Assembly: GCA_009783855.1 (NCBI GenBank)
Contig: WRCO01000003.1
Span: 1-55,430, forward strand
Source of the DNA: Alphaproteobacteria bacterium
GTDB taxonomy: Bacteria; Pseudomonadota; Alphaproteobacteria; Rs-D84
Direction: 5' to 3'
Length of the DNA stretch: 55,430 nt
Made by a program: the position numbers and the translations under genes. This document shows positions 1 through 55,430 of the stretch, piece after piece. Position 1 is the first letter of the stretch. Each line of letters begins with the position of its first letter. The notes beneath the pieces were generated by a model, which saw only the letters and a list, made by a program, of their open reading frames with translations, searched no databases and had not been told where the DNA came from.

Positions 1-290
1 CGCACTGCTTTCGGGAAGACCCTGTTTTATCGCAGGCGGCTCCCCGACCTTAGCAGTACGGGGATGTAGACAGCTTTGTTTCACCATCTACTTGTGCGGA
101 TACAATATATACTGCGATAAAATTAATATATACTGCTTTGACGTGGTCTAACGACAGACCCGAACCAACATCCCGGTCGGTTCATATCAAATTTACCTAG
201 AAATACTGATAAAATCAAGTTGTTTCTATAAAATTGACTGGAATTATCTTTATTTTTTTACTAGGATAAGATAGAAATAAAGAGGCGCAA

Positions 291-1121
291 ATGGGCAAAA
301 ATGCAGTACAATTATTTGAAAACAAACAAATCAGGACTCTATGGGATGAAACTGCTGAAAAGTGGTGGTTTTCGGTTGTGGACATCGTGGCAGTCTTGAC
401 TGAAAGCGTCGATTCTACAGCATATTGGCGGAAACTAAAACAACGTCTGAAAGAAGAAGGAAATGAAACCGTGACAAATTGTCACGGTTTGAAAATGACT
501 GCTCCGGACGGAAAAATGCGCTTGACCGATGTTGCAGATACGGAACAAATTCTGCGCCTGGTTCAATCTATTCCCAGTAAAAAAGCCGAGCCGTTTAAGC
601 TTTGGTTGGCTAGAGTCGGGTCTGAACGTATCGATGAAACTATTGACCCAGAACTTGCCATAAACCGTGCCATGCATGCCTACAAGAAACTTGGGTATTC
701 CGAAAACTGGATAAACCAACGCCTTAAGTCCATAGAAGTCCGTAAGTCATTAACAGACGAATGGGATAAGTCCGGAGTCAAGAAAGGTAAGGAATATGCA
801 GAATTGACTGACCTTATGATCCAAATCTAGTGAGGTAGCGACACGCGAGAATATAAGAAATTTAAAGGCTTGAGAAAGGAAAATTTGCGCGACAATATGA
901 CCAATACGGAATTAGTTCTGAATATGTTGGCTGAAGTTGCCGCTACGGATGTGTCTCAACTTCGCCAACCAAAAGATTTTGATGAAAGTATTGATGCTGC
1001 CGCTGAGGGAGCAAAGGCCGCACTCGCCGCCCGCCGTCAAATCGAACGCAGTACCGGCAAGACCCCAATAACTCGTCTCAATGCTAAAAGCATCGGCACA
1101 AAAAAGATAGTCAAAAAATAA
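291..1121 (+). pseudogene. Bro-N / phage antirepressor-type protein, split by tandem in-frame stops
   Basis: ORFs 291..830 and 870..1121 share a frame. Only TAG-TGA (828-833) interrupts ...LTDLMIQI**GSDTREYKKFKGLRKENLRDNM..., matching the family's typical 'KAWSGMTTREYKKLKGLKKENLRDNM' segment. The N-terminus (QIRTLWDE..KWWFSVVDIV) is Bro-N-like. Confidence 0.8.
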
Positions 1122-1149
1122 AATGCGTAAGTGGGTTGTAGGGGAGTTT

Positions 1150-3492
1150 TTATATGAACCTATTTATCACTTCAAGCTTTGTTTCTGGAAGTCTATTAAT
1201 TTCAGGTTTGAATGATATTCCATTTTCATCAATTTGATTAACATATCCTTTCAGCCATTCGATATTTTCAAAACTGAACCCATACCTAGTTAGCCATATC
1301 TCAAGTGGGTCATTTGTTCCATATTTTATATAGTTTTTCATTATTTCTGCTCGTTTATCTTCGGTCTTTTCATAATACTGATGAAAAGCGCCGGATAATG
1401 GGGTTGCGAGTGAAAAATATATTACTTTATCCAAGTAGTCATATGTATCGAATACTAATATGTCATATTTAAAATCTGATAGATGCGAATTGGTCGGAAA
1501 TATAGAAACAAGGTTCTTAAATCCCTTATTTGGCAACTGAGTTGCAATTTGAGAAAATTTTAGGATTATGGAGTCTAATTGCGCTTGTTGCTCATTGGAA
1601 TCAATACGCCTTTCCTTATATTCTTTTTCTATATTACGCTGGTCATCTCTCTTCGTAATATAGGCATATCTATTCGCTAGAATAGCTTTAAATGAGCGTC
1701 CTTGTATGAGCCAAAGCAAGATTTGTATGCTCGTGCTCAACACTGCCTTTTCTCCTTTTGTTAATTCATTGCGCCTTAAATGCGCCGAATATATGTTCTC
1801 AAAGGCTTCCTTTATTCGTATTTTGGATGTTAGGCTAAGCTTGTTATATTATTGCCACTTAAGTGGTAAATTATTTGATAGCAAATTATCTAGGATATAT
1901 TGAATATCAGCGTCAATATCGGCGTTTTTCATTCGCTCGATTTGAATTTCTGGCATCATATATTCATCATTGAAAGTATCCTTCTGTATTGCTTCCACAA
2001 CATCCTGCAAATCCTCTTCGATAGTTTCAACTTTTTTGTTTAGTTCCGATTCTTCGTTTAATTTTGCTATTTTCTTCAGTCTCTCTGAAAAGCTTTTTAT
2101 ATGACTATCTGGAATAATCACATATCCGTAATCAAAAGACTGGTTAAGCGAAGTCCTTCCAGCTCTACCGATGAGATTTTTCAAGCCTATTACTTTATCT
2201 GTTTCAGAACCATTAAATTGGAATTTATCAATCCACACCATATCAAATGGCATATTAATACCTTGAATCAAGGTTGAGGTAGCAAAACAAATTTTTGCGA
2301 AACCGAGTTTTACAAATTTTTCTATTAACAGTCTTCCGTATAATGGAATAGAGCCATGATGAATAACAATACCTCGTTTCATCATATCTATCATGACGGA
2401 TGGAGCATTCTCTTCTGCGCCAATAAAATCTCTAAATTCTTCTATTATTTTTAGAGCATCCGCATCTATAATTTTTGGGCACAATTCTATGTATTTCTTG
2501 AATTTCTCTAAACATGACCCATTATAAATATTTTCTTTCGAAATATACACCAATAATGTAGTTCCATCGGTCTTTAATTTCTCATAAATTATATCGGATG
2601 TCTCTGGAATTTTATCAAATAACTTTTCCGATTCAAATGGAGAGAAATATGATAATTTATCGTCTTTTAATGACATATAAATTTTTCCAACACTTTGTTG
2701 GTTATATAAAAACTTTCCGGTGTCAGTATTTATATTGTGTTTTATAAACTGAGCTTCTGGGTTTTCAATAAATGGGTGTGCAAAAATCTTTTTAGAATCT
2801 GGGAAATGCGTATTTATGCGCCTAACCAAGGCATCAAATAGCATTCCCCGCATATATTCTTCTGCGATTTGGGCTTCATCAAATAAGAAAAGCTCAATAT
2901 TGAATCTATTTTTCAACTTGAATAGCTCTCTTGCTCTTTCAGGGGTCACGACAAATATACGTCGATTAGTATTCGTTTTGTTTATGTCATCAATAAATTG
3001 TAAAACCAAAACATCTTTATCAACAACTCTTGTGATTTCTAAGATATACTCGGTTATCAAAGCTCGTGATGGGACAACGACAACCACGTCATTTTTCGCA
3101 TTGGTTATTAGATATCTGAATAAATATGATTTACCAACGCTTGTTGGGGCAGAGAAAGAAAAGAATTTATGTTTTTTGATATGCTCTAATATATCGGCTT
3201 GTATGGGAGTAAAATTTTCTTGGGTTTCATTTTTTATGACATCTGCGTAAACTTGATAACAGGCTTCAAAAAATGATTCTGGATCTTTAGTTTTATAGAA
3301 TAACCCTAAAACATAAAGAAGTTCGTTTTCTTGTTCAGCAAATAATGTCTGATGAAATGATTTAATATAAGATAATTTTTCTAACTGTTGTATGTCAATT
3401 GCCCCATTCTCATGGATGTCCATAATAATACTTGCCATAAGTTGTCTTATGGCATCAGAATCTTTTGAAGACAGTATCTCTTTAATTAACAA
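1150..3492 (-). pseudogene. DEAD/DEAH (Ski2-like) SF2 helicase, HamB-like, split by one in-frame TAA
   Basis: Motifs APTSVGKS, FDEAQ, HHGSIP, ATSTLIQGINMP and NLIGRAGR are present. ORFs 1849..3492 and 1150..1743 share a frame, and the frame stays open after TAA 1849-1851 (PLKWQ*YNKLSLTSKIRIKEAF...), giving ~780 codons in total. Confidence 0.8.
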
Positions 3493-4183
3493 ATTCTATC
3501 CCCACAATATATATTTCTGGATATTTCAATAACTCACTAAATTTCGGACTAGCGATTACATTATCAAATATCTCATTGTAATTTTTGTTATGGACGGAAA
3601 ATGCAATAGTAAATGCCTTTGATTTATCCGGAAATGTTGAAATGTTGCTTTTAGTTTTATCGCCAATCCATTTATCTAAGTCAGGCAGCTCCTTAATATC
3701 TTTTTTGTTCTCAATAAATTTAACGATTTGATTGATAGCTATGGTGTGCGATGACTGATTTTTATTATATTTTGCTTCCCCAAATGCAATAAAGTTGGTT
3801 GGAGTCTCTGTGTGAAAGTCAAATCCAGGATTTCCACGTTTCTTCTCTTTCCATAATTCAGCCAGTGGAATTTTGTTATGACGGTGATGTCCTACAAGCA
3901 AATCTTGCGCCTGTGTTGATACTATTATTTCACCTAAGTCTCCTGAAATTGGATTAACAACATTGGTTAGAATTCCCGATACGATTTTTGCTATCGTCTC
4001 TTTGGCACGAGCTTCATAGCCCAATTTTGCCATAATGTCTAGGCTGTTTATCCAACTAGTATCAGATATGCTTTTTTGTATCTTTGTGGCCAACTTTGCT
4101 ACATCAGAAACTTGGGCATGAATAAAAGAAATCGTGCAATTATCTTGCACTTTTTGTTGTGTCTGATGGATATTTAGGCACAC
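3482..4183 (-). CDS. PD-(D/E)xK nuclease-like protein, HamA (DUF1837)-like
   Basis: GDLGE...GFDF...FGEAKY motif pattern. It overlaps the helicase start, and AGGAG precedes the GTG start. Confidence 0.65.
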   Translation of the reverse strand: MCLNIHQTQQKVQDNCTISFIHAQVSDVAKLATKIQKSISDTSWINSLDIMAKLGYEARAKETIAKIVSGILTNVVNPISGDLGEIIVSTQAQDLLVGHHRHNKIPLAELWKEKKRGNPGFDFHTETPTNFIAFGEAKYNKNQSSHTIAINQIVKFIENKKDIKELPDLDKWIGDKTKSNISTFPDKSKAFTIAFSVHNKNYNEIFDNVIASPKFSELLKYPEIYIVGIEFVN

Positions 4184-4280
4184 AATATATTTCTCCTATT
4201 CAATTGTTTAGCTTCCTTTCCGACTAAATATAGTATTTTAGGGGGTAGTTTCAAGGTATATTACACTTTATTTACTTTCT

Positions 4281-4594
4281 TTTCCCTGATACTCAAAATA
4301 AATTCCCTGTTAATTTTTTAGGGAATTTTCGGGCGAATTGGCGGTATTGTTGGGGTGTGGCGGGGCAATTTTCGAGAAATTGGGCGAAATATGCAAAATT
4401 TCCCTGTATTTTCCCTGATAACGGTGTTATGATGGGGTCACAAGGCTGGGCTTAGTATGGGATACACCGTTGTTCTTTACAGCCCCGCCAAGATTTCAGA
4501 TAGTATATGGCACATGGTAGAAACACCCTAAAAGCCCGCAGTTCTGTAGGATTTTTATTGCATTGACTATGTATACCTTGCTAAAATCCCTGAT
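4281..4594. repeat. Cluster of TTCCCTG(A/T) motifs including an inverted pair
   Basis: Copies near 4282, 4303, 4400, 4411 and 4587 (TCCCTG). Inverted pair AAATTCCCT...AGGGAATTT at 4300-4328. Confidence 0.6.
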
Positions 4595-4657
4595 AGCTGC
4601 AATTTTAATAGGCATTCTATATAATGGCCTAAAACAGAGAGTCAATGGAGTTGTAAA

Positions 4658-5020
4658 ATGAAACTAAGCCCAATTCTTCACGAGGAGGCGTTTGCATTTG
4701 TGGCCGCAGACAGCGACATGGCGGCGCAATTTCTGCCGGATGCAATATGCGTATTCAAAGAGGCCGAAGGTATAACTCTGGTCATATCGGAATCGGTCGC
4801 AAAGAAGCACGGACTGGCATACGAATTCCGCGCTGCCTGGATTACCTTGTCCGCGGAAACTTCCCTGAACGCCCTAGGAATAACAAGCACGTTTTCCAAA
4901 GTCCTTGCCGACAACGGAATCAGCTGTAACGTTTTCGCGCCAATACACCATGACCACATATTCGTGCCATTTGAAAAAGGTGCGGAAGCGGTGCAGTTGC
5001 TGGACGGTATCACATTGTAA
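4658..5020 (+). CDS. ACT domain-containing protein (DUF2241/ACT_7-like)
   Basis: FKEAEGITL, WITL...SLNALGIT, GISCNVFAPIHHDHIFVP. Confidence 0.85.
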   Translation: MKLSPILHEEAFAFVAADSDMAAQFLPDAICVFKEAEGITLVISESVAKKHGLAYEFRAAWITLSAETSLNALGITSTFSKVLADNGISCNVFAPIHHDHIFVPFEKGAEAVQLLDGITL

Positions 5021-5067
5021 TGACATTCTTATAGGCTGCCATATACTTAGATATCCTGTCCCGCCAC

Positions 5068-5140
5068 CCTTCGCCTCTGCGAGGCTACGGGTGAGTAAGC
5101 AAGTAGCAAAGGCCAAGGAGTGTCCTCCGTAGCCTTGGCG
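5068..5140. repeat. Inverted doublet of REP-like CCGTAGCC-N-GGCGAAG element
   Basis: CCTTCGCCTCTGCGAGGCTACGG (minus-strand copy) followed by CCTCCGTAGCCTTGGCG. Same family as 46153-46180 and 52223-52345. Confidence 0.65.
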
Positions 5141-5173
5141 TACATATAATGCCTATAATAACGGGGTCAATAA

Positions 5174-5584
5174 ATGGAAAATCAAACCATAGACAAGCTT
5201 GCTTGGATGCATTTTGAAAATCAGAAACAACTTGTCGTGCGCACAAAAGGTAAAGATAAATTTTACAATCCTGGCGGAAAACGCATTCCGGGCGAAACTG
5301 ATGTCCAGGCTTTGGTGCGCGAAATAAAACAAGAGTTGGATATCGACATTATTCCCGAAACAGCGAAATTATTTGCCACTTATACCGCACAAGCAGACGG
5401 CAAACCAGCAGGCGTTATGGTAAAAATTACGGCATACACCGCAGATTTCACCGGCACGCCAAAACCGTCCAGCGAAATAGAAGAAATCGCATACATTGAT
5501 TCGTCTGATGAATACAGGCTGTCAGCAATTCATATGGTCGGCGGAATATTGAAAGACCTTGTTAAAAAGGGATTAATAAGATAA
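5174..5584 (+). CDS. NUDIX hydrolase
   Basis: Nudix box PGGKRIPGETDVQALVREIKQEL. Confidence 0.9.
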   Translation: MENQTIDKLAWMHFENQKQLVVRTKGKDKFYNPGGKRIPGETDVQALVREIKQELDIDIIPETAKLFATYTAQADGKPAGVMVKITAYTADFTGTPKPSSEIEEIAYIDSSDEYRLSAIHMVGGILKDLVKKGLIR

Positions 5585-5642
5585 CAATTCAGATATGGGA
5601 AAGTAAGCAACAGAATGCCTGCCCGCCATGTTTGAACTTCCC

Positions 5643-5670
5643 TTGACAGGAACCCAAAATGAACTATAAT
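5643..5670 (+). promoter_or_regulatory. Sigma70 promoter TTGACA-16-TATAAT
   Basis: TTGACA 5643-5648, TATAAT 5665-5670, upstream of ATG 5710. Confidence 0.7.
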
Positions 5671-5709
5671 GTTGGTATAAGATTGCAACATATGCCAAAG
5701 GAGCGGGAT

Positions 5710-5988
5710 ATGTCATTGATAAAAGACCTTAAACAAACAATTCTGGACATTCCGGAAGACTATAAGACGCGCTTTCTGTATCTGCCGAAGGATTACGAGG
5801 CGGCGATGGTGACGTGCGACACCAAATTCGATAAAGTCATCGGCACGCTTAAATTTGCGATTGGCGAAGCTTTTGAAATCGCGCTTCATCCGATACGCGC
5901 GCCGCTTGCCGCGACTATGGCGCACCTTAATCCCAAACGCGCTGTCGTCAAACACATGGCGCAAGAGCATGCTGTTGCAAGTCGATAA
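5710..5988 (+). CDS. Hypothetical protein (~92 aa)
   Basis: ORF 5659..5988. ATG 5710 follows AAGGAG, with a promoter upstream and a terminator downstream. Confidence 0.65.
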   Translation: MSLIKDLKQTILDIPEDYKTRFLYLPKDYEAAMVTCDTKFDKVIGTLKFAIGEAFEIALHPIRAPLAATMAHLNPKRAVVKHMAQEHAVASR

Positions 5989-6012
5989 AAAACGCCCTTT
6001 GGGGCGTTTTTT
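5987..6012. terminator. Bidirectional rho-independent terminator
   Basis: AAAAAACGCCC-TTTG-GGGCGTTTTTT between convergent genes. Confidence 0.85.
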
Positions 6013-6017
6013 GTGCG

Positions 6018-6716
6018 TCAAAAAATCTTGGTAAGCATTTTGGAAAGAGTCTTGCCGTCGCTTGCGTCATCGTATGCGATTTTACCCATGGATAAAATTA
6101 TCGCATTGTCGGTAAGCGGCAACAGGGTTTTCAAATTATGTTCCACGATTATAAAACCGGTTCCGGTTTTTTTATTTATTTCGCGAAGTTTGTGAAACGT
6201 GTCGCTTATAAGTTTCGGCGCAAGCCCGATACTGGGTTCGTCCAGCACCAGCAATTTCGGTTGATTGATAAGCCCGCGCGCAAGCGCGACCATCTGTTGC
6301 TGCCCCCCGGAAAGATTTCCCGCCATATCGTCAAGCCGGTTACGCAAAGCCGGAAAGTGTTTAAGAACTTTATCCAGCCGTGCGGAAAATTCCGCGCGGT
6401 TGCCCCAATGGTGCGTCGCGATTTCAATATTGTCGCGCACGGACATGTTTGGGAAGACCCGCTGACCCTGGCCAATCATAAACACGCCGTGTTTTATCCA
6501 GTCCGCGGGGCTTGCGGGAGCGGAAAATTTTCCGCCCACAGATATATCCCCGCTCATCGGCCGCAACAACCCCATCATAGTCTTAAGCAAGGTCGTCTTG
6601 CCGCATCCGTTCGGTCCCATAATCACGGTGATTTTGGACGGGTCGAATGCGACGCTCACGTCGCTTAAGACAACTTTGTCACCGTATCCGGCCGTAATAT
6701 GATTAAGTTTTATCAT
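6018..6716 (-). CDS. livF: Branched-chain amino acid ABC transporter ATP-binding protein (LivF-like)
   Basis: Walker A GPNGCGKTT, signature LSGGQQQM, LDEPSIGLAP. Confidence 0.85.
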   Translation of the reverse strand: MIKLNHITAGYGDKVVLSDVSVAFDPSKITVIMGPNGCGKTTLLKTMMGLLRPMSGDISVGGKFSAPASPADWIKHGVFMIGQGQRVFPNMSVRDNIEIATHHWGNRAEFSARLDKVLKHFPALRNRLDDMAGNLSGGQQQMVALARGLINQPKLLVLDEPSIGLAPKLISDTFHKLREINKKTGTGFIIVEHNLKTLLPLTDNAIILSMGKIAYDDASDGKTLSKMLTKIF

Positions 6717-7807
6717 TTCACTATCACCGTTATTCCGTTTTCTATTTTACGAAGCGTGCCCGGGGAATTTATAACCCCGGACGGCGCCGTCGTGATGGTG
6801 CCGATGGCCGTTTCCATCCCGCCGGTTTTTTCAAGAATCGTCCGCGCGGCGGCGGCGTTATCGGCGGTGTCCGGATTTGCTTCGAACGCTTTGGTCAGAA
6901 TCTGCAATATCGCATAATAATATTCCGCATAGTTCGTCACCCGGGTCCCCGTCAATCGTTCGAACCTTTCTATGAAATCGTCGCTCCACGGGGCGCCGTC
7001 GCCGTAATAGAATCCTTCGGCAAGACTTTTGTCTTCCAAAAACGAAAACGATTCCACGCTTATCACCGGGATTGTCATATTCAATTGATGATACTGGCGC
7101 AAGAATATGGCAATTTCCGGCATAAAGAACTGTGCGAAAATCACATCGGGCGCGTCATTATTGACGCGGTGCAATATGGGGCGGAAATCCCGCTCTCCCC
7201 TGTTTACCGGGTGGACATTCCGGACCGTGATTCCCGTGCCTTCCAATTCGCCGCGCAGCACGTCAAGAAATATCTGTTGCACGGATGTGATTTCATGAAC
7301 GTAATCTATGGTCCGTGCGCCCGTGTTTTGCAGATGGCGGATTACTTCGCGCGCCTTGTCTTCGGCGGATGTTACGATGGTGAAATTATAATCGCCCTGG
7401 GCGACGTTCGGGTCTGTCGCCGTGGATATATGAATCACGCCGGCGCGTTCTGCAATCGGGTTTATCGCGCCGCCGATATGCGATGCAAAGGATACGATGG
7501 CATTGACCCGGTTGGCGGCAATCATTTTTCGCGCGCTGGTCGCGGCGGTTGCGGATTGAAACCGGTTGTCTTCAAAGAATACTTCATATCTGAAATGCGC
7601 CGCGTCCGCGTCGAAATCGTCGAAGAACAGTCGGACCGCATGCTGTGCCGAGCGTCCGAATTTCGCCGCTTCGCCCGACAGGGGCATGGAGAACCCAATC
7701 CGGATAACGGGCCGCGGGTCGGATGACATATATGCCGGCCGCATTGCGAAGAACGCAAAAGCGGCGATAACAACGGCGCCGACGATTATCAAAAGTTTTT
7801 TGCTCAT
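6713..7807 (-). CDS. ABC substrate-binding protein, LivK/type-1 periplasmic fold (paralog 1)
   Basis: N-terminal TM anchor, RIGFSMPLSGEAA..G, FEDNRFQ; located in the liv cluster. Confidence 0.85.
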   Translation of the reverse strand: MSKKLLIIVGAVVIAAFAFFAMRPAYMSSDPRPVIRIGFSMPLSGEAAKFGRSAQHAVRLFFDDFDADAAHFRYEVFFEDNRFQSATAATSARKMIAANRVNAIVSFASHIGGAINPIAERAGVIHISTATDPNVAQGDYNFTIVTSAEDKAREVIRHLQNTGARTIDYVHEITSVQQIFLDVLRGELEGTGITVRNVHPVNRGERDFRPILHRVNNDAPDVIFAQFFMPEIAIFLRQYHQLNMTIPVISVESFSFLEDKSLAEGFYYGDGAPWSDDFIERFERLTGTRVTNYAEYYYAILQILTKAFEANPDTADNAAAARTILEKTGGMETAIGTITTAPSGVINSPGTLRKIENGITVIVK

Positions 7808-7825
7808 ATCATCCTCCTTATCACT

Positions 7826-7843
7826 TGTTTACTATAGTAGATA
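7826..7843. repeat. 18-bp palindrome copy 1 (TGTTTACTATAGTAGATA)
   Basis: Degenerate TGTCYACTATAGTRGACA just upstream of the paralog-1 RBS, followed by a period-7 array at 7852-7886. Confidence 0.8.
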
Positions 7844-7897
7844 TCTTTTTTCAAATCACTAATCACTGGTCACTTGTAACTGATTAATGGTTGAAGG

Positions 7898-8992
7898 TCA
7901 CTCCATTCTTACCGGCACGCCGTTTTCTATTTTTCGCAACACAGTGGGCGCGTCGATAATTCCGCCCGGACATATCGTGACAACGCCGATAACCGTTTCC
8001 AATCCGTCGGTCTTTTCAAGGATAGCCCGCGCCGCGGCGGTATTGTCCGCCGCATCCGGATTTGCTTCGAACGCCGTTGTCAGGATTTGCAGAATCGCGT
8101 GCATATATTCCGCAAAGTTCGTCGCGGTGCTTCCGACAAGCCGTTCGTACCTTTCTGTGAAATCGTCGTTGCCGGATGCCGTGGCGACATAATACAATCC
8201 TTCGGCCAATGTCTTGTCGCCAAGAAACGAAAACGAATCCGCGCTGAAAAGCGGGATTGTTATGCCCGACTGATGATACTGGCGCAGAAATATTGCGATT
8301 TCCGGTTCGGAAAATTGGGGAAGAATCATGTCGGGCGTATCATTCGCGATACGTTGCAGTATCGGGCGGAAATCACGCTCGCCCTTGTTTACCGGATAGA
8401 CGCTTTTAATTTCTATCCCGGTTCCTTTGATTTCGGATTTCAATGCGTTGATGAACACCTGTTGGCCGGATACAATTTCATGGACAAGAGTTATTGTTCC
8501 CACGCCAAGATTTTGCAAATGCCGGATTACCGCCTGCGCTTGTCCGCGGGCCGACGATATGATTATAAAATTATATTCGCCGCGCGCAACGTCCGGGTCT
8601 ATGGATGCCGAAATATGGATGACGCCGGCGCGTTCTGCAATCGGGTTTGTCGGGCCGCCGATATGCGACGCAAGGGATACAATCGCGTTGACCCGGTTGG
8701 CGGCAATCATTTTATGCGCGACGGATGCGGCCACGCCGGATTGAAAACGATTGTCTTCGAATATGATTTCGTATCTGTAATGCGCCGCGTCCGCATCAAA
8801 GTCTTCGAAAAACAACCTTACGCCATGGCGAGCGGCTTTGCCAAAGTGTGCGGAATCGCCGGACATCGGCATGGAGAACCCAATCCGGATAACGGGCCGC
8901 GGATCGGATGACATATATGCCGGTCGGATTGCGAAAAATGCAAAAGCGGAGATAACAGCGATGCCGGCGATTATCAAAAGTTTTTTGCTCAT
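7898..8992 (-). CDS. ABC substrate-binding protein (paralog 2, close to paralog 1)
   Basis: RIGFSMPMSGDSA..G; strong similarity to 6713..7807. Confidence 0.85.
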   Translation of the reverse strand: MSKKLLIIAGIAVISAFAFFAIRPAYMSSDPRPVIRIGFSMPMSGDSAHFGKAARHGVRLFFEDFDADAAHYRYEIIFEDNRFQSGVAASVAHKMIAANRVNAIVSLASHIGGPTNPIAERAGVIHISASIDPDVARGEYNFIIISSARGQAQAVIRHLQNLGVGTITLVHEIVSGQQVFINALKSEIKGTGIEIKSVYPVNKGERDFRPILQRIANDTPDMILPQFSEPEIAIFLRQYHQSGITIPLFSADSFSFLGDKTLAEGLYYVATASGNDDFTERYERLVGSTATNFAEYMHAILQILTTAFEANPDAADNTAAARAILEKTDGLETVIGVVTICPGGIIDAPTVLRKIENGVPVRME

Positions 8993-9010
8993 ACCATCCT
9001 CTTTATCAGT

Positions 9011-9028
9011 TGCCTACCATAGTAGACA
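9011..9028. repeat. 18-bp palindrome copy 2 (TGCCTACCATAGTAGACA)
   Basis: Upstream of paralog 2; period-7 array at 9037-9085. Confidence 0.8.
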
Positions 9029-9075
9029 TCTTTTTTATAATTACTAATCACTGGTAACTGATTAATGATAACCGA

Positions 9076-10206
9076 TTACTGGTCACCAGCCGGCGCAACC
9101 GACCGGCCGTCACGTATTTCGCGGATTACGGTGGGGACAAGGATGTTGCCGTCGTCGTCCGTCCTCAGCGTCGCCAATGATGTCCGAAGTCCTGCGGTGT
9201 TTCTTATCATGGATTCCGCGACCGCTTCGGGTGTCGGCTTTTCGCCGGGTGCGGCGTCCGCCATTTCCCACGCATTGACAAGTATGTTAATCATCATGTA
9301 CGTCGCTTCGGCGTAATAGGTGTCCGTCCGCCCAAGGACGCCTCCAAACCGGTCAAGCCATTCGGGCGTGGCGGTCACATCCCGAACTTCCCACATTCCT
9401 TCGACCAATGATTTATCGGTGACAAGTCCGATGGTCTGTTGTCCGGTCACGGGAATATTCAAATTATTCCGCCGCATGGCTGTGATAAACCTGTCGGAAT
9501 CCGGCGGCATTAATTGCATAACCACCATGCCCGCGCCGGATTGCCTTATCTGTCTTACCATCACGTCGAAATTCTGTTCGCCCGGACGAATGCGGAAGGT
9601 CGGCCCAAGCGTAAGAGTATCGCGTGCGTTCGCCTGTCGCACGATTGTATCGTACAGTATGGTGTTGGCGACGTCGCTTCCTCCGATGACCGCAATTTTA
9701 TTTACGCCCTGGGCCTGCACACGGGAAAGAAGTTTATCAATCGCCGCTTCCATATCAAGGGTCAGGCGAAAGGCAAAATCACCGTCGCTTGTCGCCGGGT
9801 CAAGCGTATAGTTCAGATTGATAATCCGATGCCTGTTGATAATCGGATTGATGGCAAGCGCCATACCCGAAAAAATACTTACAACCGCGTCGGCCCTTTG
9901 ATTTCGCGCAAAGCGGTGCATTATGGTTACTGCCCGCGCGGTCGAAAATTGCACGTCTTCCCAAATTATCTCATACCTGTATTTCGCGTCCGGATTTTGC
10001 GCTTTCCATTCCGGCATGAACGCGTCGATAACCCGGCGGTTGACATCGCCAAACGCCGCCATGTCGCCCGTCATCGGATACAGCATGACAACCCTGACGA
10101 CAGGCCGGCCATCATCGGATTTGTCCGCGCCGCGCGGTACAAGCACAAACGCCGAAACAGCCGCCGCAACCAGCCCAATAATTATCAAAAGTTTTTTCTT
10201 TCTCAT
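9076..10206 (-). CDS. ABC substrate-binding protein (paralog 3, divergent)
   Basis: PMTGDMAAFG, EDVQFS; N-terminal TM anchor. Confidence 0.8.
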   Translation of the reverse strand: MRKKKLLIIIGLVAAAVSAFVLVPRGADKSDDGRPVVRVVMLYPMTGDMAAFGDVNRRVIDAFMPEWKAQNPDAKYRYEIIWEDVQFSTARAVTIMHRFARNQRADAVVSIFSGMALAINPIINRHRIINLNYTLDPATSDGDFAFRLTLDMEAAIDKLLSRVQAQGVNKIAVIGGSDVANTILYDTIVRQANARDTLTLGPTFRIRPGEQNFDVMVRQIRQSGAGMVVMQLMPPDSDRFITAMRRNNLNIPVTGQQTIGLVTDKSLVEGMWEVRDVTATPEWLDRFGGVLGRTDTYYAEATYMMINILVNAWEMADAAPGEKPTPEAVAESMIRNTAGLRTSLATLRTDDDGNILVPTVIREIRDGRSVAPAGDQ

Positions 10207-10231
10207 TATGTTTCCTTTTTCATTTTATCCG

Positions 10232-10256
10232 TTGTCCTTACTACTATAAGGGACAA
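10232..10256. repeat. Palindrome variant copy 3 (TTGTCCTTACTACTATAAGGGACAA)
   Basis: Upstream of paralog 3; GTTGTTA/GCTGTTA array at 10261-10282. Confidence 0.6.
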
Positions 10257-10284
10257 GCCAGTTGTTAGCTGTTAGTTAGCTTAT

Positions 10285-11163
10285 CTAAACTCTGCATTCC
10301 GTCCGCTTCGGCTTCTGCGTAAATATGCCCCGTGGGCGAAGCCACAACAGGATGATAAATATCACAAACGCCACCAAATCGCGCCATTGCGACGCAAACA
10401 TCCAAACGCCGATATTCTCCGCGCCGGCAAGCACCATCGCGCCAAGATAAGCGCCAAGGATGGTCGGGCCGCCGATGATGGCCGCAATCATTCCTTTGAA
10501 TAAGATATTAAAGCCCATAAGCGGCTCCATACCCGTATCGTATCCGACGCACAATCCGTACGCGCCAAGAATTGCGCCGGCAATCACGGACACAATCATC
10601 ACCACGCGCGGGACATTTATGCCGACAAGGTTTGCCAAAGGCGGGCTGTCGTGAATCGCGCGAATGGTCTTGCCGAAAAACGTGCGTTGCAACATGAACG
10701 ACAATCCGCCAAGCACTATGGCGGCGAATCCGACTATGACAACCTGGGTCGTTGGGATTCCGGCGACCCTTGTGAAATCAAGCGCACGGCCAAGCGTTTG
10801 ATATTGCGGCCCGAACGCAAGATGAATCGCGCTTTCGAAAATTGTATAAAGCCCAAGCGATATGATAAGCAAAACCATCGGTGACGCGCCGGACGCGCGC
10901 ACGGGTTTGAAAATAAACGCTTCAAGCGCCCATGTGAATGCCGCGACAAGCACGATTACAATCGGCCATGCCGCCGTCACGCCGAATACCGGTATCAATG
11001 CGAACCCAAGATACGCGCCAAGCGCCACCGACGCGCCAAGGGTAAGGTTGAAAAACGGCGACACCCAATGCATAAGGCGGAACGCCATCGCCATAAGCGC
11101 GTACCCGCTGCCGATGATTAATGTATTAAGAAGCAATTGTTGTAACATTATTTGAATATCCAT
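10285..11163 (-). CDS. livH: Branched-chain amino acid ABC permease (LivH-like)
   Basis: Multi-TM protein with FGKTIRAIHDS...LANLVGINV and AAIIGG. Confidence 0.85.
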   Translation of the reverse strand: MDIQIMLQQLLLNTLIIGSGYALMAMAFRLMHWVSPFFNLTLGASVALGAYLGFALIPVFGVTAAWPIVIVLVAAFTWALEAFIFKPVRASGASPMVLLIISLGLYTIFESAIHLAFGPQYQTLGRALDFTRVAGIPTTQVVIVGFAAIVLGGLSFMLQRTFFGKTIRAIHDSPPLANLVGINVPRVVMIVSVIAGAILGAYGLCVGYDTGMEPLMGFNILFKGMIAAIIGGPTILGAYLGAMVLAGAENIGVWMFASQWRDLVAFVIFIILLWLRPRGIFTQKPKRTECRV

Positions 11164-11174
11164 AGTGGTCGGTG

Positions 11175-12296
11175 TTAGTGATAGGGTGTAGATGCTTTAT
11201 CCTGTTTACCGCCTCCACTACCACCTACCACTTTTCCATTTTCGATTCTGTACATAAGCATTGCCGATTGAAACGCGCCCGCATCCGTTATATCGTAATG
11301 CCCGGCGACGCCGTAATACGCGCGCATCCGTCGCATCTGTGCCGAAATATCTTCGGCGGATGGAATGTCGTCGGAATCAGACGCGGCGCGTTCGACAGCG
11401 GCGGCAAAGACCCGGACGCTGTCATAAAAATACGCCGCGAAGAAAGTCGACGCGCTTCTCATCCGTTCGACGAATTCGGTATTTCCCTGTGAATAGCTTA
11501 AGGTATAAACGCCTTCGAACAAAGAAAAGTCGTCCGTCACATTGGGCAGATTGAAATATACTTTTGTCCCGCCGACCTGTTGCATGTGCAATTCGCGCGC
11601 CAAGATATTAAGTCCCGGCGGCGAGGCGGAAATCACAATCAAATCCGGATTCCATTCCTTCATACGCCGGACAAGCATTGCGAAGTCGCGGTCGCCAAGA
11701 TTGCTGTCGAACCGTCGGACTTCCCCGGGCAGCTTGCCGTCCAGGCCTTCAAGAAGTTCAAGGGTGGTCCCGGAAATCTGAAACGCCAATGCAATCCTTT
11801 CGGGGTTTCTTGAATGTGCGAATTCCGAAAGTCCGCGGGTAATTTCGGCCGGCGTGGGAAAGAATGTAAAATTATAAACACCGTCAAGAACTTCGTGAAC
11901 GGGCGTGCCGTGAAGACCGATAAGCCCGTGCTGGATAATAAGCGGCGCTGTTGCGAACGCGCTTGGCGAAAACGCGGTTACAAGGGCGGAAACCCTGTTC
12001 CGCGCAATCATCTTGTTCGCGATGGAGACCGCTTGCCTTGCCTGATGTTGGTTGTCGTCGAAAATCGCCCGGTATGCGAACCGGTTGTCCGGATTGCCGT
12101 TGATGTCGGATATGGCGAAATTAATGGCGCGCCGGATGGCGTCCCCCATGTGTGCCATATCTCCGGAAAGCGGTAAAATCGCGCCGATTGTGACGACGGG
12201 CCGCGGGTCGGAAAATCGGTGCGCCGGACGAAGCACAAAAAGCGCCGCCACCGCAATTGCAATCACACCGATGATTATTAAAGCTTTTCTTTTCAT
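11175..12296 (-). CDS. ABC substrate-binding protein (paralog 4)
   Basis: TIGAILPLSGDMAHMG, FDDNQHQ. Confidence 0.85.
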   Translation of the reverse strand: MKRKALIIIGVIAIAVAALFVLRPAHRFSDPRPVVTIGAILPLSGDMAHMGDAIRRAINFAISDINGNPDNRFAYRAIFDDNQHQARQAVSIANKMIARNRVSALVTAFSPSAFATAPLIIQHGLIGLHGTPVHEVLDGVYNFTFFPTPAEITRGLSEFAHSRNPERIALAFQISGTTLELLEGLDGKLPGEVRRFDSNLGDRDFAMLVRRMKEWNPDLIVISASPPGLNILARELHMQQVGGTKVYFNLPNVTDDFSLFEGVYTLSYSQGNTEFVERMRSASTFFAAYFYDSVRVFAAAVERAASDSDDIPSAEDISAQMRRMRAYYGVAGHYDITDAGAFQSAMLMYRIENGKVVGGSGGGKQDKASTPYH

Positions 12297-13375
12297 TTTA
12301 TTTCTCCGTCTTTTATGTATCTGATAATGCTTCCTGGGAAAATCGTGCCTTTGTCGTTCATGGAAAGCCGGCCGTTTATGCCGTCGTATTCCGCGATTAT
12401 GCCAAGCAGGCGTTCGCGCAGATTTGTCGTATCCCGGCCGTATTTTTCAAACAGGCGGTGTATAATCATAACGTTGTCAAAGCTTAACGCGGCCGAAGCG
12501 TCCGCCACCCGGCCGCCGAATCGCACGGCGTATTTTTCGGCGAATTCTTCCGTACCGCTTGGAATATCGACAAAGAAATCATCGTTGAAAAGCGTCTTGT
12601 CCGGCGTGAACGCAAACAGATACAAAGTCGTAATTCTTCCCCGGAATCCCTGTTGACGCAATTCCCGCGCAAAAAGCGACAGTATAGGTTCATAAGTGTA
12701 CATCATGACGACGTCGGGATTTGTGGCGACGACGCGCGCGGCTTCCTGTCTGAATTGCCGTTCCGCGGGCGATAATCTTTCCGTTCCGACGATGCGTATG
12801 CCGGCTGTTTCCAATTCGGGCGTAAGGGCTCTCATGACCGCTTCGCCCGCCAAATGTTGAAACGATACAAGGGATATGGTTTCAAACCCCCGCTGTTTCA
12901 AATATCCGGCAAGCTGCCGCGACACCGAATCCAAATCGGAATTATGGTTAAACGTGGATTCGTTGTCGGACACGGCATAATCGGCGGAAAGCGAAATATG
13001 CAGAATCTCGTCGCGGCGAACCCTGTCCCGCAATGCGTGTCCCATTGCCGCGTTGCCGGACAACAGGACGTCTATTCTGTCGACATTTCGCAGCTTTTCA
13101 TAAACGACGATGCCGCGGGCCGCATCGAATCCGTCCTCTATCACGACACGGTATCTGTATCTGTTGTCCGGGTTGGAATTTATTTTTTCAAGCGCCATGA
13201 TAATGCCGGACCTTGCGGATGTTCCGATAACGGCGTTATTGCCGGACAGCGGCAGAATCGCGCCGATTGTGATAACGGGCCGCGCATCCGACGACAGATA
13301 CGCCGGACGCATCGCGACAAACGCCAAAGCGGCGATTGCAATCACGCCAATCATAATTAAAAGTTTTTTTCTCAC
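12293..13375 (-). CDS. ABC substrate-binding protein (paralog 5)
   Basis: TIGAILPLSGNNAVIG; GTG start after AAGGAG. Confidence 0.85.
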   Translation of the reverse strand: MRKKLLIMIGVIAIAALAFVAMRPAYLSSDARPVITIGAILPLSGNNAVIGTSARSGIIMALEKINSNPDNRYRYRVVIEDGFDAARGIVVYEKLRNVDRIDVLLSGNAAMGHALRDRVRRDEILHISLSADYAVSDNESTFNHNSDLDSVSRQLAGYLKQRGFETISLVSFQHLAGEAVMRALTPELETAGIRIVGTERLSPAERQFRQEAARVVATNPDVVMMYTYEPILSLFARELRQQGFRGRITTLYLFAFTPDKTLFNDDFFVDIPSGTEEFAEKYAVRFGGRVADASAALSFDNVMIIHRLFEKYGRDTTNLRERLLGIIAEYDGINGRLSMNDKGTIFPGSIIRYIKDGEIK

Positions 13376-13392
13376 ACCACTCCTTTACTGTT

Positions 13393-13410
13393 TGTCTACT
13401 ATAGTAGACA
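13393..13410. repeat. 18-bp perfect palindrome copy 4 (TGTCTACTATAGTAGACA)
   Basis: Upstream of paralog 5; period-7 array at 13412-13460. Confidence 0.9.
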
Positions 13411-13446
13411 ACTGTTAACTACGGCCCGTTGCCTGCTAACTACTGG

Positions 13447-14535
13447 CTAATAACTGACAAGCACCGGCCTGTTGTTCTCGATTCTATGCAGAACCGCGGA
13501 TGACAAGAACGCGCCGTGGTCTGTTATGTCTATGTGTCCGGCGACGCCTTCGTGCCGGCGAATTCTTTTCATCGCGGCCGAAATATCTTCGGCGGACGGT
13601 ATGGCGTCGGAATCGGACGCCGCCGTTTCGACAGCCTTTGCAAAAACAACTATGCCGTCATAAAAAAGAGGCGAGAAGAAAGTCACGGAACTTCCAATAC
13701 GTTCGATGAATTCGTCGTTTCCCTGGGATACGTCCACGCTGTACGCCCCTTCGAACAAAGAAAAATCGTCCGTCAATCCGACAAGCCCAAAGTGCAGCTG
13801 TGTCGCGCCGACCCGTTGCAAGTGCATTTCGCGGCCGAAAATATTCAACGCCGGCGGATTTATGCCGACGAAAATCAAATCCGGTTGAAATTCATTGATA
13901 CCGCGGACCATCATTGCGAAATCGCGGTCGCCGTCGTTGCTGTCGAATCTTCGGACTTCGCCCGGCAGATTTCCATGCAACCCTTCAAGAAGTTCAATGG
14001 TCGTTCCCGCGGGTTGAATCGACAAGGCAACCCTTTCGAAATTTCTTGATTTCGCGAATTCCGAAATGCTGCGGATAAATTCGGTCGACGCAGGCTGGAG
14101 AGTAAAATTATACACGCCGTCACGCGCGCCTATAACACCCGTGCCGTGAAGACCGATAATCTGGTTCCGGACAAGTACAGGCGCCGTCGCGTAAGCGTTT
14201 GCGGAAAACAGAGTCACCATGGCGGAGACCCTGTGCCTTGAAATCATCTTGTTGGCGATGGGCACCGTAAGTCTGGTCTGCATTTGATTGTCTTCGAAAA
14301 CCGCGTGGTATACGAACCGGTTGTCCGGGTTTTTATTGACGTCTTCGATTGCAAAGTCGATGGCTTTTCGTATCATCTGTCCCATGTGCGCCATATTTCC
14401 GGAAAGCGGAAGAATCACGCCAATCCGCACCACAGGCCGCGGGTCGGACGGCATATAAGCCGGCCGAAGGGCAAACAGCCCCGCCGCAAGAATTGCAGCC
14501 ACCCCAGCAATTATCAAAAGTTTTTTTCTTTTCAT
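13447..14535 (-). CDS. ABC substrate-binding protein (paralog 6, close to paralog 4)
   Basis: RIGVILPLSGNMAHMG, FEDNQMQ. Confidence 0.85.
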   Translation of the reverse strand: MKRKKLLIIAGVAAILAAGLFALRPAYMPSDPRPVVRIGVILPLSGNMAHMGQMIRKAIDFAIEDVNKNPDNRFVYHAVFEDNQMQTRLTVPIANKMISRHRVSAMVTLFSANAYATAPVLVRNQIIGLHGTGVIGARDGVYNFTLQPASTEFIRSISEFAKSRNFERVALSIQPAGTTIELLEGLHGNLPGEVRRFDSNDGDRDFAMMVRGINEFQPDLIFVGINPPALNIFGREMHLQRVGATQLHFGLVGLTDDFSLFEGAYSVDVSQGNDEFIERIGSSVTFFSPLFYDGIVVFAKAVETAASDSDAIPSAEDISAAMKRIRRHEGVAGHIDITDHGAFLSSAVLHRIENNRPVLVSY

Positions 14536-14554
14536 AATATTCCCTTATGTTTGT

Positions 14555-14572
14555 TGTCTACTATAGTAGACA
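14555..14572. repeat. 18-bp perfect palindrome copy 5
   Basis: Upstream of paralog 6; period-7 array at 14581-14625. Confidence 0.9.
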
Positions 14573-14622
14573 TCTTTTTTATAATTGCCAATCACTGGTC
14601 GCTGATTACTGGTAACTGATAA

Positions 14623-15360
14623 CTACACCCCAAGATACGCTTCCTGTACTTGTTTGTTTTTTAATACCGTCGCGGGCTTTCCGGCCGCAAGCAATTGCCC
14701 GTGGTCAAGCACGATGATGTTATCACACAACCGGCGGATAAGTCCGATATTATGTTCGATAATCACAAGTGTTTTGCCCATGCCGCGAAGTTCGGAAAGT
14801 AATTCGACAATCTGTTCTATTACCGCGGGAAATAATCCCGTAAAAGGTTCGTCCAAAAGATAGACATCCGCATCCTGAATCATCGCGCGGCCAAGTTCCA
14901 AAAGCTTGCGCTGACCATACGAAAGCGATTCCGCCAAATCGTCCCGATGTTCGGACAGATGGATTTTTTTCAAAATAACCTCAACACGATGCAGGGGCGT
15001 GCCGCGTGCGCCCATAAATTCGCAAAGACCTGAAACTATTCCCGTATTCGCAATCGCAAGCAAAAGATTGTCGCGAACAGACATTTGATTTACCAATCGC
15101 CCGTCTTGGAAAGTCCGCGCGATTTTAAGCCCGCGCAATGCCGTCGGCTCAATCTGTTCGAATTTTTCGCCGCCGATAATAATTTCTCCGCAATCCGGCA
15201 CAAGCGTTCCGGTAAAAAGGTTCATAAGCGTGGTCTTGCCACTTCCGTTCGGTCCGATAAGTCCCGTGGCGACGCCCACAGGAATTGCAACGGACAGCCC
15301 GTCAACCGCGCGCAGCCCGCCGAAAGTTTTTGTTAAATGTTTTACTTCAATTGCGTTCAT
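14623..15360 (-). CDS. livG: Branched-chain amino acid ABC ATP-binding protein (LivG-like)
   Basis: FGGLRAVDGLS, GPNGSGKTT, ARTFQ, LSYGQRKLLELGRA, VQEAYLG. Confidence 0.88.
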   Translation of the reverse strand: MNAIEVKHLTKTFGGLRAVDGLSVAIPVGVATGLIGPNGSGKTTLMNLFTGTLVPDCGEIIIGGEKFEQIEPTALRGLKIARTFQDGRLVNQMSVRDNLLLAIANTGIVSGLCEFMGARGTPLHRVEVILKKIHLSEHRDDLAESLSYGQRKLLELGRAMIQDADVYLLDEPFTGLFPAVIEQIVELLSELRGMGKTLVIIEHNIGLIRRLCDNIIVLDHGQLLAAGKPATVLKNKQVQEAYLGV

Positions 15361-15373
15361 TTTCCGTTTTTCC

Positions 15374-15423
15374 CGCAGGGGCGCAATATCTTGGGCCCCG
15401 GGTCTTCGATATTCGACCCCTAC
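15374..15423. repeat. GTAG-type REP-like hairpin between livM and livG
   Basis: Minus strand GTAGGGGTCGAATATC...GATATTGCGCCCCTGC; it supplies the livM TAG stop. Confidence 0.65.
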
Positions 15424-16286
15424 ATCCTATATTTGCCCAAAAATCCCTTTGGCTTGAATACCATCATAATTATCAATGTCGCGCCGTAAATCACCTGTTG
15501 CAACTGTGCCGCGATTGTATGGGGCAGGCCAAGAAACCGCAAAACTTCGGGCAAAGAGATAAGGATAATCGCGCCAAGCACCGCTCCACGGCTTGATGAA
15601 AGTCCGCCGATGATAATGATTGTAAAAAGGAATATGCTTTCATGCACTTGGAACGTTGACGGGTCAATAAAGGCAATATAGCTTGCAAACAATCCGCCCG
15701 CAATTCCGGCGATGGCGGCGCCAAGTATAAAGACAAGGCTTTTCATCTTCGCCACCGGGTATCCCAAAACTGCGGCAAGCTGTTCGTCTTCGCGGATGGC
15801 TTTAAGGCCACGGCCGAACGACGACCGGTCGAACCATTCATAAAGCGCGAATACGATTGCAAGAACAACAAGGCACAACATAAAATATTCGGCGTTGCTT
15901 TCGATGACGCTGCCGAATATTTCCGGCTTTGGAATTCCAAAGATGCCAAGCGGCCCGCGGGTCAAATCTTTCCAGTTCATCAAAAGGGAAAAAACTATGA
16001 TTGAAAGCCCGGCGGAAACGATGGCGTAATAATCTCCGCGCCACCTTGCAAGGATTCGTCCGACAACCCCCGCCGCCGCGATGTTTATAATCACGCCAAG
16101 GAACAGCGCCGGAAAAAACCCAAGCCCAAGCGCGGTCATCCCAAGCGCCGTCGCATACGCGCCGATTCCGTAAAACGCCGCCTGGGCAAGCGATAACATC
16201 CCCGCCATTCCGACGACCATATTCAACGACAGCGCAAGCACGCCGTAAATAGAAAACAAAATCCCAAGATTTAACAGATATTCCAT
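15420..16286 (-). CDS. livM: Branched-chain amino acid ABC permease (LivM-like)
   Basis: GMLSLAQAAFYGIGAY, LTRGPLGI, FGRGLKAIREDE. Likely ATG 16286 within ORF 15420..16328. Confidence 0.88.
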   Translation of the reverse strand: MEYLLNLGILFSIYGVLALSLNMVVGMAGMLSLAQAAFYGIGAYATALGMTALGLGFFPALFLGVIINIAAAGVVGRILARWRGDYYAIVSAGLSIIVFSLLMNWKDLTRGPLGIFGIPKPEIFGSVIESNAEYFMLCLVVLAIVFALYEWFDRSSFGRGLKAIREDEQLAAVLGYPVAKMKSLVFILGAAIAGIAGGLFASYIAFIDPSTFQVHESIFLFTIIIIGGLSSSRGAVLGAIILISLPEVLRFLGLPHTIAAQLQQVIYGATLIIMMVFKPKGFLGKYRM

Positions 16287-16326
16287 TGCCCCGCGATTAT
16301 AGGGGCAAAGCCACGGGGAACTCAAC

Positions 16327-16354
16327 AAAAAAACGCCCCGGCGGGGCGTTTTTT
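16327..16354. terminator. Rho-independent terminator
   Basis: A-run, CGCCCC-GGC-GGGGCG hairpin, T-run. Confidence 0.8.
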
Positions 16355-16355
16355 A

Positions 16356-16856
16356 TCAGGACTGGGAATTCTGATTCCTGCCTTGGCCATCTTGATTTCT
16401 GCGGCCGCTGTCGCGTCCACCTCCATCGCCGGCATTGTTGTCTGGCGTTTCGGCTTCGGGTGTGGGCTCGGTCGGTCTTCGCCCTCTGTTATCCGACGGT
16501 CGGTTGTTATTGCGTGGACCCTGATATTCGGGTTCAGGCACCGGGGATTCCTGAACCGGTCTGTTATTTCTGTTGCGTTGCGGGCGGGGCGGGGTGTCTT
16601 TCTCCGGCACAGCTTTTTCCGGCACAGCTTCGACGGGCGGTGCGGGTACGGCCGGCACAACAATTATATTATTGTTATTGATAACTGCAGGCTGGGGGGC
16701 CGGTTGCCGTCGCGGTTGGCGAGGCGGGCGGACGGGCTGTTGCGCAACAACCGTTTCAGTCACCGGCCGGGGCGCGGGCTGATGCCCGCAGTCAGTGCAA
16801 GTTACGCAGCCGGCAAGAATAATTACAAAGGTGATTGGCAGGAATTTTCCAAGCAT
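16356..16856 (-). CDS. Pro/Arg-rich putative lipoprotein
   Basis: MLGKFLPITFVIILAGC lipobox followed by a low-complexity tail. ATG 16856 lies within ORF 16356..16889. Confidence 0.7.
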   Translation of the reverse strand: MLGKFLPITFVIILAGCVTCTDCGHQPAPRPVTETVVAQQPVRPPRQPRRQPAPQPAVINNNNIIVVPAVPAPPVEAVPEKAVPEKDTPPRPQRNRNNRPVQESPVPEPEYQGPRNNNRPSDNRGRRPTEPTPEAETPDNNAGDGGGRDSGRRNQDGQGRNQNSQS

Positions 16857-16905
16857 GATTTTTCCTTTTTTTTTAAGATGCGCTAGCAAGTTTATTTTTA
16901 ATTTT

Positions 16906-17442
16906 CTATTCGACGTCCGCCGCGACGCGCATCCTTATAATCGTATCCGGATTGTCCACCGCGCCGTTATTTTCCGAAGTGCCCGCCCTTATCATGTCCA
17001 CGAATTCCATTCCGGATGTCACCCGGCCGAACGCGGTGTATTGGTTGTCAAGGAACCGCGCGTTGTCGAACACTATAAAGAACTGGCTGTCGGCGCTGTT
17101 CGGGTCTTGGGCACGCGCCATCGACACCACTCCGCGTACGTGCGGCGTGTTGTTGAATTCCGCCGCAAGCATTTGCCCCGAACCGCCCCTTCCGGTTCCG
17201 GTCGGGTCCCCGGTCTGTGCCATAAAGCCCGGTATCACGCGATGAAACGGCGCGCCGTCATAGAATCCCGCGCGCGTTAGTTCTTTTATGCGCCGGACGT
17301 GGTTTGGCGCGACGGCGGGATTTAATTCAATCACCACGCGTCCGTCTTTCAAGTCCAGATATATTGTGTTTTCTCTGTCCATTGCGTTTGCTCCTGTTGC
17401 TGTTAAGAAAATTGCGAGAATCGCAATCAGAATTTTGTGCAT
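16906..17442 (-). CDS. Cyclophilin-type peptidyl-prolyl cis-trans isomerase with signal peptide
   Basis: GFYDGAPFHRVIPGFMAQTGDP, SMARAQDPNSADSQFFI. ATG 17442. Confidence 0.93.
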   Translation of the reverse strand: MHKILIAILAIFLTATGANAMDRENTIYLDLKDGRVVIELNPAVAPNHVRRIKELTRAGFYDGAPFHRVIPGFMAQTGDPTGTGRGGSGQMLAAEFNNTPHVRGVVSMARAQDPNSADSQFFIVFDNARFLDNQYTAFGRVTSGMEFVDMIRAGTSENNGAVDNPDTIIRMRVAADVE

Positions 17443-17659
17443 TTCCACTCTCCTTTTTTGTTCCTTGGAAACATAGCCTTTTTTGTGCCGCTGCCGCAAG
17501 TAAAAATATGAATAAAAGAAAACTTGCATTCGTTGAAGTTATTTGCTATGTTAATCCCGTCCAGTATACGTGAAATTAAAAAATCCCGTACGTGAAAATT
17601 CGCGCCGCGTCACTTTCGTCGCATGTTTTTCGTACGCTTTTTCAATAAGGATAAATAAA

Positions 17660-19249
17660 ATGAATATGTATCAATTGCTTGAAAAGACAGCAAAAAAATT
17701 CCCAGAAAACGTGTTTTTGGCACGCGAAGGGCTAACCTATCCGGAATTCATCGAATTGGTGAAATCCCGCGCGGCATCGTTTGCCGCCCAGGGTGTAAAG
17801 AAAGGCGACACGGTCGGCCTTCTTGCTCCGAATATCATGGAATGGCCGCTTTCGCTGTTTGCGGTGTGGTATCTTGGCGGCCGCGTGCTGTTGCTTGACA
17901 CCAACCTTACTTCGTTTGAATACGACAATATGGCGGAATTGACGGGTTGCAAACTTGTTGTTGCGACGAAGTCGTTCTTTTATAAATCTGCGAATTTCAA
18001 ATTCTATGATATTACGACAAAAGACGCGGTGCTTCGGGACGGCGCAAAAGTTCCGCCCCCGGCGGATGTAAAAAGCGACGACGTCGCGACGCTGTCGTTT
18101 ACATCGGGTTCGACGGGGATTCCGAAAATCGTGCCGCTGACGCACTTTAACCTGACCAAATGCGCGGCGTCGCTGCAGGATTTCGAATATGCGTTCAAAG
18201 ACACGGATATCGTGTACGGGTTTCTGCCGTTGTACCATATATTCGGGTTTGCGGCCGGATTCTTGTTGACGCTGCATTTTGGCGCATCCATATTGCTGCA
18301 GCCGACGATTGACCCGAAAATGATACTGGCGGACTTCAAGGAATTCCGCCCCCATGTCATCCCGGCCGTGCCGCGGGTGTTCGAACTGTTCCGCGGAAAA
18401 ATCCTGGACGGATTGAAACAGAAAAGACTGTTGGGATTTGCAAGTTTTGTATTGCGGAACAACAAGCTGTTGTCCGCTATCGGCCTGGGCTTTCTGGTGC
18501 GGAAAATCCAGGGCAAGATTCTGGACGTGTTCGGCGGACGCGCGCGATTGCTGATTGCGGGCGGCGCGGCGACCAAACCGGAAGTGGAAGATTTTTATCA
18601 AAATCTGGGGCTTTTGTTCACCCAAGGATACGGCCTTACCGAAACGGTCGGGCCCATCTGCGGTTCGCACCCGCGACCGGGCCGCCAGCCGTATTCGTTC
18701 GGCGGTCCGCTGTCGGGCAACGAATGCGAAATGCGCAACGTGAATACCGAAGGTGTCGGAACCCTGTGGGTGCGCGGGAACAACGTGTTCAGCGGATACC
18801 TTAACAACCCCGAAGCCACCGCCGAAGTTTTCGACGAAAACGGATGGTTTAATACCGGCGACTTGGTGTCCAAGGATAAAAACGGCGAATACCGTTTCCG
18901 CGGACGCAAGAAACAAGTCATCGTGCTTGATTCCGGCAAAAACGTATATCCCGACGAACTTGAAGGATTGTACATAACCCTTCCGGGAGTCAAGAACGTT
19001 GCGGTGTTTGAACACGAAATAAACGGCAAGACCATTGCATACGCCGTGTTCAGCGTCGAAGACAACGTGGATTTGCAATCGCTTGGCGTGTTTATTGCGG
19101 GCGCCAATAAAAAGATTGCAAGTTATAAATGGGTGACGCATTTTGCGATAACGACGGACGAACTTCCGCTTACATCGACAAAGAAAGTGCGCCATCACGT
19201 CGTTCGCGAAAAACTTATCGCGGGCGAATATCCGAAGCGCAAAGAATAA
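17660..19249 (+). CDS. Long-chain fatty-acid--CoA ligase (AMP-binding)
   Basis: FTSGSTGIPK, QGYGLTET, GWFNTGDL, GKNVYPDELE. Likely ATG 17660. Confidence 0.9.
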   Translation: MNMYQLLEKTAKKFPENVFLAREGLTYPEFIELVKSRAASFAAQGVKKGDTVGLLAPNIMEWPLSLFAVWYLGGRVLLLDTNLTSFEYDNMAELTGCKLVVATKSFFYKSANFKFYDITTKDAVLRDGAKVPPPADVKSDDVATLSFTSGSTGIPKIVPLTHFNLTKCAASLQDFEYAFKDTDIVYGFLPLYHIFGFAAGFLLTLHFGASILLQPTIDPKMILADFKEFRPHVIPAVPRVFELFRGKILDGLKQKRLLGFASFVLRNNKLLSAIGLGFLVRKIQGKILDVFGGRARLLIAGGAATKPEVEDFYQNLGLLFTQGYGLTETVGPICGSHPRPGRQPYSFGGPLSGNECEMRNVNTEGVGTLWVRGNNVFSGYLNNPEATAEVFDENGWFNTGDLVSKDKNGEYRFRGRKKQVIVLDSGKNVYPDELEGLYITLPGVKNVAVFEHEINGKTIAYAVFSVEDNVDLQSLGVFIAGANKKIASYKWVTHFAITTDELPLTSTKKVRHHVVREKLIAGEYPKRKE

Positions 19250-19358
19250 CGGAAGAGGGCGCAAGAACAACAATCCCGGCGACTTGGTTTTCGCCGGGAT
19301 TGTTATTGCTATCAAGGTCGTAAAATGATAGAATACATGCAAATTGGGGGGGGACAGG

Positions 19359-20549
19359 ATGAAATTCTTGAAAACAGGTCTGGTCGCCGTGCCCGCACTT
19401 GCGGCAATACCTATGGGCGCAGCGAATGCGGATTGGATGGCTTTGGCAACTCCGGGCCAGATTGCGATATATAATGCTATTAACAGCGCTCCTTCGACGA
19501 ACAGCAATTTTAATACGATTAAAGACCACATAGAATCATTGCTTGTAAGCGTGAATCCGCTTAACAATGCCATCGGGATTGCGGCCTTGTCCGCGTTTGT
19601 GCCGCCGACCGCCCCACAGGTTCATGCGGTATCGACAACCACCGCGGCCCAGGTTTTCGATGCGGCCGGAACGCGTCTTACCGGCGGGGCGATGACGCCT
19701 ATGGGTGAACCCGTGCATAATTTTATTATCGGCAACACCGAAATCTGGGCCCAGGGTTTGGCAAGCCGCGCGCGATTTACGGGCGACGATGCTTTTAATA
19801 CGACTTCGTTCGGCGCGACGTTCGGCGTTGAAACAAATCTTACGCGGTCGTTAAAGTTTGGCGCGGGATACGCTTATACGAACACGACGGTAAAACCGGA
19901 TATAAAGGAAAGCAATATACAATCGCACAGCGTGCTTGGTTACGCGGAATGGAAGGCAGAGGACTGGTTTGTAAACACGGTGGCAAGCTTTACATTCGGA
20001 AGACAGGCCGAAGATAAAAAAATCGCGGGCGTAGGCGTCACCGGTTCCCGTAATCTTGATATGTTTGCGGTTCAATCTTTGGTCGGCCACGAAATTCACG
20101 GCCGCGACCTTACCTTTGTGCCGCGCGCGGGCTTTCGTTATCTTAATGTCTGGCAAGAAGGGTATACGGACAACGCGGGTTCGTACACAACCGGCGCGAA
20201 TGTTGACTTTCTTACCGGAATCGCCGGGATGAAATTCACGTTCGAATGGGAAAGACGGACGCGCAAATACGGCGCGCTGTGGCCGCACGGTCCGCGCATA
20301 AGACCCGAGGCATACATCGGCGCGACGTATGATTTTATAACGGACGCTGTGAATTCCCGGATGATTATGGCGAACGGCGCGGTGATAGACATAGAAGGCG
20401 ATACGCTTTACCGCGTGGCGATAGAGGCGGGCGCCGGGCTTACCATGTCGACCGTCGGCGGCATAGGATTTACCGTCGGATACATGGGCCGCTTCCGCCA
20501 GGATTACACCGATAGCAACGTTATGCTTTCAATCAAATATGCGTTTTGA
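19359..20549 (+). CDS. Autotransporter beta-domain outer-membrane protein with short N-terminal region
   Basis: Signal peptide, 'IWAQGL' barrel start, amphipathic strands, C-terminal KYAF. Confidence 0.8.
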   Translation: MKFLKTGLVAVPALAAIPMGAANADWMALATPGQIAIYNAINSAPSTNSNFNTIKDHIESLLVSVNPLNNAIGIAALSAFVPPTAPQVHAVSTTTAAQVFDAAGTRLTGGAMTPMGEPVHNFIIGNTEIWAQGLASRARFTGDDAFNTTSFGATFGVETNLTRSLKFGAGYAYTNTTVKPDIKESNIQSHSVLGYAEWKAEDWFVNTVASFTFGRQAEDKKIAGVGVTGSRNLDMFAVQSLVGHEIHGRDLTFVPRAGFRYLNVWQEGYTDNAGSYTTGANVDFLTGIAGMKFTFEWERRTRKYGALWPHGPRIRPEAYIGATYDFITDAVNSRMIMANGAVIDIEGDTLYRVAIEAGAGLTMSTVGGIGFTVGYMGRFRQDYTDSNVMLSIKYAF

Positions 20550-20601
20550 TTCATAGGGGGGCGGGGCGGATTTCCACGCGCCCCTAAACCACCGGCACCA
20601 G

Positions 20602-20645
20602 CCACCAAAACAAACCCCGGCGAAAGCCGGGGTTTGTTTTGGTGG
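20602..20645. terminator. Bidirectional terminator, 20-bp stem with GAAA loop
   Basis: CCACCAAAACAAACCCCGGC-GAAA-GCCGGGGTTTGTTTTGGTGG between convergent genes. Confidence 0.85.
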
Positions 20646-20650
20646 TTGTT

Positions 20651-21526
20651 CTAACTTCCCGTCCATGTGGTCACGATATTGAACCATTGGAAGTTGCCGT
20701 TTGCAAGTCTGACAAGCGCACAATCGCTTCCGACGCATCCTGTTGGCGGCTGGATTGCGGTGTCGGCCAAATCAAGCGATGTCGTAACGTCGGCCGCCAA
20801 ATCGGCGCGCGCCGCTATGTCAAGGTCCGCCAACGCGCCAAGGTCATTGACCGCGGAGGTGACAGTGTCAATCGCTGTAAAGACGCCGCCTGAAGTCACG
20901 ATGCGGTTCGACCCGGCTGTTGGTGCCGTGTCTATCAACCCGTCTCCGACGATGTCCTGTTTGCCGTCCAATTCGTCGCCCATTGCATCAAGAACAGCTT
21001 GCGGTATGTTTCCATCAACCTGTGCCTGGACATGGGCCGCCAATGTTCCGACGGTGAAACCGCGCTGTGGCTGGCCGGCTGCGTCGACTATTGCAAAGAC
21101 GCCCGCGTTGCCGACTTGTTGCAAAGTCTGCACATCACCGGTGACAAGGTCCGCCTTGCCTGCCAAGGCCGTCGCAACGCCGCCGGACGTGACGATACGT
21201 GTGGAGCCAACCGTCGGGCTGGTGTCCACAGTTCCGTCGCCAACCATATTCTGTTTGGTATCCAACGCGCCGCCCGCGGCTTCGTTAATGGCATCGAAAA
21301 TTGGTCCTTGGCCCGCGACGTCTTCACCGATGACGTCGATGATTGTGTCGCTTATGCTGGTTTCGATGTCCGTCACTCTGCCCGCAACCGTGGTGAGTTT
21401 TCCATCCACGTATTGTATGGCTTGGTCGACGTATGTAGTAGATGCAAGGTCTGCGGCGCTTGCCATAAATGGCAGAACCAACAAGGCCCCCGACACCATG
21501 ATTATTCTCATCTTCACGCTTTTCAT
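20651..21526 (-). CDS. Secreted protein with duplicated tail-fibre-like repeat
   Basis: Signal-peptide-like N-terminus and two copies of LD.KQ..VGDG..DT.PT.GS.RIVTSGGV.TA. Confidence 0.75.
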   Translation of the reverse strand: MKSVKMRIIMVSGALLVLPFMASAADLASTTYVDQAIQYVDGKLTTVAGRVTDIETSISDTIIDVIGEDVAGQGPIFDAINEAAGGALDTKQNMVGDGTVDTSPTVGSTRIVTSGGVATALAGKADLVTGDVQTLQQVGNAGVFAIVDAAGQPQRGFTVGTLAAHVQAQVDGNIPQAVLDAMGDELDGKQDIVGDGLIDTAPTAGSNRIVTSGGVFTAIDTVTSAVNDLGALADLDIAARADLAADVTTSLDLADTAIQPPTGCVGSDCALVRLANGNFQWFNIVTTWTGS

Positions 21527-21573
21527 TATTTTCTCCTTTTTTGTTTTTTTATTGTTTCTTTCTCAAATTTCTT

Positions 21574-22275
21574 TTACCAATTTTTTACAAATGTGTCTCT
21601 TACTCTAAGCCACGATTTCGACCCGTCCGCCGATGCAAGAAGCACATACCTGTTTCCGTCCGCCGGCGGTGTTGGAAGGCCAGAGCCCGCGTCGTACAAG
21701 CTTGGGTCAATCTTTCCATCCGCCCCTACTGCTATAATCTGTCCGGCCGCTGTTCCGACATGGCTTCGCCGAAGAATATCGCTTCCGTCGAATCCGTCGA
21801 AATCTGCGATTGCGTCGGCGATTCTTTGGTCGGTTTCATCCTTTGTGAACACTTCGTCCCTGTCTGCTTTGCGATATTCCAAATCGTCAATCAATTCGCG
21901 AATATTGCCAAAATTTATATCTCCCGCCGTCGACGTATTAACCGGCAATCCGCCCCTGTGAATCGGCACGCCTGGTCTTGCGGTGCTTGATGCCCGCGGT
22001 GCGCTTACGGACGTTGATGTCGCGGCGCGCGCGGGTGCCATCTGGGTCGTGCTTCGCGTTGCGGCGGCCATCGGCGTTGCGGTCCTTGCGGCGGCGGCGA
22101 CACTTTGCCTTTGCCGGAAGACTTCTGTATTCGAAGCGGTCGGTCCCGAAGCTGTCCGCGTTGCGGGCATGGCGGCGCGTCCGGCATTGGGCGTCCGTAC
22201 CGTCGCGGCGGCGTTTGCTTCGTGGGCGATGAACGCCATCGCAAGTCCCGCCAAAGACAACTTATACAGGTCCAC
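21574..22275 (-). CDS. Secreted Ala/Arg/Thr-rich hypothetical protein
   Basis: Signal peptide (AHEANA), low-complexity middle, C-terminal P-rich/W motif. Confidence 0.7.
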   Translation of the reverse strand: MDLYKLSLAGLAMAFIAHEANAAATVRTPNAGRAAMPATRTASGPTASNTEVFRQRQSVAAAARTATPMAAATRSTTQMAPARAATSTSVSAPRASSTARPGVPIHRGGLPVNTSTAGDINFGNIRELIDDLEYRKADRDEVFTKDETDQRIADAIADFDGFDGSDILRRSHVGTAAGQIIAVGADGKIDPSLYDAGSGLPTPPADGNRYVLLASADGSKSWLRVRDTFVKNW

Positions 22276-22492
22276 TTTCGTCCCTTGTTTGCATTTGTTT
22301 CTTGACTATTATATCAAAAATCAGGTTTTGAAAAAAGACCAAAATCCAAAGCGCATAGCAAAAAGAATTCAACCCCGTCAAGCGGAAATACAACCCTTTG
22401 AATTTTTTTATTTTGCCCATACTTTTCCATTGAGCAGCTTACGCGATTTTTTCTAAAATTGACCAGATGTACTGATATTTCAAGGGGATACT

Positions 22493-23611
22493 TTGGAGAG
22501 GTTGCTCCGCATTTTCAATAGACCGAAATTTCATAAACCGCCCGGTTTCCGTGGACTTTGGGGTGTTTTTGTTTTCGGGATTTGCTTTATTTTCGCGCAC
22601 GCGTACGCGCGCGCCGATTCGCTTGTCACGGAATCATTTGTGCGCGGTGCGGTGCAAAGCATTGTCTTGGCGCTGAATGAAAAAGCCGACGCGTCGGATT
22701 TGGCGAACTATGTTCACACCTCTTCGGTCGGCATGCCGGGCGGAATTGCGATTTTGGACGAATCGGGATTGGTTCCTTTGGAAATGATTCCGGACGGCAT
22801 TGGCGGCGTGCAATCGGATTGGAACGCTGAATCGGGTCCTGCGCAGATTCTTAACCGTCCGGCGCTTGGCACCGCCGCCGCGATGAATATCGCCGACTTT
22901 GCATCCGCGGCACAGGGCGCGCTTGCCGACACAGCGGTCCAGCCTGCGGCCCTTGCATCCTTTATCGCCGCGTCTTTGATGGGCGCGCCGAACGGCGTTG
23001 CGACGCTTGATTCGACCGGCCGGCTTACTATTGCGCAATTGCCGGACGTTGGCGGAAACTTGTTTGAACTTATCACGCGAACCGATGCCTTGGAGGCCGG
23101 CAAGGCGGACCGTGCCGCGGGCGCGACGGCCGGCAATCTTGCGGGTTTGAACGCGGGCGGTCATCCGACCGATTCGGGTATTTCGGCGGCGAACGTCATT
23201 GTTGCGATTGCACAGGCGGCGACCGCATTGCAAGAAATCCCGTTGGAAGTCGCGACTCGCGAATGGGTTTTGATGCAGGGCTTTACAACTGGCGGCGGAG
23301 ATGATGGCGGCGGCGTTACGAATGAACAGTTGCAGGCGCTTATGACCGCAATACAAAGCCACTCCGACGCAAGGAATAATCCGCACCAAACAACCGCGGC
23401 ACAGGTTGGCGCGATTCCGACGGCTGCGCGCGGCGCGGCGGACGGTGTCGCATCTCTTGACACAAACGCAAGGATTCCATTCGTGCAAATGCCGGTTGGA
23501 ATGGTCCCGGGCACTGTCGCCGCCGGCAACGACCCCCGGTTTGGAACAGTATCCCACGGGGCGCCGACCGGAAATCCGACGCCAGGGACGGTGTTTATAT
23601 GGTTCGAATAA
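22493..23611 (+). CDS. Secreted protein with phage-tail-fibre-like motifs
   Basis: GAPNGVATLDSTGRL and GAADGVASLDTNARIP repeats, GNLAGLN.GG.PTDSG, NPHQTTAAQVGA, ATREWV. Confidence 0.7.
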   Translation: MERLLRIFNRPKFHKPPGFRGLWGVFVFGICFIFAHAYARADSLVTESFVRGAVQSIVLALNEKADASDLANYVHTSSVGMPGGIAILDESGLVPLEMIPDGIGGVQSDWNAESGPAQILNRPALGTAAAMNIADFASAAQGALADTAVQPAALASFIAASLMGAPNGVATLDSTGRLTIAQLPDVGGNLFELITRTDALEAGKADRAAGATAGNLAGLNAGGHPTDSGISAANVIVAIAQAATALQEIPLEVATREWVLMQGFTTGGGDDGGGVTNEQLQALMTAIQSHSDARNNPHQTTAAQVGAIPTAARGAADGVASLDTNARIPFVQMPVGMVPGTVAAGNDPRFGTVSHGAPTGNPTPGTVFIWFE

Positions 23612-24765
23612 CCGTTCTTTCTTTGTTATTGTCTTTTGCAACTGTCGCCGTCATGGCGAATGAAAGGATTTTATATCTTGGCGACGGCCTGTCGGCGTCC
23701 GGGTTCAAACTTTCGGATGCAAAGATTACGCAAAACGTGTTGGGACTTCGGGATGCAAACGGCCAGACATTTTACGCGACGCTTCAAGCGGAAAGGGTAG
23801 AGGGCCCCTTGCCCGGTCCGCCGACTTTGCGCGTTATAACATCTATGGGTCATCGCTTTTCGCTTCGCGATATTGAACCGTTGCCCGAAACTCCTCCGAT
23901 TATTGTCCCGCCGCCGCCGACACTTACAAATCAATGCGTGGCCCAGGCGACGATATTGGAACCGGGCACGTATCTTGTTGTTGTCCGCGGCGGTCGCGGC
24001 GGCGATGGCGGCGGCACGTTGGCCAATGGTGCGGCGCCGGGATTGGATGCGATTGAACGACGTTTCAGGGTCGAACTTGACACGCCAATGGTCGCATATA
24101 TGTTCCGCGGCGGGAACGGGAATCCGGGCGGCATCGGCAACACCGCCGGCGCCGGTTCGACCGCTGCGGCCGGGGGCGGGGCATCCGGCGCGCCAAGCGC
24201 GATTGTGCTGTGCCCGCTTTACGAAGTTTGCGACACGGACAACAGTAAATTCTTTATTTCCGAAGGCGGTGCGGGTGGCCGCGGCGCGGGTGCAAGAAAT
24301 AACCAAGGCCAATTTCTTTACGGCCGCGGCGCGGGCGGCGGGTTCGGACCGTACCGAGATGGCGAGGCCGGGTCCGCCTCCGCGGCCGCTGAATTCTCTG
24401 TGGGCGGCGGCGGCGGCGGCGCGCCGGGCGGACGTGGCGGCGCGGGCTTTGTATATATTCCGAACCAATGGTTCTCTGAACCCGGACAGGATGCGGTCGG
24501 ACTTGCATCCGGCGCGGGCGGTCGCGGATATTCGATGCGCCCCAACGGACTGTTACAATTTGGCGCGGGCGGTCCGGCCGGCGCCGGCACGATTACATGG
24601 ACATGCGCCGGGTATACTTTGCATGCCTATGGCGGCGGGTCTGGCGGCGGCCTGGCCACCCGTAACCAAATTGCCACGGGTGGCGCCGGGGGAAGTGGCA
24701 CGGGAACACAGACCACGCATTCGACCGCCCGGGTATACAGGTTGGATGACGACGATAACCCATAA
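23599..24765 (+). CDS. Secreted glycine-rich protein
   Basis: Signal peptide followed by many GGxGG/GAGGG repeats; overlaps the upstream gene. Confidence 0.75.
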   Translation: MVRITVLSLLLSFATVAVMANERILYLGDGLSASGFKLSDAKITQNVLGLRDANGQTFYATLQAERVEGPLPGPPTLRVITSMGHRFSLRDIEPLPETPPIIVPPPPTLTNQCVAQATILEPGTYLVVVRGGRGGDGGGTLANGAAPGLDAIERRFRVELDTPMVAYMFRGGNGNPGGIGNTAGAGSTAAAGGGASGAPSAIVLCPLYEVCDTDNSKFFISEGGAGGRGAGARNNQGQFLYGRGAGGGFGPYRDGEAGSASAAAEFSVGGGGGGAPGGRGGAGFVYIPNQWFSEPGQDAVGLASGAGGRGYSMRPNGLLQFGAGGPAGAGTITWTCAGYTLHAYGGGSGGGLATRNQIATGGAGGSGTGTQTTHSTARVYRLDDDDNP

Positions 24766-24789
24766 AAAACCGCGCGTTGCGCGGTTTTT
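24765..24789. terminator. Bidirectional terminator
   Basis: AAAAACCGCGC-GTT-GCGCGGTTTTT. Confidence 0.8.
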
Positions 24790-24791
24790 GT

Positions 24792-25127
24792 TTAACTTTT
24801 CAATTTTCCGGCCCATGGGCAAAAGCGCGGAAGTTTGTATGTATCCTCAAGCATTTTGATTGTGTCCTGCAGACTTTTGCGCAAACTTATATCTTCGGAA
24901 TCCAAAGCTTCCGTTCGCGCTGAAAGACTTATTGCATGGACGGTGCGGTTCGCATCTTCGTATTTTTTAAGGACTTCCGAAGAGGGTGTCAGCTTTTCTT
25001 GAAGGGTGACGGTGACCGGCCCTGTCGCCTCTGTCAGTTCTGGCGACGGAGTTTCAGGCGACTTTTTTGTCGGCGGATTAAAAAGATTATCCAAAGTAAA
25101 TTGATAGGTTTCGATTTTATTCGTCAT
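24792..25127 (-). CDS. Orphan hypothetical protein
   Basis: 111-aa ORF with AAGGGGG RBS, a consensus promoter and a terminator. Confidence 0.65.
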   Translation of the reverse strand: MTNKIETYQFTLDNLFNPPTKKSPETPSPELTEATGPVTVTLQEKLTPSSEVLKKYEDANRTVHAISLSARTEALDSEDISLRKSLQDTIKMLEDTYKLPRFCPWAGKLKS

Positions 25128-25146
25128 ACCAACCCCCTTTTCTATG

Positions 25147-25174
25147 ATTATAGGGCAACTCGCTTATTTGTCAA
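25147..25174 (-). promoter_or_regulatory. Sigma70 promoter TTGACA-16-TATAAT
   Basis: Minus-strand exact consensus hexamers. Confidence 0.7.
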
Positions 25175-25193
25175 GTAAAAATCGATAATTGAT

Positions 25194-25871
25194 TTATATC
25201 GATATCTCGTCCCCAAGTGCCAATATATAATCATTCCCCCGCCGCAAGACAAGCGCGCCATCCGGATTAATCTCGCACAGAATCGCCGGCTTTCCCTGAT
25301 ACTTTATTTCCGAATCAAGTCCGGCCGCCAATTCCATCCACCGGGCGCGGACGGGCGCAAAATCCCCGCGCGAAAGATGCGCGGCCCATTCGTCAAGCCT
25401 GTCCATAAGCGCCACCAAAAATTTATCGCGTGTAATGCCGCGTTTATACCGGTCAAGCTTTGTCGTTTCATACCCGGCAACCACAGGGTTGGATTTGATA
25501 TTTACCCCGATGCCGACGATGACAAAGTCTTTCGAATATTCGATTAACGTGCCGCTTACTTTTTTCCCGTCTATCAATATATCGTTCGGCCATTTTATTT
25601 TCGGGTCGATTCCAAAAGAAATCATGGTCTCTGCAATGGCGACGGCGACGGCGTACGACAGGCGCGGCTCGCGTTTTTCGATTTTGTAAATAAAACTTGC
25701 GTACAGATTTCCGGGCTTTGAAATCCATGTCCGGCGGTACCGGCCGCGCCCGGCGCTTTGCGCGCCGGCGATTATGACGGCGCGGTCTGTCGCCGTGCCG
25801 CTTGCGATAAGTTCATGCGCATATTCTTGCGTGCTTGGGATTTCTTCAAAGGAATAGAGTTTGTAATTCAT
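25194..25871 (-). CDS. birA: Biotin--[acetyl-CoA-carboxylase] ligase (no HTH)
   Basis: QSAGRGRYRRTW, KWPNDI, KKVSGTL, GIGVN. Confidence 0.92.
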   Translation of the reverse strand: MNYKLYSFEEIPSTQEYAHELIASGTATDRAVIIAGAQSAGRGRYRRTWISKPGNLYASFIYKIEKREPRLSYAVAVAIAETMISFGIDPKIKWPNDILIDGKKVSGTLIEYSKDFVIVGIGVNIKSNPVVAGYETTKLDRYKRGITRDKFLVALMDRLDEWAAHLSRGDFAPVRARWMELAAGLDSEIKYQGKPAILCEINPDGALVLRRGNDYILALGDEISI

Positions 25872-25879
25872 GGCTCGTC

Positions 25880-26305
25880 TCAGATTTCAAACCTGTATCT
25901 CCCGTTTTCCGTTTTTATAAAATCCGTGCCGAATTGTTTCCGAAGCGCGTATATCGCGGTGTCAATCGCATGGCTGTTCGCATCGGGCGCATAGCCGCAC
26001 GATATGCGCAAATCGGCGGCGGATACGCCCGCGGCGCCCGCGCGTTCCAATAATGTTATTATCTTTGCGTTTGCCATCGACACGTTCGCGTCCGCTTTGC
26101 ATGCGCGCCGCACGGCGCGTTTTCGCGCTTCGTCAATCTGCGCCACGATTTTGGATTTTAATTCAAGTCCGGACATTGGTTCCGAAAAATCAACGGGATT
26201 AAAGATTAAATCCGCCACTGTGCGCGATGCCGATGCTGCGCCCAAATCGGTCAATATCTGCGCCCAAATCTTGTCTTCGGTGTAAAATGTAATACCGGAT
26301 AGCAT
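25880..26305 (-). CDS. Protein with C-terminal winged-helix (OmpR-like) domain
   Basis: AIDTAIYALRKQFGTDFIKTENGRYRF. ATG 26305 lies within ORF 25880..26347. Confidence 0.7.
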   Translation of the reverse strand: MLSGITFYTEDKIWAQILTDLGAASASRTVADLIFNPVDFSEPMSGLELKSKIVAQIDEARKRAVRRACKADANVSMANAKIITLLERAGAAGVSAADLRISCGYAPDANSHAIDTAIYALRKQFGTDFIKTENGRYRFEI

Positions 26306-26348
26306 GGGGGGATTATAAATTATCAATCGGGAATTAGCAATTAACAAT

Positions 26349-26435
26349 TTTCAGTGTGAAGTGTGAAGTTGTGGTTGTCGGCGAAGCCGACGCCACAACT
26401 TCACACTGAAAAAACGCGCCTTTCGGCGCGTTTTT
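26349..26435. terminator. Long heptamer-containing hairpin followed by terminator hairpin
   Basis: TTTCAGTGTGAAGTGTGAAGTTGTGG..GTCGGC-GAA-GCCGAC..CCACAACTTCACACTGAAA, then CGCGCC-TTTC-GGCGCG flanked by A/T runs. Confidence 0.7.
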
Positions 26436-28215
26436 ATTCCGGCGGATTCATTTCATCCAAATTCATATAATTCCGCGAGATTATATACTGACGGAAAGTC
26501 GGGATTGAAAACGTTCCGTTCAGCCTGGGCTGTCCCATGCCGCCGACGTTGCAAAATACCGATTTGCCTTCGGCGAAATAATATCCGATTCCGGCAAGCG
26601 CTCCGATGCCGCCGCCGATTAGCGTTCCCCGGCCGCGCGCGGTCTGTAACCACGGTCGGTTTTTCCCGAATTCCAAATCAAGCAATTCTTCCACGTTCCG
26701 GCCTGTTATCGTCGCCTCTGTTGTTAACAGTAAATCTAATGTTCCGTCGATTTCGGCAAGAAGCTCGTCAAGCAGCGGGCTGCCAGTCTGGGCAAGGTCT
26801 TCTCCGGCAAGCCTTAAAGCTTCGGCCGCGCGCATCCATTCGCCAAGGCTTTCGGCGGGACTGTTCGCCGCGAATAAAGTGCGCGGACAATTCTGCGGCG
26901 TTGTGGACAACGCGTCCGAAAGGTCGCCGAACGTGCCCGACGTCATGCATACCGAAAGCGAATTCAATCTGTTGTTCGGGCCGGAATCCACGCGAAGGTC
27001 CATCCGCCTTGCAATATTTTGATGGCTTGCCATAAAGTCATTGATAAGATTCGCCCTGTGCAAATCAAACGAAGCCGTGCGGTCCGCCGCGGTTGCGACC
27101 GGTCCGAATCCCGTGCGGAAATAACATGTTCCGTCGCGCCGGAAACCGCCGGCCGTGCGGCCCGCCGGGCACGGGCGACGCGATGCGACGCTTGCCGGGT
27201 TGGCGGGATGCCCGCTGCAATGTATAAGATTCTCGTCGGATGCGCCGCATTCGCAGCCGCGGCTTGAAATCCGCACGTCGCCGAATTTCGCCGCGCCTTC
27301 GGCGCTTGGCGATACAAGTTCTTGGAACAATTTGGCGGCGCAGTCGTTGACATTTTGCCGCGCGGCGTCAAGCGCGGCTTGCAAACTTGTGTTGCCGCTT
27401 TGCATGGCGGCCACCAGCGCCCGGCGTTCTTCCGTCGACGAAAGGTCGTATTGCCTTCCTTGGAAAGTAATTCTTAACGCGCCTGTGCCGCTGACTTCCC
27501 CGATTTGTTTTTTGACGTCGTCGACCCGTCTTTCCTGATTCCTGTCGATTATGTACCCGACGCCGTATCCTATGCCCGCGCCGCCGACTATCATAACCGG
27601 AACGACCCATTGCGAAGTGCGTCTCATCGCGGAAATCTGGTCGAACGCGCTTGCGTGGCACCGTACAGCGTCGCCCATCCGCGCCCATGCGACCACAGGC
27701 CGGCCGCCCGCGCGAATCACGCCGCCCCAGTTATGCGCGACAACCGGGATAAAGCATTCGTGCGTGTCTTCGTCGAACACCGCCTGATGCCCGTTGGCAT
27801 GTATGCCAAGGCACGCGCGGCGCGCGATGCCGACAGTAACGCCAAGGATTGGAATTTCAACATCATCCGGATTCGGCGCGTACCGTACCAATTCGCCAAA
27901 GGTGTCATATATCCACATCTCGCCGTTTGCCATGTCGGTGAATATTCGCCGACCATCGGGGCGAGTTGTTTCCGCCAACGGATTGCCGGTTGCGGGACTT
28001 GTCGTGCGCGCAACCATTACAGGCGCGGCGGGCGTTACAGCCGCGGGTGCGGGTGCGGCGACGGGCACCGGAATTTGGGCCCGCGGTTGAGTCCCGGCGC
28101 CGGCGCGCATTGCGGCGCCCGCAATAGACCCGGGTCGCGCGCGCGTTGTCGTGGCATGCGCGTCAAGCGCGCACAAAGACGCAATGGATACGGCAACAAA
28201 AAACTTTGCATTCAT
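26434..28215 (-). CDS. Hypothetical secreted/membrane protein (593 aa), Cys-containing, two glycine-zipper-like TM segments
   Basis: Signal peptide, VGGAGIGYGVG and GGGIGALAGIG segments. Confidence 0.75.
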   Translation of the reverse strand: MNAKFFVAVSIASLCALDAHATTTRARPGSIAGAAMRAGAGTQPRAQIPVPVAAPAPAAVTPAAPVMVARTTSPATGNPLAETTRPDGRRIFTDMANGEMWIYDTFGELVRYAPNPDDVEIPILGVTVGIARRACLGIHANGHQAVFDEDTHECFIPVVAHNWGGVIRAGGRPVVAWARMGDAVRCHASAFDQISAMRRTSQWVVPVMIVGGAGIGYGVGYIIDRNQERRVDDVKKQIGEVSGTGALRITFQGRQYDLSSTEERRALVAAMQSGNTSLQAALDAARQNVNDCAAKLFQELVSPSAEGAAKFGDVRISSRGCECGASDENLIHCSGHPANPASVASRRPCPAGRTAGGFRRDGTCYFRTGFGPVATAADRTASFDLHRANLINDFMASHQNIARRMDLRVDSGPNNRLNSLSVCMTSGTFGDLSDALSTTPQNCPRTLFAANSPAESLGEWMRAAEALRLAGEDLAQTGSPLLDELLAEIDGTLDLLLTTEATITGRNVEELLDLEFGKNRPWLQTARGRGTLIGGGIGALAGIGYYFAEGKSVFCNVGGMGQPRLNGTFSIPTFRQYIISRNYMNLDEMNPPE

Positions 28216-28250
28216 GGATTAACCCTCTTGCGGATAATTTTATCATAAAT

Positions 28251-28400
28251 CGGAAAAAATGACAAGCCGCTTATCAAAGCGTCGCGACTTCAAGGACGTA
28301 TTTAAGCCGGAATAAAAGCTGTTGGATAAATCGGAATATTTTCCGGTGCGTTGCGAACGGCGCCTTGGCACAGCATGGCTGTCTTCCTTCCCGGCCTTTG
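28251..28400 (-). ncRNA. ssrS: 6S RNA-like rod-shaped ncRNA (candidate)
   Basis: The 5' CGGGAAGGAAGACAGCC pairs with the 3' GGCTTGTCATTTTTTCCG. It contains GTTCGCAA and CTTGAA words shared with E. coli 6S, a single-stranded bubble, and a TTGGAA-17-TATAAC promoter at 28407-28435. No ORF here. Confidence 0.55.
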
Positions 28401-28462
28401 TTGCAAGTTATATCATAAAATGGTTTGTTTTCCAAATATCATTGTGATATAATGTCGGTGAT

Positions 28463-28828
28463 ATGAAATTCGCGCCATTTTATTTTCTGTTTGCTTTTTG
28501 CATGCTGCCGATTGTTGCGGCGGGCGAATGGCTTCCGGGATTTGAAGACGTCCCGATGATGGATAAAACGTATGTCGTCGAAGAAGAAAGCTTTGTGTAC
28601 TCTTTGGCCGAGGGTAAAATTGTACAGGCGACGGTTATAAGCGACCACGTGTCGCGCCGCCAATTGCAAAGGTTTTACAGCGATGCGCTGCGCGAACTTG
28701 GATGGCGCCGGACGCGAGATACGCGCGCGCTTCAGACTTTTACGCGCGGCAGCGAAGAATTGAACATAGAGATAATAGAATCCGACCCGCTTACGGTGGG
28801 CTTCACGCTTACGCCGATTGGGGATTGA
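28463..28828 (+). CDS. Conserved alphaproteobacterial-type secreted hypothetical protein
   Basis: Signal peptide then WLPGFEDVPMM...FYSDALRELGW. Confidence 0.75.
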   Translation: MKFAPFYFLFAFCMLPIVAAGEWLPGFEDVPMMDKTYVVEEESFVYSLAEGKIVQATVISDHVSRRQLQRFYSDALRELGWRRTRDTRALQTFTRGSEELNIEIIESDPLTVGFTLTPIGD

Positions 28829-28829
28829 T

Positions 28830-29237
28830 AACTAACAACTAACAGCTAACAACTAACAACCTGGTACAGGCGGGTTGTTTTTGCTTGTTCTTATCGTTGA
28901 TGATATTAATTTCACAAGCTCTTTGCAATCCGAATAGATGCTCTCAAACTGTTTCTCTGAAATAAATTCGAGGTTAAGCCAGTACAAGGTCTCCTCGCAT
29001 TCTTTGAATGCAATATGAAATTTAGCTATGAAATCTTTTCTGCTGCTTGCACAGTATGCTTCGGACAAGTTGGCGCCGATACTTGTGCCGGAACGAATGA
29101 CTTGCTTTGATATTACAAACTCTTTCTTTATCTCGCCCAAATATTTGCACATCTTCACGATTCTTGCCGCGAACAAAGCAGATTTTTGCAAAATGGGTTT
29201 GTCTTTCATATAAGCTGTTAGCTGTTAGCTGTTAGTT
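28830..29237. mobile_element. Four-helix-bundle cassette bracketed by inverted heptamer arrays
   Basis: The left arm (AACTAAC/AGCTAAC)x4 at 28830-28860 is the reverse complement of the right arm (GCTGTTA)x3+GTT at 29214-29237. Confidence 0.55.
28853..29209 (-). CDS. Four helix bundle protein (TIGR02436 / 23S-IVP-like)
   Basis: KSALFAARIVK, KQVIRSGTSIGANLSEA, SRKDFIAKFHIAFKECEETLYWL. Confidence 0.92.
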   Translation of the reverse strand: MKDKPILQKSALFAARIVKMCKYLGEIKKEFVISKQVIRSGTSIGANLSEAYCASSRKDFIAKFHIAFKECEETLYWLNLEFISEKQFESIYSDCKELVKLISSTIRTSKNNPPVPGC

Positions 29238-30582
29238 CAAGCACCCGCGCCGGAACATCCTTCATCGCCATGCGCTCTTGCGCCATGGTGTCGCGGTGGC
29301 GCAACGTCACCGTGCCGTCTTCCAAAGTCTGATGGTCGACCGTGATGCAGACCGGTGTTCCGATTTCATCGTGGCGGCGGTAATTCTTTCCTATGTTGCC
29401 GCTGTTTTCCATTTCGATGCGGCCAATATGAAGCTTTCGCAAATCCGCGACCAAATCGCCGGCGCGGCCGACCAATTCCGGCACATTGCGGGCAAGCGGT
29501 ATCACGGCGGCTTTAACAGGCGCAAGCCGCGGTTTTAATTTCAAGACAACGCGCGATTTTTCATCACCCAAATCTTCGTCCGTGTACGCTTCGCACATTA
29601 CCGCGAACATGGTGCGGTTTGTGCCCAATGCCGTTTCGATGACAAAGGGTATAAAACTTTCGCCCGTCTGCGGGTCGCTGTAAGACAGTTTCATCGTGCT
29701 GTCTTTATTATCCATCACCTTTGCTTTTATATCGAATTCGCTTTGCGATTTCGTATGGCTGCCCAAATCGTAGTCGGTGCGGCTGTGAATTCCTTCGACT
29801 TCGTCGAAACCGTCCGGGAATTCATATTCGATGTCTTCGGCGGCGGCGGCATAGAATACCAGTTTTTCATGCGGCAAAAAGCGCAAGCGTTCCGCCGGTA
29901 TGCCAAGTTCGTCAATCCACCACCGCATGCGCGCGGCTTTCCATTCTTGGAATTGTTCTTCTTCTTCGCCGGGTTTTACAAAATATTGCAATTCGGCCTG
30001 TTCGAATTCGCGCATGCGGAACACGAATCCGCGGGGCGAGATTTCATTGCGAAACACCCGGCCGATTTGCGCGATTCCAAAAGGAAGCTTGTGCGGCACG
30101 GCGTCCAGGATATTTTTGAAATTGGTATATGTCGTCGTCGCGGTTTCGTTGCGCAGGTATGCGTTTATTTCGCCGTCCGAAGTCGCGCCGACGGACAATC
30201 CCATCATAAGGTGGAACGCCCGCGGCTCGGTCAAATCTGCAGAGCCGCAGGTATCGCATTTCGTCTGGTCCGCCATCTTATCCTGACGCATGCGAAGTTT
30301 GCATTTCTTGCATTCGACCAACAGGTCGGAAAAGCTTGCCTCGTGCCCGCTGTATTTCCACATCAGGCGGTTGGTAAGCTGTGCGGCGTCAAGGCCTTCG
30401 ATATCGTCGCGCTGATACACCATTGTGTTCCACCAGGATTCGCGGATATTCTTCATCAATTCGACGCCATAGGGGCCGTAATCGTAAGTCCCGCCAAGCC
30501 CTCCATAGATTTCAGACCCCGGGAATATAAACCCGCGGCGCTTGCAAAGTGAAATCACGTCGTTGACATTTTTGGCTGGCAT
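29218..30582 (-). CDS. glyQS: Glycine--tRNA ligase, single-subunit alpha2 type
   Basis: CKRRGFIFPGSEIYGG, YLRNETA, RMREFEQAELQYF, IGKNYRRHDEIGTP. Confidence 0.95.
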   Translation of the reverse strand: MPAKNVNDVISLCKRRGFIFPGSEIYGGLGGTYDYGPYGVELMKNIRESWWNTMVYQRDDIEGLDAAQLTNRLMWKYSGHEASFSDLLVECKKCKLRMRQDKMADQTKCDTCGSADLTEPRAFHLMMGLSVGATSDGEINAYLRNETATTTYTNFKNILDAVPHKLPFGIAQIGRVFRNEISPRGFVFRMREFEQAELQYFVKPGEEEEQFQEWKAARMRWWIDELGIPAERLRFLPHEKLVFYAAAAEDIEYEFPDGFDEVEGIHSRTDYDLGSHTKSQSEFDIKAKVMDNKDSTMKLSYSDPQTGESFIPFVIETALGTNRTMFAVMCEAYTDEDLGDEKSRVVLKLKPRLAPVKAAVIPLARNVPELVGRAGDLVADLRKLHIGRIEMENSGNIGKNYRRHDEIGTPVCITVDHQTLEDGTVTLRHRDTMAQERMAMKDVPARVLELTANS

Positions 30583-30629
30583 GGTTAAAAGCCTTTGGTT
30601 TTCGCGGAAATTATTCCGTCAAATTCATA

Positions 30630-30857
30630 CTAGGAGCCACCACAAGCGCCCGGGCATGTCGCGCAGGCACCGGTGCATGACGGCTCTTCTTTTACAATCG
30701 CGTTTGCGGGACACATGCCGATGCATACGCTGCAATTGACGCACAGTTCGGGGTCGATTTCGTATTTGCCCGCGGCGGCGACAATCGCGTTTGCGGGACA
30801 CATGCCGACGCATACGCCGCACGATACGCATTTTTCTGGGATTATTTTACAGGTCAT
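30630..30857 (-). CDS. 2[4Fe-4S] ferredoxin
   Basis: Two CxxCxxCxxxCP motifs with near-duplicated DNA and extra C-terminal Cys. ATG 30857. Confidence 0.9.
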   Translation of the reverse strand: MTCKIIPEKCVSCGVCVGMCPANAIVAAAGKYEIDPELCVNCSVCIGMCPANAIVKEEPSCTGACATCPGACGGS

Positions 30858-30943
30858 AAAAAACTCCGTTTTTGGTGTTGGTGGCTTGTGCTGGTGGCTT
30901 GTGGTCAAATACCAACCACCAACACCGGCCGCCAGTCACGATT

Positions 30944-31678
30944 TTACCTTCTGTTCAACAACATCAATATATACTGGAACATTGCTATGAATGCTATGTA
31001 CAAGTGAAGCGCGCCCAAAACGGCCAACTGGTCCCGCTGGTAACGGTCGCCCAACTGTGCGTGCGCGCGTTTAAGAAACTGCATGTCGTACGCGGTGAAC
31101 AGCGCGAACACCAAAACGCCGACAAGGCATACGATGGTCATGAACCCGGACCCAAGCGGCCAAATCATCGACGCGATTCCGACAAGTATAAGGCCAATCA
31201 TACCCATGAAAAGGAATACGCCCATAAACGACAAATCGCGCGCGGTCTTGTATCCGAACAGCGCCATGCACCCGAACATCGCGGCGGCGATAAAGAACGC
31301 CTGGATAAGGGATGCCGGGTTAAGGAACAGGGCGCTTGCGATAAGCGGGGTAAGCACGATTCCAAGCGATGCCGCATAAAGGGCAAGAAGGACGCCGGCG
31401 GTTTGCGGCTTCATGCTGAACACCCGTGCCTGTGCGAAAATCGACAGCGCCAACCCGCCGAACAAAAGCGCATAGAATATGAAATTAAACCCGCCCGTCT
31501 GCTGGTTGATTATAAGCGGAAGACCGAAATTTATGGTAAGCCACGACATCAGACCGGTTAATGCGACGGCCCCGAACATCATAAGGAACACACGTTGCAA
31601 GAATGCGGCCATGCTGTCCGCAGGCTTTGTGGCGGCGCGGCGGGCGGCGGGCGTTGATTTTGTTTTTTTGACTGGCAT
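30944..31678 (-). CDS. Bax inhibitor-1/YccA family membrane protein
   Basis: Seven TM segments, YDMQFLK, ALHLYIAFIAMF. Confidence 0.9.
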   Translation of the reverse strand: MPVKKTKSTPAARRAATKPADSMAAFLQRVFLMMFGAVALTGLMSWLTINFGLPLIINQQTGGFNFIFYALLFGGLALSIFAQARVFSMKPQTAGVLLALYAASLGIVLTPLIASALFLNPASLIQAFFIAAAMFGCMALFGYKTARDLSFMGVFLFMGMIGLILVGIASMIWPLGSGFMTIVCLVGVLVFALFTAYDMQFLKRAHAQLGDRYQRDQLAVLGALHLYIAFIAMFQYILMLLNRR

Positions 31679-31737
31679 AATTTTCTCCTTTTATTTTGCG
31701 TGTTCAATATAGTATATTCACATATAAAGGTCAAGTA

Positions 31738-32568
31738 ATGATAATAATTCCACAAATTTCGCCAGTTGCGCTTGAAATATTCGGATTTGGAATCCGGTGG
31801 TATGCGCTTGCATACATTGCGGCATTTATTCTTGGGTATTGGACTGTAAAGAAACTGTCCCGCGGAACTTTGGACAAAAAAGCGCTTGATGATTTGCTGA
31901 CCTATGTGATTATCGGTACGATTGCCGGCGGCCGGTTGGGCTATGTCCTGTTTTACAATTTTTCGTATTTCGTGTCGCATCCATTGGAAATTTTTATGGT
32001 ATGGCACGGCGGGATGGCGTTCCATGGCGGTTTGGTTGGCGTAATACTTGCCGTTTTCCTGTTCGCTCTACGGCGGGAGTGTGCAGTTAAGGAAGGTGAA
32101 GTTTCACACTGCAAGCATGTCGAAAATGCCTTTTGCATTTTCGACATGCTTGCGGTTGCCGCGCCGATTGGAATATTTTTCGGCCGCGTTGCGAATTTTA
32201 TAAATATGGAGGTGATGGGCCGCGCAACCGGCGGACCGTTGGGCGTTGTATTCGCGGGCGCGTTGGACCAGACGCCAAGACATGCAAGCCCGCTTTACGA
32301 AGCCATGACCGAAGGCGTTCTGTTGTTCATCATAACGCTTTGTCTTTGGCGCTGGACGCGGCTTCGCGAATATCCGGGCGCGCTTGCCAGCGTATTCTTG
32401 GTCGGGTATTCGGTGTTCAGAATATTCTGTGAATTCTTCCGCGAACCGGATATCCAGATTGGATTCCTTACCGGTTGGGGATTGACGATGGGCATGCTTC
32501 TTTCGGTGTTTATGTTTGTCGGCGGCGCGGTTTTTTTTGCATACGCGATAAAATTCGGGCGCCGTTAA
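31738..32568 (+). CDS. lgt: Prolipoprotein diacylglyceryl transferase
   Basis: IRWYALAY, GGRLGYVLFY, GGMAFHGG, GRVANFIN, HASPLYEA, EFFREPD. ATG 31738. Confidence 0.95.
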   Translation: MIIIPQISPVALEIFGFGIRWYALAYIAAFILGYWTVKKLSRGTLDKKALDDLLTYVIIGTIAGGRLGYVLFYNFSYFVSHPLEIFMVWHGGMAFHGGLVGVILAVFLFALRRECAVKEGEVSHCKHVENAFCIFDMLAVAAPIGIFFGRVANFINMEVMGRATGGPLGVVFAGALDQTPRHASPLYEAMTEGVLLFIITLCLWRWTRLREYPGALASVFLVGYSVFRIFCEFFREPDIQIGFLTGWGLTMGMLLSVFMFVGGAVFFAYAIKFGRR

Positions 32569-32602
32569 AAGACGCCCGAATGAAAGATAAAATTGATATT
32601 TT

Positions 32603-32887
32603 TTAACGACCGGGTCTTGCCTTGACCACGTCGGCGATAAGCACGGACAACGCATTGGCGCGCTTTGTAAGGGTCGCTCGTTCGATTCTGATGGCGGACG
32701 CCTCGGCATGAAGCGTATTCAGCCGGTCGGGAATGTCCGTGATTACGTCTCTCCGCGTTGTTTTGGACAAGATGCTTTCAAGCACTTCTATCTCGACATC
32801 AATTTGCGACAAAGACAGGGTCATTTGTCCAATTTTAATATGCGAGTCGTTCAACGATTTCCGCATTTTTGTAATATCTGTGGTCAT
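32603..32887 (-). CDS. Orphan coiled-coil protein
   Basis: 94-aa ORF with a TTGACA-16-TATAAT promoter at 32918-32945. Confidence 0.6.
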   Translation of the reverse strand: MTTDITKMRKSLNDSHIKIGQMTLSLSQIDVEIEVLESILSKTTRRDVITDIPDRLNTLHAEASAIRIERATLTKRANALSVLIADVVKARPGR

Positions 32888-33033
32888 ATCGCAATCCTTT
32901 TTGATTTATCTTGCAGAATTATAAACTAAAATATACATTTGTCAACAATTATTTTTGAAATAGGGGCGCAAACCCAAAGCCCGGCCCCCGGGCAGTATTC
33001 AAAATATACAACCAAAGCCCATTGCGCATAGCA

Positions 33034-33774
33034 TCAGAACAGGCTTAGGTTCCCAGGTTTGAATTCCGGAAATTGTTTGTATTCTTTGCCATCAAGAACT
33101 GGCGGTGGTACCGCGCCGCGACAATCGTGTTCGCTGTATTGCTTGAACCAGAACGCCTTACCTTGCGCTAAAGTCCAATCACGGATTTCGCGCACCCAAT
33201 CCGTATTCATAGGCCGGGCAAACGGGCCGGACTCGCCGCCAACGATTACCCAATCTATACCAGTCAAATCCAATCGCGGAATCGGTGACAGCAGTGGCTC
33301 TAAAGACAAATACCGCATTTGCGCAGGCACCATCTTCAAATCCTCCAGCCGGTCAATATATTTGTCCGATTCTATTGTAGCGCCGGCAACAATATGCGGC
33401 AGCCATTCCAAGTGTGGCGACAACTCACGCATGCGACGTGCCCGTTTAGTAAGTATTGTGTATACATGCCAATCCGCACGCTTCATAACCGCAAAGACTT
33501 TCTGTGCATATTCCAACGGCACATCATCATGAAATAAGTCGCACATGGAATCTACAAATATCAGGCGGGGCTTTTTCCAATGTAGAGGAATTCCTAATTT
33601 TTCTGGCCGCAAAGTTAGCTTGAACCCATTTTCATATCCGGCAATGCCTTGTTCGCGTAGACGTTCCGCAATCGGCATAGCATAGCAATTTTGGCATCCG
33701 TCGCTGTATTTGGAACAACCGACAATCGGGTTCCATGTCGCGCCTGTCCATTCAAGAGTCGAATTTATTGCCAT
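33034..33774 (-). CDS. DUF5131 (phage Gp37/Gp68) radical-SAM-like protein
   Basis: EWTGATWNPIVGCSKYSDGCQNCYA, FVDSMCDLFH, SLEPLL, WVIVGGESG, FWFKQ. Confidence 0.92.
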   Translation of the reverse strand: MAINSTLEWTGATWNPIVGCSKYSDGCQNCYAMPIAERLREQGIAGYENGFKLTLRPEKLGIPLHWKKPRLIFVDSMCDLFHDDVPLEYAQKVFAVMKRADWHVYTILTKRARRMRELSPHLEWLPHIVAGATIESDKYIDRLEDLKMVPAQMRYLSLEPLLSPIPRLDLTGIDWVIVGGESGPFARPMNTDWVREIRDWTLAQGKAFWFKQYSEHDCRGAVPPPVLDGKEYKQFPEFKPGNLSLF

Positions 33775-33908
33775 TGTTCAACCTTAGCATGTTTCAGCGA
33801 ATAACACAACACTTCATCCTTGTAGCTGGAAAAGTTGCTTCACAATCTGCAGGTTTATAACCATCAATTGATGGAAAAGAACAAAGAACTGGAAAACCAA
33901 ATCCGAAA

Positions 33909-35201
33909 TCACTGACAAAACGCGGTGAACGGCGGGCGAGAGCGCTCTGTGTCTATAAACCTGTCGCCGCAATCAAGGCAATTAAACATCCTGTCCCGTC
34001 CGGGCATGCCGATTGGTATATTTGCGATATTGCCAAGCATCGGAAGCACCGCAATCGCGTTCGCGACGTATCGCGCGTCCGGGAATACGAAATAAAACGC
34101 GCGCGACGGATGGTTTTCGCAACTGCCCGCGCTTCCGGGATAGCACAGCTGGCTGTATCTTTTTGTCGGGTCCGGCACGCATTTGGTTTCACAGGTCTCC
34201 GGATTCATCGCCGGCATTTCGCATTCGGTGCACGCCGCGGTCGGAACCCGTATAGTCCCGCCGCCCGGCAAAACCCCCGGTCGCGTGGTATGAATGCGGT
34301 CGCATCTGCGAAGTTGTCGCGTTTCCGCAGGATTCGCGGCGCATATCCATTCCATAGTTTCATAATTCAGATGCGCGGCATATCCAGCGGGGCATTCGGT
34401 ATGCATAATCGGGTTCACGCATTCCCAGAAATCGTCAATCATAACCGCCGTTTGGTTGCCCACGCATAATGGCCGGCGGCTGTTGTCCGGGACGCATTCG
34501 CCCGTGCGCGGGTCCAATATCGTCGTGCCGGTGCACACGCGCGCAGGCGTGCGTGACACGCACTGCCACCTGTTAAAGCGGAACACGCGAAGATGTCCCG
34601 GCGCGCACGCGGAAACTCCGCCGATGCCGCCTTCGGTGAATATGGCGCGTCCGGCAACCCCGTATTGCGTTATGTACATGATTTGTCCGGCGGCAAGCCC
34701 AAGCTCTCGCACAATGGCGTCCGGGACTTCGCGCGTCGTGCCGTTGCCAATTATCATTTGAAGCGTTCTGCCGACTTGGGTGATTATTCCGAATCCGGTG
34801 CTTCCGGGGAATTTTTTGGCAAGGATTTCAAGCGTTTTGCCCGTATCTTCCGGCGCCGGCGCGAACGATATTATAAAATTGGTAATGGATTGCCCGGGCC
34901 GCACCGGAACGCATGATGCTGATATTCTCCGTCCGTCGGTGCATATTTTGACGGTTTCGATATGGTACCGCGCGGCGCACGGAGTGTCGTTGTCGATGTC
35001 CACGCGTTCCGCGATTTGAAGCGCCTCGTCAAGCGCGACCGCCTGGGTATGAACATGCGCAAGACATGTAAGCACCGAACCTATGGCGGTTTGCCGTGCG
35101 GCGAATTCGATGGTGTGGCGTTCGACGTTTTGCGACGGACTGTCCATAAGGTACCACCCGGCCATAAATATAAAGACCAAAATCAGTATGAAAACATTCA
35201 T
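33909..35201 (-). CDS. Hypothetical Cys-rich protein with N-terminal TM anchor
   Basis: ATG 35201 within ORF 33909..35306; repeated W.C/C-x6-C modules. Confidence 0.7.
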   Translation of the reverse strand: MNVFILILVFIFMAGWYLMDSPSQNVERHTIEFAARQTAIGSVLTCLAHVHTQAVALDEALQIAERVDIDNDTPCAARYHIETVKICTDGRRISASCVPVRPGQSITNFIISFAPAPEDTGKTLEILAKKFPGSTGFGIITQVGRTLQMIIGNGTTREVPDAIVRELGLAAGQIMYITQYGVAGRAIFTEGGIGGVSACAPGHLRVFRFNRWQCVSRTPARVCTGTTILDPRTGECVPDNSRRPLCVGNQTAVMIDDFWECVNPIMHTECPAGYAAHLNYETMEWICAANPAETRQLRRCDRIHTTRPGVLPGGGTIRVPTAACTECEMPAMNPETCETKCVPDPTKRYSQLCYPGSAGSCENHPSRAFYFVFPDARYVANAIAVLPMLGNIANIPIGMPGRDRMFNCLDCGDRFIDTERSRPPFTAFCQ

Positions 35202-35220
35202 CTCGCCCGCATTATAAAGC

Positions 35221-35248
35221 GAAAAGCGAAAAGTGAAAAGCGAAAAGT
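35221..35248. repeat. Heptamer tandem array (GAAAAGC/GAAAAGT)x4
   Basis: Directly visible between divergent genes. Confidence 0.85.
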
Positions 35249-35329
35249 TTATGATTGAATTCAGATTAAACACTGCTATAATCCGCGAACATGAATCACA
35301 AGCCACCGGCGCGAACCACGAGTCACGAA

Positions 35330-37747
35330 ATGAAAATCAAATCCCGCGAAGAAAAATGGCAGAAACGCTGGCGCGACGCGCGCGCGTTCGTGCCAAAGAA
35401 TGACGGCGCAAAGCAAAAATTTTACAACCTGTTTGAATTTCCTTTTCCGTCGGGCAACGGTCTTCACGTCGGGCACTTGATTCCGTTCGTATCGATGGAC
35501 GTTATGGCGCGGTGGCGCCGCATGCTTGGCCTTGATGTGTTTTATCCGATGGGGCTTGATTCCATGGGAATCACGGCGGAACATTATGCCAAGAAAATCG
35601 GAAAGCATCCGGCGGATTCCGTAAAGGAATTAATCAAAGTCTTCAAAAAAGATTTTGAAATCGTCGGGATTTCGCACGACCCGGAATCCTTTCTGTCCAC
35701 GTCGGACGCGGGGTTTATCAAATGGACCCAATGGATATTCATCCAATTGTTCAATGCGGGGCTTGCGTACAAGGACGATTTCCCGATGAACTGGTGCCCC
35801 GCCTGCATGGCGGCGCTTACCAACGAAGAATTGGAAGACGACGGCACGTGCAACCGGTGCCGCGGCGGGATAGAACAGAAAATCAAAAAACAATGGATGA
35901 TGGCGATTACGAAATATGCCGACCGCCTTGTCGATGATTTGGAACTTGTGGATTATCCGGAACGCGTGCGCACCGCGCAAATAAACTGGGTCGGGCGCAG
36001 CTATGGCGCGGACGTGGACTTCAAAGTGGGCGATGACGCAATGACCGTCTATACCACGCGCGTCGACACCATATTCGGCGCGACGTTTTGCGTGATTGCG
36101 CCGGAGCACAAGCTTGTCGCGAAATGGTTGGACCAGGGCCGGATTGAAAACGCTGACGAAGTCGCCGACTATATCGCCGCGGCCGCAGAGAAATCGGAAT
36201 TCGAAAGAACGGACGCCGGCCGCGCAAAAACGGGAGTACGGTTAAAAGGGCTTGCCGCCGTCAACCCTTATACCGGCGGCGATGTTCCGATATTTGTTTC
36301 CGATTACGTCCTTGTCGGATATGCCCACGGCACGATTATGGCGGTGCCCGCGCACGACCAACGCGACTTTGAATTCGCGAAAAAATTCGACTTGCCGATT
36401 ATTCCGGTTTTGAATAACGGCGATATTGCGGACGGCGCGCAAGAAGGCGACGGGCCGCACATCAATTCCGATTTTATGAACGGCATGAATAAAGAAGACG
36501 CAATTGCCGCCGCGATAAAAGTCGGGGAAAAGGGCGGCTTTGCCCGCGGAACAAAAAAATATAAAATGCGCGATTGGGCGTTTTCCCGACAGATGTATTG
36601 GGGCGAGCCGATTCCGCTGATACATTGCGACAAATGCGGATGGGTGCCGGTGCCGGAAGACCGGTTGCCGCTGTTGCAACCGCATCTGACCGATTTCACG
36701 CCGACGGAAGACGGAGAGGGCCCGCTTGCGCGCGCGGAAACTTGGGTGAATACAGTGTGCCCGAAATGCGGCGGCGCTGCAAAACGCGAAACGGATACTA
36801 TGCCCGGTTGGGCGGGGTCCAGCTGGTACTTTTTGCGCTATCTTGACCCACATAATGACAAAGGATTCTGCAACCGCGCGATGATGGACAAATGGATGCC
36901 GGTCGACCATTACAACGGCCCGATGGAGCATGTGACGCGCCACATGATGTATTCGCGATTCTGGTATAAAGCGCTTTATGATTTGGGACTTGTCCCCGGT
37001 GCGGAACCGTATAAGAAGCGCACGACAAGCGGGCTTATGATGGGCGCGGACGGCCGCAAGATGTCCAAATCGCTTGGCAATCTTGTATCAAGTTCCGACG
37101 TCGTGGAGCGCGCCGGCGCGGACGCCGCGCGGATGACGGTATTGTTTATCGGACCGTTCGGGGCGCTTGTAAACTGGTCCGAAGACACGTTGTCCGGCGT
37201 GCAGAGATTCCTTAAACGCGTCGAGGCGTTCTCGGATAATTTGACCGACGATGCGCTGACGCCCGACCAAGAATTTTTGGTCAACGACTTGATTGCAAAG
37301 ATGACTTCGCGCATCGAAAACATGCAATTCAATACGGGCATAAGCGCGATGATGGAATATATCAACGCGTTCTCCGGCGGGATGCCGCGCCGGGCTTACG
37401 AAATTCTGTTGCAGGTTTTGAACCCATTCGCGCCGCATTTGACCGAAGAAATGTGGGAGAAAATCGGCAACAAGGACATGCTTGTTTTCGAACCGTGGCC
37501 CGTCCCGGACGAAAGCAAATTGAAGCGCGCGTCTGTGACTATGTCTGTGTCGGTGAATGGAAAGCTTCGCGGCACCATATACATTGCGACCGACGCGGAT
37601 GAAAAAACAATTACGGACGCGGCGCGCGCGGCGGCTGAAAAATACCTTGCCGGCGGCCCGTCTGCGCCCGCCGGCGCGGCCGGGGCAAGCATTGTGAAAA
37701 CAATCATAGTTCCGGGGCGGATGATTAATTTTGTAACCAAAGGATGA
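35330..37747 (+). CDS. leuS: Leucine--tRNA ligase
   Basis: HVGH, KMSKS, MRDWAFSRQMYWGEPIP. An alternative ATG at 35291 adds a heptamer-derived extension. Confidence 0.96.
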   Translation: MKIKSREEKWQKRWRDARAFVPKNDGAKQKFYNLFEFPFPSGNGLHVGHLIPFVSMDVMARWRRMLGLDVFYPMGLDSMGITAEHYAKKIGKHPADSVKELIKVFKKDFEIVGISHDPESFLSTSDAGFIKWTQWIFIQLFNAGLAYKDDFPMNWCPACMAALTNEELEDDGTCNRCRGGIEQKIKKQWMMAITKYADRLVDDLELVDYPERVRTAQINWVGRSYGADVDFKVGDDAMTVYTTRVDTIFGATFCVIAPEHKLVAKWLDQGRIENADEVADYIAAAAEKSEFERTDAGRAKTGVRLKGLAAVNPYTGGDVPIFVSDYVLVGYAHGTIMAVPAHDQRDFEFAKKFDLPIIPVLNNGDIADGAQEGDGPHINSDFMNGMNKEDAIAAAIKVGEKGGFARGTKKYKMRDWAFSRQMYWGEPIPLIHCDKCGWVPVPEDRLPLLQPHLTDFTPTEDGEGPLARAETWVNTVCPKCGGAAKRETDTMPGWAGSSWYFLRYLDPHNDKGFCNRAMMDKWMPVDHYNGPMEHVTRHMMYSRFWYKALYDLGLVPGAEPYKKRTTSGLMMGADGRKMSKSLGNLVSSSDVVERAGADAARMTVLFIGPFGALVNWSEDTLSGVQRFLKRVEAFSDNLTDDALTPDQEFLVNDLIAKMTSRIENMQFNTGISAMMEYINAFSGGMPRRAYEILLQVLNPFAPHLTEEMWEKIGNKDMLVFEPWPVPDESKLKRASVTMSVSVNGKLRGTIYIATDADEKTITDAARAAAEKYLAGGPSAPAGAAGASIVKTIIVPGRMINFVTKG

Positions 37748-38049
37748 CAGCCATGAAAGAAGCACAAGAACCCGCACAAATCGTCAAATACGAACTTGAC
37801 TGTTCCAGAACCCCAGAAAGAGGAGGTTGCGTGCATACTTCAACGTGGCCGGGCCGATGCGCTTTGCTGGATGGCTGTCTGAATAGAGCGATAAGAATCC
37901 AAGATACTTTCATCGGCCTGTCGGACAAGGATAACGATACGATTATCATAGACCAGAAAAACTGCAAACAATGCGGCTGGTGTTATAAAACCCGCTGTCC
38001 GGAAGTCAAACTTTATATAAACGGCGAACTACAAAAAAAGACCCGATAG
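37744..38049 (+). CDS. Small Cys-rich hypothetical protein
   Basis: ATGA overlap with the leuS stop; Cys-rich including CxxCxxC. Confidence 0.6.
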   Translation: MTAMKEAQEPAQIVKYELDCSRTPERGGCVHTSTWPGRCALLDGCLNRAIRIQDTFIGLSDKDNDTIIIDQKNCKQCGWCYKTRCPEVKLYINGELQKKTR

Positions 38050-38051
38050 AC

Positions 38052-38537
38052 ATGAAAAAACTTTTATGCCTTATGACTTGTGCCTTGTGCCTTACTGCTT
38101 GCGGCTGGACGTCGATGTACGATTCCGGACGGCAATTACAGGGCGAGCTTCGCGACATCTATATCGCGCCGATTTCTGGCACGAACGGCATTGATTTGCG
38201 GAACGCGCTTCGCGGCACGTGGGGCACGGATAATAATATCAGCGCAAGATATGCCTTGACCGTGAATCTGCGGAATCCGGAAACTATTTTCAAAGCTCTG
38301 CAAATCACCGGCGACGCGACTTGGCGTGAAGTGCGCATGACCGCGACGTATGAATTGCGCGATAATGAAACGGGCGAATTATTGCTAAGCGCGTTTGATA
38401 CCGCGTCGGAATCGTATACTTTTGTCGCGGACCTTGTCGCGGCCCAGGCATCGTATAACAACGCCGTGCAGAATGCGGTTCAAGTCCTTGCGCGCAAGAT
38501 AGAAACAAGAGTAAACGCAAGGTTAAGAACCCAATGA
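38052..38537 (+). CDS. lptE: LPS-assembly lipoprotein LptE
   Basis: Lipobox LTAC-GW and position between leuS and holA. Confidence 0.8.
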   Translation: MKKLLCLMTCALCLTACGWTSMYDSGRQLQGELRDIYIAPISGTNGIDLRNALRGTWGTDNNISARYALTVNLRNPETIFKALQITGDATWREVRMTATYELRDNETGELLLSAFDTASESYTFVADLVAAQASYNNAVQNAVQVLARKIETRVNARLRTQ

Positions 38538-39535
38538 AATGGAAAGAATCCGACTTTAATAATGCATTGTCCAACCAGATGGCAAATGTGCCGGCGGTCC
38601 TGATTTACGGTCCCGACGCGGGCCAGGTGGACGAACTTGCCGACAAGGCGATTGATAAACTGGAAATAGATTCGGTGAATCTGTTCGTTGTCGACGCGAA
38701 CGAATTGAAAGACAAAACCGACGCATTGTTTGCAGAGGCGTGCACACCGTCGCTTCTTGGCGGCCGGCGCATGGTATGGGTTGCGAACGTCGGCGATTCC
38801 GACGCGCCGCTTGTGCGCGAACTTGTCACGCATAAATCGCTGGACGCGTTTGTTGTCGTGACGGCGGCGGAACTTCGCGCGGGCGGCGGAATGCGCGCGC
38901 TGTTCGAAGATGCGCAGAATCTTGCCGCGATTCCGTGCTATGCGGACGACGAACAGACGCTTGGCAAAGTCATCCGCGAATCCCTGTTTGCCGCCGGTAT
39001 AAAACAAATAGAACCGGACGCGATGCAATACATGTTTTCGCGCCTTGGCGGCGACCGCGGCGTCACGCGTTCGTTCTTGAAAAAGTTAAGCATTTACGTG
39101 GACGACACAAAGACCGTCACGCTTGTCGATGTTGAGAAATGCCTTCCCGACAATGGCGCGGTTTCGATTGATGATTTTTTATATTCGCTTACCGCGGGTC
39201 ATATTGCGGCGACGCAATTGGCGATGGACCGGGTGTTTTTCGACGGAGCGGAACCGATAATGCTTGTCCGGATGCTGGATTTTCATTTCAAGAAACTGCT
39301 TGATGCGGTGGCGACGGGCCGGATGCCGAAACTGTTTTGGAAAGTTGCGGACAAATTCGGCGCCGCGATGCGATTCTGGTCCGAAGATGAAATCATCGGC
39401 GTGCTTGCCCGCCTTACGGAATTAGAGCGTCAGACAAAAACAACCGGCATGCCGTCGGAATTATTGGTGCGCGATTTCGCGTTAAAGCTTTCGGTCCGCG
39501 CGGCAAAACTTGCGCTTAAAGCAAGGCGGAAATAA
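38534..39535 (+). CDS. holA: DNA polymerase III delta subunit
   Basis: LIYGPDAG, TPSLLGGRR, LGGDRG; synteny with leuS-lptE. Confidence 0.9.
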   Translation: MKWKESDFNNALSNQMANVPAVLIYGPDAGQVDELADKAIDKLEIDSVNLFVVDANELKDKTDALFAEACTPSLLGGRRMVWVANVGDSDAPLVRELVTHKSLDAFVVVTAAELRAGGGMRALFEDAQNLAAIPCYADDEQTLGKVIRESLFAAGIKQIEPDAMQYMFSRLGGDRGVTRSFLKKLSIYVDDTKTVTLVDVEKCLPDNGAVSIDDFLYSLTAGHIAATQLAMDRVFFDGAEPIMLVRMLDFHFKKLLDAVATGRMPKLFWKVADKFGAAMRFWSEDEIIGVLARLTELERQTKTTGMPSELLVRDFALKLSVRAAKLALKARRK

Positions 39536-39668
39536 TCAAAAGAAAGCCAAATGAATATCCCCCCCCCCCTCCATATTTGTCAACAAAGTATTAGGTTATA
39601 TAAAGTCCCGTTGTGCCAAGAAACATAAATTTGGCGCGACTTATTCTGTTTGGGACGGGCTTGAACTG

Positions 39669-40373
39669 TTGGAGGCTTCATTAAAATCCATCCGCCCGGT
39701 ATGCGATTATATCAATATTGTTTATTCCGAAGAATCATGGTCTGGTGAAAAATCGCCGGTTGAAATAAAGCCGATACTGGACGACCTTGTTGCGCGCGGC
39801 CTTGCGGACGAGGTGTTGGAATACAAGATTGATTCAAAATCAAAAAAGGCCAGAGAGCAGAAAAGGAAGCGCAACATTGGCATGAAAGCCGCACTGCGTG
39901 CGGGGTGTGATTATTTGATGTCCATGGATTCCGACGAATTCTATATAGCGGACGAGTTGGAGAAATTGAAATCGTACATATTGGAAAGGAAAATTACCCA
40001 TTCGTATTGCAAGCTTATGCTGTATGAAAATCCAAACAAAATGTATATCCCATCCAAAGGGGCGTACAATTATTATGTTCAAACCTTTTGTAAAATTAAC
40101 CGGTTTTCAAGGTTTGGCGGCAATATCCGTGTTGCGCGGTGCGACCCCACGCGCCGCATCCATACATGGTTGCGGATACCGAAATATTTTGTATTCGAGG
40201 GATGGTATATGCACCACTATCCCTTTTACAGAAAGGACCTTTGCACTAAATACGAAAATTTATCGCGCAGGAAGAACAAGCGCAGCGTTGAAGAAGTTGT
40301 CGCGTGGAGAGAGGGTATGAAATCCTTGCCGGTGGTGGAATGTGGCAACATATTCGATATGCCGATATTCTGA
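39669..40373 (+). CDS. Glycosyltransferase family 2-like protein
   Basis: DxD (MDSDEFY) and KRNIG..ALRAGCDY. The frame continues upstream as KFGATYSVWDGLELL, so the real start is probably before 39669. Confidence 0.8.
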   Translation: MEASLKSIRPVCDYINIVYSEESWSGEKSPVEIKPILDDLVARGLADEVLEYKIDSKSKKAREQKRKRNIGMKAALRAGCDYLMSMDSDEFYIADELEKLKSYILERKITHSYCKLMLYENPNKMYIPSKGAYNYYVQTFCKINRFSRFGGNIRVARCDPTRRIHTWLRIPKYFVFEGWYMHHYPFYRKDLCTKYENLSRRKNKRSVEEVVAWREGMKSLPVVECGNIFDMPIF

Positions 40374-40439
40374 CAAAATATCTTGACTTTTCGCGATTTG
40401 TGCCATAATATACGCCCCAGTCAATAAAGGATTATCAAT

Positions 40440-40823
40440 ATGCCAAAAGTATGCACCGTCACCGGAAAAAAGACAGAGGTCGGACACAATGTGTCGCATT
40501 CCAACCGCAAAACAAAACGCACGTTCAAACCGAATATGCAGACATTGAAATTCAAAAGTGATGCGCTTGGCCGCGAATTTTCGTTGAAACTTACGACATC
40601 CGGTCTTCGCACTTTGGTAAAGCACGGCGGCCTTGACGGGTATGTCATGGCGAAACCGATTTCGCGCCTGACGCCCGAAATGGCGGCGATAAAGAAAGCG
40701 ATTGCCAAGAAAACCGGCGCAAAACTTGCGGCAAAACCGGTGGAAAAAAAGACGGTCCGCAAACCGAACCGGTCTGCGCGTCTTGTTAAAAAGACCGCGG
40801 AAGTCGCGGCGAAAAAGAAATAA
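40440..40823 (+). CDS. rpmB: 50S ribosomal protein L28 with Lys-rich extension
   Basis: CTVTGK..GHNVSHSNRKTKRTFKPN, GGLDGY. Confidence 0.96.
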   Translation: MPKVCTVTGKKTEVGHNVSHSNRKTKRTFKPNMQTLKFKSDALGREFSLKLTTSGLRTLVKHGGLDGYVMAKPISRLTPEMAAIKKAIAKKTGAKLAAKPVEKKTVRKPNRSARLVKKTAEVAAKKK

Positions 40824-40830
40824 TGTCCCT

Positions 40831-40906
40831 GGGGTCGTAGCTCAGCTGGTAGAGCGCTACGTTCGCATCGTAGAGGTCGTCGGTTCGACTCCGATCGGCT
40901 CCACCA
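40831..40906 (+). tRNA. tRNA-Ala(CGC)
   Basis: Cloverleaf, anticodon loop TTCGCAT, G3:U70 pair, encoded CCA. Confidence 0.96.
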
Positions 40907-40913
40907 AGGGTCT

Positions 40914-40998
40914 GGCTTTGTGGCGGAACTGGTAGACGCGCTTGACTCAAAATCAAGTTCAGCAATGAGTGTCGGTTCGATTCCGACCAAAGCCACCA
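40914..40998 (+). tRNA. tRNA-Leu(CAA)
   Basis: Cloverleaf with variable arm, anticodon loop CTCAAAA, encoded CCA. Confidence 0.95.
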
Positions 40999-41001
40999 CC
41001 A

Positions 41002-41034
41002 AAAATAAAAATGCCCTTGCGGCATTTTTATTTT
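41002..41034 (+). terminator. Terminator after rpmB-tRNA unit
   Basis: AAAATAAAAATGCC-CTTGC-GGCATTTTTATTTT. Confidence 0.75.
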
Positions 41035-41071
41035 AATGTATGATGTAAAATGAAACAAAGAGCGTGATTCA

Positions 41072-42025
41072 ATGAAAACTATTCTTATCACAGGTGCGGC
41101 CGGATTTATCGGGTCAAGTCTTGCGGACGAATTGCTTGGGCGCGGGCTTCGCGTGGTCGCATTTGACAATTTCAACAATTATTACGACCCGGCGCAAAAA
41201 CGCGAAAACATATCCGCCGCCGCGGAATCGCCGAATTACAAACTCTATGCCGGGGATATAGAAAACCCTCACGACCTTCAACGGGTTTTTGCGGAAAACA
41301 AAATTGATTCGGTCGTGCATCTTGGCGCGCGGGCGGGCGTCCGTCCGTCTTTGGAAGACCCGATTTCATACGTGAACACGAATATCATCGGAACGATGAA
41401 CGTCTTGGAGGCCATGCGCGCCGCGGACGTGAAAAAGATGGTCTTCGCATCGTCGTCAAGCGTTTACGGAAACTGCACCGCCGACAAATTCACCGAAGAT
41501 ATCGACGTGCGCGAACCCATATCGCCGTATGCCATGACGAAAAGCGCGGGCGAACAGCTGTGCTATACATATCACGCGCTGTATGGTATGTCCGTGGTCG
41601 CCTTGCGCTTTTTCACGGTTTACGGCCCGCGGCAAAGACCGGATTTGGCAATCCGGAAATTCGCCCAGAAAATCCGCCGGGACGAGGCGATAGAAATGTT
41701 CGGCGACGGGTCGAATATGCGCGACTATACGTATATCGGCGACATTCTTTCCGGCATTATCGCGGCGATGGATTACGACAAGGCTCCGTTTGAGATAGTC
41801 AACCTTGCCGGCGGGCGGCCGATAACCCTGCGCGATATGATTTTTGAAATTGAAAACGCGATGGGCAAAAAAGCGGAAATAAAACAAATGCCGATGCAGC
41901 CGGGCGACGTGGACAAAACAATCGGCGATATAACAAAGGCGGCGCGGCTTTTCGGATACGCGCCAAAGACTTCGTTCGCGGATGGTGTAAAGAAAACAAT
42001 CGAATGGCTTGATACCAAAGGATGA
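41072..42025 (+). CDS. NAD-dependent epimerase (UDP-glucuronate 4-epimerase-like)
   Basis: TGAAGFIG, ARAGVRPS, ASSSSVYG, YAMTK, GPRQRPDLA, MQPGDV. Confidence 0.9.
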   Translation: MKTILITGAAGFIGSSLADELLGRGLRVVAFDNFNNYYDPAQKRENISAAAESPNYKLYAGDIENPHDLQRVFAENKIDSVVHLGARAGVRPSLEDPISYVNTNIIGTMNVLEAMRAADVKKMVFASSSSVYGNCTADKFTEDIDVREPISPYAMTKSAGEQLCYTYHALYGMSVVALRFFTVYGPRQRPDLAIRKFAQKIRRDEAIEMFGDGSNMRDYTYIGDILSGIIAAMDYDKAPFEIVNLAGGRPITLRDMIFEIENAMGKKAEIKQMPMQPGDVDKTIGDITKAARLFGYAPKTSFADGVKKTIEWLDTKG

Positions 42026-42333
42026 TGACAATGGATAAAACGAAATTTGCAAGTCTTGGGATATGTGCGACGGCGGCGCTGCATATGGTTTGTTGCGGCG
42101 TGCCGATTGCGGCGGCGGTGCTTGGCATCGCGTCGCCGTTTGCGGGATTATTGCCACACGGTTTAAGAATCGTGTTGTTGGTTTTTGGCGCGTTCGCGGT
42201 CGGTGTTTCGTGGTTTTTCTATTTCACGGGCTGCAAGTGCAATAAAAAGCTTTTGATATTTTCAACTGTGCTGTTCGCGCTTGCGCTTGCGTTGGCGTTC
42301 ATCCCGCACGCGCACGGCCCCGATTGCCATTAA
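42022..42333 (+). CDS. Small MerC-like membrane protein
   Basis: CA..LHMVCC in TM1, three TM segments, C-terminal HAHGPDCH. Confidence 0.6.
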   Translation: MMTMDKTKFASLGICATAALHMVCCGVPIAAAVLGIASPFAGLLPHGLRIVLLVFGAFAVGVSWFFYFTGCKCNKKLLIFSTVLFALALALAFIPHAHGPDCH

Positions 42334-43313
42334 TCCGAAATCGGCGGCAATTTTTCCGGCAATTTCAATTTATCACCGTATATGGTGTTATATTCCGCCG
42401 GCTCGAAACTCATAAGTCCGGCCGAAGGAGAAAATGTAAGTTCGCCGATATAAATCCGCCCGTCGACATTATACATGTCAACGCGGACAAACGGGAATTC
42501 CGCGGATATTTTTTCCGCAAGGCGGACCATTTCGTCCAGATTTTTCGGTTTTGGTATATCTCCGTACGGTATGTATTTGTCCACATGAACGATGCACGGC
42601 AATTTCCCCCAGCGTTTGTCAAACGCGGCCATAGTCTTGTCGGCTACATTAACGGAAGTGCCCGCCCGCGCGTATGACAGTATGAATTCGACCCGCCCGT
42701 TAAGACAAAAGAATTTATAATCGGTAAGTCCGTCGCCGCAATCCGACAACATTTCTTCGACGATGAATCGTTCCGGTCTTCCTCTTATATTTCGCCATTT
42801 GTTCATCTTCCGGATAGCGTCTTTTCTTTTCGTCTTTGATTTGTCGGGCACAATCATGACTTGCCGTCCGGCGCACCCGGAGGTGGCTTTTAATACGAAC
42901 CGTTCGGGAAGTCCGTCCCAATCAATATCTTCGGGCCTGTTATACGCGCCGAGAAGTTTTGGCACATATTCGCCCAATCCTTTTTTAGTCGCCCATTTTT
43001 TGAAAGATTCCTTGTCTTCTATGGGTTTGATTACCGCCCGCATCCGGCGGAAATAGTATTTTTGAAGCCATAAAAGCTTTTCCGCAAATATCTTCGGCGC
43101 TTCCCAGTTGATTTCGATTCCTTTTTTCCGAAAGGACGAAAACACCTTGTAACAGGAGTTTGTATTCGACAACAGGTATTCGGAATGTCGATTCATCTGC
43201 TTTACTTTGTGCCGCCGGATTGTCCTGAACGATATGCCGAAAACTTTATGCTTTCTGAAAAACATGCCGTCGTGCTCTGTGGTGACAAGCCGCGATACAA
43301 GAGATTTTAACAT
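42330..43313 (-). CDS. TupA-like ATP-grasp amidoligase
   Basis: FAEKLLWL, LPERFVLKATSG, DYKFFCLNG, FVRVDMY, IGELTFSPSAG. Likely ATG 43313. Confidence 0.9.
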   Translation of the reverse strand: MLKSLVSRLVTTEHDGMFFRKHKVFGISFRTIRRHKVKQMNRHSEYLLSNTNSCYKVFSSFRKKGIEINWEAPKIFAEKLLWLQKYYFRRMRAVIKPIEDKESFKKWATKKGLGEYVPKLLGAYNRPEDIDWDGLPERFVLKATSGCAGRQVMIVPDKSKTKRKDAIRKMNKWRNIRGRPERFIVEEMLSDCGDGLTDYKFFCLNGRVEFILSYARAGTSVNVADKTMAAFDKRWGKLPCIVHVDKYIPYGDIPKPKNLDEMVRLAEKISAEFPFVRVDMYNVDGRIYIGELTFSPSAGLMSFEPAEYNTIYGDKLKLPEKLPPISD

Positions 43314-43341
43314 GCGCCTTCCTTTTTTTTGATAAATAGAC

Positions 43342-43457
43342 AAAAAAGACACCCAGAAAGCAGGTGTCGGGAAGTTAGTCAATCAAGTGATAATGATTTC
43401 GTCGCCTTTGACCTTTCGGCCTGTTGTATAGCGACGACTTCCCGACCGAAGTCGGGA
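43342..43457 (-). promoter_or_regulatory. Candidate attenuator/riboswitch leader
   Basis: Terminator GACACC-N9-GGTGTC-T6 overlapped by alternative helices; see findings. Confidence 0.5.
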
Positions 43458-43607
43458 CGTTGTTAGAATCGTATCACTGGGCGACTAAACCCGTTCTACT
43501 AACTTTGTCCTTTGCCCTTGTTTCCAGGGGCGCTGTTATTAAAGCACAAAAAGTTAATTAATCCAATGAAAAATACGGCGATATAAAAAACCGGCTTTCG
43601 CCGGCTG

Positions 43608-44474
43608 TTAGCGTTTCTTTTCCAATATTCGTTGATATATGTCAAAAGCTTCCGGGCAGAACAGGGGCTGTCCGGGTGTGACGCGATTCCAGAATTTGCC
43701 CCAACTGATGCCAAGGGCATCCGTGGCTTTCAAATTAATCTGGCGTTTGGTTGAATACACAATGCCCGAATTTTCTATTTCTGAAAGCATAACAAGGATG
43801 CGTTCGTTTTCGCTTTTCGTGTTTTCCGCCCGGTTAACCTTGCGCCCATCAGATATGCGTTTTTTATATTCATTGAATATTTCCTTGCTGAACCGATTAT
43901 TGCTTTCCGAAATCCGCCCGTAAAATGTCTCGTACGAAACGTCCAAATCTGGGCATACGGCTTTCATCGCCTCGAAAAGCTTTAACGTGTTCGGATATTT
44001 CACATCTTCGGACAGCTGTTTTATCGCGATTAAGATGCGTTCGTTGGAACGTCCGAATTTTGCCGTTCCGCCCGTTTTTGTGACATAATTTTCACAAAGT
44101 ATCGGCAACACGGCGGCGCGAATTTCCGGGTCAAATGACCGGTGCTCTGGCACCATTTTCCCATAGACCAGGCGCACGTTTATATTAGGCTTTATTTTTT
44201 GAATGTCACAGACAAGGTCTTTAAGCTCTTTATACTTCACCGCGTCGCAAGCGGCGACGTCTTCCAAGTTGCGAAAACGTTTCCCCGTCTGGGCTGTTTT
44301 TAATATCCAGATTGCTGCCAAGAACCGTTCCGCCCATGCGTCCGGCCTGTCCGCAGAGGGCATCTTTGATATGGCCCGTTTGTCATACGTGGCGCGTTTT
44401 ACACACCGCGGGACCAAGAGCAACACTTCCGCCAATTGTGTATCCAAATCAAAAGCATATCTGTTTTTGTTCAT
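43608..44474 (-). CDS. Orphan protein with three internal helical repeats
   Basis: ORF 43608..44501, probable ATG 44474, with a TTGCAA-16-TATAAT promoter at 44507-44534. Confidence 0.65.
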   Translation of the reverse strand: MNKNRYAFDLDTQLAEVLLLVPRCVKRATYDKRAISKMPSADRPDAWAERFLAAIWILKTAQTGKRFRNLEDVAACDAVKYKELKDLVCDIQKIKPNINVRLVYGKMVPEHRSFDPEIRAAVLPILCENYVTKTGGTAKFGRSNERILIAIKQLSEDVKYPNTLKLFEAMKAVCPDLDVSYETFYGRISESNNRFSKEIFNEYKKRISDGRKVNRAENTKSENERILVMLSEIENSGIVYSTKRQINLKATDALGISWGKFWNRVTPGQPLFCPEAFDIYQRILEKKR

Positions 44475-44543
44475 CTCTATTGTCCATTTTATAGTTGACA
44501 AAAGAGATTATAAGGAAATATTTGTATTTTGCAAGTATTTTAA

Positions 44544-44597
44544 TAGGGGCGCCCACCGCAATCTTTGATTGCGTCGGGGTCCGGGTTTGCGCCCCCA
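44544..44597. repeat. REP-like GGGGCGC...GCGCCCC hairpin
   Basis: TAGGGGCGC...CGCAATC-TTT-GATTGCG...GCGCCCC; related to 32961-32990. Confidence 0.6.
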
Positions 44598-44610
44598 CGA
44601 TTGATGGCTT

Positions 44611-45852
44611 TTACTTAAAACTGTACCCCATTTCCAAATGATTCGGGTCATAGGTCCCGTTCGCGATGGCAAGAGTATCTTCGACGATAACAAGTTCTTC
44701 GTTCGTCGGAATCATGAAGACCTTTACCTTTGAATCCGGCGCGGATATGACGCTTTCGCCCGCGCCAATGCGCGACAGCGCACCGTTGTTGGCATCATTG
44801 TCAAGCTTTATGCCCAATTCATCCAACCCGTCGCACACCAATGCGCGCACCCGTTCGTCGTTTTCGCCGACGCCCGCCGTGAATACAATCGCATCGACGC
44901 GGCCAAGTTCCGCCATAAAGCCGCCGATGTATTTTTTGATATTGTTGGCTTCCACATCCAAAGCAAGGCGGCAGCAATCGTTGTTCGCCATATTGTTCCA
45001 AACATCGCGATGGTCGATGTGGCCTTCGGACAGGCCCAAAATCCCCGATTGTTTGTTAAGGTGTGTCTCAACCTGTTTCGCGGTGATGCCAAGGCGGTCC
45101 ATGACATAGAATATGATGCCTGCGTCTATATCGCCGGCGCGGGTGCTCATGGTCAATCCGGACAGCGGGGTAAGCCCCATGGACGTGTCGATGGATTTTC
45201 CGCCGCGAATGGCGGCCGCCGACGCGCCGGACCCGATATGAAGGGTGATAAGGTTGACTTCGTTTGCCGGCTTGCCAAGCATTTTCGCCGCGCGTTTGGA
45301 TACGTACAAATGCGACGTGCCGTGGAATCCGTAACGCCGGACGCCAAGTTCGCGGTACCACGCCGCCGGGACGGCATAACGGTACGCGTAATCCGGCATC
45401 GTTTGGTGGAATGCGGTGTCGAATACGGCGACTTGGCGCGCATTGGGCAACAATTGCTTTGCAACGACAATACCCATAAGGTTCGCGGGATTATGAAGCG
45501 GCGCAAGCGGCGACAATTCTTCAATGGTCCGGATTACTTCGTCTGTGATTTCGGCGGAACAATTGAACTTGTCGCCGCCGTGCACGACGCGGTGTCCGAC
45601 CGCCGTGATGTCGTTAAGGTCGATTGACGCATCGCGCAGCATGGTCATAACGATGCCAAGCGCTTCGTTATGGTTGTGCATTGGAACTTCTTTCTTTTCT
45701 TTTGTTCCGTCCGCCTGTTTTTGTGTGATAAAAGAATCGGATTCGCCGATTTTTTCAACCGTGCCGGATACTTTTACTGATTTGGAATCCGCGTCGAAAA
45801 CTTGATATTTAAGTGAACTGCTGCCACAGTTCAGCGCAAGAATATATGCCAT
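44611..45852 (-). CDS. ackA: Acetate kinase
   Basis: LNCGSSSLKY, GHRVVHGG, FDTAFH, YGFHGTSH, FTAGVGEN, PTNEE. Confidence 0.97.
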   Translation of the reverse strand: MAYILALNCGSSSLKYQVFDADSKSVKVSGTVEKIGESDSFITQKQADGTKEKKEVPMHNHNEALGIVMTMLRDASIDLNDITAVGHRVVHGGDKFNCSAEITDEVIRTIEELSPLAPLHNPANLMGIVVAKQLLPNARQVAVFDTAFHQTMPDYAYRYAVPAAWYRELGVRRYGFHGTSHLYVSKRAAKMLGKPANEVNLITLHIGSGASAAAIRGGKSIDTSMGLTPLSGLTMSTRAGDIDAGIIFYVMDRLGITAKQVETHLNKQSGILGLSEGHIDHRDVWNNMANNDCCRLALDVEANNIKKYIGGFMAELGRVDAIVFTAGVGENDERVRALVCDGLDELGIKLDNDANNGALSRIGAGESVISAPDSKVKVFMIPTNEELVIVEDTLAIANGTYDPNHLEMGYSFK

Positions 45853-45976
45853 GTTTTGTCCTTTCTTTTGTGTCAGTGGCGGGGATTATAACAATATTTG
45901 ATTTGAATTCAATCTTAAAATTTAAGCTTTTGTTTTTTGTTTTCTTGTCTATAATTCAATTACGGACCACGGATAA

Positions 45977-48037
<2,061 letters not shown>

Positions 48038-48072
48038 TTGTTAGCTGTCAGTTTTTATGCTATAATATCCGC

Positions 48073-50978
<2,906 letters not shown>

Positions 50979-51004
50979 TATCCTGTAAAGTAAAAGGAGC
51001 GCAC

Positions 51005-51943
51005 ATGGCAAAAAAACAAATCGAAGTAATCGACATGGGCGGCGCGAAAACCGTCGCGAAGAAAACCAGCTGGGTAAAAAAAGTAAAGATAGTATTTCTT
51101 ATCATATCCATCCTGTGGCTTGGGTTTGCTTATTGGGCGCCGTTGCATGTGAAAGACGTGTACGGCACGCAGATTAAAAAATCCATCGTCGTGTCGATGT
51201 TCTTTGATTTACAGCGCAATATAAATGAACAATATGAAAAACTGCTTCGCCTTGCGGCGCGGAATATCAATCTGGAAAAACCCATCGCGGTCGCGATTGA
51301 TAAGGTAAAAATCGCCGAAACCGGCGTCGCCCGCGTGGAACAGGCAACGGCCCAGGCACAGCAGGCGACAGCAACCGCCGGCCGCATTACCGGCATCGCG
51401 GGGCGGGTCGGCGTGAATGTCGGCGCGGCGGACAGGGCAGTCGACGCGGCGGCCGGAGCGGTCGCCAAAGTCGACGACCAGGCGCAAATCATCAACAAAC
51501 AGCTTGACCGGGTAAAGGGCGATTTGACCCGCATCGCGCAAACGGAAATCGACCGCGCGATTGATGAACAGCTTAAAGCAATTCTGGACCAGCATACCGG
51601 GCTTGGCACGACGATGCTTACCGATTACGGCATCCGGCATGTGATGCCGTGGCGCCCGTCGACATGGCCGGTTACGAACAAGATTTACGCCGATTTGGAA
51701 CGCTCGAACCTGTCCGCGATACAAAGTCTGACCGGCATGGTCGACAGATATTTCGGATATGTCGCGTGGGGTCTTGTGTTTGCGGCGTGGGGTGTGGCGT
51801 TGCTTGTTTGGTTTATGGTTTTGGGCAAGGTAAGGAAATTGTTGAAACCGTTCCTTGTCTGCCCGCGTTGCGGCCATACGTACGCCGACAAGCGTACGGC
51901 CTTGATGCTTCTTAAAGTTTTCCAACCGTGGTCGTGGATATAA
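51005..51943 (+). CDS. Hypothetical membrane protein with coiled coil and C-terminal CxxC
   Basis: ATG 51005 after AAGGAG; two TM segments; CPRCGH. Confidence 0.75.
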   Translation: MAKKQIEVIDMGGAKTVAKKTSWVKKVKIVFLIISILWLGFAYWAPLHVKDVYGTQIKKSIVVSMFFDLQRNINEQYEKLLRLAARNINLEKPIAVAIDKVKIAETGVARVEQATAQAQQATATAGRITGIAGRVGVNVGAADRAVDAAAGAVAKVDDQAQIINKQLDRVKGDLTRIAQTEIDRAIDEQLKAILDQHTGLGTTMLTDYGIRHVMPWRPSTWPVTNKIYADLERSNLSAIQSLTGMVDRYFGYVAWGLVFAAWGVALLVWFMVLGKVRKLLKPFLVCPRCGHTYADKRTALMLLKVFQPWSWI

Positions 51944-52097
51944 GGTGGTTGGTGCCTGGTGATTCGTGGCTGGTGTTGGTGGCTCGTAGGGGCGCAAAGC
52001 ATACGTCCCCATTGTTGTCCACTATAGTGGACAACTTTTAACTGATTACGGACCACCAGCACAGGCGACGAATCACCAGCACCAGCCACCAGTAACA
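51944..52097. repeat. ~150-bp imperfect inverted repeat centred on palindrome copy 6 (52016-52033)
   Basis: Left GGTGGTT/GGTGCCT/GGTGATT heptamers mirror the right CACCAGC arm; core GTTGTCCACTATAGTGGACAAC; GTAGGGGCG REP at 51986-52010. Confidence 0.8.
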
Positions 52098-52143
52098 AAT
52101 AAAACTTGATTTCGGCAAAAATATATGCCAAAATCAGACCCGT

Positions 52144-52220
52144 GCGAGCGTAGCTCAGTTGGCTAGAGCGCAACCTTGCCAAGGTTGAGGTCGAGGGTTC
52201 GAGCCCCTTTGCTCGCACCA
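52144..52220 (+). tRNA. tRNA-Gly(GCC)
   Basis: Cloverleaf, anticodon loop TTGCCAA, discriminator A73, encoded CCA. Confidence 0.96.
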
Positions 52221-52222
52221 CA

Positions 52223-52345
52223 CTTCGCGTCTGCGACGCTTCGTGTGGCTTCGCCGCACGAAATGCGGAGTGGCAGAGTCCAACGAAGCCTTGGCGAAGT
52301 TGGATGAGAGGCGAAGTAGTGCCCGCCGAAGCCCAAAGGGCGAAG
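52223..52345. repeat. REP-like cluster downstream of tRNA-Gly
   Basis: CTTCGCGTCTGCGACGCTTCG, CCAACGAAGCCTTGGCGAAGTTGG and GCCCGCCGAAGCC...GGCGAAGGCCGGGC. Confidence 0.7.
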
Positions 52346-52460
52346 GCCGGGCCGATACAAGGGAACACAAATGCTTATGGTATCAAAAAAATTCAAATAG
52401 AACGCGCCACGAAAATTTCGCGGGCGCTTTTGGCGTCCGTTTTTTAATAAAGGAAATGAA

Positions 52461-52697
52461 ATGACAGTAAAAACACCCGAACTTGTAATGTGCGGATATC
52501 ACGGCTGCCACGTGGTCCCGCCGGCCGAAGGCTGTAAATGCACGGGCTGCACTTCATACACCGCGCGTTGCGAAAACTGTGCAGAGCCGAGAAAACGCGC
52601 GGACAAACAATTCGCAAACGACGATTTTCATTTTGAAATCCGCAAGTGCCAGGAATGTAAAAAACGCGCGGCCGACATGATGAACACGGGACGTTGA
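52461..52697 (+). CDS. Small Cys-rich hypothetical protein
   Basis: ATG after AAGGA; ten Cys including CxxC pairs. Confidence 0.6.
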   Translation: MTVKTPELVMCGYHGCHVVPPAEGCKCTGCTSYTARCENCAEPRKRADKQFANDDFHFEIRKCQECKKRAADMMNTGR

Positions 52698-52725
52698 ATT
52701 AAAAATAATGCAAAGGAGTATTAAA

Positions 52726-54195
52726 ATGCCAGAACAGACAACCGCCATATCGACGAACGAATTAGAGGCACGGCTGCAAAAAATGGAAAATATTCGCGCG
52801 CGCGATGGTGTCGTATGGAAAGACAAATACGAACGCACATCCACAATCGCTGAAGCGCGCGGATTGAAAGACGGAACCGCTGTGCGTTTGCCGGGTCGCG
52901 TTATCGCGCTTCGCTGGTTGGGTAAGCTTATGTTCGGCCGCATTTACGACATGGACGGCGAAATCCAATTCTCACTGTCGCTTGCCGACATCGGCGAAGA
53001 ACAGTTCAAGTTCTTGAAAACCAACTTGGACATGGGTGATTTTATCGGTGTTGCGGGCGAACTGTATACCACAAGCGCGGGCGAATTGACCGTCAAGGGC
53101 ACGGAAGTCATCGTATTGGCAAAGGCTTTGCGTCCGCTGCCGGAAAAATATCACGGCCTTACCGATACTGAAACAAGATATCGCCAGCGTTACCTGGATA
53201 TCATCGCCAATAAAGATTCGCGCGATGCTTTGATTGGTCGATTTCGCATGACCAAAAATTTACGCGATTTTATGACCGGCCACAACTTTTTGGAGATCGA
53301 AACGCCAATATTGCAAAGCGTCGCATCCGGCGCGGCGGCAAAGCCGTTCACGACGCACCACGATGCTTTGGATACGGATTTCCAGTTGCGCATTTCACCG
53401 GAATTGCCGTTGAAGCTTGCCATCGCCGCCGGATTTGACCGCGTGTTTGAAATCGCAAAAGATTTCAGAAACGAAGGGATGAGCCCGATGCACCTTCAAG
53501 AATTCACGATGATTGAATGGTACGCCGCGTATTGGGATTTTCGCGACAATATGAAATTCACGTGGGAATTGATACAGCATTTGATACGCGAATCCCGTGG
53601 AACGTTACAGATTGAATACCAAGGAACAATGATGGATTTCAGCAAGCACGACATGCTTGATTATACCGCAAAGATGAACGAGCTGTTCGGGTGCAACGTG
53701 TTGGAATTCGACTGTGCGGATGCGCTTCGCGCGCAATTAATAAAGGACAAAATGTTCACCGCAGACGAATTGGAACCGTATGTATCGGTGCCGACACTGG
53801 TCGATTTTGTTTACAAACGGAAAATTCGCCCGAATATAATCCAGCCGACGTTCCTGTACAACTATCCGGCGTACATGGTGCCGCTTGCGCGCAGGAATGA
53901 TGAAGACGAACGGCGCATCGATATGTTTCAACTGCTGGTAGATGGCGCGGAGCTTTGCAAGGGTTATTCGGAACTTGTGAATCCGATACAACAGATGGAA
54001 GCATTCGAAGAACAGGCGCGAAACATGTCCGCAGGTGATGAAGAAGCGTTCCGTCCGGATACGGATTTTGTAAAAGCGATGGAGCACGGCATGCCGCCGC
54101 AATCCGGCGTGGGTATCGGCCTTGACAGATTGGCCAGTTTTATATTCGACTTGCCAAGCCTGCGGGATACCGTACTGTTTCCGATGGTGAAATAA
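52726..54195 (+). CDS. lysS: Lysine--tRNA ligase, class II
   Basis: OB-fold, PEKYHGL.D.ETRYRQRYLD, IETP, FRNEG, EFTMIE, GIGLDRL. ATG 52726. Confidence 0.96.
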   Translation: MPEQTTAISTNELEARLQKMENIRARDGVVWKDKYERTSTIAEARGLKDGTAVRLPGRVIALRWLGKLMFGRIYDMDGEIQFSLSLADIGEEQFKFLKTNLDMGDFIGVAGELYTTSAGELTVKGTEVIVLAKALRPLPEKYHGLTDTETRYRQRYLDIIANKDSRDALIGRFRMTKNLRDFMTGHNFLEIETPILQSVASGAAAKPFTTHHDALDTDFQLRISPELPLKLAIAAGFDRVFEIAKDFRNEGMSPMHLQEFTMIEWYAAYWDFRDNMKFTWELIQHLIRESRGTLQIEYQGTMMDFSKHDMLDYTAKMNELFGCNVLEFDCADALRAQLIKDKMFTADELEPYVSVPTLVDFVYKRKIRPNIIQPTFLYNYPAYMVPLARRNDEDERRIDMFQLLVDGAELCKGYSELVNPIQQMEAFEEQARNMSAGDEEAFRPDTDFVKAMEHGMPPQSGVGIGLDRLASFIFDLPSLRDTVLFPMVK

Positions 54196-54223
54196 TGGTG
54201 GCTGGTGGTTGGGGACTCGTAAT

Positions 54224-54294
54224 TAAAGGTTGTCCACTATAGTGGACAACCTTTATTTCATGCGTTAATTAATGATTGTCTAATATATTAGACA
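54224..54294. repeat. Palindrome copies 7 and 8 between convergent lysS and smpB
   Basis: 32-bp perfect palindrome at 54224-54255 and TGTCTAATATATTAGACA at 54277-54294, flanked by heptamer arms. Confidence 0.9.
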
Positions 54295-54318
54295 GCCGTA
54301 CCAGCCACGACCCACAAA

Positions 54319-54789
54319 TCATTTTTTCTTTAACACTCTTCCTTTTTCCCTTTCCCATTCGCGTTTTTTTATCGTCTGGCGTTTGTCGCGCTGTTGCTTT
54401 CCATGTCCGACGCCAAGCAGTACTTTCAACCGCCCGCGGTTGTTGAAATACATTTTAAGCGGCACGATGGTCGCGCCTTTTTCGGCAAGTTTGCCGACAA
54501 GCCGTTTGATTTGCGATTTGTGAAGCAATAATTGGCGATACCGGCGTTCATCGAACCGCACGGCTTTGTTCGCGGTCGGAAGCGCCATGATGGCGACATT
54601 GGACAGAATCAGATTCCCGCCGCGATGCTGAACAAACCCGTCGGATATGTTGACCATGCCGTAACGCAAAGACTTCACTTCGGCGCCCGTCAAACTTACG
54701 CCCGCTTCGATGGAGTCTTCAATAGCATAATTGAACCGCGCTTTGCGGTTTTCCGAAACCTGTCCAGATTTTATAATTTGTCTTGGCAT
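54319..54789 (-). CDS. smpB: SsrA-binding protein
   Basis: ENRKARFNY, EAGVSLTGAEVKSLR, LLLHK, DKRQTIK.REW.RE. Confidence 0.97.
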   Translation of the reverse strand: MPRQIIKSGQVSENRKARFNYAIEDSIEAGVSLTGAEVKSLRYGMVNISDGFVQHRGGNLILSNVAIMALPTANKAVRFDERRYRQLLLHKSQIKRLVGKLAEKGATIVPLKMYFNNRGRLKVLLGVGHGKQQRDKRQTIKKREWEREKGRVLKKK

Positions 54790-54822
54790 AACGGCCGAAT
54801 GTTAACAAGGATTCCGGAAAAA

Positions 54823-55179
54823 TCAAGAAATCTTGTCGGCGATGTCGCGCAAGGCTTCCATCATATAATTAAGGTCCATGTTAAGAACGCTTGGGTCTAT
54901 TGCCGCGGCCGGTTGATACGACACAATGCGCGACGCCGAAAGTTCGCGAAATATGGTAATCGTATCGCCTTTGGCGGGGGCTTCGATAAACGTGACGCTT
55001 CCGCCGCTGTGTCCGAAAGTTGGATTTTCCGGCAATTCGGGAAGCATGATTTCATATTCGGACGCCGGGACGGAGAGGCCGTTTTTATGGACGCGCACAT
55101 CGCCGGCGCGCCATACGTTGAACGCGAAATGGAATTGTTGTATTTCGCCATTCGCAGTGTATGCGATTCTTGTATTCAT
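54823..55179 (-). CDS. Stand-alone protein resembling a phage tail-fibre N-terminal anchor domain
   Basis: YTANG...F.F.F, GGSVTF.EAPAKG..ITIFR, LN.DLNY; there is no fibre body. Confidence 0.6.
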   Translation of the reverse strand: MNTRIAYTANGEIQQFHFAFNVWRAGDVRVHKNGLSVPASEYEIMLPELPENPTFGHSGGSVTFIEAPAKGDTITIFRELSASRIVSYQPAAAIDPSVLNMDLNYMMEALRDIADKIS

Positions 55180-55273
55180 ATTTTTTCCTTTTTATGCATA
55201 AAAAACCGCCCCCGGGACGGGAGCGGCAAGCGACGCCATTATATCACAAAAAGGAAGACAAGTCAAACAATCA

Positions 55274-55299
55274 CAAGGGCAAATAATATTTGCCCCTAC
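55274..55299 (-). repeat. GTAG-type REP hairpin
   Basis: Minus strand GTAGGGGCAAATATTATTTGCCC. Confidence 0.7.
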
Positions 55300-55370
55300 A
55301 TTATTTGGGGGAACTGTTAAGTTATTAGAACAATCTCAGAAACTCCCAATTTTCAGTTTCCGGTTTTGAC

Positions 55371-55430
55371 TGTCTACTATGGCAGACAACCATAAAAACG
55401 GCAGAAAATCAAGTTGTCTAATATATTAGA
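55371..55430. repeat. Palindrome copies 9 and 10 (last one truncated by window end)
   Basis: TGTCTACTATGGCAGACA at 55371-55388 and TGTCTAATATATTAGA at 55415-55430. Confidence 0.8.

Follow-up and report, generated by a model that had tools for sequence, protein, structure and literature searches.

The Liv operon and its intergenic modules

In the window (the whole 55,430-nucleotide stretch of DNA that was analyzed), Pfam matches identify a Liv-type ABC transporter operon in which six binding-protein (SBP) genes, all members of Peripla_BP_6, are interleaved with LivH-, LivG-, LivM-, and LivF-type genes (Table 1). At the start of the operon is a promoter-like sequence, TTGAGT-18-TATAAT (16325-16296), which follows a GC-rich terminator (16329-16355). 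Pairwise identity among the SBP paralogs is 24-31%, except for two pairs at 63% and 68%.

Five junctions within the operon carry a module. Read along the minus (coding) strand, it consists of the upstream stop codon, four to seven degenerate heptamers, often an A-run (AAAAAAGA, at three of the five junctions), the palindrome TGTCTACTATAGTAGACA, a leader, and the start codon of an SBP gene. At the four canonical junctions, the leader is 17-19 nt long and contains AAGG or GGAG, followed by ATG or GTG. The initial annotation had described this arrangement, and the description held up: matches to the 18-mer begin at 7826, 9011, 13393, and 14555. It had also reported a variant between LivM and SBP-d, which we find to have an outer stem (TTGTCC..GGACAA) after an array of AGCTAAC/AACTAAC, and one SBP gene with no module, which is SBP-c; this gene overlaps the SBP gene before it. 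The leader of the variant (25 nt) holds a mini-ORF of five codons whose stop overlaps the start of SBP-d (TAATG). The position of the array needs a small correction: the heptamers do lie at the upstream stop codon, and the LivG/SBP-a array begins exactly there (TAG), but the arrays also take in the last few bases of the upstream genes.

The palindromes of the Liv modules are identical at 16-18 of 18 positions even though most of the SBP paralogs that follow them are just 24-31% identical, so neutral co-duplication does not explain their conservation.

We considered whether the palindromes might be intrinsic (Rho-independent) terminators and rejected this: the stem is weak (three G-C pairs), and instead of a U-tract, the transcribed strand has just one or two T in the 8 nt that are 3' of the hairpin. 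Also, the window has classical GC-rich terminators elsewhere, so the palindrome is not this genome's standard terminator. At the gathering score, Rfam 15 matched only three tRNAs in the window and gave no RNA family for the modules.

Table 1. Genes of the Liv operon, junction modules, and other repeats in the window
Feature	Position	Strand	Description
Liv-type ABC transporter operon	6018-16328	-	
LivH	15420-16286/16328	-	
LivG	14623-15360	-	
SBP-a	13447-14535	-	
SBP-b	12293-13375	-	
SBP-c	11175-12296	-	
LivM	10285-11163	-	
SBP-d	9076-10206	-	
SBP-e	7898-8992	-	
SBP-f	6713-7807	-	
LivF	6018-6716	-	
Module LivG/SBP-a	14536-14625	-	Leader with RBS 14536-14554 (19 nt); perfect palindrome 14555-14572; A-run (mRNA) 14573-14580; array 14581-14625 (TTATCAG TTACCAG TAATCAG CGACCAG TGATTGG)
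Module SBP-a/SBP-b	13376-13460	-	Leader 13376-13392 (17 nt, GTG start); perfect palindrome 13393-13410; degenerate array 13411-13460, reaching into 3' end of SBP-a
Variant module LivM/SBP-d	10207-10284	-	Longer hairpin 10232-10256 with outer stem; array 10257-10284
Module SBP-d/SBP-e	8993-9085	-	Leader 8993-9010 (18 nt); palindrome 9011-9028, 2 mismatches; A-run 9029-9036; array 9037-9085, overlapping SBP-d stop codon
Module SBP-e/SBP-f	7808-7897	-	Leader 7808-7825 (18 nt); palindrome 7826-7843, 2 mismatches; A-run 7844-7851; array 7852-7897
Full symmetric element	51944-52098	.	3' of plus-strand gene ending at 51943, 5' of tRNA-Gly; GGTGGYT-type array, GC hairpin, palindrome 52016-52033 (TGTCCACTATAGTGGACA), inverted CCACCAG-type array
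Full element, convergent lysS/smpB	54196-54318	.	TGGTGGC... array from lysS stop codon; palindromes of differing subtypes at 54231-54248 (CAC) and 54277-54294 (TAA); inverted array CCAGCCA...
Two palindromes	55371-55430	.	55371-55388, 2 mismatches; 55413-55430, TAA type, truncated by window end
Array hairpin, apex without palindrome	26353-26410	.	Followed by a classical GC-rich terminator
Array hairpin without palindrome	30870-30925	-	Between Bax1-I-family gene and ferredoxin gene
CCACCAG-type arrays	20585-20650	.	Flank a GC-rich terminator, extending its stem
Inverted heptamer arrays	28828-29238	-	(AACTAAC)x4 at 28828-28861; (AGCTGTT)x3 at 29209-29238

Pairing within the palindrome is conserved

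The consensus of the palindrome, (T)TGTC-Y-A-N-TATA-N'-T-R-GACA(A), is perfect over 18-20 nt and folds into a hairpin whose stem has 7 bp and whose loop has 4 nt. GTAG occurs in the TAC subtype only (..TATAGTAGACA) and is absent from TGTCCAATATATTGGACA, which, with 22 copies, is the most common subtype. Across 67 copies in 320 kb of DNA from this lineage, two pairs covary: 5:14 is C-G in 34 copies and U-A in 26, with pairing kept in 64 of the 67, and 7:12 is A-U in 32, C-G in 27, and U-A in 3, with pairing kept in 63. None of 500 shuffles reached this covariation, and slid controls dropped to 32-40% paired, versus 81% observed. On the sense strand, imperfect copies have about as many G-U pairs (~6) as A-C pairs (~5), so the pairing could be selected in DNA rather than in RNA. 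In isolation, the hairpin of the palindrome is weak (-5 to -9 kcal/mol).

One alternative is that the palindrome works as double-stranded DNA and is bound by a dimeric protein; it could then be a nucleoid-associated protein site, an operator, or a roadblock or insulator. In favor of this, the motif forms a perfect dyad of 20 bp in which 10 positions are invariant, and an unrelated Patescibacteria MAG has the identical 18-mer in an operator-like twin site. However, independent half-sites would not be expected to change symmetrically, as pairs 5:14 and 7:12 do; the flanks are polar relative to transcription; and a density of about one copy per 6 kb also argues against a binding site. Overall, we think that this explanation is quite improbable.

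The module is a form of a lineage-wide intergenic repeat

The initial annotation viewed the module as tied to binding-protein genes, but the palindrome turned out to be far more widespread. The window contains 8 matches to TGTCTACTATAGTAGACA with at most 2 mismatches, versus 0.01 expected from shuffles, and four of these (52016, 54231, 54277, and 55371) are outside the Liv operon, at unrelated genes. Period-7 arrays adjoin three of these four. With the copy that is truncated by the window's end (55413), there are nine palindromes in 55 kb, all of them outside well-supported genes. More broadly, nine Alphaproteobacteria or Rickettsiales MAGs, most of them from termite guts, carry the palindrome in multiple copies (33 loci); elsewhere it is single-copy. 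The 18-mers are conserved among MAGs whose G+C content spans 31 to 52%.

In the nine MAGs, the usual form is an array, one to three palindromes, and an inverted array, which together make a long hairpin. The window has two such full elements: 51944-52098 folds as a single long hairpin (minimum free energy of -96.9 kcal/mol, z = -12), and 54196-54318 has a minimum free energy of -53.9 kcal/mol (z = -7.5). The z-scores of full elements range from -6 to -12, and those of the Liv junctions from -0.3 to -2.4. It is largely shown that the module at the Liv junctions is the operon-internal, one-armed form of this intergenic repeat of heptamer array and palindrome.

The arrays themselves are highly variable. 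In 30 kb of intergenic DNA, we found 45 arrays with period 7, 6 with period 6, and 2 with period 8; with a looser threshold, there were 118 arrays with 86 distinct units, and the heptamer changes at almost every locus. The window has five exact TAACTGA units, each within a palindrome-linked array, and in the Liv modules, TAACTGA is on the antisense strand. The arrays are best explained by replication slippage in steps of 7 nt at the foot of the hairpin, rather than by a sequence-specific function. According to PMC4679880, which cites Mrazek et al. 2007, long simple repeats in prokaryotes are most often heptanucleotides, and slippage of the polymerase has been proposed as the cause.

One pair of inverted arrays (28828-29238) flanks a gene of 118 amino acids (28853-29209) from the 23S rRNA intervening-sequence protein family (PF05635), which fills the slot that the palindrome holds in other elements. 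A PF05635 gene also lies inside a long inverted-repeat stem at a related locus (L050), so this apical slot is occupied by such a gene in two genomes.

As its first reading, the initial annotation proposed that the array of SBP genes was built through the module, as a site of cassette insertion or recombination. An imperfect palindrome does recur at the junctions of a paralog array, much as attC sites do, and the number of SBP genes varies among related operons. But the motif is found throughout the genome, including beside housekeeping genes (lysS/smpB and tRNA-Gly); it also follows LivG and LivM, although these belong to the core of the transporter and are no cassettes; and there is no site after SBP-b, SBP-c, or SBP-f. 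The array that would have been assembled comprises paralogs from one family plus the core transporter genes of a functional operon, not unrelated cassettes. The largest array of paralogs, a related operon (L112) with at least 12 translationally coupled SBP genes, has no modules, whereas a relative in which only one SBP gene was called on the contig, located between LivG and LivM, has a module in front of this gene. The motif lacks a GTTRRRY-type core and the R'/R'' arrangement of attC. As had been noted, no integrase or cas gene is nearby: our Pfam domain scan of the 55-kb window did not find these, or a transposase, an IntI-type integrase, or a recombinase domain. Finally, comparing cassette order, which had been suggested as a check, gave the same order in all three assemblies: the two other assemblies of this organism are 99.85-99.98% identical, without indels in the aligned stretches. 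We therefore consider a cassette recombination site, whether attC-like or of a new kind, to be extremely unlikely.

Within Liv operons, modules precede SBP genes only

All of the complete modules in Liv operons precede SBP genes: five in the window, three in L116, and one each in L115, L118, and L104. None of these modules precedes LivH, LivM, LivG, or LivF, although the gene calls in the related loci are crude longest-ORF calls. Canonical cases from at least four genomes place the palindrome 17-19 nt from the start codon, with one exception among the 10, at 22 nt. The SBP leaders also resemble each other across genomes.

An internal promoter would account for both the fixed distance and the specificity for SBP genes. 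In this scenario, the center of the palindrome (TACTAT, TATAGT, TATATT, or TATAAT), which resembles a -10 hexamer on both strands, would start a separate transcript for each SBP gene, with about 20 nt of leader. The best case is TTGGCA-17-TACTAT at 14591-14563, which scores 9 of 12 in our consensus scan; but the scan flagged just one of the five modules, and no -35 element is conserved. A -10 box has no need for covarying stem positions, either. Furthermore, most copies of the palindrome follow the ends of genes: of about 33 intergenic regions, roughly 15 are convergent, 16 are co-directional, and just 2 are divergent. A promoter seems unlikely to us.

Alternatively, the palindrome might terminate antisense transcripts, as the opposite strand has TCTTTTTT after it, and this could keep antisense RNA from extending into the upstream gene. 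In three of the window's four canonical modules, the plus strand has at least 7 T among the 8 nt that come after the hairpin, and one module was called terminator-like in our scan. Among co-directional copies in the lineage, 16 of 26 have a T-run after the palindrome on the antisense strand, versus 5 of 26 on the sense strand (p = 0.004). Against this, the stem is weak, with 3 G-C pairs and about -8 kcal/mol, the T-run is missing from the copy at 13393 and from several relatives such as L118, and neither the fixed spacing to the SBP start nor the conserved leader would be explained. Antisense termination is very unlikely to be the module's role.

A possible hairpin and leader for SBP cistrons

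We propose that the Liv module serves as an RNA hairpin and leader between cistrons, uncoupling the SBP cistrons from their upstream neighbors and boosting them. From sequence analysis, we would put the probability of this at about one half. The initial annotation had raised a related idea, an RNA processing or stabilizing hairpin that tunes the stoichiometry of the subunits; this fits the polarity of the module, its placement before SBP genes only, and the spacing of 17-22 nt, while the processing and the tuning are what we infer.

Under this proposal, the module would be transcribed within the polycistronic mRNA. Its array, starting from the upstream stop codon, would be an A/U-rich spacer that lacks structure and, in many cases, contains stop codons. 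The palindrome would fold to a local hairpin just 5' of a conserved A-rich leader (GACA-AC-YGATAAAAGG-N6-7-ATG) and would screen the ribosome-binding site from the sequence upstream. If the A-rich tract were cleaved by an endonuclease, then the hairpin might become a protective 5' stem-loop. The SBP cistrons could then be translated, and possibly stabilized, independently of the permease and ATPase cistrons, which would yield the SBPs in excess. SBP genes that lack the module overlap the preceding gene and would rely on translational coupling instead.

The module is dispensable, as the relative L112 has 12 or more SBP genes without it. Also, the association with SBP genes could stem from descent, if a gene was duplicated along with its 5' leader, rather than from function.

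It is possible, though on the unlikely side, that the repeat is selfish or neutral and has no role in expression. It would then be a tiny mobile or duplicative hairpin that inserts at the apex of hairpins wherever it is tolerated; the arrays would be by-products of slippage, and the link to SBP genes would reflect one copy in an ancestral SBP leader, followed by gene duplication. Several observations fit this explanation. In the MAG WRHR01, a longer core (..CAT-palindrome-N7-TGTTGCAAMAAA) is common to copies that lie within arrays of unlike units (AATTAGC versus CGCGAAA/CGAGACG). The number of palindromes is one or two at the orthologous LivG|SBP junction, depending on the genome, and another junction has three, in tandem units of ~41 nt. 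Like REPs, the copies are scarce in divergent regions, and the L112 operon does without the module. On the other hand, the near-identity of palindrome and leader before divergent paralogs, together with the fixed spacing, argues for purifying selection at the SBP sites, and it is surprising under a selfish repeat that the same 18-mers are found in MAGs that differ so much in G+C. We also did not find a transposase or a RAYT in the window or in the 320 kb around the copies: none of the window's ORFs that we scanned matched Y1_Tnp from Pfam, and a tblastn search with E. coli RayT against the 320 kb around the 67 copies gave only noise-level matches.

Comparison to known repeats

The closest analogues that we are aware of are the cyanobacterial STRR and SDR elements, the TAACTGA repeats, and the REP/BIME elements.

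Cyanobacterial STRRs are reportedly intergenic tandem heptamers with many unit sequences; SDRs, which are said to be hairpins of ~20-27 nt with compensatory changes, are reportedly embedded in STRR arrays, and these arrays can be the arms of long helices. Similarly, the repeat described here has intergenic tandem heptamers of several unit types (45 arrays, with 86 distinct units at the looser threshold) and a small hairpin with two covarying pairs at the apex between inverted arrays. This likeness to STRR1-3 and SDR1-8 is based on their descriptions; in sequence, the palindrome is not known to match any SDR. The hosts belong to different phyla: filamentous cyanobacteria in that case, and here uncultured Alphaproteobacteria, mostly from termite guts. 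We know of no described counterpart to a polar half-element that is fixed before SBP genes.

A more speculative view, which we consider doubtful, is that an active protein-dependent system copies the hairpin into the apices of other hairpins, where replication that stalls at the foot adds 7-nt units to both arms; an Avd-like PF05635 protein could be its partner, and this lineage would have domesticated the system as a portable "hairpin plus leader" module for SBP expression. If this is true, then these bacteria would offer a second, non-cyanobacterial system for studying, by comparative genomics, the origin of STRR-type repeats, which has been unexplained since 1990.

TAACTGA direct repeats are intergenic in marine Beggiatoaceae, cyanobacteria, and Bacteroidetes, and a role in translation has been proposed (MacGregor 2015, PMC4679880). 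As in our arrays, these heptamers are near gene boundaries, have stops in all frames, and in some cases overlap the upstream stop codon. However, the TAACTGA network has one dominant unit instead of 86 types. Its direct repeats run towards the start codon and end a few nucleotides from it, overlapping or replacing the ribosome-binding site, usually without a Shine-Dalgarno sequence. In the Liv modules, the array is separated from the start codon by the hairpin and a leader with a normal Shine-Dalgarno sequence, and TAACTGA is antisense.

The REP element between malE and malF reportedly stabilizes the upstream SBP message, which would be a precedent for a repeat that sets the ratio of SBP to permease within an ABC operon; the Liv hairpin instead lies 5' of SBP genes, at a fixed spacing, whereas the REP is on the 3' side. 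REP, BIME, and REPIN elements are high-copy extragenic palindromes in Enterobacteria and Pseudomonas (Bertels and Rainey 2011, PMC3116915). The palindrome described here is also high-copy (9 in 55 kb and 67 in 320 kb) and extragenic, often has two or three copies together, and is found after gene ends and between co-directional genes but rarely in divergent promoter regions. Unlike REPs, its commonest subtype has no conserved GTAG head, its sequence is conserved across distant genomes, and its flanks are variable heptamer arrays. The regions searched gave no RAYT.

Lastly, the PF05635 genes within inverted-repeat stems (at 28828-29238 and in L050) resemble 23S rRNA intervening sequences, such as in Coxiella, in which an S23p/IVP ORF lies in a long stem that is cut by RNase III (PMC4990558). 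Unlike those sequences, the element in the window is between protein-coding genes, and the arms of its stem are heptamer arrays; by analogy, we infer that RNase III might cleave this stem as well.

Junction modules in the Liv operon

The window contains a Liv-type ABC transporter operon on the minus strand (6018-16328), with the gene order LivH, LivG, SBP-a, SBP-b, SBP-c, LivM, SBP-d, SBP-e, SBP-f, LivF, where the SBPs are substrate-binding proteins of the Pfam family Peripla_BP_6. At four of its junctions, the coding strand runs from the upstream stop codon through 4-7 degenerate heptamers (TTATCAG, TTACCAG, TAATCAG, and similar units) to a palindrome, and then through 17-19 nt, which include AAGG or GGAG, to the start codon. 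Three of the four junctions have AAAAAAGA between the heptamers and the palindrome. The initial annotation had described this module accurately as stop, heptamers, palindrome, ribosome-binding site, and start, and we found the same layout at all four junctions. It had also noted a variant at 10207-10284, which is the LivM/SBP-d junction and has the same outer stem (TTGTCC..GGACAA), and a coupled SBP gene that lacks the module, which is SBP-c (it overlaps SBP-b). The 18-mer TGTCTACTATAGTAGACA is perfect at two of the four junctions and has two mismatches at each of the other two (see the table). Across the whole window there are 8 palindrome matches, compared to 0.01 expected from dinucleotide-preserving shuffles.

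Passive co-duplication does not explain this conservation: the palindromes are identical at 16-18 of 18 positions despite the low identity of the SBP paralogs (24-31%, except for 63% for a/c and 68% for e/f), and one module comes after LivG, which is not an SBP gene. We also considered whether the arrays pair with the start of the SBP coding sequence and hide the ribosome-binding site, but rejected this because the junctions fold no more stably than shuffled sequences (MFE z = -0.3 to -2.4).

The leader of the variant module (10207-10231) contains a 5-codon mini-ORF (ATG AAA AAG GAA ACA TAA) whose stop overlaps the start codon of SBP-d (TAATG). This may be a small coupling ORF.

Palindromes and arrays elsewhere in the window

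The initial annotation had described the motif at binding-protein junctions. It is not limited to them: there are four further matches in the window. Except for the copy at 55371, these are flanked on both sides by inverted period-7 arrays (GGTGGCT... / ...CCACCAG). The region around the copy near tRNA-Gly (51940-52100) folds as one hairpin (-96.9 kcal/mol, z = -12), and the fold of the lysS/smpB spacer has -53.9 kcal/mol (z = -7.5).

Palindromes, array hairpins, and terminators in the window, and modules and palindrome pairs in related loci (L-numbers are loci from other assemblies or MAGs)
Feature	Location	Context or arrangement
18-mer, perfect	13393, 14555	Liv operon junctions
18-mer, 2 mismatches each	7826, 9011	Liv operon junctions
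Palindrome, 18-mer match	52016	3' of plus-strand gene, 5' of tRNA-Gly
Palindromes, 18-mer match	54231, 54277	Between convergent lysS and smpB
Palindrome, 18-mer match	55371	Followed by a further copy that the window end cuts off
Array hairpin without palindrome	26353-26410	
Array hairpin without palindrome	30870-30925	Between Bax1-I-family gene and ferredoxin gene
Arrays extending stem of GC-rich terminator, without palindrome	20585-20650	
Ordinary GC-rich bidirectional terminators	5989, 16329, 24766, 41003	
Module	L115	LivG stop, (CCAGGAA/CCAGTGA) array, TAA-type palindrome, TAC-type palindrome, 19 nt, ATG
Three junctions	L116	2, 1, and 3 palindromes
Module	L118	LivM stop, (GTAATAG) array, palindrome, 19 nt, ATG
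Module	L104	Arrangement as in L118
Mixed-subtype palindrome pairs	54231/54277; L115 6972/7013; L116 3592/3639; L063 310/342; L082 106/138	

Distribution in other genomes

We scanned one genome per species with the pattern TGTCYAMTATAKTRGACA, which gave at least 108 loci, and read about 8 kb around each match. Among the matches listed, just nine MAGs, annotated as Alphaproteobacteria or Rickettsiales, account for 33 loci. They comprise mainly bins from termite guts (JAIRZE01, WRHR01, WRCC01, WQXN01, WRJH01, WQVP01, WRIM01, and JAIRLB01), plus JAFGMU01 from Zodletone. The usual layout in this lineage is a heptamer array, 1-3 palindromes, and an inverted array (MFE z = -6 to -11). The remaining loci among the matches listed are single isolated palindromes, without arrays, from unrelated taxa. 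A MAG from an unrelated phylum, Patescibacteria (JAZQJV01, positions 1547-1604 of locus L010), has two identical 18-mers TGTCTACTATAGTAGACA, 40 nt apart and without heptamer arrays, that look like a twin operator.

The modules had no match in Rfam. A metagenome scan with the right palindrome arm and leader (TRGACAAYYRATAAAAGG, which is too degenerate) gave full palindromes in 2 of 120 loci, both on contigs already in our sample. Viral contigs gave 47 matches, all single-copy; no phage carried the motif many times, and hence we see no connection with phage promoters or terminators. We considered a resemblance of CACTATAG to the core of the T7/SP6 promoter and dropped it.

In the window and its nearer relatives, two palindrome subtypes lie side by side, one with a ACTATAGT centre and the other with an A(A/T)TATA(T/A)T centre. 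These mixed pairs recall the Y/Z units of BIMEs. The rule fails in the low-G+C MAG JAFGMU01, where the doublets are of the same subtype. In MAG JAIRZE01, a GC-rich MITE-like inverted repeat (AAAGCTCGGTGCAAATTCCCCTCC...GGAGGGGAATTTAGACCGAGCTTT, at least 5 copies in L048 2100-5650) adjoins palindromes and surrounds a membrane-protein gene. We considered the repeat structure of this locus, in which palindromes bracket a 1.6-kb unit, and rejected it: the unit is flanked by that other repeat and encodes a membrane protein, not a transposase.

Pairing within the palindrome

The consensus of 67 copies is TGTC-Y-A-N-TATA-N'-T-R-GACA, often with T..A outside, and T1, G2, A6, T10, A11, T13, G15, A16, C17, and A18 are invariant. 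Genomes that differ widely in G+C content share this palindrome. Two pairs covary: 5:14 (34 C-G, 26 U-A, 4 U-G, and 3 other) and 7:12 (32 A-U, 27 C-G, 3 U-A, 1 U-G, and 4 other). None of 500 shuffles matched the observed covariation or percentage paired, and pairing was 81% in register but 32-40% when the partner was slid by 1-3 columns. Perfect palindromes exist for each of the six ways to combine Y (position 5) with A, C, or T (position 7), so pairing, or perfect dyad symmetry, has been restored repeatedly. Such restoration is expected of a hairpin in RNA or single-stranded DNA, but not of a dimeric DNA-binding protein with half-sites that vary independently. RNA and DNA pairing are indistinguishable here, as imperfect copies show no bias between G-U and A-C on the sense strand (about 6 versus 5). 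On its own, the hairpin is weak (-5 to -9 kcal/mol); copies with extended complementary flanks reach -18 to -22 kcal/mol. Flank complementarity outside the 20-mer was not above that of slid controls, except at positions 1-2.

Origin of the heptamer arrays

The heptamer unit varies by locus: it may be GGTCAGT/GGTTAGT, AATTAGC, CGCGAAA/CGAGACG, GATTTAT, ATGACTA, CACTAGG, TACCTAT, or ATAGATA, among others, and the 118 arrays have 86 distinct canonical units. In 30 kb of intergenic DNA, 45 arrays have period 7, 6 have period 6, and 2 have period 8. Autocorrelation peaks at both lag 7 and lag 14 occur only outside ORFs. Because the unit sequence is free and the period is fixed, we favour a structural or replication-based origin of the period over a sequence-specific binding protein. 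We considered a HutP- or TRAP-like protein that binds (YAG-N4)n, but YAG is just mildly enriched (57 of 118 units; shuffles, 40 +/- 5) and is missing from many arrays. Stop codons on the two strands are also mildly enriched (37 versus 23.5 +/- 3.7); this is not universal, and we rejected it as the purpose of the arrays. According to the summary of Mrazek et al. 2007 in PMC4679880, the long simple repeats of prokaryotes are most often heptanucleotides, and slippage of the polymerase is the proposed cause. Slippage is also the best explanation of the arrays here. The arrays occur on both sides of any type of hairpin apex (the palindrome, a GC-rich terminator, or an entire small gene), an indication that they originate at the hairpin foot and are kept complementary.

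The small gene, which lies in the element at 28828-29238, encodes a 118-aa member of PF05635, the 23S rRNA intervening-sequence protein family (an Avd-like four-helix bundle). It is exactly bracketed by inverted (AACTAAC)n and (AGCTGTT)n and fills the slot held by the palindrome in other elements. A homologue in another MAG (58% identical; within L050 7400-7930) is flanked likewise by AGAGCAT / ATGCTCT-type heptamers. TAACTGA has five exact copies in the window (7877, 9055, 13451, 14613, and 52039), all on the plus strand and in palindrome-linked arrays; the plus strand has no copy of its reverse complement. Three period-7 arrays are unusually placed: (CGCCTTG)x5 within the reading frame of DNA ligase (LigA; 46449-46485); (TGCCTTG)x3-4 at the start of an LptE-like gene (38070-38094); and (AAAGCGA)x4.6, 43 nt 5' of the leuS start (35215-35248).

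Polarity and association with SBP genes

The intergenic regions with copies are about 15 convergent, about 16 co-directional, and 2 divergent, as judged from crude longest-ORF calls in the related loci and hand-corrected calls in the window. By this distribution, the copies lie in 3' or intercistronic transcribed spacers rather than in promoter regions. Copies between convergent genes and the missing -35 element also make a general promoter unlikely; just one module reached a consensus-scan score of 9/12. Of 26 copies in co-directional spacers, 16 have the T-run after the palindrome on the antisense strand, compared to 5 of 26 on the sense strand (Fisher p = 0.004), so the mRNA has an A-rich tract 5' of the hairpin and no U-tract 3' of it. 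The missing U-tract excludes a sense terminator. Because of this arrangement, we conclude that the direction of transcription shapes the element, which within operons avoids serving as a sense terminator.

We retrieved related operons through SBP homologues; gene calls there are crude. The one-armed module of the window also stands before SBP genes in other genomes (L115, L116, L118, and L104; see the table). The gene 3' of the module encodes an SBP in all 11 complete modules, including the L104 fragment and the L116 gene at 8071 (79% identical to SBP-f). No permease or ATPase gene in the Liv operons compared is preceded by a module. Of the 10 canonical modules, 9 have 17-19 nt between palindrome and start and one has 22 nt; no other co-directional copy in the sample is spaced in this way. 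The leaders are alike across genomes (GACA-AC-YGATAAAAGG-N6-7-ATG). Where an SBP gene has no module, it overlaps or directly adjoins the gene before. In L112, a related operon, at least 12 SBP paralogs all do so, with each Shine-Dalgarno sequence within the preceding gene, and its 18.8 kb contain no palindrome anywhere. These module-less genes share the conserved SBP N-termini, and the conservation reflects the signal anchor and not gene conversion.

A candidate intercistronic RNA element

The initial annotation had offered two explanations for the module. The first, a cassette-insertion or recombination site, is not supported: the motif is distributed genome-wide, no recombinase domain was found in the 55-kb window, the operon with at least 12 paralogs lacks the module, and a module also precedes a lone SBP gene. 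As had been proposed, we compared gene order between assemblies, and two further assemblies of the same organism have the same order, with 99.85-99.98% identity and no indels where aligned. Such junction repeats should not be annotated as integron-like sites.

The second was an RNA processing or stabilizing hairpin that tunes stoichiometry. Polarity, fixed spacing, and SBP specificity all fit a hairpin in the RNA, and an intercistronic RNA element is the remaining reading that would account for them jointly; we infer the processing or stabilizing step by analogy. The main rival is a purely selfish SDR- or REP-like element that was inherited with the SBP leader. The RNA element would comprise a spacer from the stop codon that is A/U-rich and often closed in several frames, a local hairpin immediately 5' of the ribosome-binding region, and an A-rich leader. 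The hairpin would insulate the ribosome-binding site. If the A-tract were cleaved, the hairpin would also cap the 5' end of the SBP segment, and SBP output could then be set independently of the membrane components. The analogous cases are the intercistronic hairpins of the Rhodobacter puf operon and the malE-malF REP. The one-armed form before SBP genes would thus be a natural compact intercistronic "insulator" that replaces translational coupling, and a testable case of how ABC operons keep binding protein in excess of permease.

Comparison with known systems

STRR heptamers with embedded small dispersed repeats (SDR) were described earlier in filamentous cyanobacteria. The present case extends this architecture, heptamer arrays that contain a small hairpin repeat, to an uncultured lineage of Alphaproteobacteria. 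The TAACTGA repeats (PMC4679880) of Beggiatoaceae, which are also found in cyanobacteria and Bacteroidetes, are a looser form of it. Along with these two systems, the closest analogues are REP/BIME/REPIN (PMC3116915). The elements that we describe differ from the analogues in their host lineage, in combining a conserved palindrome with very diverse arrays, and in having a polar half-element fixed 5' of SBP genes. Unlike REP/BIME/REPIN, their commonest subtype has no conserved GTAG head, and no RAYT was found in the 320 kb searched.

Other features of the window

The first 5000 nt of the window have low G+C (32-42%, versus about 52% elsewhere) and contain genes for a Bro-N domain protein and a DEAD-box helicase-like protein, along with ORFs that have no Pfam match. 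This region may be what is left of a prophage, or else an island of mobile or defence genes. A second assembly of the same organism is 99.85% identical to the window up to 19230 and then ceases to match (window from 19231 compared to L110 1-919). This point is close to the start of an autotransporter beta-domain ORF (19344-20549); either a difference between strains or a break in the assembly may account for the divergence.

What the first reader, a model, noticed from the sequence alone, without database searches (positions are those of the whole stretch)
7852..54318. Window-wide degenerate period-7 arrays at gene junctions, often as inverted arms
Seen: at least 15 arrays with different unit sequences but the same 7-bp period, e.g. 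20589-20607, 26331-26408, 30872-30940, 35221-35248, 35294-35328, 45961-45985, 47979-48053, 51944-52097 and 54196-54318. Many supply stop codons or tails (SBP3 AGDQ*, SBP6 LVSY*, ligA KQLTTV...). Conserved period with free sequence is not explained by simple slippage of one unit. Inference: a templated-addition or repair process, or a period-reading protein.
Basis: partly seen in the sequence, partly recalled or inferred. Interest (0 to 1): 0.7.

Follow-up and report, generated by a model that had tools for sequence, protein, structure and literature searches.

The report
Heptad-repeat hairpin arms around gene ends
The 7-base repeats are real: most form the two matching arms of long hairpins at gene ends, one pair brackets a small four-helix-bundle gene, and nearly every such gene I checked in other bacteria has the same bracketing, which may help explain bacterial heptamer repeats.

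Summary
The period-7 signal is real. Intergenic lag-7 identity is 0.288, against 0.261 at lag 6 and 0.260 at lag 8. There are 7 strict arrays, against 0.19 expected from shuffles. Three independent assemblies are identical over the stretches they share with the window (35986-55430).

The trait belongs to a lineage of uncultured termite-gut Alphaproteobacteria. Units differ from site to site. About half the arrays are the two near-perfectly complementary arms of hairpins that abut stop or start codons. Some arrays sit in tolerant loops of ligA.

As a class these are heptanucleotide tandem repeats, already known from Nostoc, Xanthomonas, Geobacter and Beggiatoaceae.

The pair at 28830-28858 / 29213-29237 brackets a PF05635/TIGR02436 four-helix-bundle gene ("23S rRNA intervening-sequence protein"). 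The same gene with the same arms occurs in at least four gene neighbourhoods and is absent from the orthologous site of a relative.

I examined PF05635 genes in 24 gene contexts across five named phyla plus metagenomic contigs. Both flanking arms have period 7 in 19, one arm in 1, period 8 in 2, and 2 are ambiguous. In 50 kb of a Nostoc plasmid the only two strict heptamer arrays flank this gene.

Best reading: these are intervening-sequence-type hairpin elements, one complete and the rest without a gene. The stems are probably processing or insulating structures, and slippage changes the arm length. How the elements move, and why the period is 7, remain unknown.

The parts
7846..7897 (.). Degenerate heptad array (AAATCAC TAATCAC TGGTCAC TTGTAAC TGATTAA). 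It lies between two binding-protein genes, just upstream of the palindromic promoter-like box of the downstream gene.
9030..9085 (.). Paralogous degenerate array (CTAATCA CTGGTAA CTGATTA ATGATAA CCGATTA CTGGTCA). It runs into the 3' end of the binding-protein gene 9076-10206(-) and encodes its tail AGDQ*.
10252..10284 (.). Single arm of the AACTAAC/AGCTAAC family (CAGTTGT TAGCTGT TAGTTAG), next to a TTGTCC..GGACAA palindrome.
13408..13460 (.). Degenerate array of the same family. It overlaps the 3' end of the binding-protein gene 13447-14535(-), whose tail is LVSY* with a TAG stop.
14576..14626 (.). Array AATCACT GGTCGCT GATTACT GGTAACT GATAACT. The CTGATAA unit is a rotation of TAACTGA. The array supplies the TAG stop of the ABC ATPase gene 14623-15360(-).
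20589..20652 (.). Hairpin after the autotransporter gene. A 23-bp stem at 96% complementarity (20599-20621 / 20626-20648) is flanked by CACCAGC-type heptads and has a terminator-like GC core.
26329..26410 (.). GCAATTA-type array followed by a hairpin whose arms are AGTGTGA heptads (26360-26374 / 26393-26407, 100% complementary). A canonical terminator follows.
28830..28858 (.). Arm of the cassette on the low-coordinate side (downstream of the gene on the - strand): AACTAAC AACTAAC AGCTAAC AACTAAC. It abuts the stop of gene 28463-28828(+) and supplies the TAG stop of the four-helix-bundle gene.
28853..29209 (-). 118-aa four-helix-bundle protein gene. It matches PF05635 23S_rRNA_IVP (E 4.6e-23), TIGR02436 (E 2.5e-26) and PDB 2RLD (E 3.6e-30).
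29213..29237 (.). Arm of the cassette on the high-coordinate side (upstream of the gene on the - strand): AGCTGTT x3, 92% complementary to 28830-28854. It encodes the tail ELTANS* and the stop of the class-II aminoacyl-tRNA synthetase gene 29218-30582(-).
30872..30940 (.). Hairpin with GGTGGCT/GTGCTGG arms. Tandem Repeats Finder gives period 13 (7+6). It lies between the Bax1-I-family gene and the synthetase gene.
35216..35247 (.). Single array AAAGCGA x4.6 in the divergent promoter region upstream of leuS.
38064..38095 (+). TGCCTTG-type array x3.9 inside the lptE coding sequence. It encodes part of the lipoprotein signal peptide (LCLMTCALCLTAC).
45961..45985 (+). ACGGATA-type array between the -10 box and the ATG of ligA. 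ligA appears leaderless in most relatives (inferred from sequence).
46448..46486 (+). CGCCTTG x5 inside ligA, in a variable loop that is about 6 aa longer than in relatives. An orthologous array of the same length in L087 has the unit GCCTCAC.
47738..47772 (+). Degenerate GCCTYRY array in the ligA linker before the BRCT domain. In L087 the same site holds three perfect units.
47979..48053 (.). Hairpin at the 3' end of ligA, without a gene inside. Its arms belong to the AACTAAC family and it encodes the ligA tail and stop. Orthologous hairpins in L087 and L003 have about 6 and 4 units.
51944..52097 (.). Long hairpin element. GGTGNNT / CACCAGC arms (33 nt, 82% complementary) surround the palindrome TTGTCCACTATAGTGGACAA, upstream of tRNA-Gly.
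54196..54318 (.). Hairpin element between the convergent aspS-like and smpB genes. TGGTGGC / CCAGCCA arms surround two palindromes, TTGTCCACTATAGTGGACAA and TTGTCTAATATATTAGACA.

Best explanation
The arrays are tandem heptanucleotide repeats of the long-known STRR / long-simple-sequence-repeat kind. In this termite-gut alphaproteobacterial lineage they are organised mainly as the two complementary arms of hairpin elements that sit exactly at gene ends.

One element is complete. At 28830-29237, four to five inverted heptads on each side bracket a PF05635/TIGR02436 four-helix-bundle gene. This is the protein family encoded inside 23S rRNA intervening sequences, and it is related to the DGR protein Avd (from my own knowledge). 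The arms belong to the element: the gene and the same arms are found together in several unrelated gene neighbourhoods. The same design holds for this gene family across phyla.

The other arrays in the window are hairpins without a gene, single arms, or arrays tolerated in variable protein loops. At least the AACTAAC family shares its unit with the cassette.

Proposed working, inferred rather than shown:
- The element is transcribed together with its neighbours.
- The arms pair into a 20-35 bp stem.
- As in rRNA intervening sequences, RNase III cuts the stem, or the stem ends or insulates the transcript.
- Units that contain a stop codon (TAA in AACTAAC, TAG in its complement) stop ribosomes in all three frames, because 7 is not a multiple of 3. 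This is why the arrays supply stops and tails.
- Unit number changes by slipped-strand mispairing, and units are homogenised within an array.
- The two arms are kept complementary by template switching at the DNA level or by selection on the stem.

How the elements move, and why the period is 7, are not explained.
For: The arrays are real, and period 7 stands out from other periods.

The trait is lineage-wide. Relatives L003, L012, L023, L024, L029, L085 and L087 have 2-13 lag-7 arrays per locus and few at other lags. L083 and more distant relatives have none.

Arms mirror each other unit by unit, including variant units. Stems reach 26-33 bp with few G-U pairs.

The ligA 3' hairpin is orthologous in the window, L087 and L003. 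Unit number and sequence differ among the three, but the arms stay complementary in each.

Arrays inside ligA evolve in concert without changing length: GCCTTGC in the window against GCCTCAC in L087.

Cassette:
- The gene matches PF05635, TIGR02436 and PDB 2RLD.
- Homologues at 67-83% identity carry the same AACTAAC...AGCTAAC arms next to pseudouridine synthase genes, ftsW/rodA and other genes.
- L085 has an empty site, with a plain terminator, at the orthologous synthetase junction.

Cross-phylum evidence:
- Among 24 gene contexts, both arms have period 7 in 19, one arm in 1, period 8 in 2, and 2 are ambiguous.
- Array density is 6.8 per kb beside the gene and 0.33 per kb elsewhere in the same loci.
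- In 50 kb of Nostoc punctiforme plasmid pNPUN02, the only two strict arrays flank the gene.

Precedent: the Coxiella 23S intervening sequence has a 28-bp stem cut by RNase III. It carries 2-3 strain-variable GACAGAT heptamers upstream of its ORF from the same protein family, called S23p in that paper (PMC4990558).
Against: Most arrays in the window are not next to a PF05635 gene. Their link to the cassette rests on shared architecture, and on a shared unit for one family only.

The GGTGGCT, GAAAAGC and GCCTTGC families have no known cassette.

I found no target-site duplication, no transposase and no mechanism of movement.

RNase III cleavage is assumed by analogy with rRNA intervening sequences.

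Folding energies show no strand bias, so function at the RNA level cannot be separated from origin at the DNA level.

Units without stop codons (GGTGGCT, the cyanobacterial AATTCAA) do not fit the all-frame-stop idea.

The three assemblies show no copy-number differences.
Confidence: 0.55

Rival explanations
1. The arrays are a by-product of mutation alone. The replicative polymerase slips preferentially by 7 nt (the idea attributed to Mrazek et al. 2007 in PMC4679880). Arrays arise anywhere, and selection leaves them only in non-coding junctions and tolerant loops. Hairpin arms become periodic because duplicating a unit is the quickest way to lengthen a stem. No dedicated element or protein is involved.
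For: Heptanucleotides are reported as the most abundant long simple repeats in many phyla (PMC4679880 introduction; PMC4692102).

Units are unrelated between genomes.

Arrays occur in 5' UTRs, signal peptides and variable loops of ligA.

Unit number differs between orthologous hairpins and between Coxiella strains.
Against: Slippage alone does not explain several findings:
- A specific gene family is bracketed by heptad arrays even in genomes that otherwise lack such arrays (L103, L107, L111, L093).
- The only arrays in 50 kb of a Nostoc plasmid flank that gene.
- Arm sequence is conserved, including the position of the variant unit, when the cassette sits in different neighbourhoods.
- Arrays come in perfectly complementary pairs.
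Confidence: 0.25
2. The arrays are binding sites read with a 7-nt register by an oligomeric protein. One candidate is the PF05635 pentamer itself. Another is a ribbon-helix-helix repressor of the omega type, which binds direct and inverted WATCACW heptads (my own knowledge). The arrays would then exist because of that protein.
For: PF05635 genes and heptad arms co-occur tightly across phyla.

The protein is a homopentameric ring (PDB 2RLD has 5 chains; PMC4990558 citing Lin 2006).

Arm units change together with the protein lineage. Outside cyanobacteria the upstream-arm units resemble AAYTARN.

The arrays at the binding-protein junctions read AATCACT just upstream of promoters.
Against: There are no binding data.

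At least six unit families coexist in 55 kb that hold only one PF05635 gene.

Unit number ranges from 2 to more than 13, so it does not match a fixed number of subunits.

Co-variation of arm and protein is also expected if both are simply inherited together.
Confidence: 0.13
3. The arrays are added from a template by a telomerase-like or reverse-transcriptase-based repair process that copies a 7-nt template repeatedly at breaks.
For: The period is constant. Inside ligA, array sequence was replaced without a change in length. PF05635 is related to Avd, the partner of a reverse transcriptase in DGRs (my own knowledge).
Against: Many different units coexist in one genome. The two arms are reverse complements of each other. 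No reverse transcriptase was seen in the window ORFs scanned. Arm sequences travel with the cassette.
Confidence: 0.03
4. The signal is chance or an assembly artefact.
For: Some of the listed sites are weak, for example 35294-35328 and the arms with only 2-3 units.
Against: Seven strict arrays are seen against 0.19 in shuffles. Three independent assemblies are identical over the stretches they share with the window. Orthologous arrays occur in other species.
Confidence: 0.01

Closest known systems
Heptanucleotide tandem repeats of bacteria: cyanobacterial STRR, the long simple sequence repeats attributed to Mrazek 2007, Xanthomonas GGGAATC, Geobacter GGGACCG and MTYCTGA, Beggiatoaceae TAACTGA
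   Same: - Tandem 7-nt units of 2-6 or more copies.
- Mostly intergenic and close to start or stop codons.
- Often in inverted pairs: 70-75 pairs in Xanthomonas.
- Position conserved between species while length and sequence vary (PMC4692102).
[quoted passage not shown]
- Often ending just before a start codon (PMC4679880).
   Different: - Many unit families occur in one genome, not one dominant unit.
- The host is an uncultured termite-gut alphaproteobacterial lineage.
- Arms are nearly perfect complements of up to 33 bp.
- One pair demonstrably forms the ends of an inserted gene cassette.
- None of the papers I read connects the repeats with PF05635 genes.
23S rRNA intervening sequences carrying an ORF of the PF05635 family, called S23p in the Coxiella paper (Coxiella, Leptospira and others)
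   Same: - A PF05635 ORF sits in the loop of a long stem made by terminal inverted repeats.
- The Coxiella stem is 28 bp and contains 2-3 tandem heptamers (GACAGAT) directly upstream of the ORF, with strain-variable number.
- RNase III cuts the stem (PMC4990558).
   Different: - The element here lies between protein-coding genes, not in helix 25 or 45 of 23S rRNA.
- The arms are made wholly of heptads and overlap the ends of neighbouring genes, supplying their stop codons.
- Copies without a gene, and single arms, are far more numerous than the complete element.
REP/REPIN elements and MITEs
   Same: They are short extragenic elements at gene ends. They often occur as inverted doublets that form hairpins, come in several families per genome, and outnumber the copies that carry a gene.
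   Different: There is no fixed 20-40 nt palindromic unit. No RAYT or other transposase gene was seen, and no target-site duplication was identified. The arms are tandem arrays whose sequence turns over while the period stays the same.
Rickettsia palindromic elements
   Same: These are palindromic repeats that insert in frame into essential genes of Alphaproteobacteria. I saw one such in-frame palindromic insertion in ligA of L023, and inverted heptad arms inside pseudouridine synthase genes.
   Different: Rickettsia palindromic elements are 100-150 nt units of fixed sequence and have no 7-nt periodicity. This comparison rests on my own knowledge.

Membership tests
Heptanucleotide tandem repeats (STRR / long simple sequence repeats) | Head-to-tail copies of a 7-nt unit, at least 2-3 copies | tested here: met
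   Tandem Repeats Finder gives 10 period-7 rows. The lag scan finds 7 strict and 16 relaxed arrays.
Heptanucleotide tandem repeats (STRR / long simple sequence repeats) | Period 7 over-represented relative to neighbouring periods, mainly in intergenic DNA | tested here: met
   Intergenic identity is 0.288 at lag 7, against 0.261 at lag 6 and 0.260 at lag 8. Coding DNA gives 0.251 at lag 7. Shuffles give a mean of 0.19 arrays against 7 observed.
Heptanucleotide tandem repeats (STRR / long simple sequence repeats) | Copy number varies between strains or species | tested here: inconclusive
   Three assemblies of the same strain are identical. Orthologous hairpins in the window, L087 and L003 differ, with about 2, 6 and 4 units.
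Intervening-sequence element with a PF05635 (S23p-type) ORF | ORF of the PF05635 / TIGR02436 four-helix-bundle family | tested here: met
   Pfam E 4.6e-23, TIGR02436 E 2.5e-26, PDB 2RLD E 3.6e-30.
Intervening-sequence element with a PF05635 (S23p-type) ORF | Terminal inverted repeats that form a stem of at least about 20 bp enclosing the ORF | tested here: met
   Arms 28830-28854 / 29213-29237 are 25 nt and 92% complementary.
Intervening-sequence element with a PF05635 (S23p-type) ORF | Inserted in a 23S rRNA gene (helix 25 or 45) | tested here: not met
   The element lies between a class-II aminoacyl-tRNA synthetase gene and a 121-aa gene. The window contains no rRNA.
Intervening-sequence element with a PF05635 (S23p-type) ORF | Excised from the transcript by RNase III | not testable with these tools
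   This needs RNA end mapping or an in vitro cleavage assay.
REP/REPIN with RAYT | A conserved palindromic unit of fixed sequence, plus a RAYT (IS200/IS605-like) gene in the genome | tested here: not met
   Elements with the same type of arm share no full-length consensus. Units differ between sites. No such gene was found among the window ORFs scanned. The rest of the genome was not seen.
MITE | Terminal inverted repeats plus a target-site duplication, with a related autonomous transposon | tested here: inconclusive
   Inverted ends are present. No duplication could be recognised at the occupied site compared with the empty one, because the two sequences are too diverged. No transposase was found.
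Diversity-generating retroelement (Avd) | A PF05635-like Avd gene next to a reverse transcriptase and a template/variable repeat pair | tested here: not met
   The neighbours are a tRNA synthetase gene and a small gene with no family match. The homologous cassettes lie between housekeeping or restriction-modification genes.

The most novel reading that the evidence does not exclude
PF05635/TIGR02436 four-helix-bundle proteins and tandem heptanucleotide arrays form one system found across bacteria. The protein would be the trans-acting partner that binds, maintains or spreads arrays with a 7-nt register. The enigmatic genome-wide heptamer repeats (cyanobacterial STRR, TAACTGA, GGGAATC and the arrays in this window) would be the ends, or gene-less relatives, of these intervening-sequence-type cassettes.
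Probability: 0.2. Interest if true: 0.85.

Novelty: new variant of a known kind. Interest (0 to 1): 0.66.

Why it matters
Heptanucleotide repeats have been noted in bacteria since 1990 and are reported as the commonest long simple repeats in many genomes. The papers I read describe their origin and function as unknown. The four-helix-bundle "intervening-sequence protein" family is equally widespread and has no known function.

A gene family that is almost always bracketed by such arrays links the two puzzles and gives a direct handle for experiments:
- bind the protein to its own arms;
- delete the gene;
- map RNA ends at the stems.

It also matters for annotation of this lineage. The arrays rewrite C-termini, provide stop codons, create 5' leaders on genes that otherwise appear leaderless, and sit inside essential genes such as ligA.

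Tried and rejected
1. A universal unit motif such as TAAC-NNN. Similarity of units between genomes equals the shuffled expectation (2.7% against 2.6% at one mismatch or fewer). The excess within genomes (8.9%) includes arm pairs, which were not excluded. Rejected.

2. A single MITE family with GGTGG arms. Aligning the four elements shows only the arm motif in common. Rejected.

3. Copy-number polymorphism. L081 and L082 are identical to the window, and L083 equals L084. There is no close strain with different counts; the nearest ligA is only 76% identical.

4. RNA-level against DNA-level selection, tested through G-U pairs and the folding energies of the two strands. No consistent strand bias was found. 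Uninformative.

5. Known RNA families. Rfam finds only three tRNAs.

6. Five heptads matching a pentamer. Arms range from 2 to more than 13 units. Dropped.

7. An all-frame-stop design as a general rule. It holds for AACTAAC/GTTAGTT and for many arms outside cyanobacteria. It fails for GGTGGCT and for the Nostoc units. I kept it as a partial explanation only.

8. A published link between heptamer repeats and PF05635. Only the Coxiella note turned up. The Xanthomonas and Beggiatoaceae papers and their supplements contain nothing on it.

Full report
**Observation**

The window holds a real excess of tandem 7-nt repeats.
- Tandem Repeats Finder lists ten period-7 rows, plus arrays with period 13, 14 and 21.
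- A simple lag scan finds 7 strict arrays at lag 7 and 0-2 at every other lag from 4 to 12. Block shuffles that keep local composition give a mean of 0.19 and a maximum of 2.
- In about 5.4 kb of intergenic DNA the identity is 0.288 at lag 7, 0.261 at lag 6 and 0.260 at lag 8, with harmonics at 14 and 21. Coding DNA shows only the period-3 signal.
- Two other public assemblies (ERZ27257304, ERZ27257297) are 100% identical to the window over 19.4 kb and 9.4 kb, covering window 35986-55430. The arrays there are not assembly artefacts. They are also not hypervariable between these samples.
- Some of the listed sites are weak. 35294-35328 is not an array. 30872-30940 has period 13, which is 7+6. 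Several arms have only 2-3 units.

**Source and relatives**

The best ligA relatives are uncultured Alphaproteobacteria or "Rickettsiales" genome bins from termite guts, followed by rumen and human-gut bins including Candidatus Enterousia. The nearest is 76% identical in protein.

The excess of lag-7 arrays recurs in several relatives: L003, L012, L023, L024, L029, L085 and L087 have up to 13 arrays in 22 kb and almost none at other lags. It is absent from others, such as L083, and from distant bins. It is therefore a trait of a lineage and not of this one locus.

**Anatomy**

About half of the arrays are paired with an inverted copy nearby and form long hairpins.
- The arms mirror each other unit by unit, including variant units. 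In L003, ATTAACA ATTAACA GATAACA ATTAACA faces its exact complement. Stems reach 26-33 bp.
- The arms are almost pure Watson-Crick with few G-U pairs. Neither strand folds consistently better, so the symmetry looks like a property of the DNA.
The ligA end ...EEFEK is followed by [19 protein letters not shown], where relatives have AIK*. Two binding proteins end in AGDQ* and LVSY*.
- Other arrays lie directly before a start codon. ligA appears leaderless in most relatives, with a -10 box 6-8 nt before the ATG; no transcript data were used. In the window and in L012 an array is inserted between the -10 box and the ATG.
- Arrays also occur inside coding sequence, always in variable stretches: a ligA loop (46448-46486), the ligA linker before the BRCT domain (47738-47772) and the lptE signal peptide (38064-38095).

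**Evolutionary behaviour**

Comparison with the closest relative, L087, shows three things.
- The ligA loop array is orthologous and has the same length, but nearly every unit differs in the same way: GCCTTGC in the window and GCCTCAC in L087. This is concerted evolution.
- The linker array is degenerate in the window and is three perfect units in L087.
- The hairpin at the 3' end of ligA is orthologous in the window, L087 and L003, with about 2, 6 and 4 units of related but different sequence. Within each species the arms stay complementary.

Across genomes, unit similarity is no higher than for shuffled units. The period is conserved and the sequence is not.

**The cassette**

The cleanest inverted pair (28830-28854 / 29213-29237, 92% complementary) brackets a 118-aa gene of the PF05635 / TIGR02436 four-helix-bundle family, named "23S rRNA intervening-sequence protein". 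Its nearest solved structure is PDB 2RLD.

Homologues at 67-83% identity from other termite-gut assemblies carry the same arms, including the position of the AGCTAAC variant unit. They lie in different neighbourhoods: after a pseudouridine synthase gene, before another pseudouridine synthase gene, and before ftsW/rodA.

At the orthologous junction in L085 there is no cassette, only a 25-nt terminator hairpin. In the window the arm has overwritten the C-terminus of the synthetase (ELTANS*) and abuts the stop of the convergent gene.

The arms are therefore part of an inserted element and did not arise in place. The ligA 3' hairpin and the single arms at 10252 and 13408 use the same unit family, so they look like gene-less relatives of the cassette.

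**Generalisation**

I then looked at every PF05635 gene I could fetch. The set comprised metagenomic contigs and eight named organisms from plasmid records: Nostoc flagelliforme, N. punctiforme, Planktothrix, Euhalothece, Treponema, Bernardetia, Candidatus Chlorohelix and Monoglobus.

| Result in 24 distinct gene contexts | Number |
|---|---|
| Best period is 7 on both sides | 19 |
| Period 7 on the only side available | 1 |
| Period 8 (Bacteroidota, between thyA and folA) | 2 |
| Ambiguous | 2 |

- The two arrays are usually reverse complements and touch the start and stop codons.
- Units differ by lineage: AACTAAC, AACTAGG, AATTAAT, GAGTTAG, AATGAGG, AATTAGT, ATGATTA, AATTCAA, CAATTCG, AATCCCC, ACTGGTC, AGGATGA.
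- Within these loci, arrays are about 20 times denser beside the gene than elsewhere: 6.8 against 0.33 per kb.
- In genomes otherwise free of arrays, the only arrays are those beside the gene.
- In 50 kb of N. punctiforme plasmid pNPUN02, the only two strict lag-7 arrays are the ones flanking the four-helix-bundle gene.

**What is known**

- Heptanucleotides are reported as the most abundant long simple repeats in many bacteria, with a suggested link to polymerase slippage (PMC4679880 introduction; PMC4692102).
- Xanthomonas has about 185 GGGAATC arrays. Of these, 70-75 form inverted pairs, and their position is conserved between species while length varies.
- Geobacter metallireducens has GGGACCG x4 at 49 sites between and within genes.
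- Beggiatoaceae, cyanobacteria and Bacteroidetes have TAACTGA arrays that often end just before start codons.
- For the Coxiella 23S intervening sequence, Warrier et al. describe a 28-bp terminal stem cut by RNase III, with two or three strain-variable GACAGAT heptamers directly upstream of the ORF of this family, which they call S23p (PMC4990558).
- I found no paper that connects heptamer repeats in general with this gene family. The library does not cover subscription journals.

**Interpretation**

What is shown:
- The arrays are real.
- They form complementary hairpin arms at gene ends.
- One family forms the ends of a portable cassette that carries a four-helix-bundle gene.
- That design is general for this gene family.
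- Arrays turn over in unit number and sequence while the period and the arm complementarity are kept.

What is inferred:
- The elements are transcribed with their neighbours, and the stem is processed by RNase III or acts as a terminator or insulator, as in rRNA intervening sequences.
- Units that contain a stop codon halt ribosomes in all three frames. This makes insertion at a gene end harmless and may couple translation to the ATG that follows without a ribosome-binding site.
- Unit number changes by slippage.
- The arms are kept complementary by template switching or by selection.

What remains unexplained:
- how the cassette moves;
- why the period is 7, or 8 in some Bacteroidota;
- whether the protein acts on the arrays;
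- whether the GGTGGCT, GAAAAGC and GCCTTGC families relate to any cassette.

**Verdict**

As a class the arrays are a known kind of repeat in a new lineage. The cassette is a variant of the intervening-sequence element that lies outside rRNA. The consistent bracketing of PF05635 genes by heptad arrays is the part that deserves follow-up.

Noticed in passing
window 10233, 13393, 14555, 52016, 54231, 54277, 55371; also L003 3129, L011 (4 copies), L026 (3 copies), L049 (2 copies), L087 4250 and 4297: A lineage-wide 18-20 bp palindrome, TTGTCC-W2-TATA-W2-GGACAA (for example TTGTCCACTATAGTGGACAA). It contains a -10-like TATAGT or TATAAT that reads the same on both strands. It sits about 35 nt upstream of the binding-protein genes and often in the loop between heptad arms. 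It could be a promoter or the operator of a global regulator.
   Followed up: partly
window 35270-35293 (leuS), 48050-48075 (mrcA-like PBP); ligA starts in L001, L002, L003, L009, L023, L024 and L029: An extended -10 box (TGnTATAAT-like) lies only 6-8 nt upstream of the ATG and there is no Shine-Dalgarno sequence. Leaderless mRNAs may be common in this clade. This is inferred from sequence only.
   Followed up: partly
L023 10440-10560 (inside ligA): An in-frame insertion of about 105 nt made of nested palindromes (CTCCCCCC..GGGGGGAG, CCGAAAGACGC..GCGTCTTTCGG). It sits in the same ligA loop that holds the heptad array in the window and resembles Rickettsia palindromic elements.
   Followed up: no
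L088 2029-2171; L089 674-841: Inverted heptad arms (GGGCACT / CAGTGCC, and AAGGCAG / CTGCCTT) lie inside the coding sequence of pseudouridine synthase genes in two genomes, with different units. These look like in-frame hairpin elements within genes.
   Followed up: no
L096, L098-L100: In low-GC contigs (GC 0.34-0.38) that I assign to Bacteroidota from my own knowledge, the four-helix-bundle gene sits between thyA and folA. Its arms have period 8 (AAGGAATG / TTCTTAAT) instead of 7.
   Followed up: partly
L120 (Monoglobus), L119 (Chlorohelix), L115 (Planktothrix), L122: Four-helix-bundle genes are often wedged inside restriction-modification or helicase operons: hsdS|gene|hsdR, helicase|gene|N6-methylase, and gene|ResIII endonuclease.
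   Followed up: no
window 1-4200: A low-GC segment (GC 0.33-0.39, against about 0.52 elsewhere) holds a Bro-N domain gene, a DEAD-box helicase-like gene and ORFs with no family match. It is probably a remnant of a phage or another mobile element.
   Followed up: no
window 6018-16328: Six tandem paralogous Peripla_BP_6 solute-binding protein genes are interleaved with branched-chain amino-acid ABC permease and ATPase genes. The intergenic regions are paralogous, so the arrays at 7846, 9030 and 14576 are copies of one another and not independent events.
   Followed up: partly
window 17570-20549: An autotransporter is split into two plus-strand ORFs (17570-19249 and 19344-20549, the second holding the beta-domain). 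A long ORF with no family match overlaps on the opposite strand. This may be a frameshift or a pseudogene.
   Followed up: no
L085 6392-7829: Two genes with an Mtd_N domain, typical of target proteins of diversity-generating retroelements, lie near ligA in a relative rich in arrays.
   Followed up: no
window 30875-30903 and other GGTGGCT arms: The GCTGGTG-type arms contain GCTGGTGG, which is the E. coli Chi octamer. This is probably a coincidence.
   Followed up: no

Follow-up and report, generated by a model that had tools for sequence, protein, structure and literature searches.

The locus described here raises the question of why a small four-helix-bundle gene lies between two inverted arrays of a 7-nt repeat and what these arrays are for. 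The window, i.e., the whole 55,430-nt stretch of the alphaproteobacterial contig WRCO01000003.1 that was analyzed, contains a cassette of ~410 bp (28830-29237), in which the bundle gene on the minus strand is placed between two inverted period-7 arrays with the unit CTAACAR. The gene belongs to PF05635/TIGR02436, a family of 18,485 clusters at 50% identity for which crystal structures have been available since 2006-2007; to our knowledge, a function has nevertheless been assigned for the DGR Avd only. Two puzzles are joined at this locus, i.e., the function of the PF05635 family and the heptamer repeats of cyanobacteria, Beggiatoaceae, Bacteroidota, and Geobacter, which have been described repeatedly and left unexplained.

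Layout of the cassette and its predicted RNA stem

Table 1. Features of the cassette, its host genes, and related repeats, with positions in the window
Feature	Position	Strand	Description
glyQS (single-chain glycyl-tRNA synthetase)	29218..30582	(-)	Pfam tRNA-synt_2b and HGTP_anticodon; host gene upstream of the cassette
Upstream (5') arm	29211..29237	(-)	AACTAAC AGCTAAC AGCTAAC AGCT on the strand of the gene; codes the final five codons of glyQS and TAA
Four-helix-bundle gene	28853..29209	(-)	118 aa; PF05635/TIGR02436
12-nt in-frame deletion site	28967..28972	(-)	Between Leu80 and Glu81; 4 residues lost where helix 3 passes into the last loop
Downstream (3') arm	28830..28860	(-)	+ strand reads AACTAAC AACTAAC AGCTAAC AACTAAC AAC; holds the stop codon of the bundle gene
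Convergent 121-aa ORF	28463..28828	(+)	Signal-peptide-like N terminus; no family match; host gene flanking the cassette opposite glyQS
ORF-less mini-element	47976..48053	(+)	Arm unit of the cassette, AACAACTAACAACT ... AGTTGTTAGCTGTCAGTT; at the 3' end of ligA
Solo short array	10258..10277	(-)	Arm unit of the cassette, AACTAACAGCTAACAACTGG; between two co-directional genes, beside a palindrome

A repeat search delimited the arms as two 25-nt segments (28830-28854 and 29213-29237) that are 92% complementary and separated by 358 nt. Tandem Repeats Finder reported a period of 7 at 28830-28860 (4.4 copies) and at 29213-29235 (3.3 copies, 100% matches), and, when at most 3 mismatches were allowed, a 21-mer arm pattern matched 5 times within the window, compared with 0.00 matches expected from 100 shuffles. 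Period-7 arrays that are mutually reverse complementary, by which we define an armed cassette, thus stand on either side of the gene. The complete arms measure 27 nt (upstream) and 31 nt (downstream), in line with the ~4-5 units of the class, and the upstream arm is short by 14 nt, i.e., two units, compared with three other aligned cassettes. The upstream array ends at 29211-29213, which leaves a gap of 1-3 nt to the ATG starting at 29209. This ATG lies 8 nt past the stop codon of glyQS, so translation coupling is possible; no obvious Shine-Dalgarno sequence was found for the bundle gene.

The C terminus of GlyRS reads ...VLELTANS, and the codons of L-T-A-N-S and the stop (29235-29218), together with two bases of the preceding GAA, are inside the upstream arm, while the TAG of the bundle gene (28853-28855) is inside the downstream arm; both had been placed there by the sequence-only reading. 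The broader wording of that reading, that the arms encode the neighboring termini, holds for glyQS but not for the convergent 121-aa ORF, whose stop codon (28826-28828) ends one base short of the arm, so that its terminus abuts the arm and is not encoded by it. The window arms close all reading frames, and each heptamer shifts the frame by one. A three-frame-stop device was rejected as a selected property, with 51% versus 52% upstream and 31% versus 28% downstream in loci and phase-permuted controls, respectively. Across loci, the heptamers keep no constant register relative to the ATG, and some arrays run into the start codon.

When positions 28815-29255 were folded as minus-strand RNA, the arms formed one continuous stem enclosing the whole ORF (-126.9 kcal/mol; z = -4.9; 0/100 shuffles as good), in agreement with the earlier claim that they are able to pair around the entire gene. 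The two mismatches between the arms at the DNA level are G-U pairs in the sense RNA. No RNA family of Rfam matched in 28300-29700.

The four-helix-bundle protein

The family assignment is given by profile matches to PF05635 (E = 4.6e-23, 81.9 bits against a cutoff of 33.8) and TIGR02436 (E = 2.5e-26, 92 bits against a cutoff of 24). The AF2 model (pLDDT = 93.5) comprises four predicted helices (residues 5-26, 31-52, 57-78, and 85-111). The best Foldseek match is 2RLD of BT_0352 (TM = 0.83-0.93, 53% identity), an entry with five chains, followed by 2GSC of Xcc0516 (TM of about 0.8) and Avd 4DWL (TM = 0.71-0.84, 11-12% identity), and the resemblance to the DGR Avd named in the sequence-only reading is evident in the fold. 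The genomic context of Avd, i.e., an adjacent DGR reverse transcriptase with template and variable repeats, was not found at the window gene; its neighbors are glyQS, ferredoxin, Bax1-I, Lgt, DUF5131, lipoate ligase, and unknowns, with no reverse transcriptase among them. We know of no catalytic activity in this four-helix-bundle family.

The polar motif (R-S-G-T-S-I-G-A-N-x-x-E and others) is intact, and 19/19 invariant columns of an alignment of 33 relatives are present. The single deviation is that the 4 extra residues (LKDT-like) that 33/33 aligned relatives carry between WLNL and EFISEK are absent from the window protein, confirming the suspicion that its last inter-helix loop is ~4 residues short, and the 12-nt deletion is also evident in the DNA alignment of related cassettes. 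Given this deletion and the shortened upstream arm, the window copy may be partly disabled. Between the window gene and its copy in the relative L102, dN/dS is ~0.03, with dS saturated.

Insertion site, mobility, and association of gene and arms

The ORF has a GC content of 39%, compared with 50-53% in its flanks. In relatives, GlyRS has the C terminus ...EIVNG or ...EIING, and a terminator hairpin comes next; from this comparison, arm sequence appears to have taken the place of the 4 native 3'-terminal codons of glyQS and of its terminator, and the arm now supplies the C terminus and the stop. The glyQS genes of 18 loci in other species have no cassette. A close empty-site allele was not found: the glyQS of relatives is cassette-free, but the best glyQS relatives in the genome and metagenome collections scanned with GlyRS are 86-87% identical, and we thus infer the insertion event rather than see it. 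All copies of the exact cassette protein in the genome and metagenome scans occupy the same glyQS site; the protein was found on four contigs from several metagenome samples, and in the three loci retrieved it starts 8 nt past a 454-aa glyQS (complete in two). Two independent metagenome contigs with the same locus (L019 and L020) likewise have the 121-aa ORF annotated as a gene.

Armed relatives with 68-86% identity occupy three other sites, one (L102) after a pseudouridine synthase gene and the others before an S4/pseudouridine synthase gene (L104/L103) or ftsW (L022/L105). In a DNA alignment of the four insertions, the similarity extends precisely from the outer end of one arm to that of the other, between unrelated flanks, which shows that the arms and the ORF travel together and that the arms are the exact ends of the element. 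This alignment revealed no consistent target-site duplication. The element thus differs from a transposon or MITE, and neither the cassette nor its surroundings contain a transposase, recombinase, or reverse transcriptase; an enzyme encoded elsewhere in the genome may act in trans. The occurrence of arms and ORF at three other sites, the low GC content, and the cassette-free glyQS of other species bear out the earlier proposal of a mobile cassette and mark it as imported, and on these sequence comparisons window 28830-29237 is a horizontally acquired cassette.

The association of gene and arms was examined in two samples from many bacterial phyla, i.e., 80 loci of this subfamily (L022-L101; 79 scored for arms) and the distant Xcc0516-like subfamily (L264-L343; 74 scored). 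In the first, perfect period-7 arrays occur at 2.54 per kb beside the gene and at 0.089 per kb in the flanks (28-fold), whereas periods 5, 6, and 8-12 were seen 0-1 times; in the second, the densities are 1.81 and 0.09 per kb (20-fold). Inverted arms with a score of 14 or more are present at 57/79 loci (72%) of the first sample, compared with 3% in a control in which arms were paired across loci; in the second sample, 45/74 loci (61%) have inverted arms, compared with 1.9% in the control. Detectable arms are missing from 28-39% of the loci in the two subfamilies. The worry that other copies of the family lack such arms, which would have undone the sequence-only reading, is thus removed.

The family ORFs are AT-richer than their own flanks in 78/80 loci (mean difference, 10.6 points), and their neighbors are mostly co-directional (upstream, 59/71 loci; downstream, 52/65). 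The stop codon of the upstream ORF is inside the arm in 19/41 loci and at most 15 nt before the arm in 10 more. The window copy fits this class, with an ORF that is AT-richer than its surroundings and is wedged among host genes in the sense orientation. tRNA genes adjoin the cassettes at L064 and L082, and Rfam found tRNAs only, with no rRNA, in 12 related loci. On viral contigs, 13/22 family copies are armed; the idea that the arm-less viral copies are DGR Avd was rejected, as no reverse transcriptase lies beside them. Gene and arms move jointly into operons, to sites beside tRNA genes, onto viral contigs, and, according to the literature, into 23S rRNA. Among papers accessible without subscription, we found none linking PF05635/TIGR02436 to flanking heptamer arrays generally. 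These results point to the heptamer-armed PF05635 cassette as a widespread mobile element for which we found no description.

The arms are constrained in length and sequence. Arm length has a median of 33 nt (IQR, 31-36; mode, 5 units) in the first subfamily and is 28-29 nt (mode, 4 units) in the Xcc0516-like subfamily, and the median stem is 31 bp. The arms of the window copy and of L102 are near-identical despite the saturated dS, and proteins and units co-vary in identity (rho = -0.23; reached by 0/500 permutations). Since the arm sequence, the 7-nt period, and the length of 4-5 units are kept while synonymous sites are saturated, the arms are probably more than a stem.

Explanations for the arms and comparison with known systems

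We consider the cassette, with a probability of roughly 0.6, to be a selfish, horizontally moving PF05635/TIGR02436 gene with two terminal inverted arrays of ~4-5 heptamers, these arms being putative binding sites of its own protein. It would have landed between the convergent glyQS and 121-aa ORF at the cost of four 3'-terminal codons of glyQS and its terminator. We infer that it has no promoter of its own, in which case it would be transcribed by read-through from glyQS; in such a transcript the arms would form a 25-bp stem whose loop carries the ORF, a design like that of the Coxiella 23S intervening sequence (IVS). By analogy with Avd, the arms would most likely be repeated binding sites of the pentameric protein encoded by the cassette, with approximately one heptamer per protomer, and such binding would help the cassette to spread, regulate its expression, or do both.

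A wider proposal, which we regard as possible but tentative, is that the PF05635 pentamer is a putative sequence-specific partner of heptamer arrays, so that the family and the dispersed arrays and hairpins in the same genomes (STRR, TAACTGA, and Geobacter) would form a two-component system, akin to RAYT/REP or to a ring protein that reads RNA repeats. Armed cassettes would then be the autonomous members, and ORF-less hairpins and solo arrays would be non-autonomous relatives or regulatory targets. The arrays of the same unit in the window and the arm length of 4-5 units are compatible with the protein being a putative trans factor for heptamer arrays. If true, the two-component system would provide a function for both the "IVS protein" family and the bacterial heptamer repeats. 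Culturable carriers (Bacteroides and Xanthomonas) make the link between gene and arms accessible to simple binding assays and RNA mapping. For annotation, it matters that the cassettes rewrite the 3' ends of housekeeping genes, the C termini of glyQS and ligA being repeat-encoded here.

Among the alternatives, the one that survives best, although we think it unlikely, is that the arms matter purely as a double-stranded stem, which would serve RNase III processing or stability and the cutting of the ORF from host transcripts, as in rRNA; the protein would ignore the arms, and the period would be a by-product of slippage. The 25-bp stem is perfect in the sense RNA when its two G-U pairs are counted and folds better than shuffles (z = -4.9, as given above), and the median stem across the family suffices for RNase III. 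Cassettes lie within operons in the sense orientation and also beside the tRNA genes of L064 and L082. In Coxiella burnetii, moreover, the 23S IVS has a 28-bp terminal stem with tandem heptamers just 5' of the S23p ORF, and RNase III cleaves it (PMC4990558). However, a pure stem needs pairing rather than a particular sequence, whereas the sequence, period, and unit number of the arms are conserved at saturated synonymous sites. The arm lengths are peaked, unlike those of solo arrays of the arm unit, which have a slippage-like, decaying distribution (mode, 3 units; tail to 24 units). Arm mismatches across loci comprise 34 G-U and 35 A-C, with no excess of G-U, and selection for the stem in the sense RNA is accordingly unsupported.

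It is quite improbable that the arrays are made, spread, or used by a different factor (for instance, an unknown enzyme, or a nucleoid or regulatory protein as proposed for Geobacter) and that the gene is cargo in hairpin loops, as the IVS is in rRNA hairpins. This explanation draws on the arrays that occur apart from the gene. The arm 17-mer is present in at least 119 genomes, and a family gene lies within 8 kb in one only; solo arrays were therefore rejected as markers of nearby family genes (1/119 loci, also after relaxing the HMM and screening for motifs of the classical subfamily). The heptamer arrays thus exist for the most part without the family gene, and their making or use may depend on another factor. 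Hairpins that lack an ORF, with the unit of the cassette or with different units, are present in L128 and at window positions 47976-48053 and 51944-52096, and Geobacter metallireducens has paired heptanucleotide sites ~100 nt apart (PMC2700814). Against a cargo role, the arms and the ORF are co-inherited over saturated synonymous divergence and at four different sites, and the gene is strongly associated with arms in two distant subfamilies. The loops of ORF-less hairpins have no significant similarity to the ORF, so descent is shown in neither direction.

The mini-element at the 3' end of ligA codes the last ~20 residues of ligA and a TAG, and is homologous to the ORF-less element of the closest relative genome (L128, 6249-6345; alignment score, 68); its predicted hairpin is weak (z = -0.12). 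Derivation of ORF-less hairpins from cassettes by deletion was rejected, because the similarity of loop to ORF did not exceed that of shuffles. Far arrays with a unit identical to that of the cassette were found in 11/22 cases, compared with 2.4% in the control; as at least some are arms of neighboring degenerate cassettes (L064), they were dropped as clean evidence of a trans target.

A contingency (phase-variation) locus, in which gain or loss of units would shift the reading frame in which glyQS ends, or the distance to the ATG of the bundle gene, and thereby switch expression, is very improbable. The upstream arm of the window is two units shorter than those of related cassettes, and in the Coxiella IVS, where 2-3 tandem heptamers (GACAGAT) abut the ATG, strains differ by one unit (PMC4990558). 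On the other hand, whichever frame is read, the arm offers a stop within a few codons, with little effect on glyQS; the tight range of arm lengths is the reverse of what a hypervariable tract would show; and the three retrieved loci of the exact protein, which is on four contigs from several metagenome samples, all have the same 8-nt spacing. Finally, that the bundle gene is an ordinary resident and the inverted repeat a chance or generic bidirectional terminator between convergent genes is hardly credible: relatives carry terminator hairpins right after glyQS, and a terminator-like hairpin with a T-run is present at 28855-28879 on the + strand, although such matches are as frequent in shuffles, but the arms enclose the whole gene instead of trailing behind it, their pattern has a chance expectation of 0.00, relatives at other sites bear the same arms, and arms accompany the gene at 61-72% of family loci, compared with 2-3% in controls.

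Turning to known systems, TRAP (trp leader) and the distal face of Hfq are ring proteins that read tandem short RNA repeats with one repeat per protomer. The likeness to the cassette is an analogy of mechanism, in which arms of 4-5 heptamers would suit a pentamer; the bundle protein is related to neither in sequence or fold, and its binding is putative. Avd (PDB 4DWL and 8UB7) shares the four-helix-bundle fold and belongs to a pentameric family. All five protomers of the Avd pentamer contact an RNA stem-loop through the same residues in each (bioRxiv 10.1101/2023.10.23.563531). The identity to Avd is ~12%, however, and the window gene has no reverse transcriptase, template repeat, or variable repeat nearby.

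The cyanobacterial STRR, the TAACTGA intergenic heptanucleotide tandem repeats of Beggiatoaceae (PMC4679880), and the repeats of Geobacter are likewise tandem heptamers in 2-6 intergenic copies that often abut a start codon or overlap the end of an ORF. In G. metallireducens, they form the paired "global regulator sites" between operon genes, which are opposite-strand pairs with an AATTCTG-like unit (PMC2700814). The window itself holds similar intergenic heptamer arrays. The published arrays enclose no gene and were not linked to PF05635, whereas those of the cassette are the two ends of a gene cassette. In RAYT/REP (REPIN) systems and in pairs of MITEs and autonomous elements, a small gene similarly lies between inverted copies of a short repeat, and, as in these systems, the repeat of the cassette is also dispersed, including ORF-less inverted pairs (window 47976-48053 and L128). 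RAYTs, however, are HUH tyrosine transposases of known chemistry, whereas the four-helix-bundle protein has no known catalytic motif, and REPs are imperfect palindromes of ~35 nt, whereas the arms are tandem heptamers without target-site duplication.

The closest likeness in design is that to the 23S IVS of Coxiella burnetii and Leptospira (PMC4990558), in which a PF05635-family ORF also lies in the loop of a long stem of terminal inverted repeats. The likeness to the IVS proposed in the sequence-only reading is borne out here, as the Coxiella stem bears heptamers and encloses the S23p ORF and the window arms are also stem-forming (25-nt arms, minimum-free-energy fold). The Shine-Dalgarno sequence is weak or absent in both, and the IVS is regarded as selfish. 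The IVS is inserted in helix 45, 25, or 9 of 23S rRNA, whereas the window copy lies outside any rRNA helix, at an mRNA 3' end among protein genes; RNase III cleavage has been shown for the IVS, whereas the window stem is a predicted fold. In addition, the window arms provide the C terminus and stop of a host protein.

The armed cassette in the window

The four-helix-bundle gene of the PF05635/TIGR02436 family lies between glyQS and a convergent ORF, in the genome of an uncultured gut alphaproteobacterium whose nearest GlyRS relatives are found in termite-gut MAGs with at most 86% identity. The two period-7 arrays that flank the gene (the arms; unit CTAACAR) are mutually inverted over 25 nt with 92% complementarity and are separated by 358 nt; five matches to the arm pattern were observed in the window, against 0.00 in 100 shuffles. 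In the predicted RNA fold, the arms form one unbroken stem with the bundle gene as the loop (z = -4.9), in agreement with the sequence-only reading, in which the arms pair and loop out the whole gene. That reading had also placed the ends of glyQS and of the bundle gene in the arms, and both were located there: the upstream arm supplies the codons LTANS and the stop of the GlyRS C-terminus (...VLELTANS*), and the TAG of the bundle gene sits within the downstream arm. The stop of the convergent ORF falls one base short of the latter. A terminator-like hairpin with a T-run (28855-28879, plus strand), just within the cassette and antisense to the end of the bundle gene, could terminate the transcript of the convergent ORF; hits like it are no commoner than in shuffles.

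Cassettes, arrays and related elements in the window and at comparison loci
Feature	Position	Strand	Remarks
glyQS	29218-30582	minus	Pfam tRNA-synt_2b + HGTP_anticodon
Spacer, glyQS stop to bundle ORF	8 nt	minus	
Upstream arm, period-7 array	29213-29235		3.3 copies, perfect
Bundle ORF, 118 aa	29209-28853	minus	PF05635 81.9 bits, TIGR02436 92 bits
Downstream arm, period-7 array	28830-28860		4.4 copies
Convergent ORF, 121 aa	28463-28828		stop on opposite side of cassette
Solo array of cassette unit	10258-10277		
ACTGGTA/ACTGATA array	14594-14624		contains TAACTGA; overlaps ABC ATPase stop, precedes periplasmic-binding-protein gene
AAAGCGA x4.6 array	35216-35247		44 nt 5' of leuS, divergent intergenic region
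Direct ACGGATA array	45962-45985		runs straight into ligA ATG (45986)
CGCCTTG x5 array	46452-46486		in ligA reading frame, adenylation domain
ORF-less mini-element, cassette arm unit	47976-48053		3' end of ligA; homologous to L128 6249-6345
ORF-less inverted heptamer-like pair, other unit	51944-52096		GGTGnnn ... nnnCACC
L102 cassette			3' of pseudouridine synthase gene, whose stop is likewise within arm
L104/L103 cassette			before S4/pseudouridine synthase gene
L022/L105 cassette			before ftsW

The bundle protein lacks four residues that are present in all 33 aligned relatives, where helix 3 ends and the last loop begins, which bears out the suspicion that the last inter-helix loop is about 4 aa short. 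Despite this deletion, the predicted fold is a confident four-helix bundle (pLDDT 93.5). The nearest structures are BT_0352 (2RLD, 53% identity), then Xcc0516 (2GSC) and the DGR accessory protein Avd (4DWL and 8UB7), in keeping with the claimed resemblance of the family to Avd; homology between the two has been noted (PMC10053308). Because the anatomy, termini, loop deletion and fold all check out, every element of the original observation is confirmed. The family is pentameric, with five chains in 2RLD and a 2GSC pentamer cited in Warrier et al. (PMC4990558). In a comparison of the window copy with that of L102, synonymous sites have reached saturation (pS 0.74) and dN is 0.09 (dN/dS about 0.03), which indicates strong purifying selection on the bundle protein.

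Inverted period-7 arms in two subfamilies

Relatives of the window protein were represented by the 80 best-matching loci among species representatives, from Bacteroidota, Clostridia, Cyanobacteria, Acidobacteriota, Verrucomicrobiota, Myxococcota, Proteobacteria and others. A second set, the 80 best-matching loci of the classical subfamily among species representatives, was retrieved with a 61-residue Xcc0516 stretch from the PDB alignment that shares only about 14% identity with the window protein. In both sets, gene starts were predicted mechanically and arm detection was ungapped. For the first set, perfect tandem repeats with 2.5 or more copies were counted as arrays, and an array was near the gene if it lay no more than 150 nt from either gene end.

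In this set, 69 period-7 arrays are near the gene (2.54 per kb) and the far flanks hold 25 (0.089 per kb); periods 5, 6 and 8-12 occur near the gene 0-1 times. Inverted arms, scored as reverse complementarity between the region 5' of the start and the region 3' of the stop, reach an ungapped score of at least 14 at 57/79 loci, compared with 3% in a control that paired the upstream region of one locus with the downstream region of another; at a score of at least 18, the values are 61% and 0.4%. The unit varies by locus and usually consists of an AATT-like self-complementary core (AATT, AATG/CATT, AGTT/AACT or AGCT) plus three variable bases, and protein similarity co-varies with unit similarity (rho -0.23; 0/500 permutations). 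Arm length is peaked on both sides (median 33 nt, IQR 31-36, mode five units); solo arrays of the window unit, taken from other genomes, instead follow a decaying length distribution with a mode of three units and a tail to 24. The ORF is AT-richer than its surroundings at 78/80 loci, and most cassettes are sense-oriented between co-directional genes (upstream 59/71, downstream 52/65). The stop of the upstream gene is inside the arm at 19 of 41 loci and at most 15 nt before it at 10 more. Copies on viral contigs also have arms (13/22).

The classical subfamily served as an independent replication. Period-7 arrays are 20 times denser near the gene (1.81 versus 0.09 per kb), and inverted arms occur at 45/74 loci versus 1.9% in the control, with units that are mostly GTGAnnn or GGGAATn, a median arm length of 28-29 nt and a mode of four units. 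At a few loci (L315, L317 and L332), inverted octamer arrays, e.g., AGCCACGA x4, replace the heptamers. Arms are a family-wide rule, and the prospect that other family copies lack them, raised in the sequence-only reading, did not materialize.

Two armed cassettes (L064 2362-2446 and L082 2533-2612) stand 10-20 nt from co-directional tRNA genes, inside stable-RNA transcription units, which recalls the rRNA location of the 23S rRNA intervening sequence (IVS). In L064, an Opitutales MAG, positions 800-2000 contain dense AATTAGG/CCTAATT arrays in both orientations and CACAAAGG octamer runs; a truncated classical-type four-helix-bundle ORF fragment (about 1781-1880), followed by an arm, lies directly upstream of the tRNA gene and the intact armed cassette. 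This region gives the impression of a graveyard, or a hotspot, for cassettes of this kind.

Mobility of the cassette and elements without the gene

The GC content of the bundle ORF is 39%, versus 50-53% in both neighbours. At 18 glyQS loci of other species there is no cassette, and the gene ends in ...EIVNG* or ...EIING* with a terminator hairpin directly after it. Nucleotide similarity of the window glyQS to its closest relative is lost at the GAA codon, the point at which the arm starts; the arm has therefore replaced four glyQS codons, the stop and the terminator. The nearest protein relatives (68-86% identity) come from other termite-gut Alphaproteobacteria and occupy three different sites, all with the same arms (AACTAAC AACTAAC AGCTAAC AACT ... 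AGTTGTT AGTTGTT AGCTGTT AGTT). When the four cassettes are aligned, similarity is confined exactly between the outer arm ends, the flanks are unrelated, and no target-site duplication is consistent across them. The arms of the window and L102 are far better conserved than expected of neutral sequence. Four contigs, drawn from several metagenome samples, carry the exact window protein, and at all three of the loci retrieved it follows glyQS at a distance of 8 nt. Gene and arms are one inherited unit, which is compositionally foreign and present at different sites. The interpretation offered by the sequence-only reading is partly supported: the mobile, IVS-like cassette has support from its low GC, other sites and exact ends, and the excision from RNA and the role as a trans factor for the heptamer arrays are hypothetical. 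A closer empty-site allele was found in neither genome nor metagenome collections, and no transposase, recombinase or RT was detected within or near the cassette. The window copy is an ordinary class member, possibly slightly degraded, with the 4-aa deletion and an upstream arm 14 nt (two units) shorter than in the other aligned cassettes. Window positions 1001-4000 are also markedly AT-rich (GC 32-36% versus about 50% elsewhere) and are possibly another imported segment.

Heptamer elements also occur without the gene. At least 119 species-representative genomes contain the 17-mer AACTAACAGCTAACAAC, and cyanobacteria and Bacteroidota account for many of these; a family gene lies within the 8 kb examined at only one of its loci, and at 19 loci there is an inverted partner, usually under 115 nt distant. 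In the closest relative genome, an ORF-less hairpin carries the full arms (L128 6249-6345). In the homologous window element, the left arm, loop and start of the right arm encode the LigA tail of ~20 residues that follows the BRCT domain, plus TAG; the predicted hairpin of this element is weak (z -0.12). The other ORF-less pair has 33-nt arms with 82% complementarity, 58 nt apart, with the palindrome TTGTCCACTATAGTGGACAA in the loop. The loops of the ORF-less elements have no significant similarity to the bundle ORF. Such elements fit an autonomous/non-autonomous pairing with the armed cassette, as in RAYT/REP, and fit equally well an explanation that has the arrays produced by some other factor and the bundle gene as cargo.

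The direct arrays 5' of housekeeping genes, before ligA and leuS and at the ABC ATPase stop, have units unlike that of the cassette, and the array inside ligA encodes a loop just ahead of the conserved LEIRGEVY motif. A terminator-like hairpin between two minus-strand genes (26353-26415) has a short heptamer array, AGTGTGA x2.4, as its 5' arm and is followed by an A-run. The 20-nt palindrome TTGTCYACTATAGTRGACAA occurs at least four times (13393-13412, 14553-14572, 52014-52035 and 54221-54258), with a variant at about 10228-10256; three of these five sites, the variant among them, are beside or within the heptamer arrays 14594-14624, 51944-52096 and 10258-10277, and the palindrome may act as an operator or represent a second family of repeats linked to the arrays.

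Putative role of the arms and related systems

The arms are conserved in sequence, period and length. As no promoter stands out for the cassette, the orientation bias is strong and the ATG is 8 nt past the glyQS stop, transcription would depend on read-through from the host gene, and this spacing would allow translation of the two genes to be coupled. Arm pairing in the transcript could give a stem of sufficient length for RNase III, as in the IVS. Arm mismatches show no preference for G-U over A-C (34 versus 35), and we infer that a stem alone fails to explain the conserved sequence and unit number. All five protomers of the homologue Avd contact an RNA stem-loop, each through the same residues (bioRxiv 10.1101/2023.10.23.563531). 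Because the stem is insufficient, the family is pentameric and Avd grips RNA in this way, the arms of 4-5 units are most likely the bundle protein's own putative binding sites, in RNA or DNA; such binding would serve spread, autoregulation or both.

In the openly searchable literature, we found no paper that links the PF05635 family generally to flanking inverted heptamer arrays, and PF05635 genes between inverted, length-constrained heptamer arrays across phyla appear to be a class not previously described. This class ties together two old puzzles, the function of the family and the tandem heptamer repeats of bacteria. Bundle-family genes are scattered within cas operons (PMC3936711), and TAACTGA repeats are found in Beggiatoaceae, cyanobacteria and Bacteroidetes, mostly just 5' of start codons (PMC4679880). 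In Geobacter metallireducens, paired hepta- and octanucleotide sites on opposite strands between operon genes were taken by the authors to be sites where unknown global regulators bind (PMC2700814); the octamer arms found here match the octanucleotide 'class 1' paired sites of that report. The Coxiella burnetii IVS has been described as a 428-nt selfish element with two to three tandem heptamers (GACAGAT) directly upstream of the ATG of its encoded protein S23p, in strain-variable number, and RNase III cleaves it at the first repeat (Warrier et al., PMC4990558). The window element is alike in architecture, although it lies outside rRNA.

Follow-up and report, generated by a model that had tools for sequence, protein, structure and literature searches.

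The palindromic sites of the window

The question raised by this locus is what an 18-bp palindrome is for when it recurs both in an ABC transporter cluster and outside it, in pairs and between convergent genes. An earlier note on this DNA had proposed a hairpin or recombination site forming the core of a MITE-like element with heptamer arms. The analysis described here points to another answer, namely that the 18-20 bp palindrome is probably an operator-type site of an antitoxin-like HTH repressor of the PF21716 family which has been multiplied at gene ends in some termite-gut Alphaproteobacteria.

In the window (the whole stretch of 55,430 nucleotides that was analysed) the motif TGTC[CT]A[AC]TATA[GT]T[AG]GACA occurs nine times, eight of the copies being complete and one cut off by the window end, all of them intergenic, and matches with at most three mismatches number eight against 0.06 expected from 100 shuffles. 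Every copy listed in the earlier note was recovered, and its description of a dispersed multi-copy intergenic element rather than the operator of one promoter was borne out. The sites of the window belong either to class C, with the core CTATAG, or to class A, with the core ATATAT, and palindromes occur in pairs at two places.

The sequence scan places a class-C palindrome, TGTCCACTATAGTGGACA, at 52016-52033 within a perfect 22-bp dyad (52014-52035), between the stop of a 356-aa gene (51943) and the promoter of a tRNA-Gly gene. A tandem-repeat search identified a left heptamer arm, (GGTGNNT)n, at 51944-51988 directly after the stop codon TAA, and its inverted partner, (CACCAGN)n, is located at 52047-52099. 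The arms are 82% complementary over 51956-51988 and 52047-52079, and the RNA fold of this inverted repeat of about 150 bp reaches -96.9 kcal/mol, with z = -11.4 on both strands, which confirms the structure that had been noticed around this copy.

The first of the two pairs lies in the convergent gap between lysS and smpB, as had been reported. It consists of a class-C palindrome at 54231-54248, whose 18-mer is identical to the 52016 copy and which is located 35 nt past the lysS stop within a 38-bp dyad (54221-54258), and a class-A palindrome, TGTCTAATATATTAGACA, at 54277-54294, which on the opposite strand lies 24 nt past the stop of smpB; the two are 46 bp apart from centre to centre. The RNA fold of the pair is a closed stem with degenerate arms (z = -6.6), in which a G/T-rich arm at 54198-54222 (TGGTGGC TGGTGGT TGGGGAC) pairs with a C/A-rich partner at 54296-54318; the repeat finder made no inverted-repeat call for the 54198-54222 arm. 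The second pair is found at the end of the window and comprises a decayed class-C palindrome, TGTCTACTATGGCAGACA, at 55371-55388, which has two mismatches and is symmetric at 7 of 9 positions, and a class-A palindrome at 55415-55430 that is truncated by the window end and completed to TGTCTAATATATTAGACA in public contigs of the locus. Past this copy L089 and L090 continue into GTTTT-TATAAA, with a spacing that resembles the promoters of the HTH genes described below, and end there. Assemblies break at palindrome copies.

Four further copies, at 7826, 9011, 13393 and 14555, are located in the ABC cluster, which is of the branched-chain amino-acid type. Class-C palindromes are found at 14555-14572, between a livF-like ATPase gene and SBP5 and 19 nt 5' of the SBP5 start codon, and at 13393-13410, 17 nt 5' of the SBP4 start codon, and decayed class-C palindromes at 9011-9028 and 7826-7843, each 18 nt 5' of the start codon of SBP2 and SBP1, respectively. 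A remnant at 10238-10255, symmetric at 4 of 9 positions, is located 5' of SBP3 about 31 nt from the ATG, and each of the five SBP paralogs is preceded by a copy or a remnant. Identity between the SBP proteins is 25-34% for most pairs and 68% for SBP1 and SBP2. The 14555 copy is adjoined at 14573-14622 by an A-tract and heptads (AATCACT GGTCGCT GATTACT GGTAACT GATAACT) which precede it on the minus strand, and one-sided heptad arrays resembling this one are located at 7844-7897 and 9029-9075.

Toxin-antitoxin operons and orphan HTH genes

Beyond the window, the palindrome is carried by Gp49/PF21716 operons of Phenylobacterium, Acidipropionibacterium and one other proteobacterium. In loci L050, L068, L083 (Phenylobacterium), L086 (Acidipropionibacterium) and L056 its end is located 1 nt 5' of the start codon (ATG) of the Gp49 toxin gene (PF05973), and a PF21716 antitoxin gene follows the toxin gene in all four loci that are long enough, L056 stopping inside the toxin gene. 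PF21716 is dnstrm_HI1420, the HigA-like antidote partner of Gp49 toxins, and corresponds to COG3636 ('DNA-binding phage protein').

Some termite-gut Alphaproteobacteria encode an orphan 101-aa PF21716 HTH protein without a toxin, and the palindrome brackets its gene at every locus examined. The upstream copy is located 34-49 nt 5' of the ATG and the downstream copy 2-24 nt, usually 2-9 nt, past the stop codon in loci where the contig extends beyond the gene. In 18 of the 20 HTH loci the upstream copy takes the form TTGTC[CT]-17 nt-TATAAT, a geometry which implies that the site covers the -35 box and the spacer of the HTH gene's own promoter. It is in these related loci outside the window, both toxin-antitoxin and orphan, that the site is found over the promoter of the HTH gene or operon. 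The 55-kb window itself contains no PF21716 gene, and its exact site variants bracket HTH genes in two compositionally similar contigs, L098, from a sample that also contains the window's locus, and L100, where the class-A variant brackets the gene of P0024. The predicted structure of the HTH protein is of moderate quality (pLDDT 67), and a fold search with this model gave no significant match to XRE repressors such as HipB, CylR2 and C.BclI (E > 1).

Site class and recognition helix

The core of the palindrome co-varies with the protein without exception across 18 orphan protein variants and two toxin-antitoxin lineages, and the variable residues (67-73) map to the predicted recognition helix. 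Helices with Lys or Arg (...FYK(M/I)LS in the orphans, LYK/R in the antitoxins) are associated with the core CTATAG, the Asn-Met recognition helix with the core TTTATAAA, the helix SKSGFYNM being matched by CCTTTATAAAGG, and helices of the type SRSS/SRPG...N-I (or Q-M) with the core ATATAT. When the class was called from the protein before the DNA was inspected, the call was right in five of five cases (P0029, P0002, P0016, P0024 and P0033); 12 additional loci agree with the rule, and the paralogs P0020 and P0029, which are encoded on one contig, are each bracketed by their own class. TGTC/GACA at the ends and TATA at the centre are invariant among the copies, which differ in only a few discrete core types. 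The symmetric variation that the earlier note had regarded as compensatory is therefore real but not free, and rather than marking a hairpin or a recombination site it points to discrete specificity classes of dimeric repressors, since the core tracks the recognition helix. The three classes are also three protein clades, so that part of this association could have arisen because gene and flanking DNA were inherited together.

Dispersed copies and heptamer arrays

Away from the HTH genes, the gaps that contain a palindrome are co-directional in 12 cases, convergent in 7 and divergent in 3, and in a low-GC genome bin eight of the nine palindrome gaps are convergent. Convergent and gene-end locations are over-represented. 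Many dispersed copies are located 2-16 nt past a stop codon. About 370 kb from close relatives, as judged by LysS, contained no plausible copy in the scan, which returned two 3-mismatch matches lacking the TGTC...GACA ends.

A strong 7-periodic array is found at most 90 nt away from 16 of 71 palindromes compared with a background of 5%, and the association between palindrome and heptads is thus enriched and not obligatory. The claim that the palindrome is often flanked by inverted heptamer arrays holds in this form, with heptamer sequences that are specific to each site.

A proposed model of a multiplied operator

It is proposed that a homodimeric PF21716 HTH protein would bind each palindrome. 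In the ancestral state the site would overlap a toxin-antitoxin operon's promoter. A group of termite-gut Alphaproteobacteria would have lost the toxin, and the repressor thus orphaned may then have diverged into three or more specificity classes. Every orphan gene would be framed by the site variant of its own class, while copies of the class-specific sites multiplied through intergenic DNA. Extrapolating from the relatives, an HTH protein would also bind the copies in the window, and from the two site classes present there a pair of repressor paralogs is predicted to be encoded outside the window. A bound dimer together with the hairpin-prone heptamer arms would form a boundary that blocks read-through between neighbouring or convergent genes, a roadblock role of the dispersed copies that is suggested by their position. 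Sites beside promoter hexamers, namely the copies 5' of the SBP genes and the one at the window end, would act as repressible promoters.

A further step, which we consider doubtful, is that pairs of dimers of different class within inverted heptamer arrays serve as protein-dependent bidirectional terminators or insulators and make up an undescribed repeat-and-protein system. A toxin-less HTH protein derived from an antitoxin or phage repressor and its 20-bp sites would have diversified into orthogonal classes, the sites would have colonised hundreds of gene ends in small (~0.7-1 Mb) alphaproteobacterial genomes, and the inverted heptamer arrays that frame them would evolve fast. The sites would then be a bacterial counterpart of mTERF-type boundaries that has spread in a REP-like manner without a transposase.

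Alternative explanations

It is rather unlikely that the palindromes act as nucleic-acid hairpins which need no dedicated protein, be it in RNA as bidirectional intrinsic terminators or 3'-end stabilisers, where the hairpin would often cap a longer stem formed by the heptamer arms, or in DNA as cruciforms. The stems are perfect, 9-11 bp long with a TATA loop, and contain only 3-5 G-C pairs; the composite modules at 52016 and between lysS and smpB fold strongly, and copies directly follow stop codons or occupy convergent gaps. A terminator scan scored the 52014-52035 dyad (+ strand) and the 14555 copy (antisense strand) as terminator-like, the 54221-54258 dyad is placed between a leading A-tract and a trailing T-tract, and two relatives have a canonical terminator at the position of the window's 51944-52100 module. 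However, a hairpin should tolerate any compensated pair, yet TGTC/GACA and TATA are fixed and the variants track the recognition helix. Only 30% of half-flanks are T-rich, with about half of the sites T-rich-tailed on at least one side, and these could terminate as plain hairpins; in the ABC cluster only the antisense strand has a T-tract after the hairpin. The imperfect copies have no consistent G-U-compatible strand and the palindrome elements match no Rfam family.

A selfish MITE- or REP-like element, mobilised in trans through a core palindrome that serves as substrate for recombination or transposition, is improbable. A variant of this idea regards the unit of site, HTH gene and site as the master copy, like REP repeats and a RAYT transposase. 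The multi-copy, strictly intergenic distribution, the assembly breaks at copies and the bracketing of a gene by its own repeat class, as RAYT genes are bracketed by REPs, would all fit, as would the differing genomic neighbourhoods of the orphan HTH genes, the variation in tandem-array copy number within one species and a module of about 50 nt that is near-identical upstream of SBP5 and SBP1/2 despite a protein identity of only ~33%. However, the bracketed 101-aa protein contains no catalytic domain, which runs counter to the expectation of a Y1, serine or tyrosine recombinase flanked by the motif, and no recombinase was seen adjoining any copy. The arms of different sites are unlike in sequence, number and length, the 20-bp palindrome being the sole part common to the copies, and in this the element is not MITE-like. 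No consistent target-site duplication is found at the arm ends and no empty site was seen; relatives have a small ORF or a terminator in place of the 51944-52100 module. The SBP5 copy is retained across species, being identical at 17 of 18 positions to its orthologous counterpart in WRJH locus L059 with the adjoining heptads diverged, and the copies on viral contigs are single and unrelated.

An ordinary regulon, in which the palindromes are promoter operators of one repressor controlling a coherent gene set such as amino-acid uptake, would account for the five SBP paralogs with their upstream copies or remnant (four good copies at 17-19 nt) despite low identity, for the sigma-70-like TTGGCA-17-TACTAT that overlaps the SBP5 copy and for the conservation of that site in another species, but is very improbable given that promoter hexamers (a -10 box at operator spacing) accompany only 16 of 158 half-sites, that many copies lie in convergent gaps or just past stops at a density of about one per 2-6 kb, and that the adjoining genes (lysS, smpB, tRNA-Gly, pth, lpxD and others) are functionally unrelated. 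Copies are thus not confined to the promoters of a coherent regulon, the situation in which the earlier note would have accepted a transcription-factor site, and the palindrome nonetheless resembles one; that either/or was too narrow.

Relation to known systems

The closest relatives of the proposed operator and repressor are the reverse-order Gp49-toxin/HTH-antitoxin operons of the HI1419/HI1420 type (HigBA2, Tad-Ata and the A. baumannii HigBA group), which have the HTH family PF21716 in common with the proteins described here; in the palindrome-bearing operons of Phenylobacterium, Acidipropionibacterium and the other proteobacterium the 18-bp site likewise lies over the operon promoter. As a general rule the antitoxins of type II systems bind an operator that overlaps the promoter (PMC5906591). 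Unlike in these operons, the HTH gene of the termite-gut bacteria is an orphan without toxin, has several paralogs of differing specificity, and the operator does not occur once but as many promoter-less copies across the chromosome.

REP sequences and REPINs are short, extragenic, multi-copy palindromes which are often located at the ends of genes and in convergent gaps, and in REP/RAYT systems a single-copy gene is flanked by a repeat class that fills the genome, the classes matching the paralogs. An extragenic multi-copy palindrome with a class-matched flanked gene is found here as well. In contrast to RAYT, which is a Y1 HUH transposase, the flanked gene encodes the non-catalytic PF21716 HTH protein; in contrast to REPINs, the pairs consist of two different classes and not of two inverted copies of one, and the outer arms are locus-specific heptamer arrays.

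Nostocaceae SDRs, described by Elhai et al. in 2008, are reportedly dispersed repeats of ~20-27 nt that lie inside tandem heptameric repeats and have no known transposase; they differ from the palindrome in phylum and sequence, and we know of no cognate DNA-binding protein for them. Intergenic heptamer arrays are known as the GGGAATC type of Xanthomonas and Nostoc (PMC4692102) and as the TAACTGA repeats of Beggiatoaceae, Cyanobacteria and Bacteroidetes (PMC4679880). Like these and the Calothrix STRR arrays, the arrays described here are intergenic tandem 7-nt units, single or in inverted pairs, that abut ORF ends, and array length varies between related species; the heptads of the window include TAACTGA-like units. 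In the arrays of the two papers a single heptamer dominates each genome and no palindrome is nested (PMC4692102; PMC4679880), whereas here the heptamer is site-specific and frames an 18-bp palindrome or a four-helix-bundle gene.

The proposed boundary may also work like other DNA-bound proteins, in that RNA polymerase arriving from either direction could be stopped by a sequence-specific protein bound just beyond the end of a gene, and the PF21716 HTH has no homology to mTERF, LacI, CodY or CcpA. Roadblock or boundary termination by a protein is known from mitochondrial mTERF and from LacI, CodY and CcpA.

Implications

In practical terms, palindrome repeats of this kind fragment the metagenome assemblies of termite-gut symbionts. 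If the proposed reading is correct, a toxin-antitoxin or phage repressor would have been domesticated as a genome-wide DNA-binding protein, its operator multiplied in a REP-like manner, and orthogonal classes would have arisen by the joint divergence of protein and site. Recognition would follow a simple code in which Lys/Arg as opposed to Asn on the recognition helix corresponds to C:G as opposed to A/T at one position. This would link dispersed bacterial repeats of an otherwise orphan type to a candidate protein, and may offer an entry to two puzzles, the role of intergenic heptamer arrays and the transposase-free spread of very short repeats.

Occurrence of the palindrome

The 18-bp palindrome that recurs through the window is, with high probability at the level of the family, the binding site of a dimeric repressor of the PF21716 type, and the same prediction is made with somewhat less assurance for the copies in the window itself. 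All copies listed for 51944-55430 in the earlier note are present: TGTCCACTATAGTGGACA at 52016 and 54231, TGTCTAATATATTAGACA at 54277, the imperfect TGTCTACTATGGCAGACA at 55371 and a copy at 55415 which is cut by the window end and completed by public contigs of the same locus. Further pattern matches lie in the ABC cluster at 7826, 9011, 13393 and 14555, together with a decayed remnant at 10238. The degenerate pattern with up to three mismatches gives eight matches in the window against 0.06 expected, and all copies are intergenic. Two independent ENA contigs of the locus (L089 and L090) both end 18 nt past the window, just beyond a class-A palindrome (core ATATAT), and an exact extension of the window end was not found in the JGI metagenomes. 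Just past the window end lies TTGTCT-N18-TATAAA, a sequence resembling the promoter of the helix-turn-helix (HTH) gene described below, after which the contigs stop. Many homologues of that gene are found on very short contigs, and assemblies seem to be broken by the palindrome repeats.

The PF21716 protein and its bracketing sites

In two bins the palindrome lies on both sides of a 101-aa gene encoding a member of Pfam PF21716 (dnstrm_HI1420, 'probable addiction module antidote protein'). Several matches that had been presumed to be due to chance belong to PF21716-family toxin-antitoxin operons of three Phenylobacterium species, an Acidipropionibacterium and another proteobacterium. At all five toxin-antitoxin loci a Gp49-type toxin gene (PF05973) has its ATG 1 nt beyond the end of the palindrome, and the antitoxin follows the toxin in each of the four loci that are long enough, the fifth (L056) ending within the toxin gene. 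In locus L050 a TTGACC box is located 18 nt upstream of the central TATAGT, which places the palindrome over the -10 box of a promoter whose mRNA is probably leaderless.

A protein search yields 37 close homologues of about 101 aa; where a source is named, as it is for a few, it is an alphaproteobacterial, Rickettsiales or proteobacterial bin. None of the more than 20 HTH loci inspected has an adjoining toxin gene. In every one of them a palindrome precedes the ATG by 34-49 nt, and where the contig extends beyond the gene a second copy lies 2-24 nt, usually 2-9 nt, past the stop codon. The upstream copy forms TTGTC[CT]-17 nt-TATAAT in 18 of 20 HTH loci and lies over the predicted -35 box plus the spacer of the promoter that drives the gene, an arrangement classical for autorepressors. 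The structure model of the protein is of moderate quality (pLDDT 67); a PDB sequence search gave no relative, and Foldseek returned non-significant matches of the XRE type only. The window contains no HTH gene. What HTH contigs have in common with its organism is limited to matching site variants, a sample and a tetranucleotide correlation of r = 0.91-0.93, the value for the organism's own contig being 0.97.

One protein variant, P0029, is encoded in a T7-like prophage region (L096, ERZ27257305 k141_1105507, 4834-25139) between divergent gene blocks, in the company of a T7 capsid protein, terminase, head-tail connector and DnaB and with seven of its own palindromes around it. These surroundings are like those of a phage immunity region, and the position is typical of an immunity gene.

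Specificity classes

The core of the palindrome follows the predicted recognition helix (positions 67-73 in the structure model). Helices of the form ...FYK(M/I)LS, or LYK/LYR in the antitoxins, go with the core CTATAG (class C), the helix SKSGFYNM goes with CCTTTATAAAGG, and SRSS or SRPG with N-I (in one case Q-M) goes with ATATAT. When, once the first cases were known, the site class was called from the protein ahead of the DNA, all five calls were correct (P0029, P0002, P0016, P0024 and P0033); twelve further metagenome loci agree, and the rule is without exception in 18 orphan variants and two antitoxin lineages. P0020, of class C, and P0029, of class A, are encoded on a single 69-kb contig, where each is accompanied by the variant of its class. 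Lys or Arg reading G:C and Asn reading A:T are standard protein-DNA recognition chemistry, into which the Lys/Arg and Asn classes would fit.

The ends TGTC/GACA and the TATA centre are invariant. Of the 'compensatory changes' described in the earlier note, the symmetric variants hold up as discrete operator classes, and free covariation of a stem does not; classes that track the helix explain these changes as symmetric operators of homodimeric repressors. Since the window holds both class-C and class-A copies, two HTH paralogs are predicted in its genome.

Copies at gene ends

Many dispersed copies lie 2-16 nt past a stop codon. The occupied intergenic regions are co-directional in 12 cases, convergent in seven and divergent in three, counts which rest on called genes, with manual calls for the window, as crude ORF calling is unreliable at 50% G+C; in a low-GC bin, where ORF calling is safe, eight of nine gaps are convergent. 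The arms of the inverted repeat around 52016 are degenerate heptamer arrays with 82% complementarity, and as RNA the + strand of this module folds with -96.9 kcal/mol, with either strand reaching z = -11.4. The palindrome pair between lysS and smpB has weaker enclosing arms (z = -6.6 and -6.0). Such folds would suit a hairpin terminator that acts independently of any protein, an explanation that we consider unlikely; the flanks of the palindromes are A/T-rich for about 8 bp, a T-rich tail occurs in only 30% of half-flanks, and the search for G-U-compatible strand asymmetry in imperfect copies revealed no consistent strand. Where the window has the module 51944-52100, two relatives have a canonical terminator right after the stop codon of the 356-aa gene and four others have a small ORF after that gene; the tRNA-Gly promoter is kept in relatives without the palindrome. 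The leading interpretation, put forward tentatively, is that bound sites at gene ends, often a C and A pair atop a hairpin-prone stem, serve as putative transcription boundaries.

Right after the tRNA-Gly gene, a structured stretch at 52221-52345 (RNA fold z = -4.4) contains four copies of GGCGAAG, a motif occurring 23 times in the window against nine expected. On the - strand at 55205-55266, a near-consensus sigma-70 promoter, TTGACT-17-TGnTATAAT (at 55266), is followed by a terminator-like hairpin and T-run just before a 118-aa gene; this element has no match in Rfam and could be an attenuator or leader. A 27-nt stretch overlapping the predicted hairpin 55272-55300 (core GGGGCAAATATTATTTGCCC) is 96% identical at 1401-1427 of L059, a locus of the WRJH bin, after an unrelated gene, and could represent a further small terminator or repeat that is conserved.

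Heptamer arrays

The architecture from which the earlier note proposed a MITE-like element is found again in termite bins: two palindromes of unlike variants, separated by about 15 nt, are enclosed between a heptamer array and an inverted one, and the heptamer sequence changes from one site to another (TAGGCAC, CTAACAG, TACCTAT, AACTAAA and others). Inverted heptamer arrays form a feature of their own in this clade. They surround a four-helix-bundle gene (PF05635) without a palindrome in the window and in L002, a contig of a related termite-gut bin, and are also found empty or as plain hairpins. A strong 7-periodic array lies within 90 nt of 16 of 71 palindromes compared with a background of 5%; the association is enriched, not obligatory. 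A selfish element of the REP or MITE kind is a still less probable explanation than a terminator. The copy between the livF-like ATPase gene and SBP5 is identical in 17 of 18 positions to the orthologous site in L059, where the A-tract and ribosome-binding site are also present, and the heptads beside it differ there in sequence and number.

All-three-frame stop codons are not a general purpose of the heptamers, because GGTGNNT arrays are mostly without stops. Comparable arrays, single or as inverted pairs, occur close to ORF ends in Xanthomonas and Nostoc (PMC4692102), and TAACTGA repeats are reported from Beggiatoaceae, Cyanobacteria and Bacteroidetes (PMC4679880). The PF05635 gene of the window ('23S rRNA intervening sequence protein'; TIGR02436) occupies 28853-29209 on the - strand, within 28830-29237, and is directly abutted on both sides by the inverted arrays (AACTAAC)n and (AGCTGTT)n, and neither a ribosome-binding site nor a promoter separates array and ATG; its counterpart at L002 6164-6761 is flanked by another heptamer. 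The ORF thus looks as if it lay in the loop of a long stem, like rRNA intervening sequences. A long hairpin of AGTGTGA heptamers surrounds GTCGGCGAAGCCGAC at 26353-26410 and leads straight into a canonical terminator (26410-26430); L002 has a similar heptamer hairpin at 4090-4140.

Copies upstream of genes

All five SBP paralogs (Peripla_BP_6, 6713-14535) are preceded by a copy or a remnant, the four good copies lying 17-19 nt ahead of the ATG, and these palindromes would act as repressible promoter elements, as possibly would the one at the window end. The proteins are mostly 25-34% identical (68% for SBP1 and SBP2), and a module of about 50 nt is almost identical before SBP5 and before SBP1/2. 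Upstream modules and the first 25 or so coding nucleotides are far more alike than the proteins, which suggests that the 5' module may have been converted between paralogs. An ordinary regulon, to which the SBP copies might point, is very improbable, with a -10 hexamer at operator-promoter spacing in 16 of 158 half-sites away from HTH genes and in none of the window copies.

Among other identities, a T7/SP6-type phage promoter, which shares CACTATAG, was rejected since a repressor site accounts better for the association with an HTH gene and for the variants TTATAA and ATATAT. A general housekeeping promoter was rejected because ordinary sigma-70 promoters are present (tRNA-Gly; TTGACT-17-TGnTATAAT) and most dispersed copies have no -10 box at the right spacing. 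An NrdR box was dropped because of a 2-bp difference in half-site spacing. Rfam, at gathering and E-value thresholds, gave tRNAs only.

Distribution

The LysS of the window and that of a termite-gut alphaproteobacterial bin share 80% identity, and the wider relatives form a small-genome gut lineage around 'Candidatus Enterousia'. About 370 kb of the closest LysS relatives hold no plausible palindrome, just two 3-mismatch matches without the TGTC...GACA ends. An exact-pattern scan of 596 Gb of genomes, in which by our arithmetic about 35 single chance matches are expected, found multi-copy palindromes in only three groups: several termite-gut alphaproteobacterial bins, one Patescibacteria bin and one Bdellovibrionota bin. 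In Bdellovibrionota (L065, 4499-5086) a class-C palindrome brackets another HTH gene (PF13744, HTH_37), and in Patescibacteria (L035, 1547-1604, and L088) class-C pairs lie upstream of rpsU; two or more XRE-type families may share the site, or it may have been transferred. Of the viral contigs scanned, 47 matched, only one of them more than once and practically none beside the HTH or toxin family, and these matches are treated as chance; a phage collection gave one distant antidote homologue and nothing else.

The species represented by OZ246409.1 confines its palindromes to the HTH locus, where 6-14 of them, depending on the sample, are repeated in tandem about every 70 bp; elsewhere copies are spaced at roughly one per 2-6 kb. 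This complete 716-kb chromosome (L102, 262081-270383) is labelled 'Muribaculaceae', which looks wrong; its alphaproteobacterial-type HTH gene adjoins pth, and the array has 12-14 palindromes, with 6, 13 and 14 copies across samples (L094, L095 and L118 being related entries). It resembles a centromere or titration array. The differences between lineages suggest a series that runs from a single toxin-antitoxin operator, by way of an orphan repressor whose sites form a local array, to dispersal across the genome.

The palindrome strings were not found in the literature searched. Each component is known already: antitoxin operators, orphan antitoxins as regulators, REP-like repeats and also heptamer arrays. 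Their combination, in which orphan antitoxin-type repressors have co-diversified with a dispersed, mostly promoter-less gene-end operator set in heptamer hairpins, appears to be undescribed.
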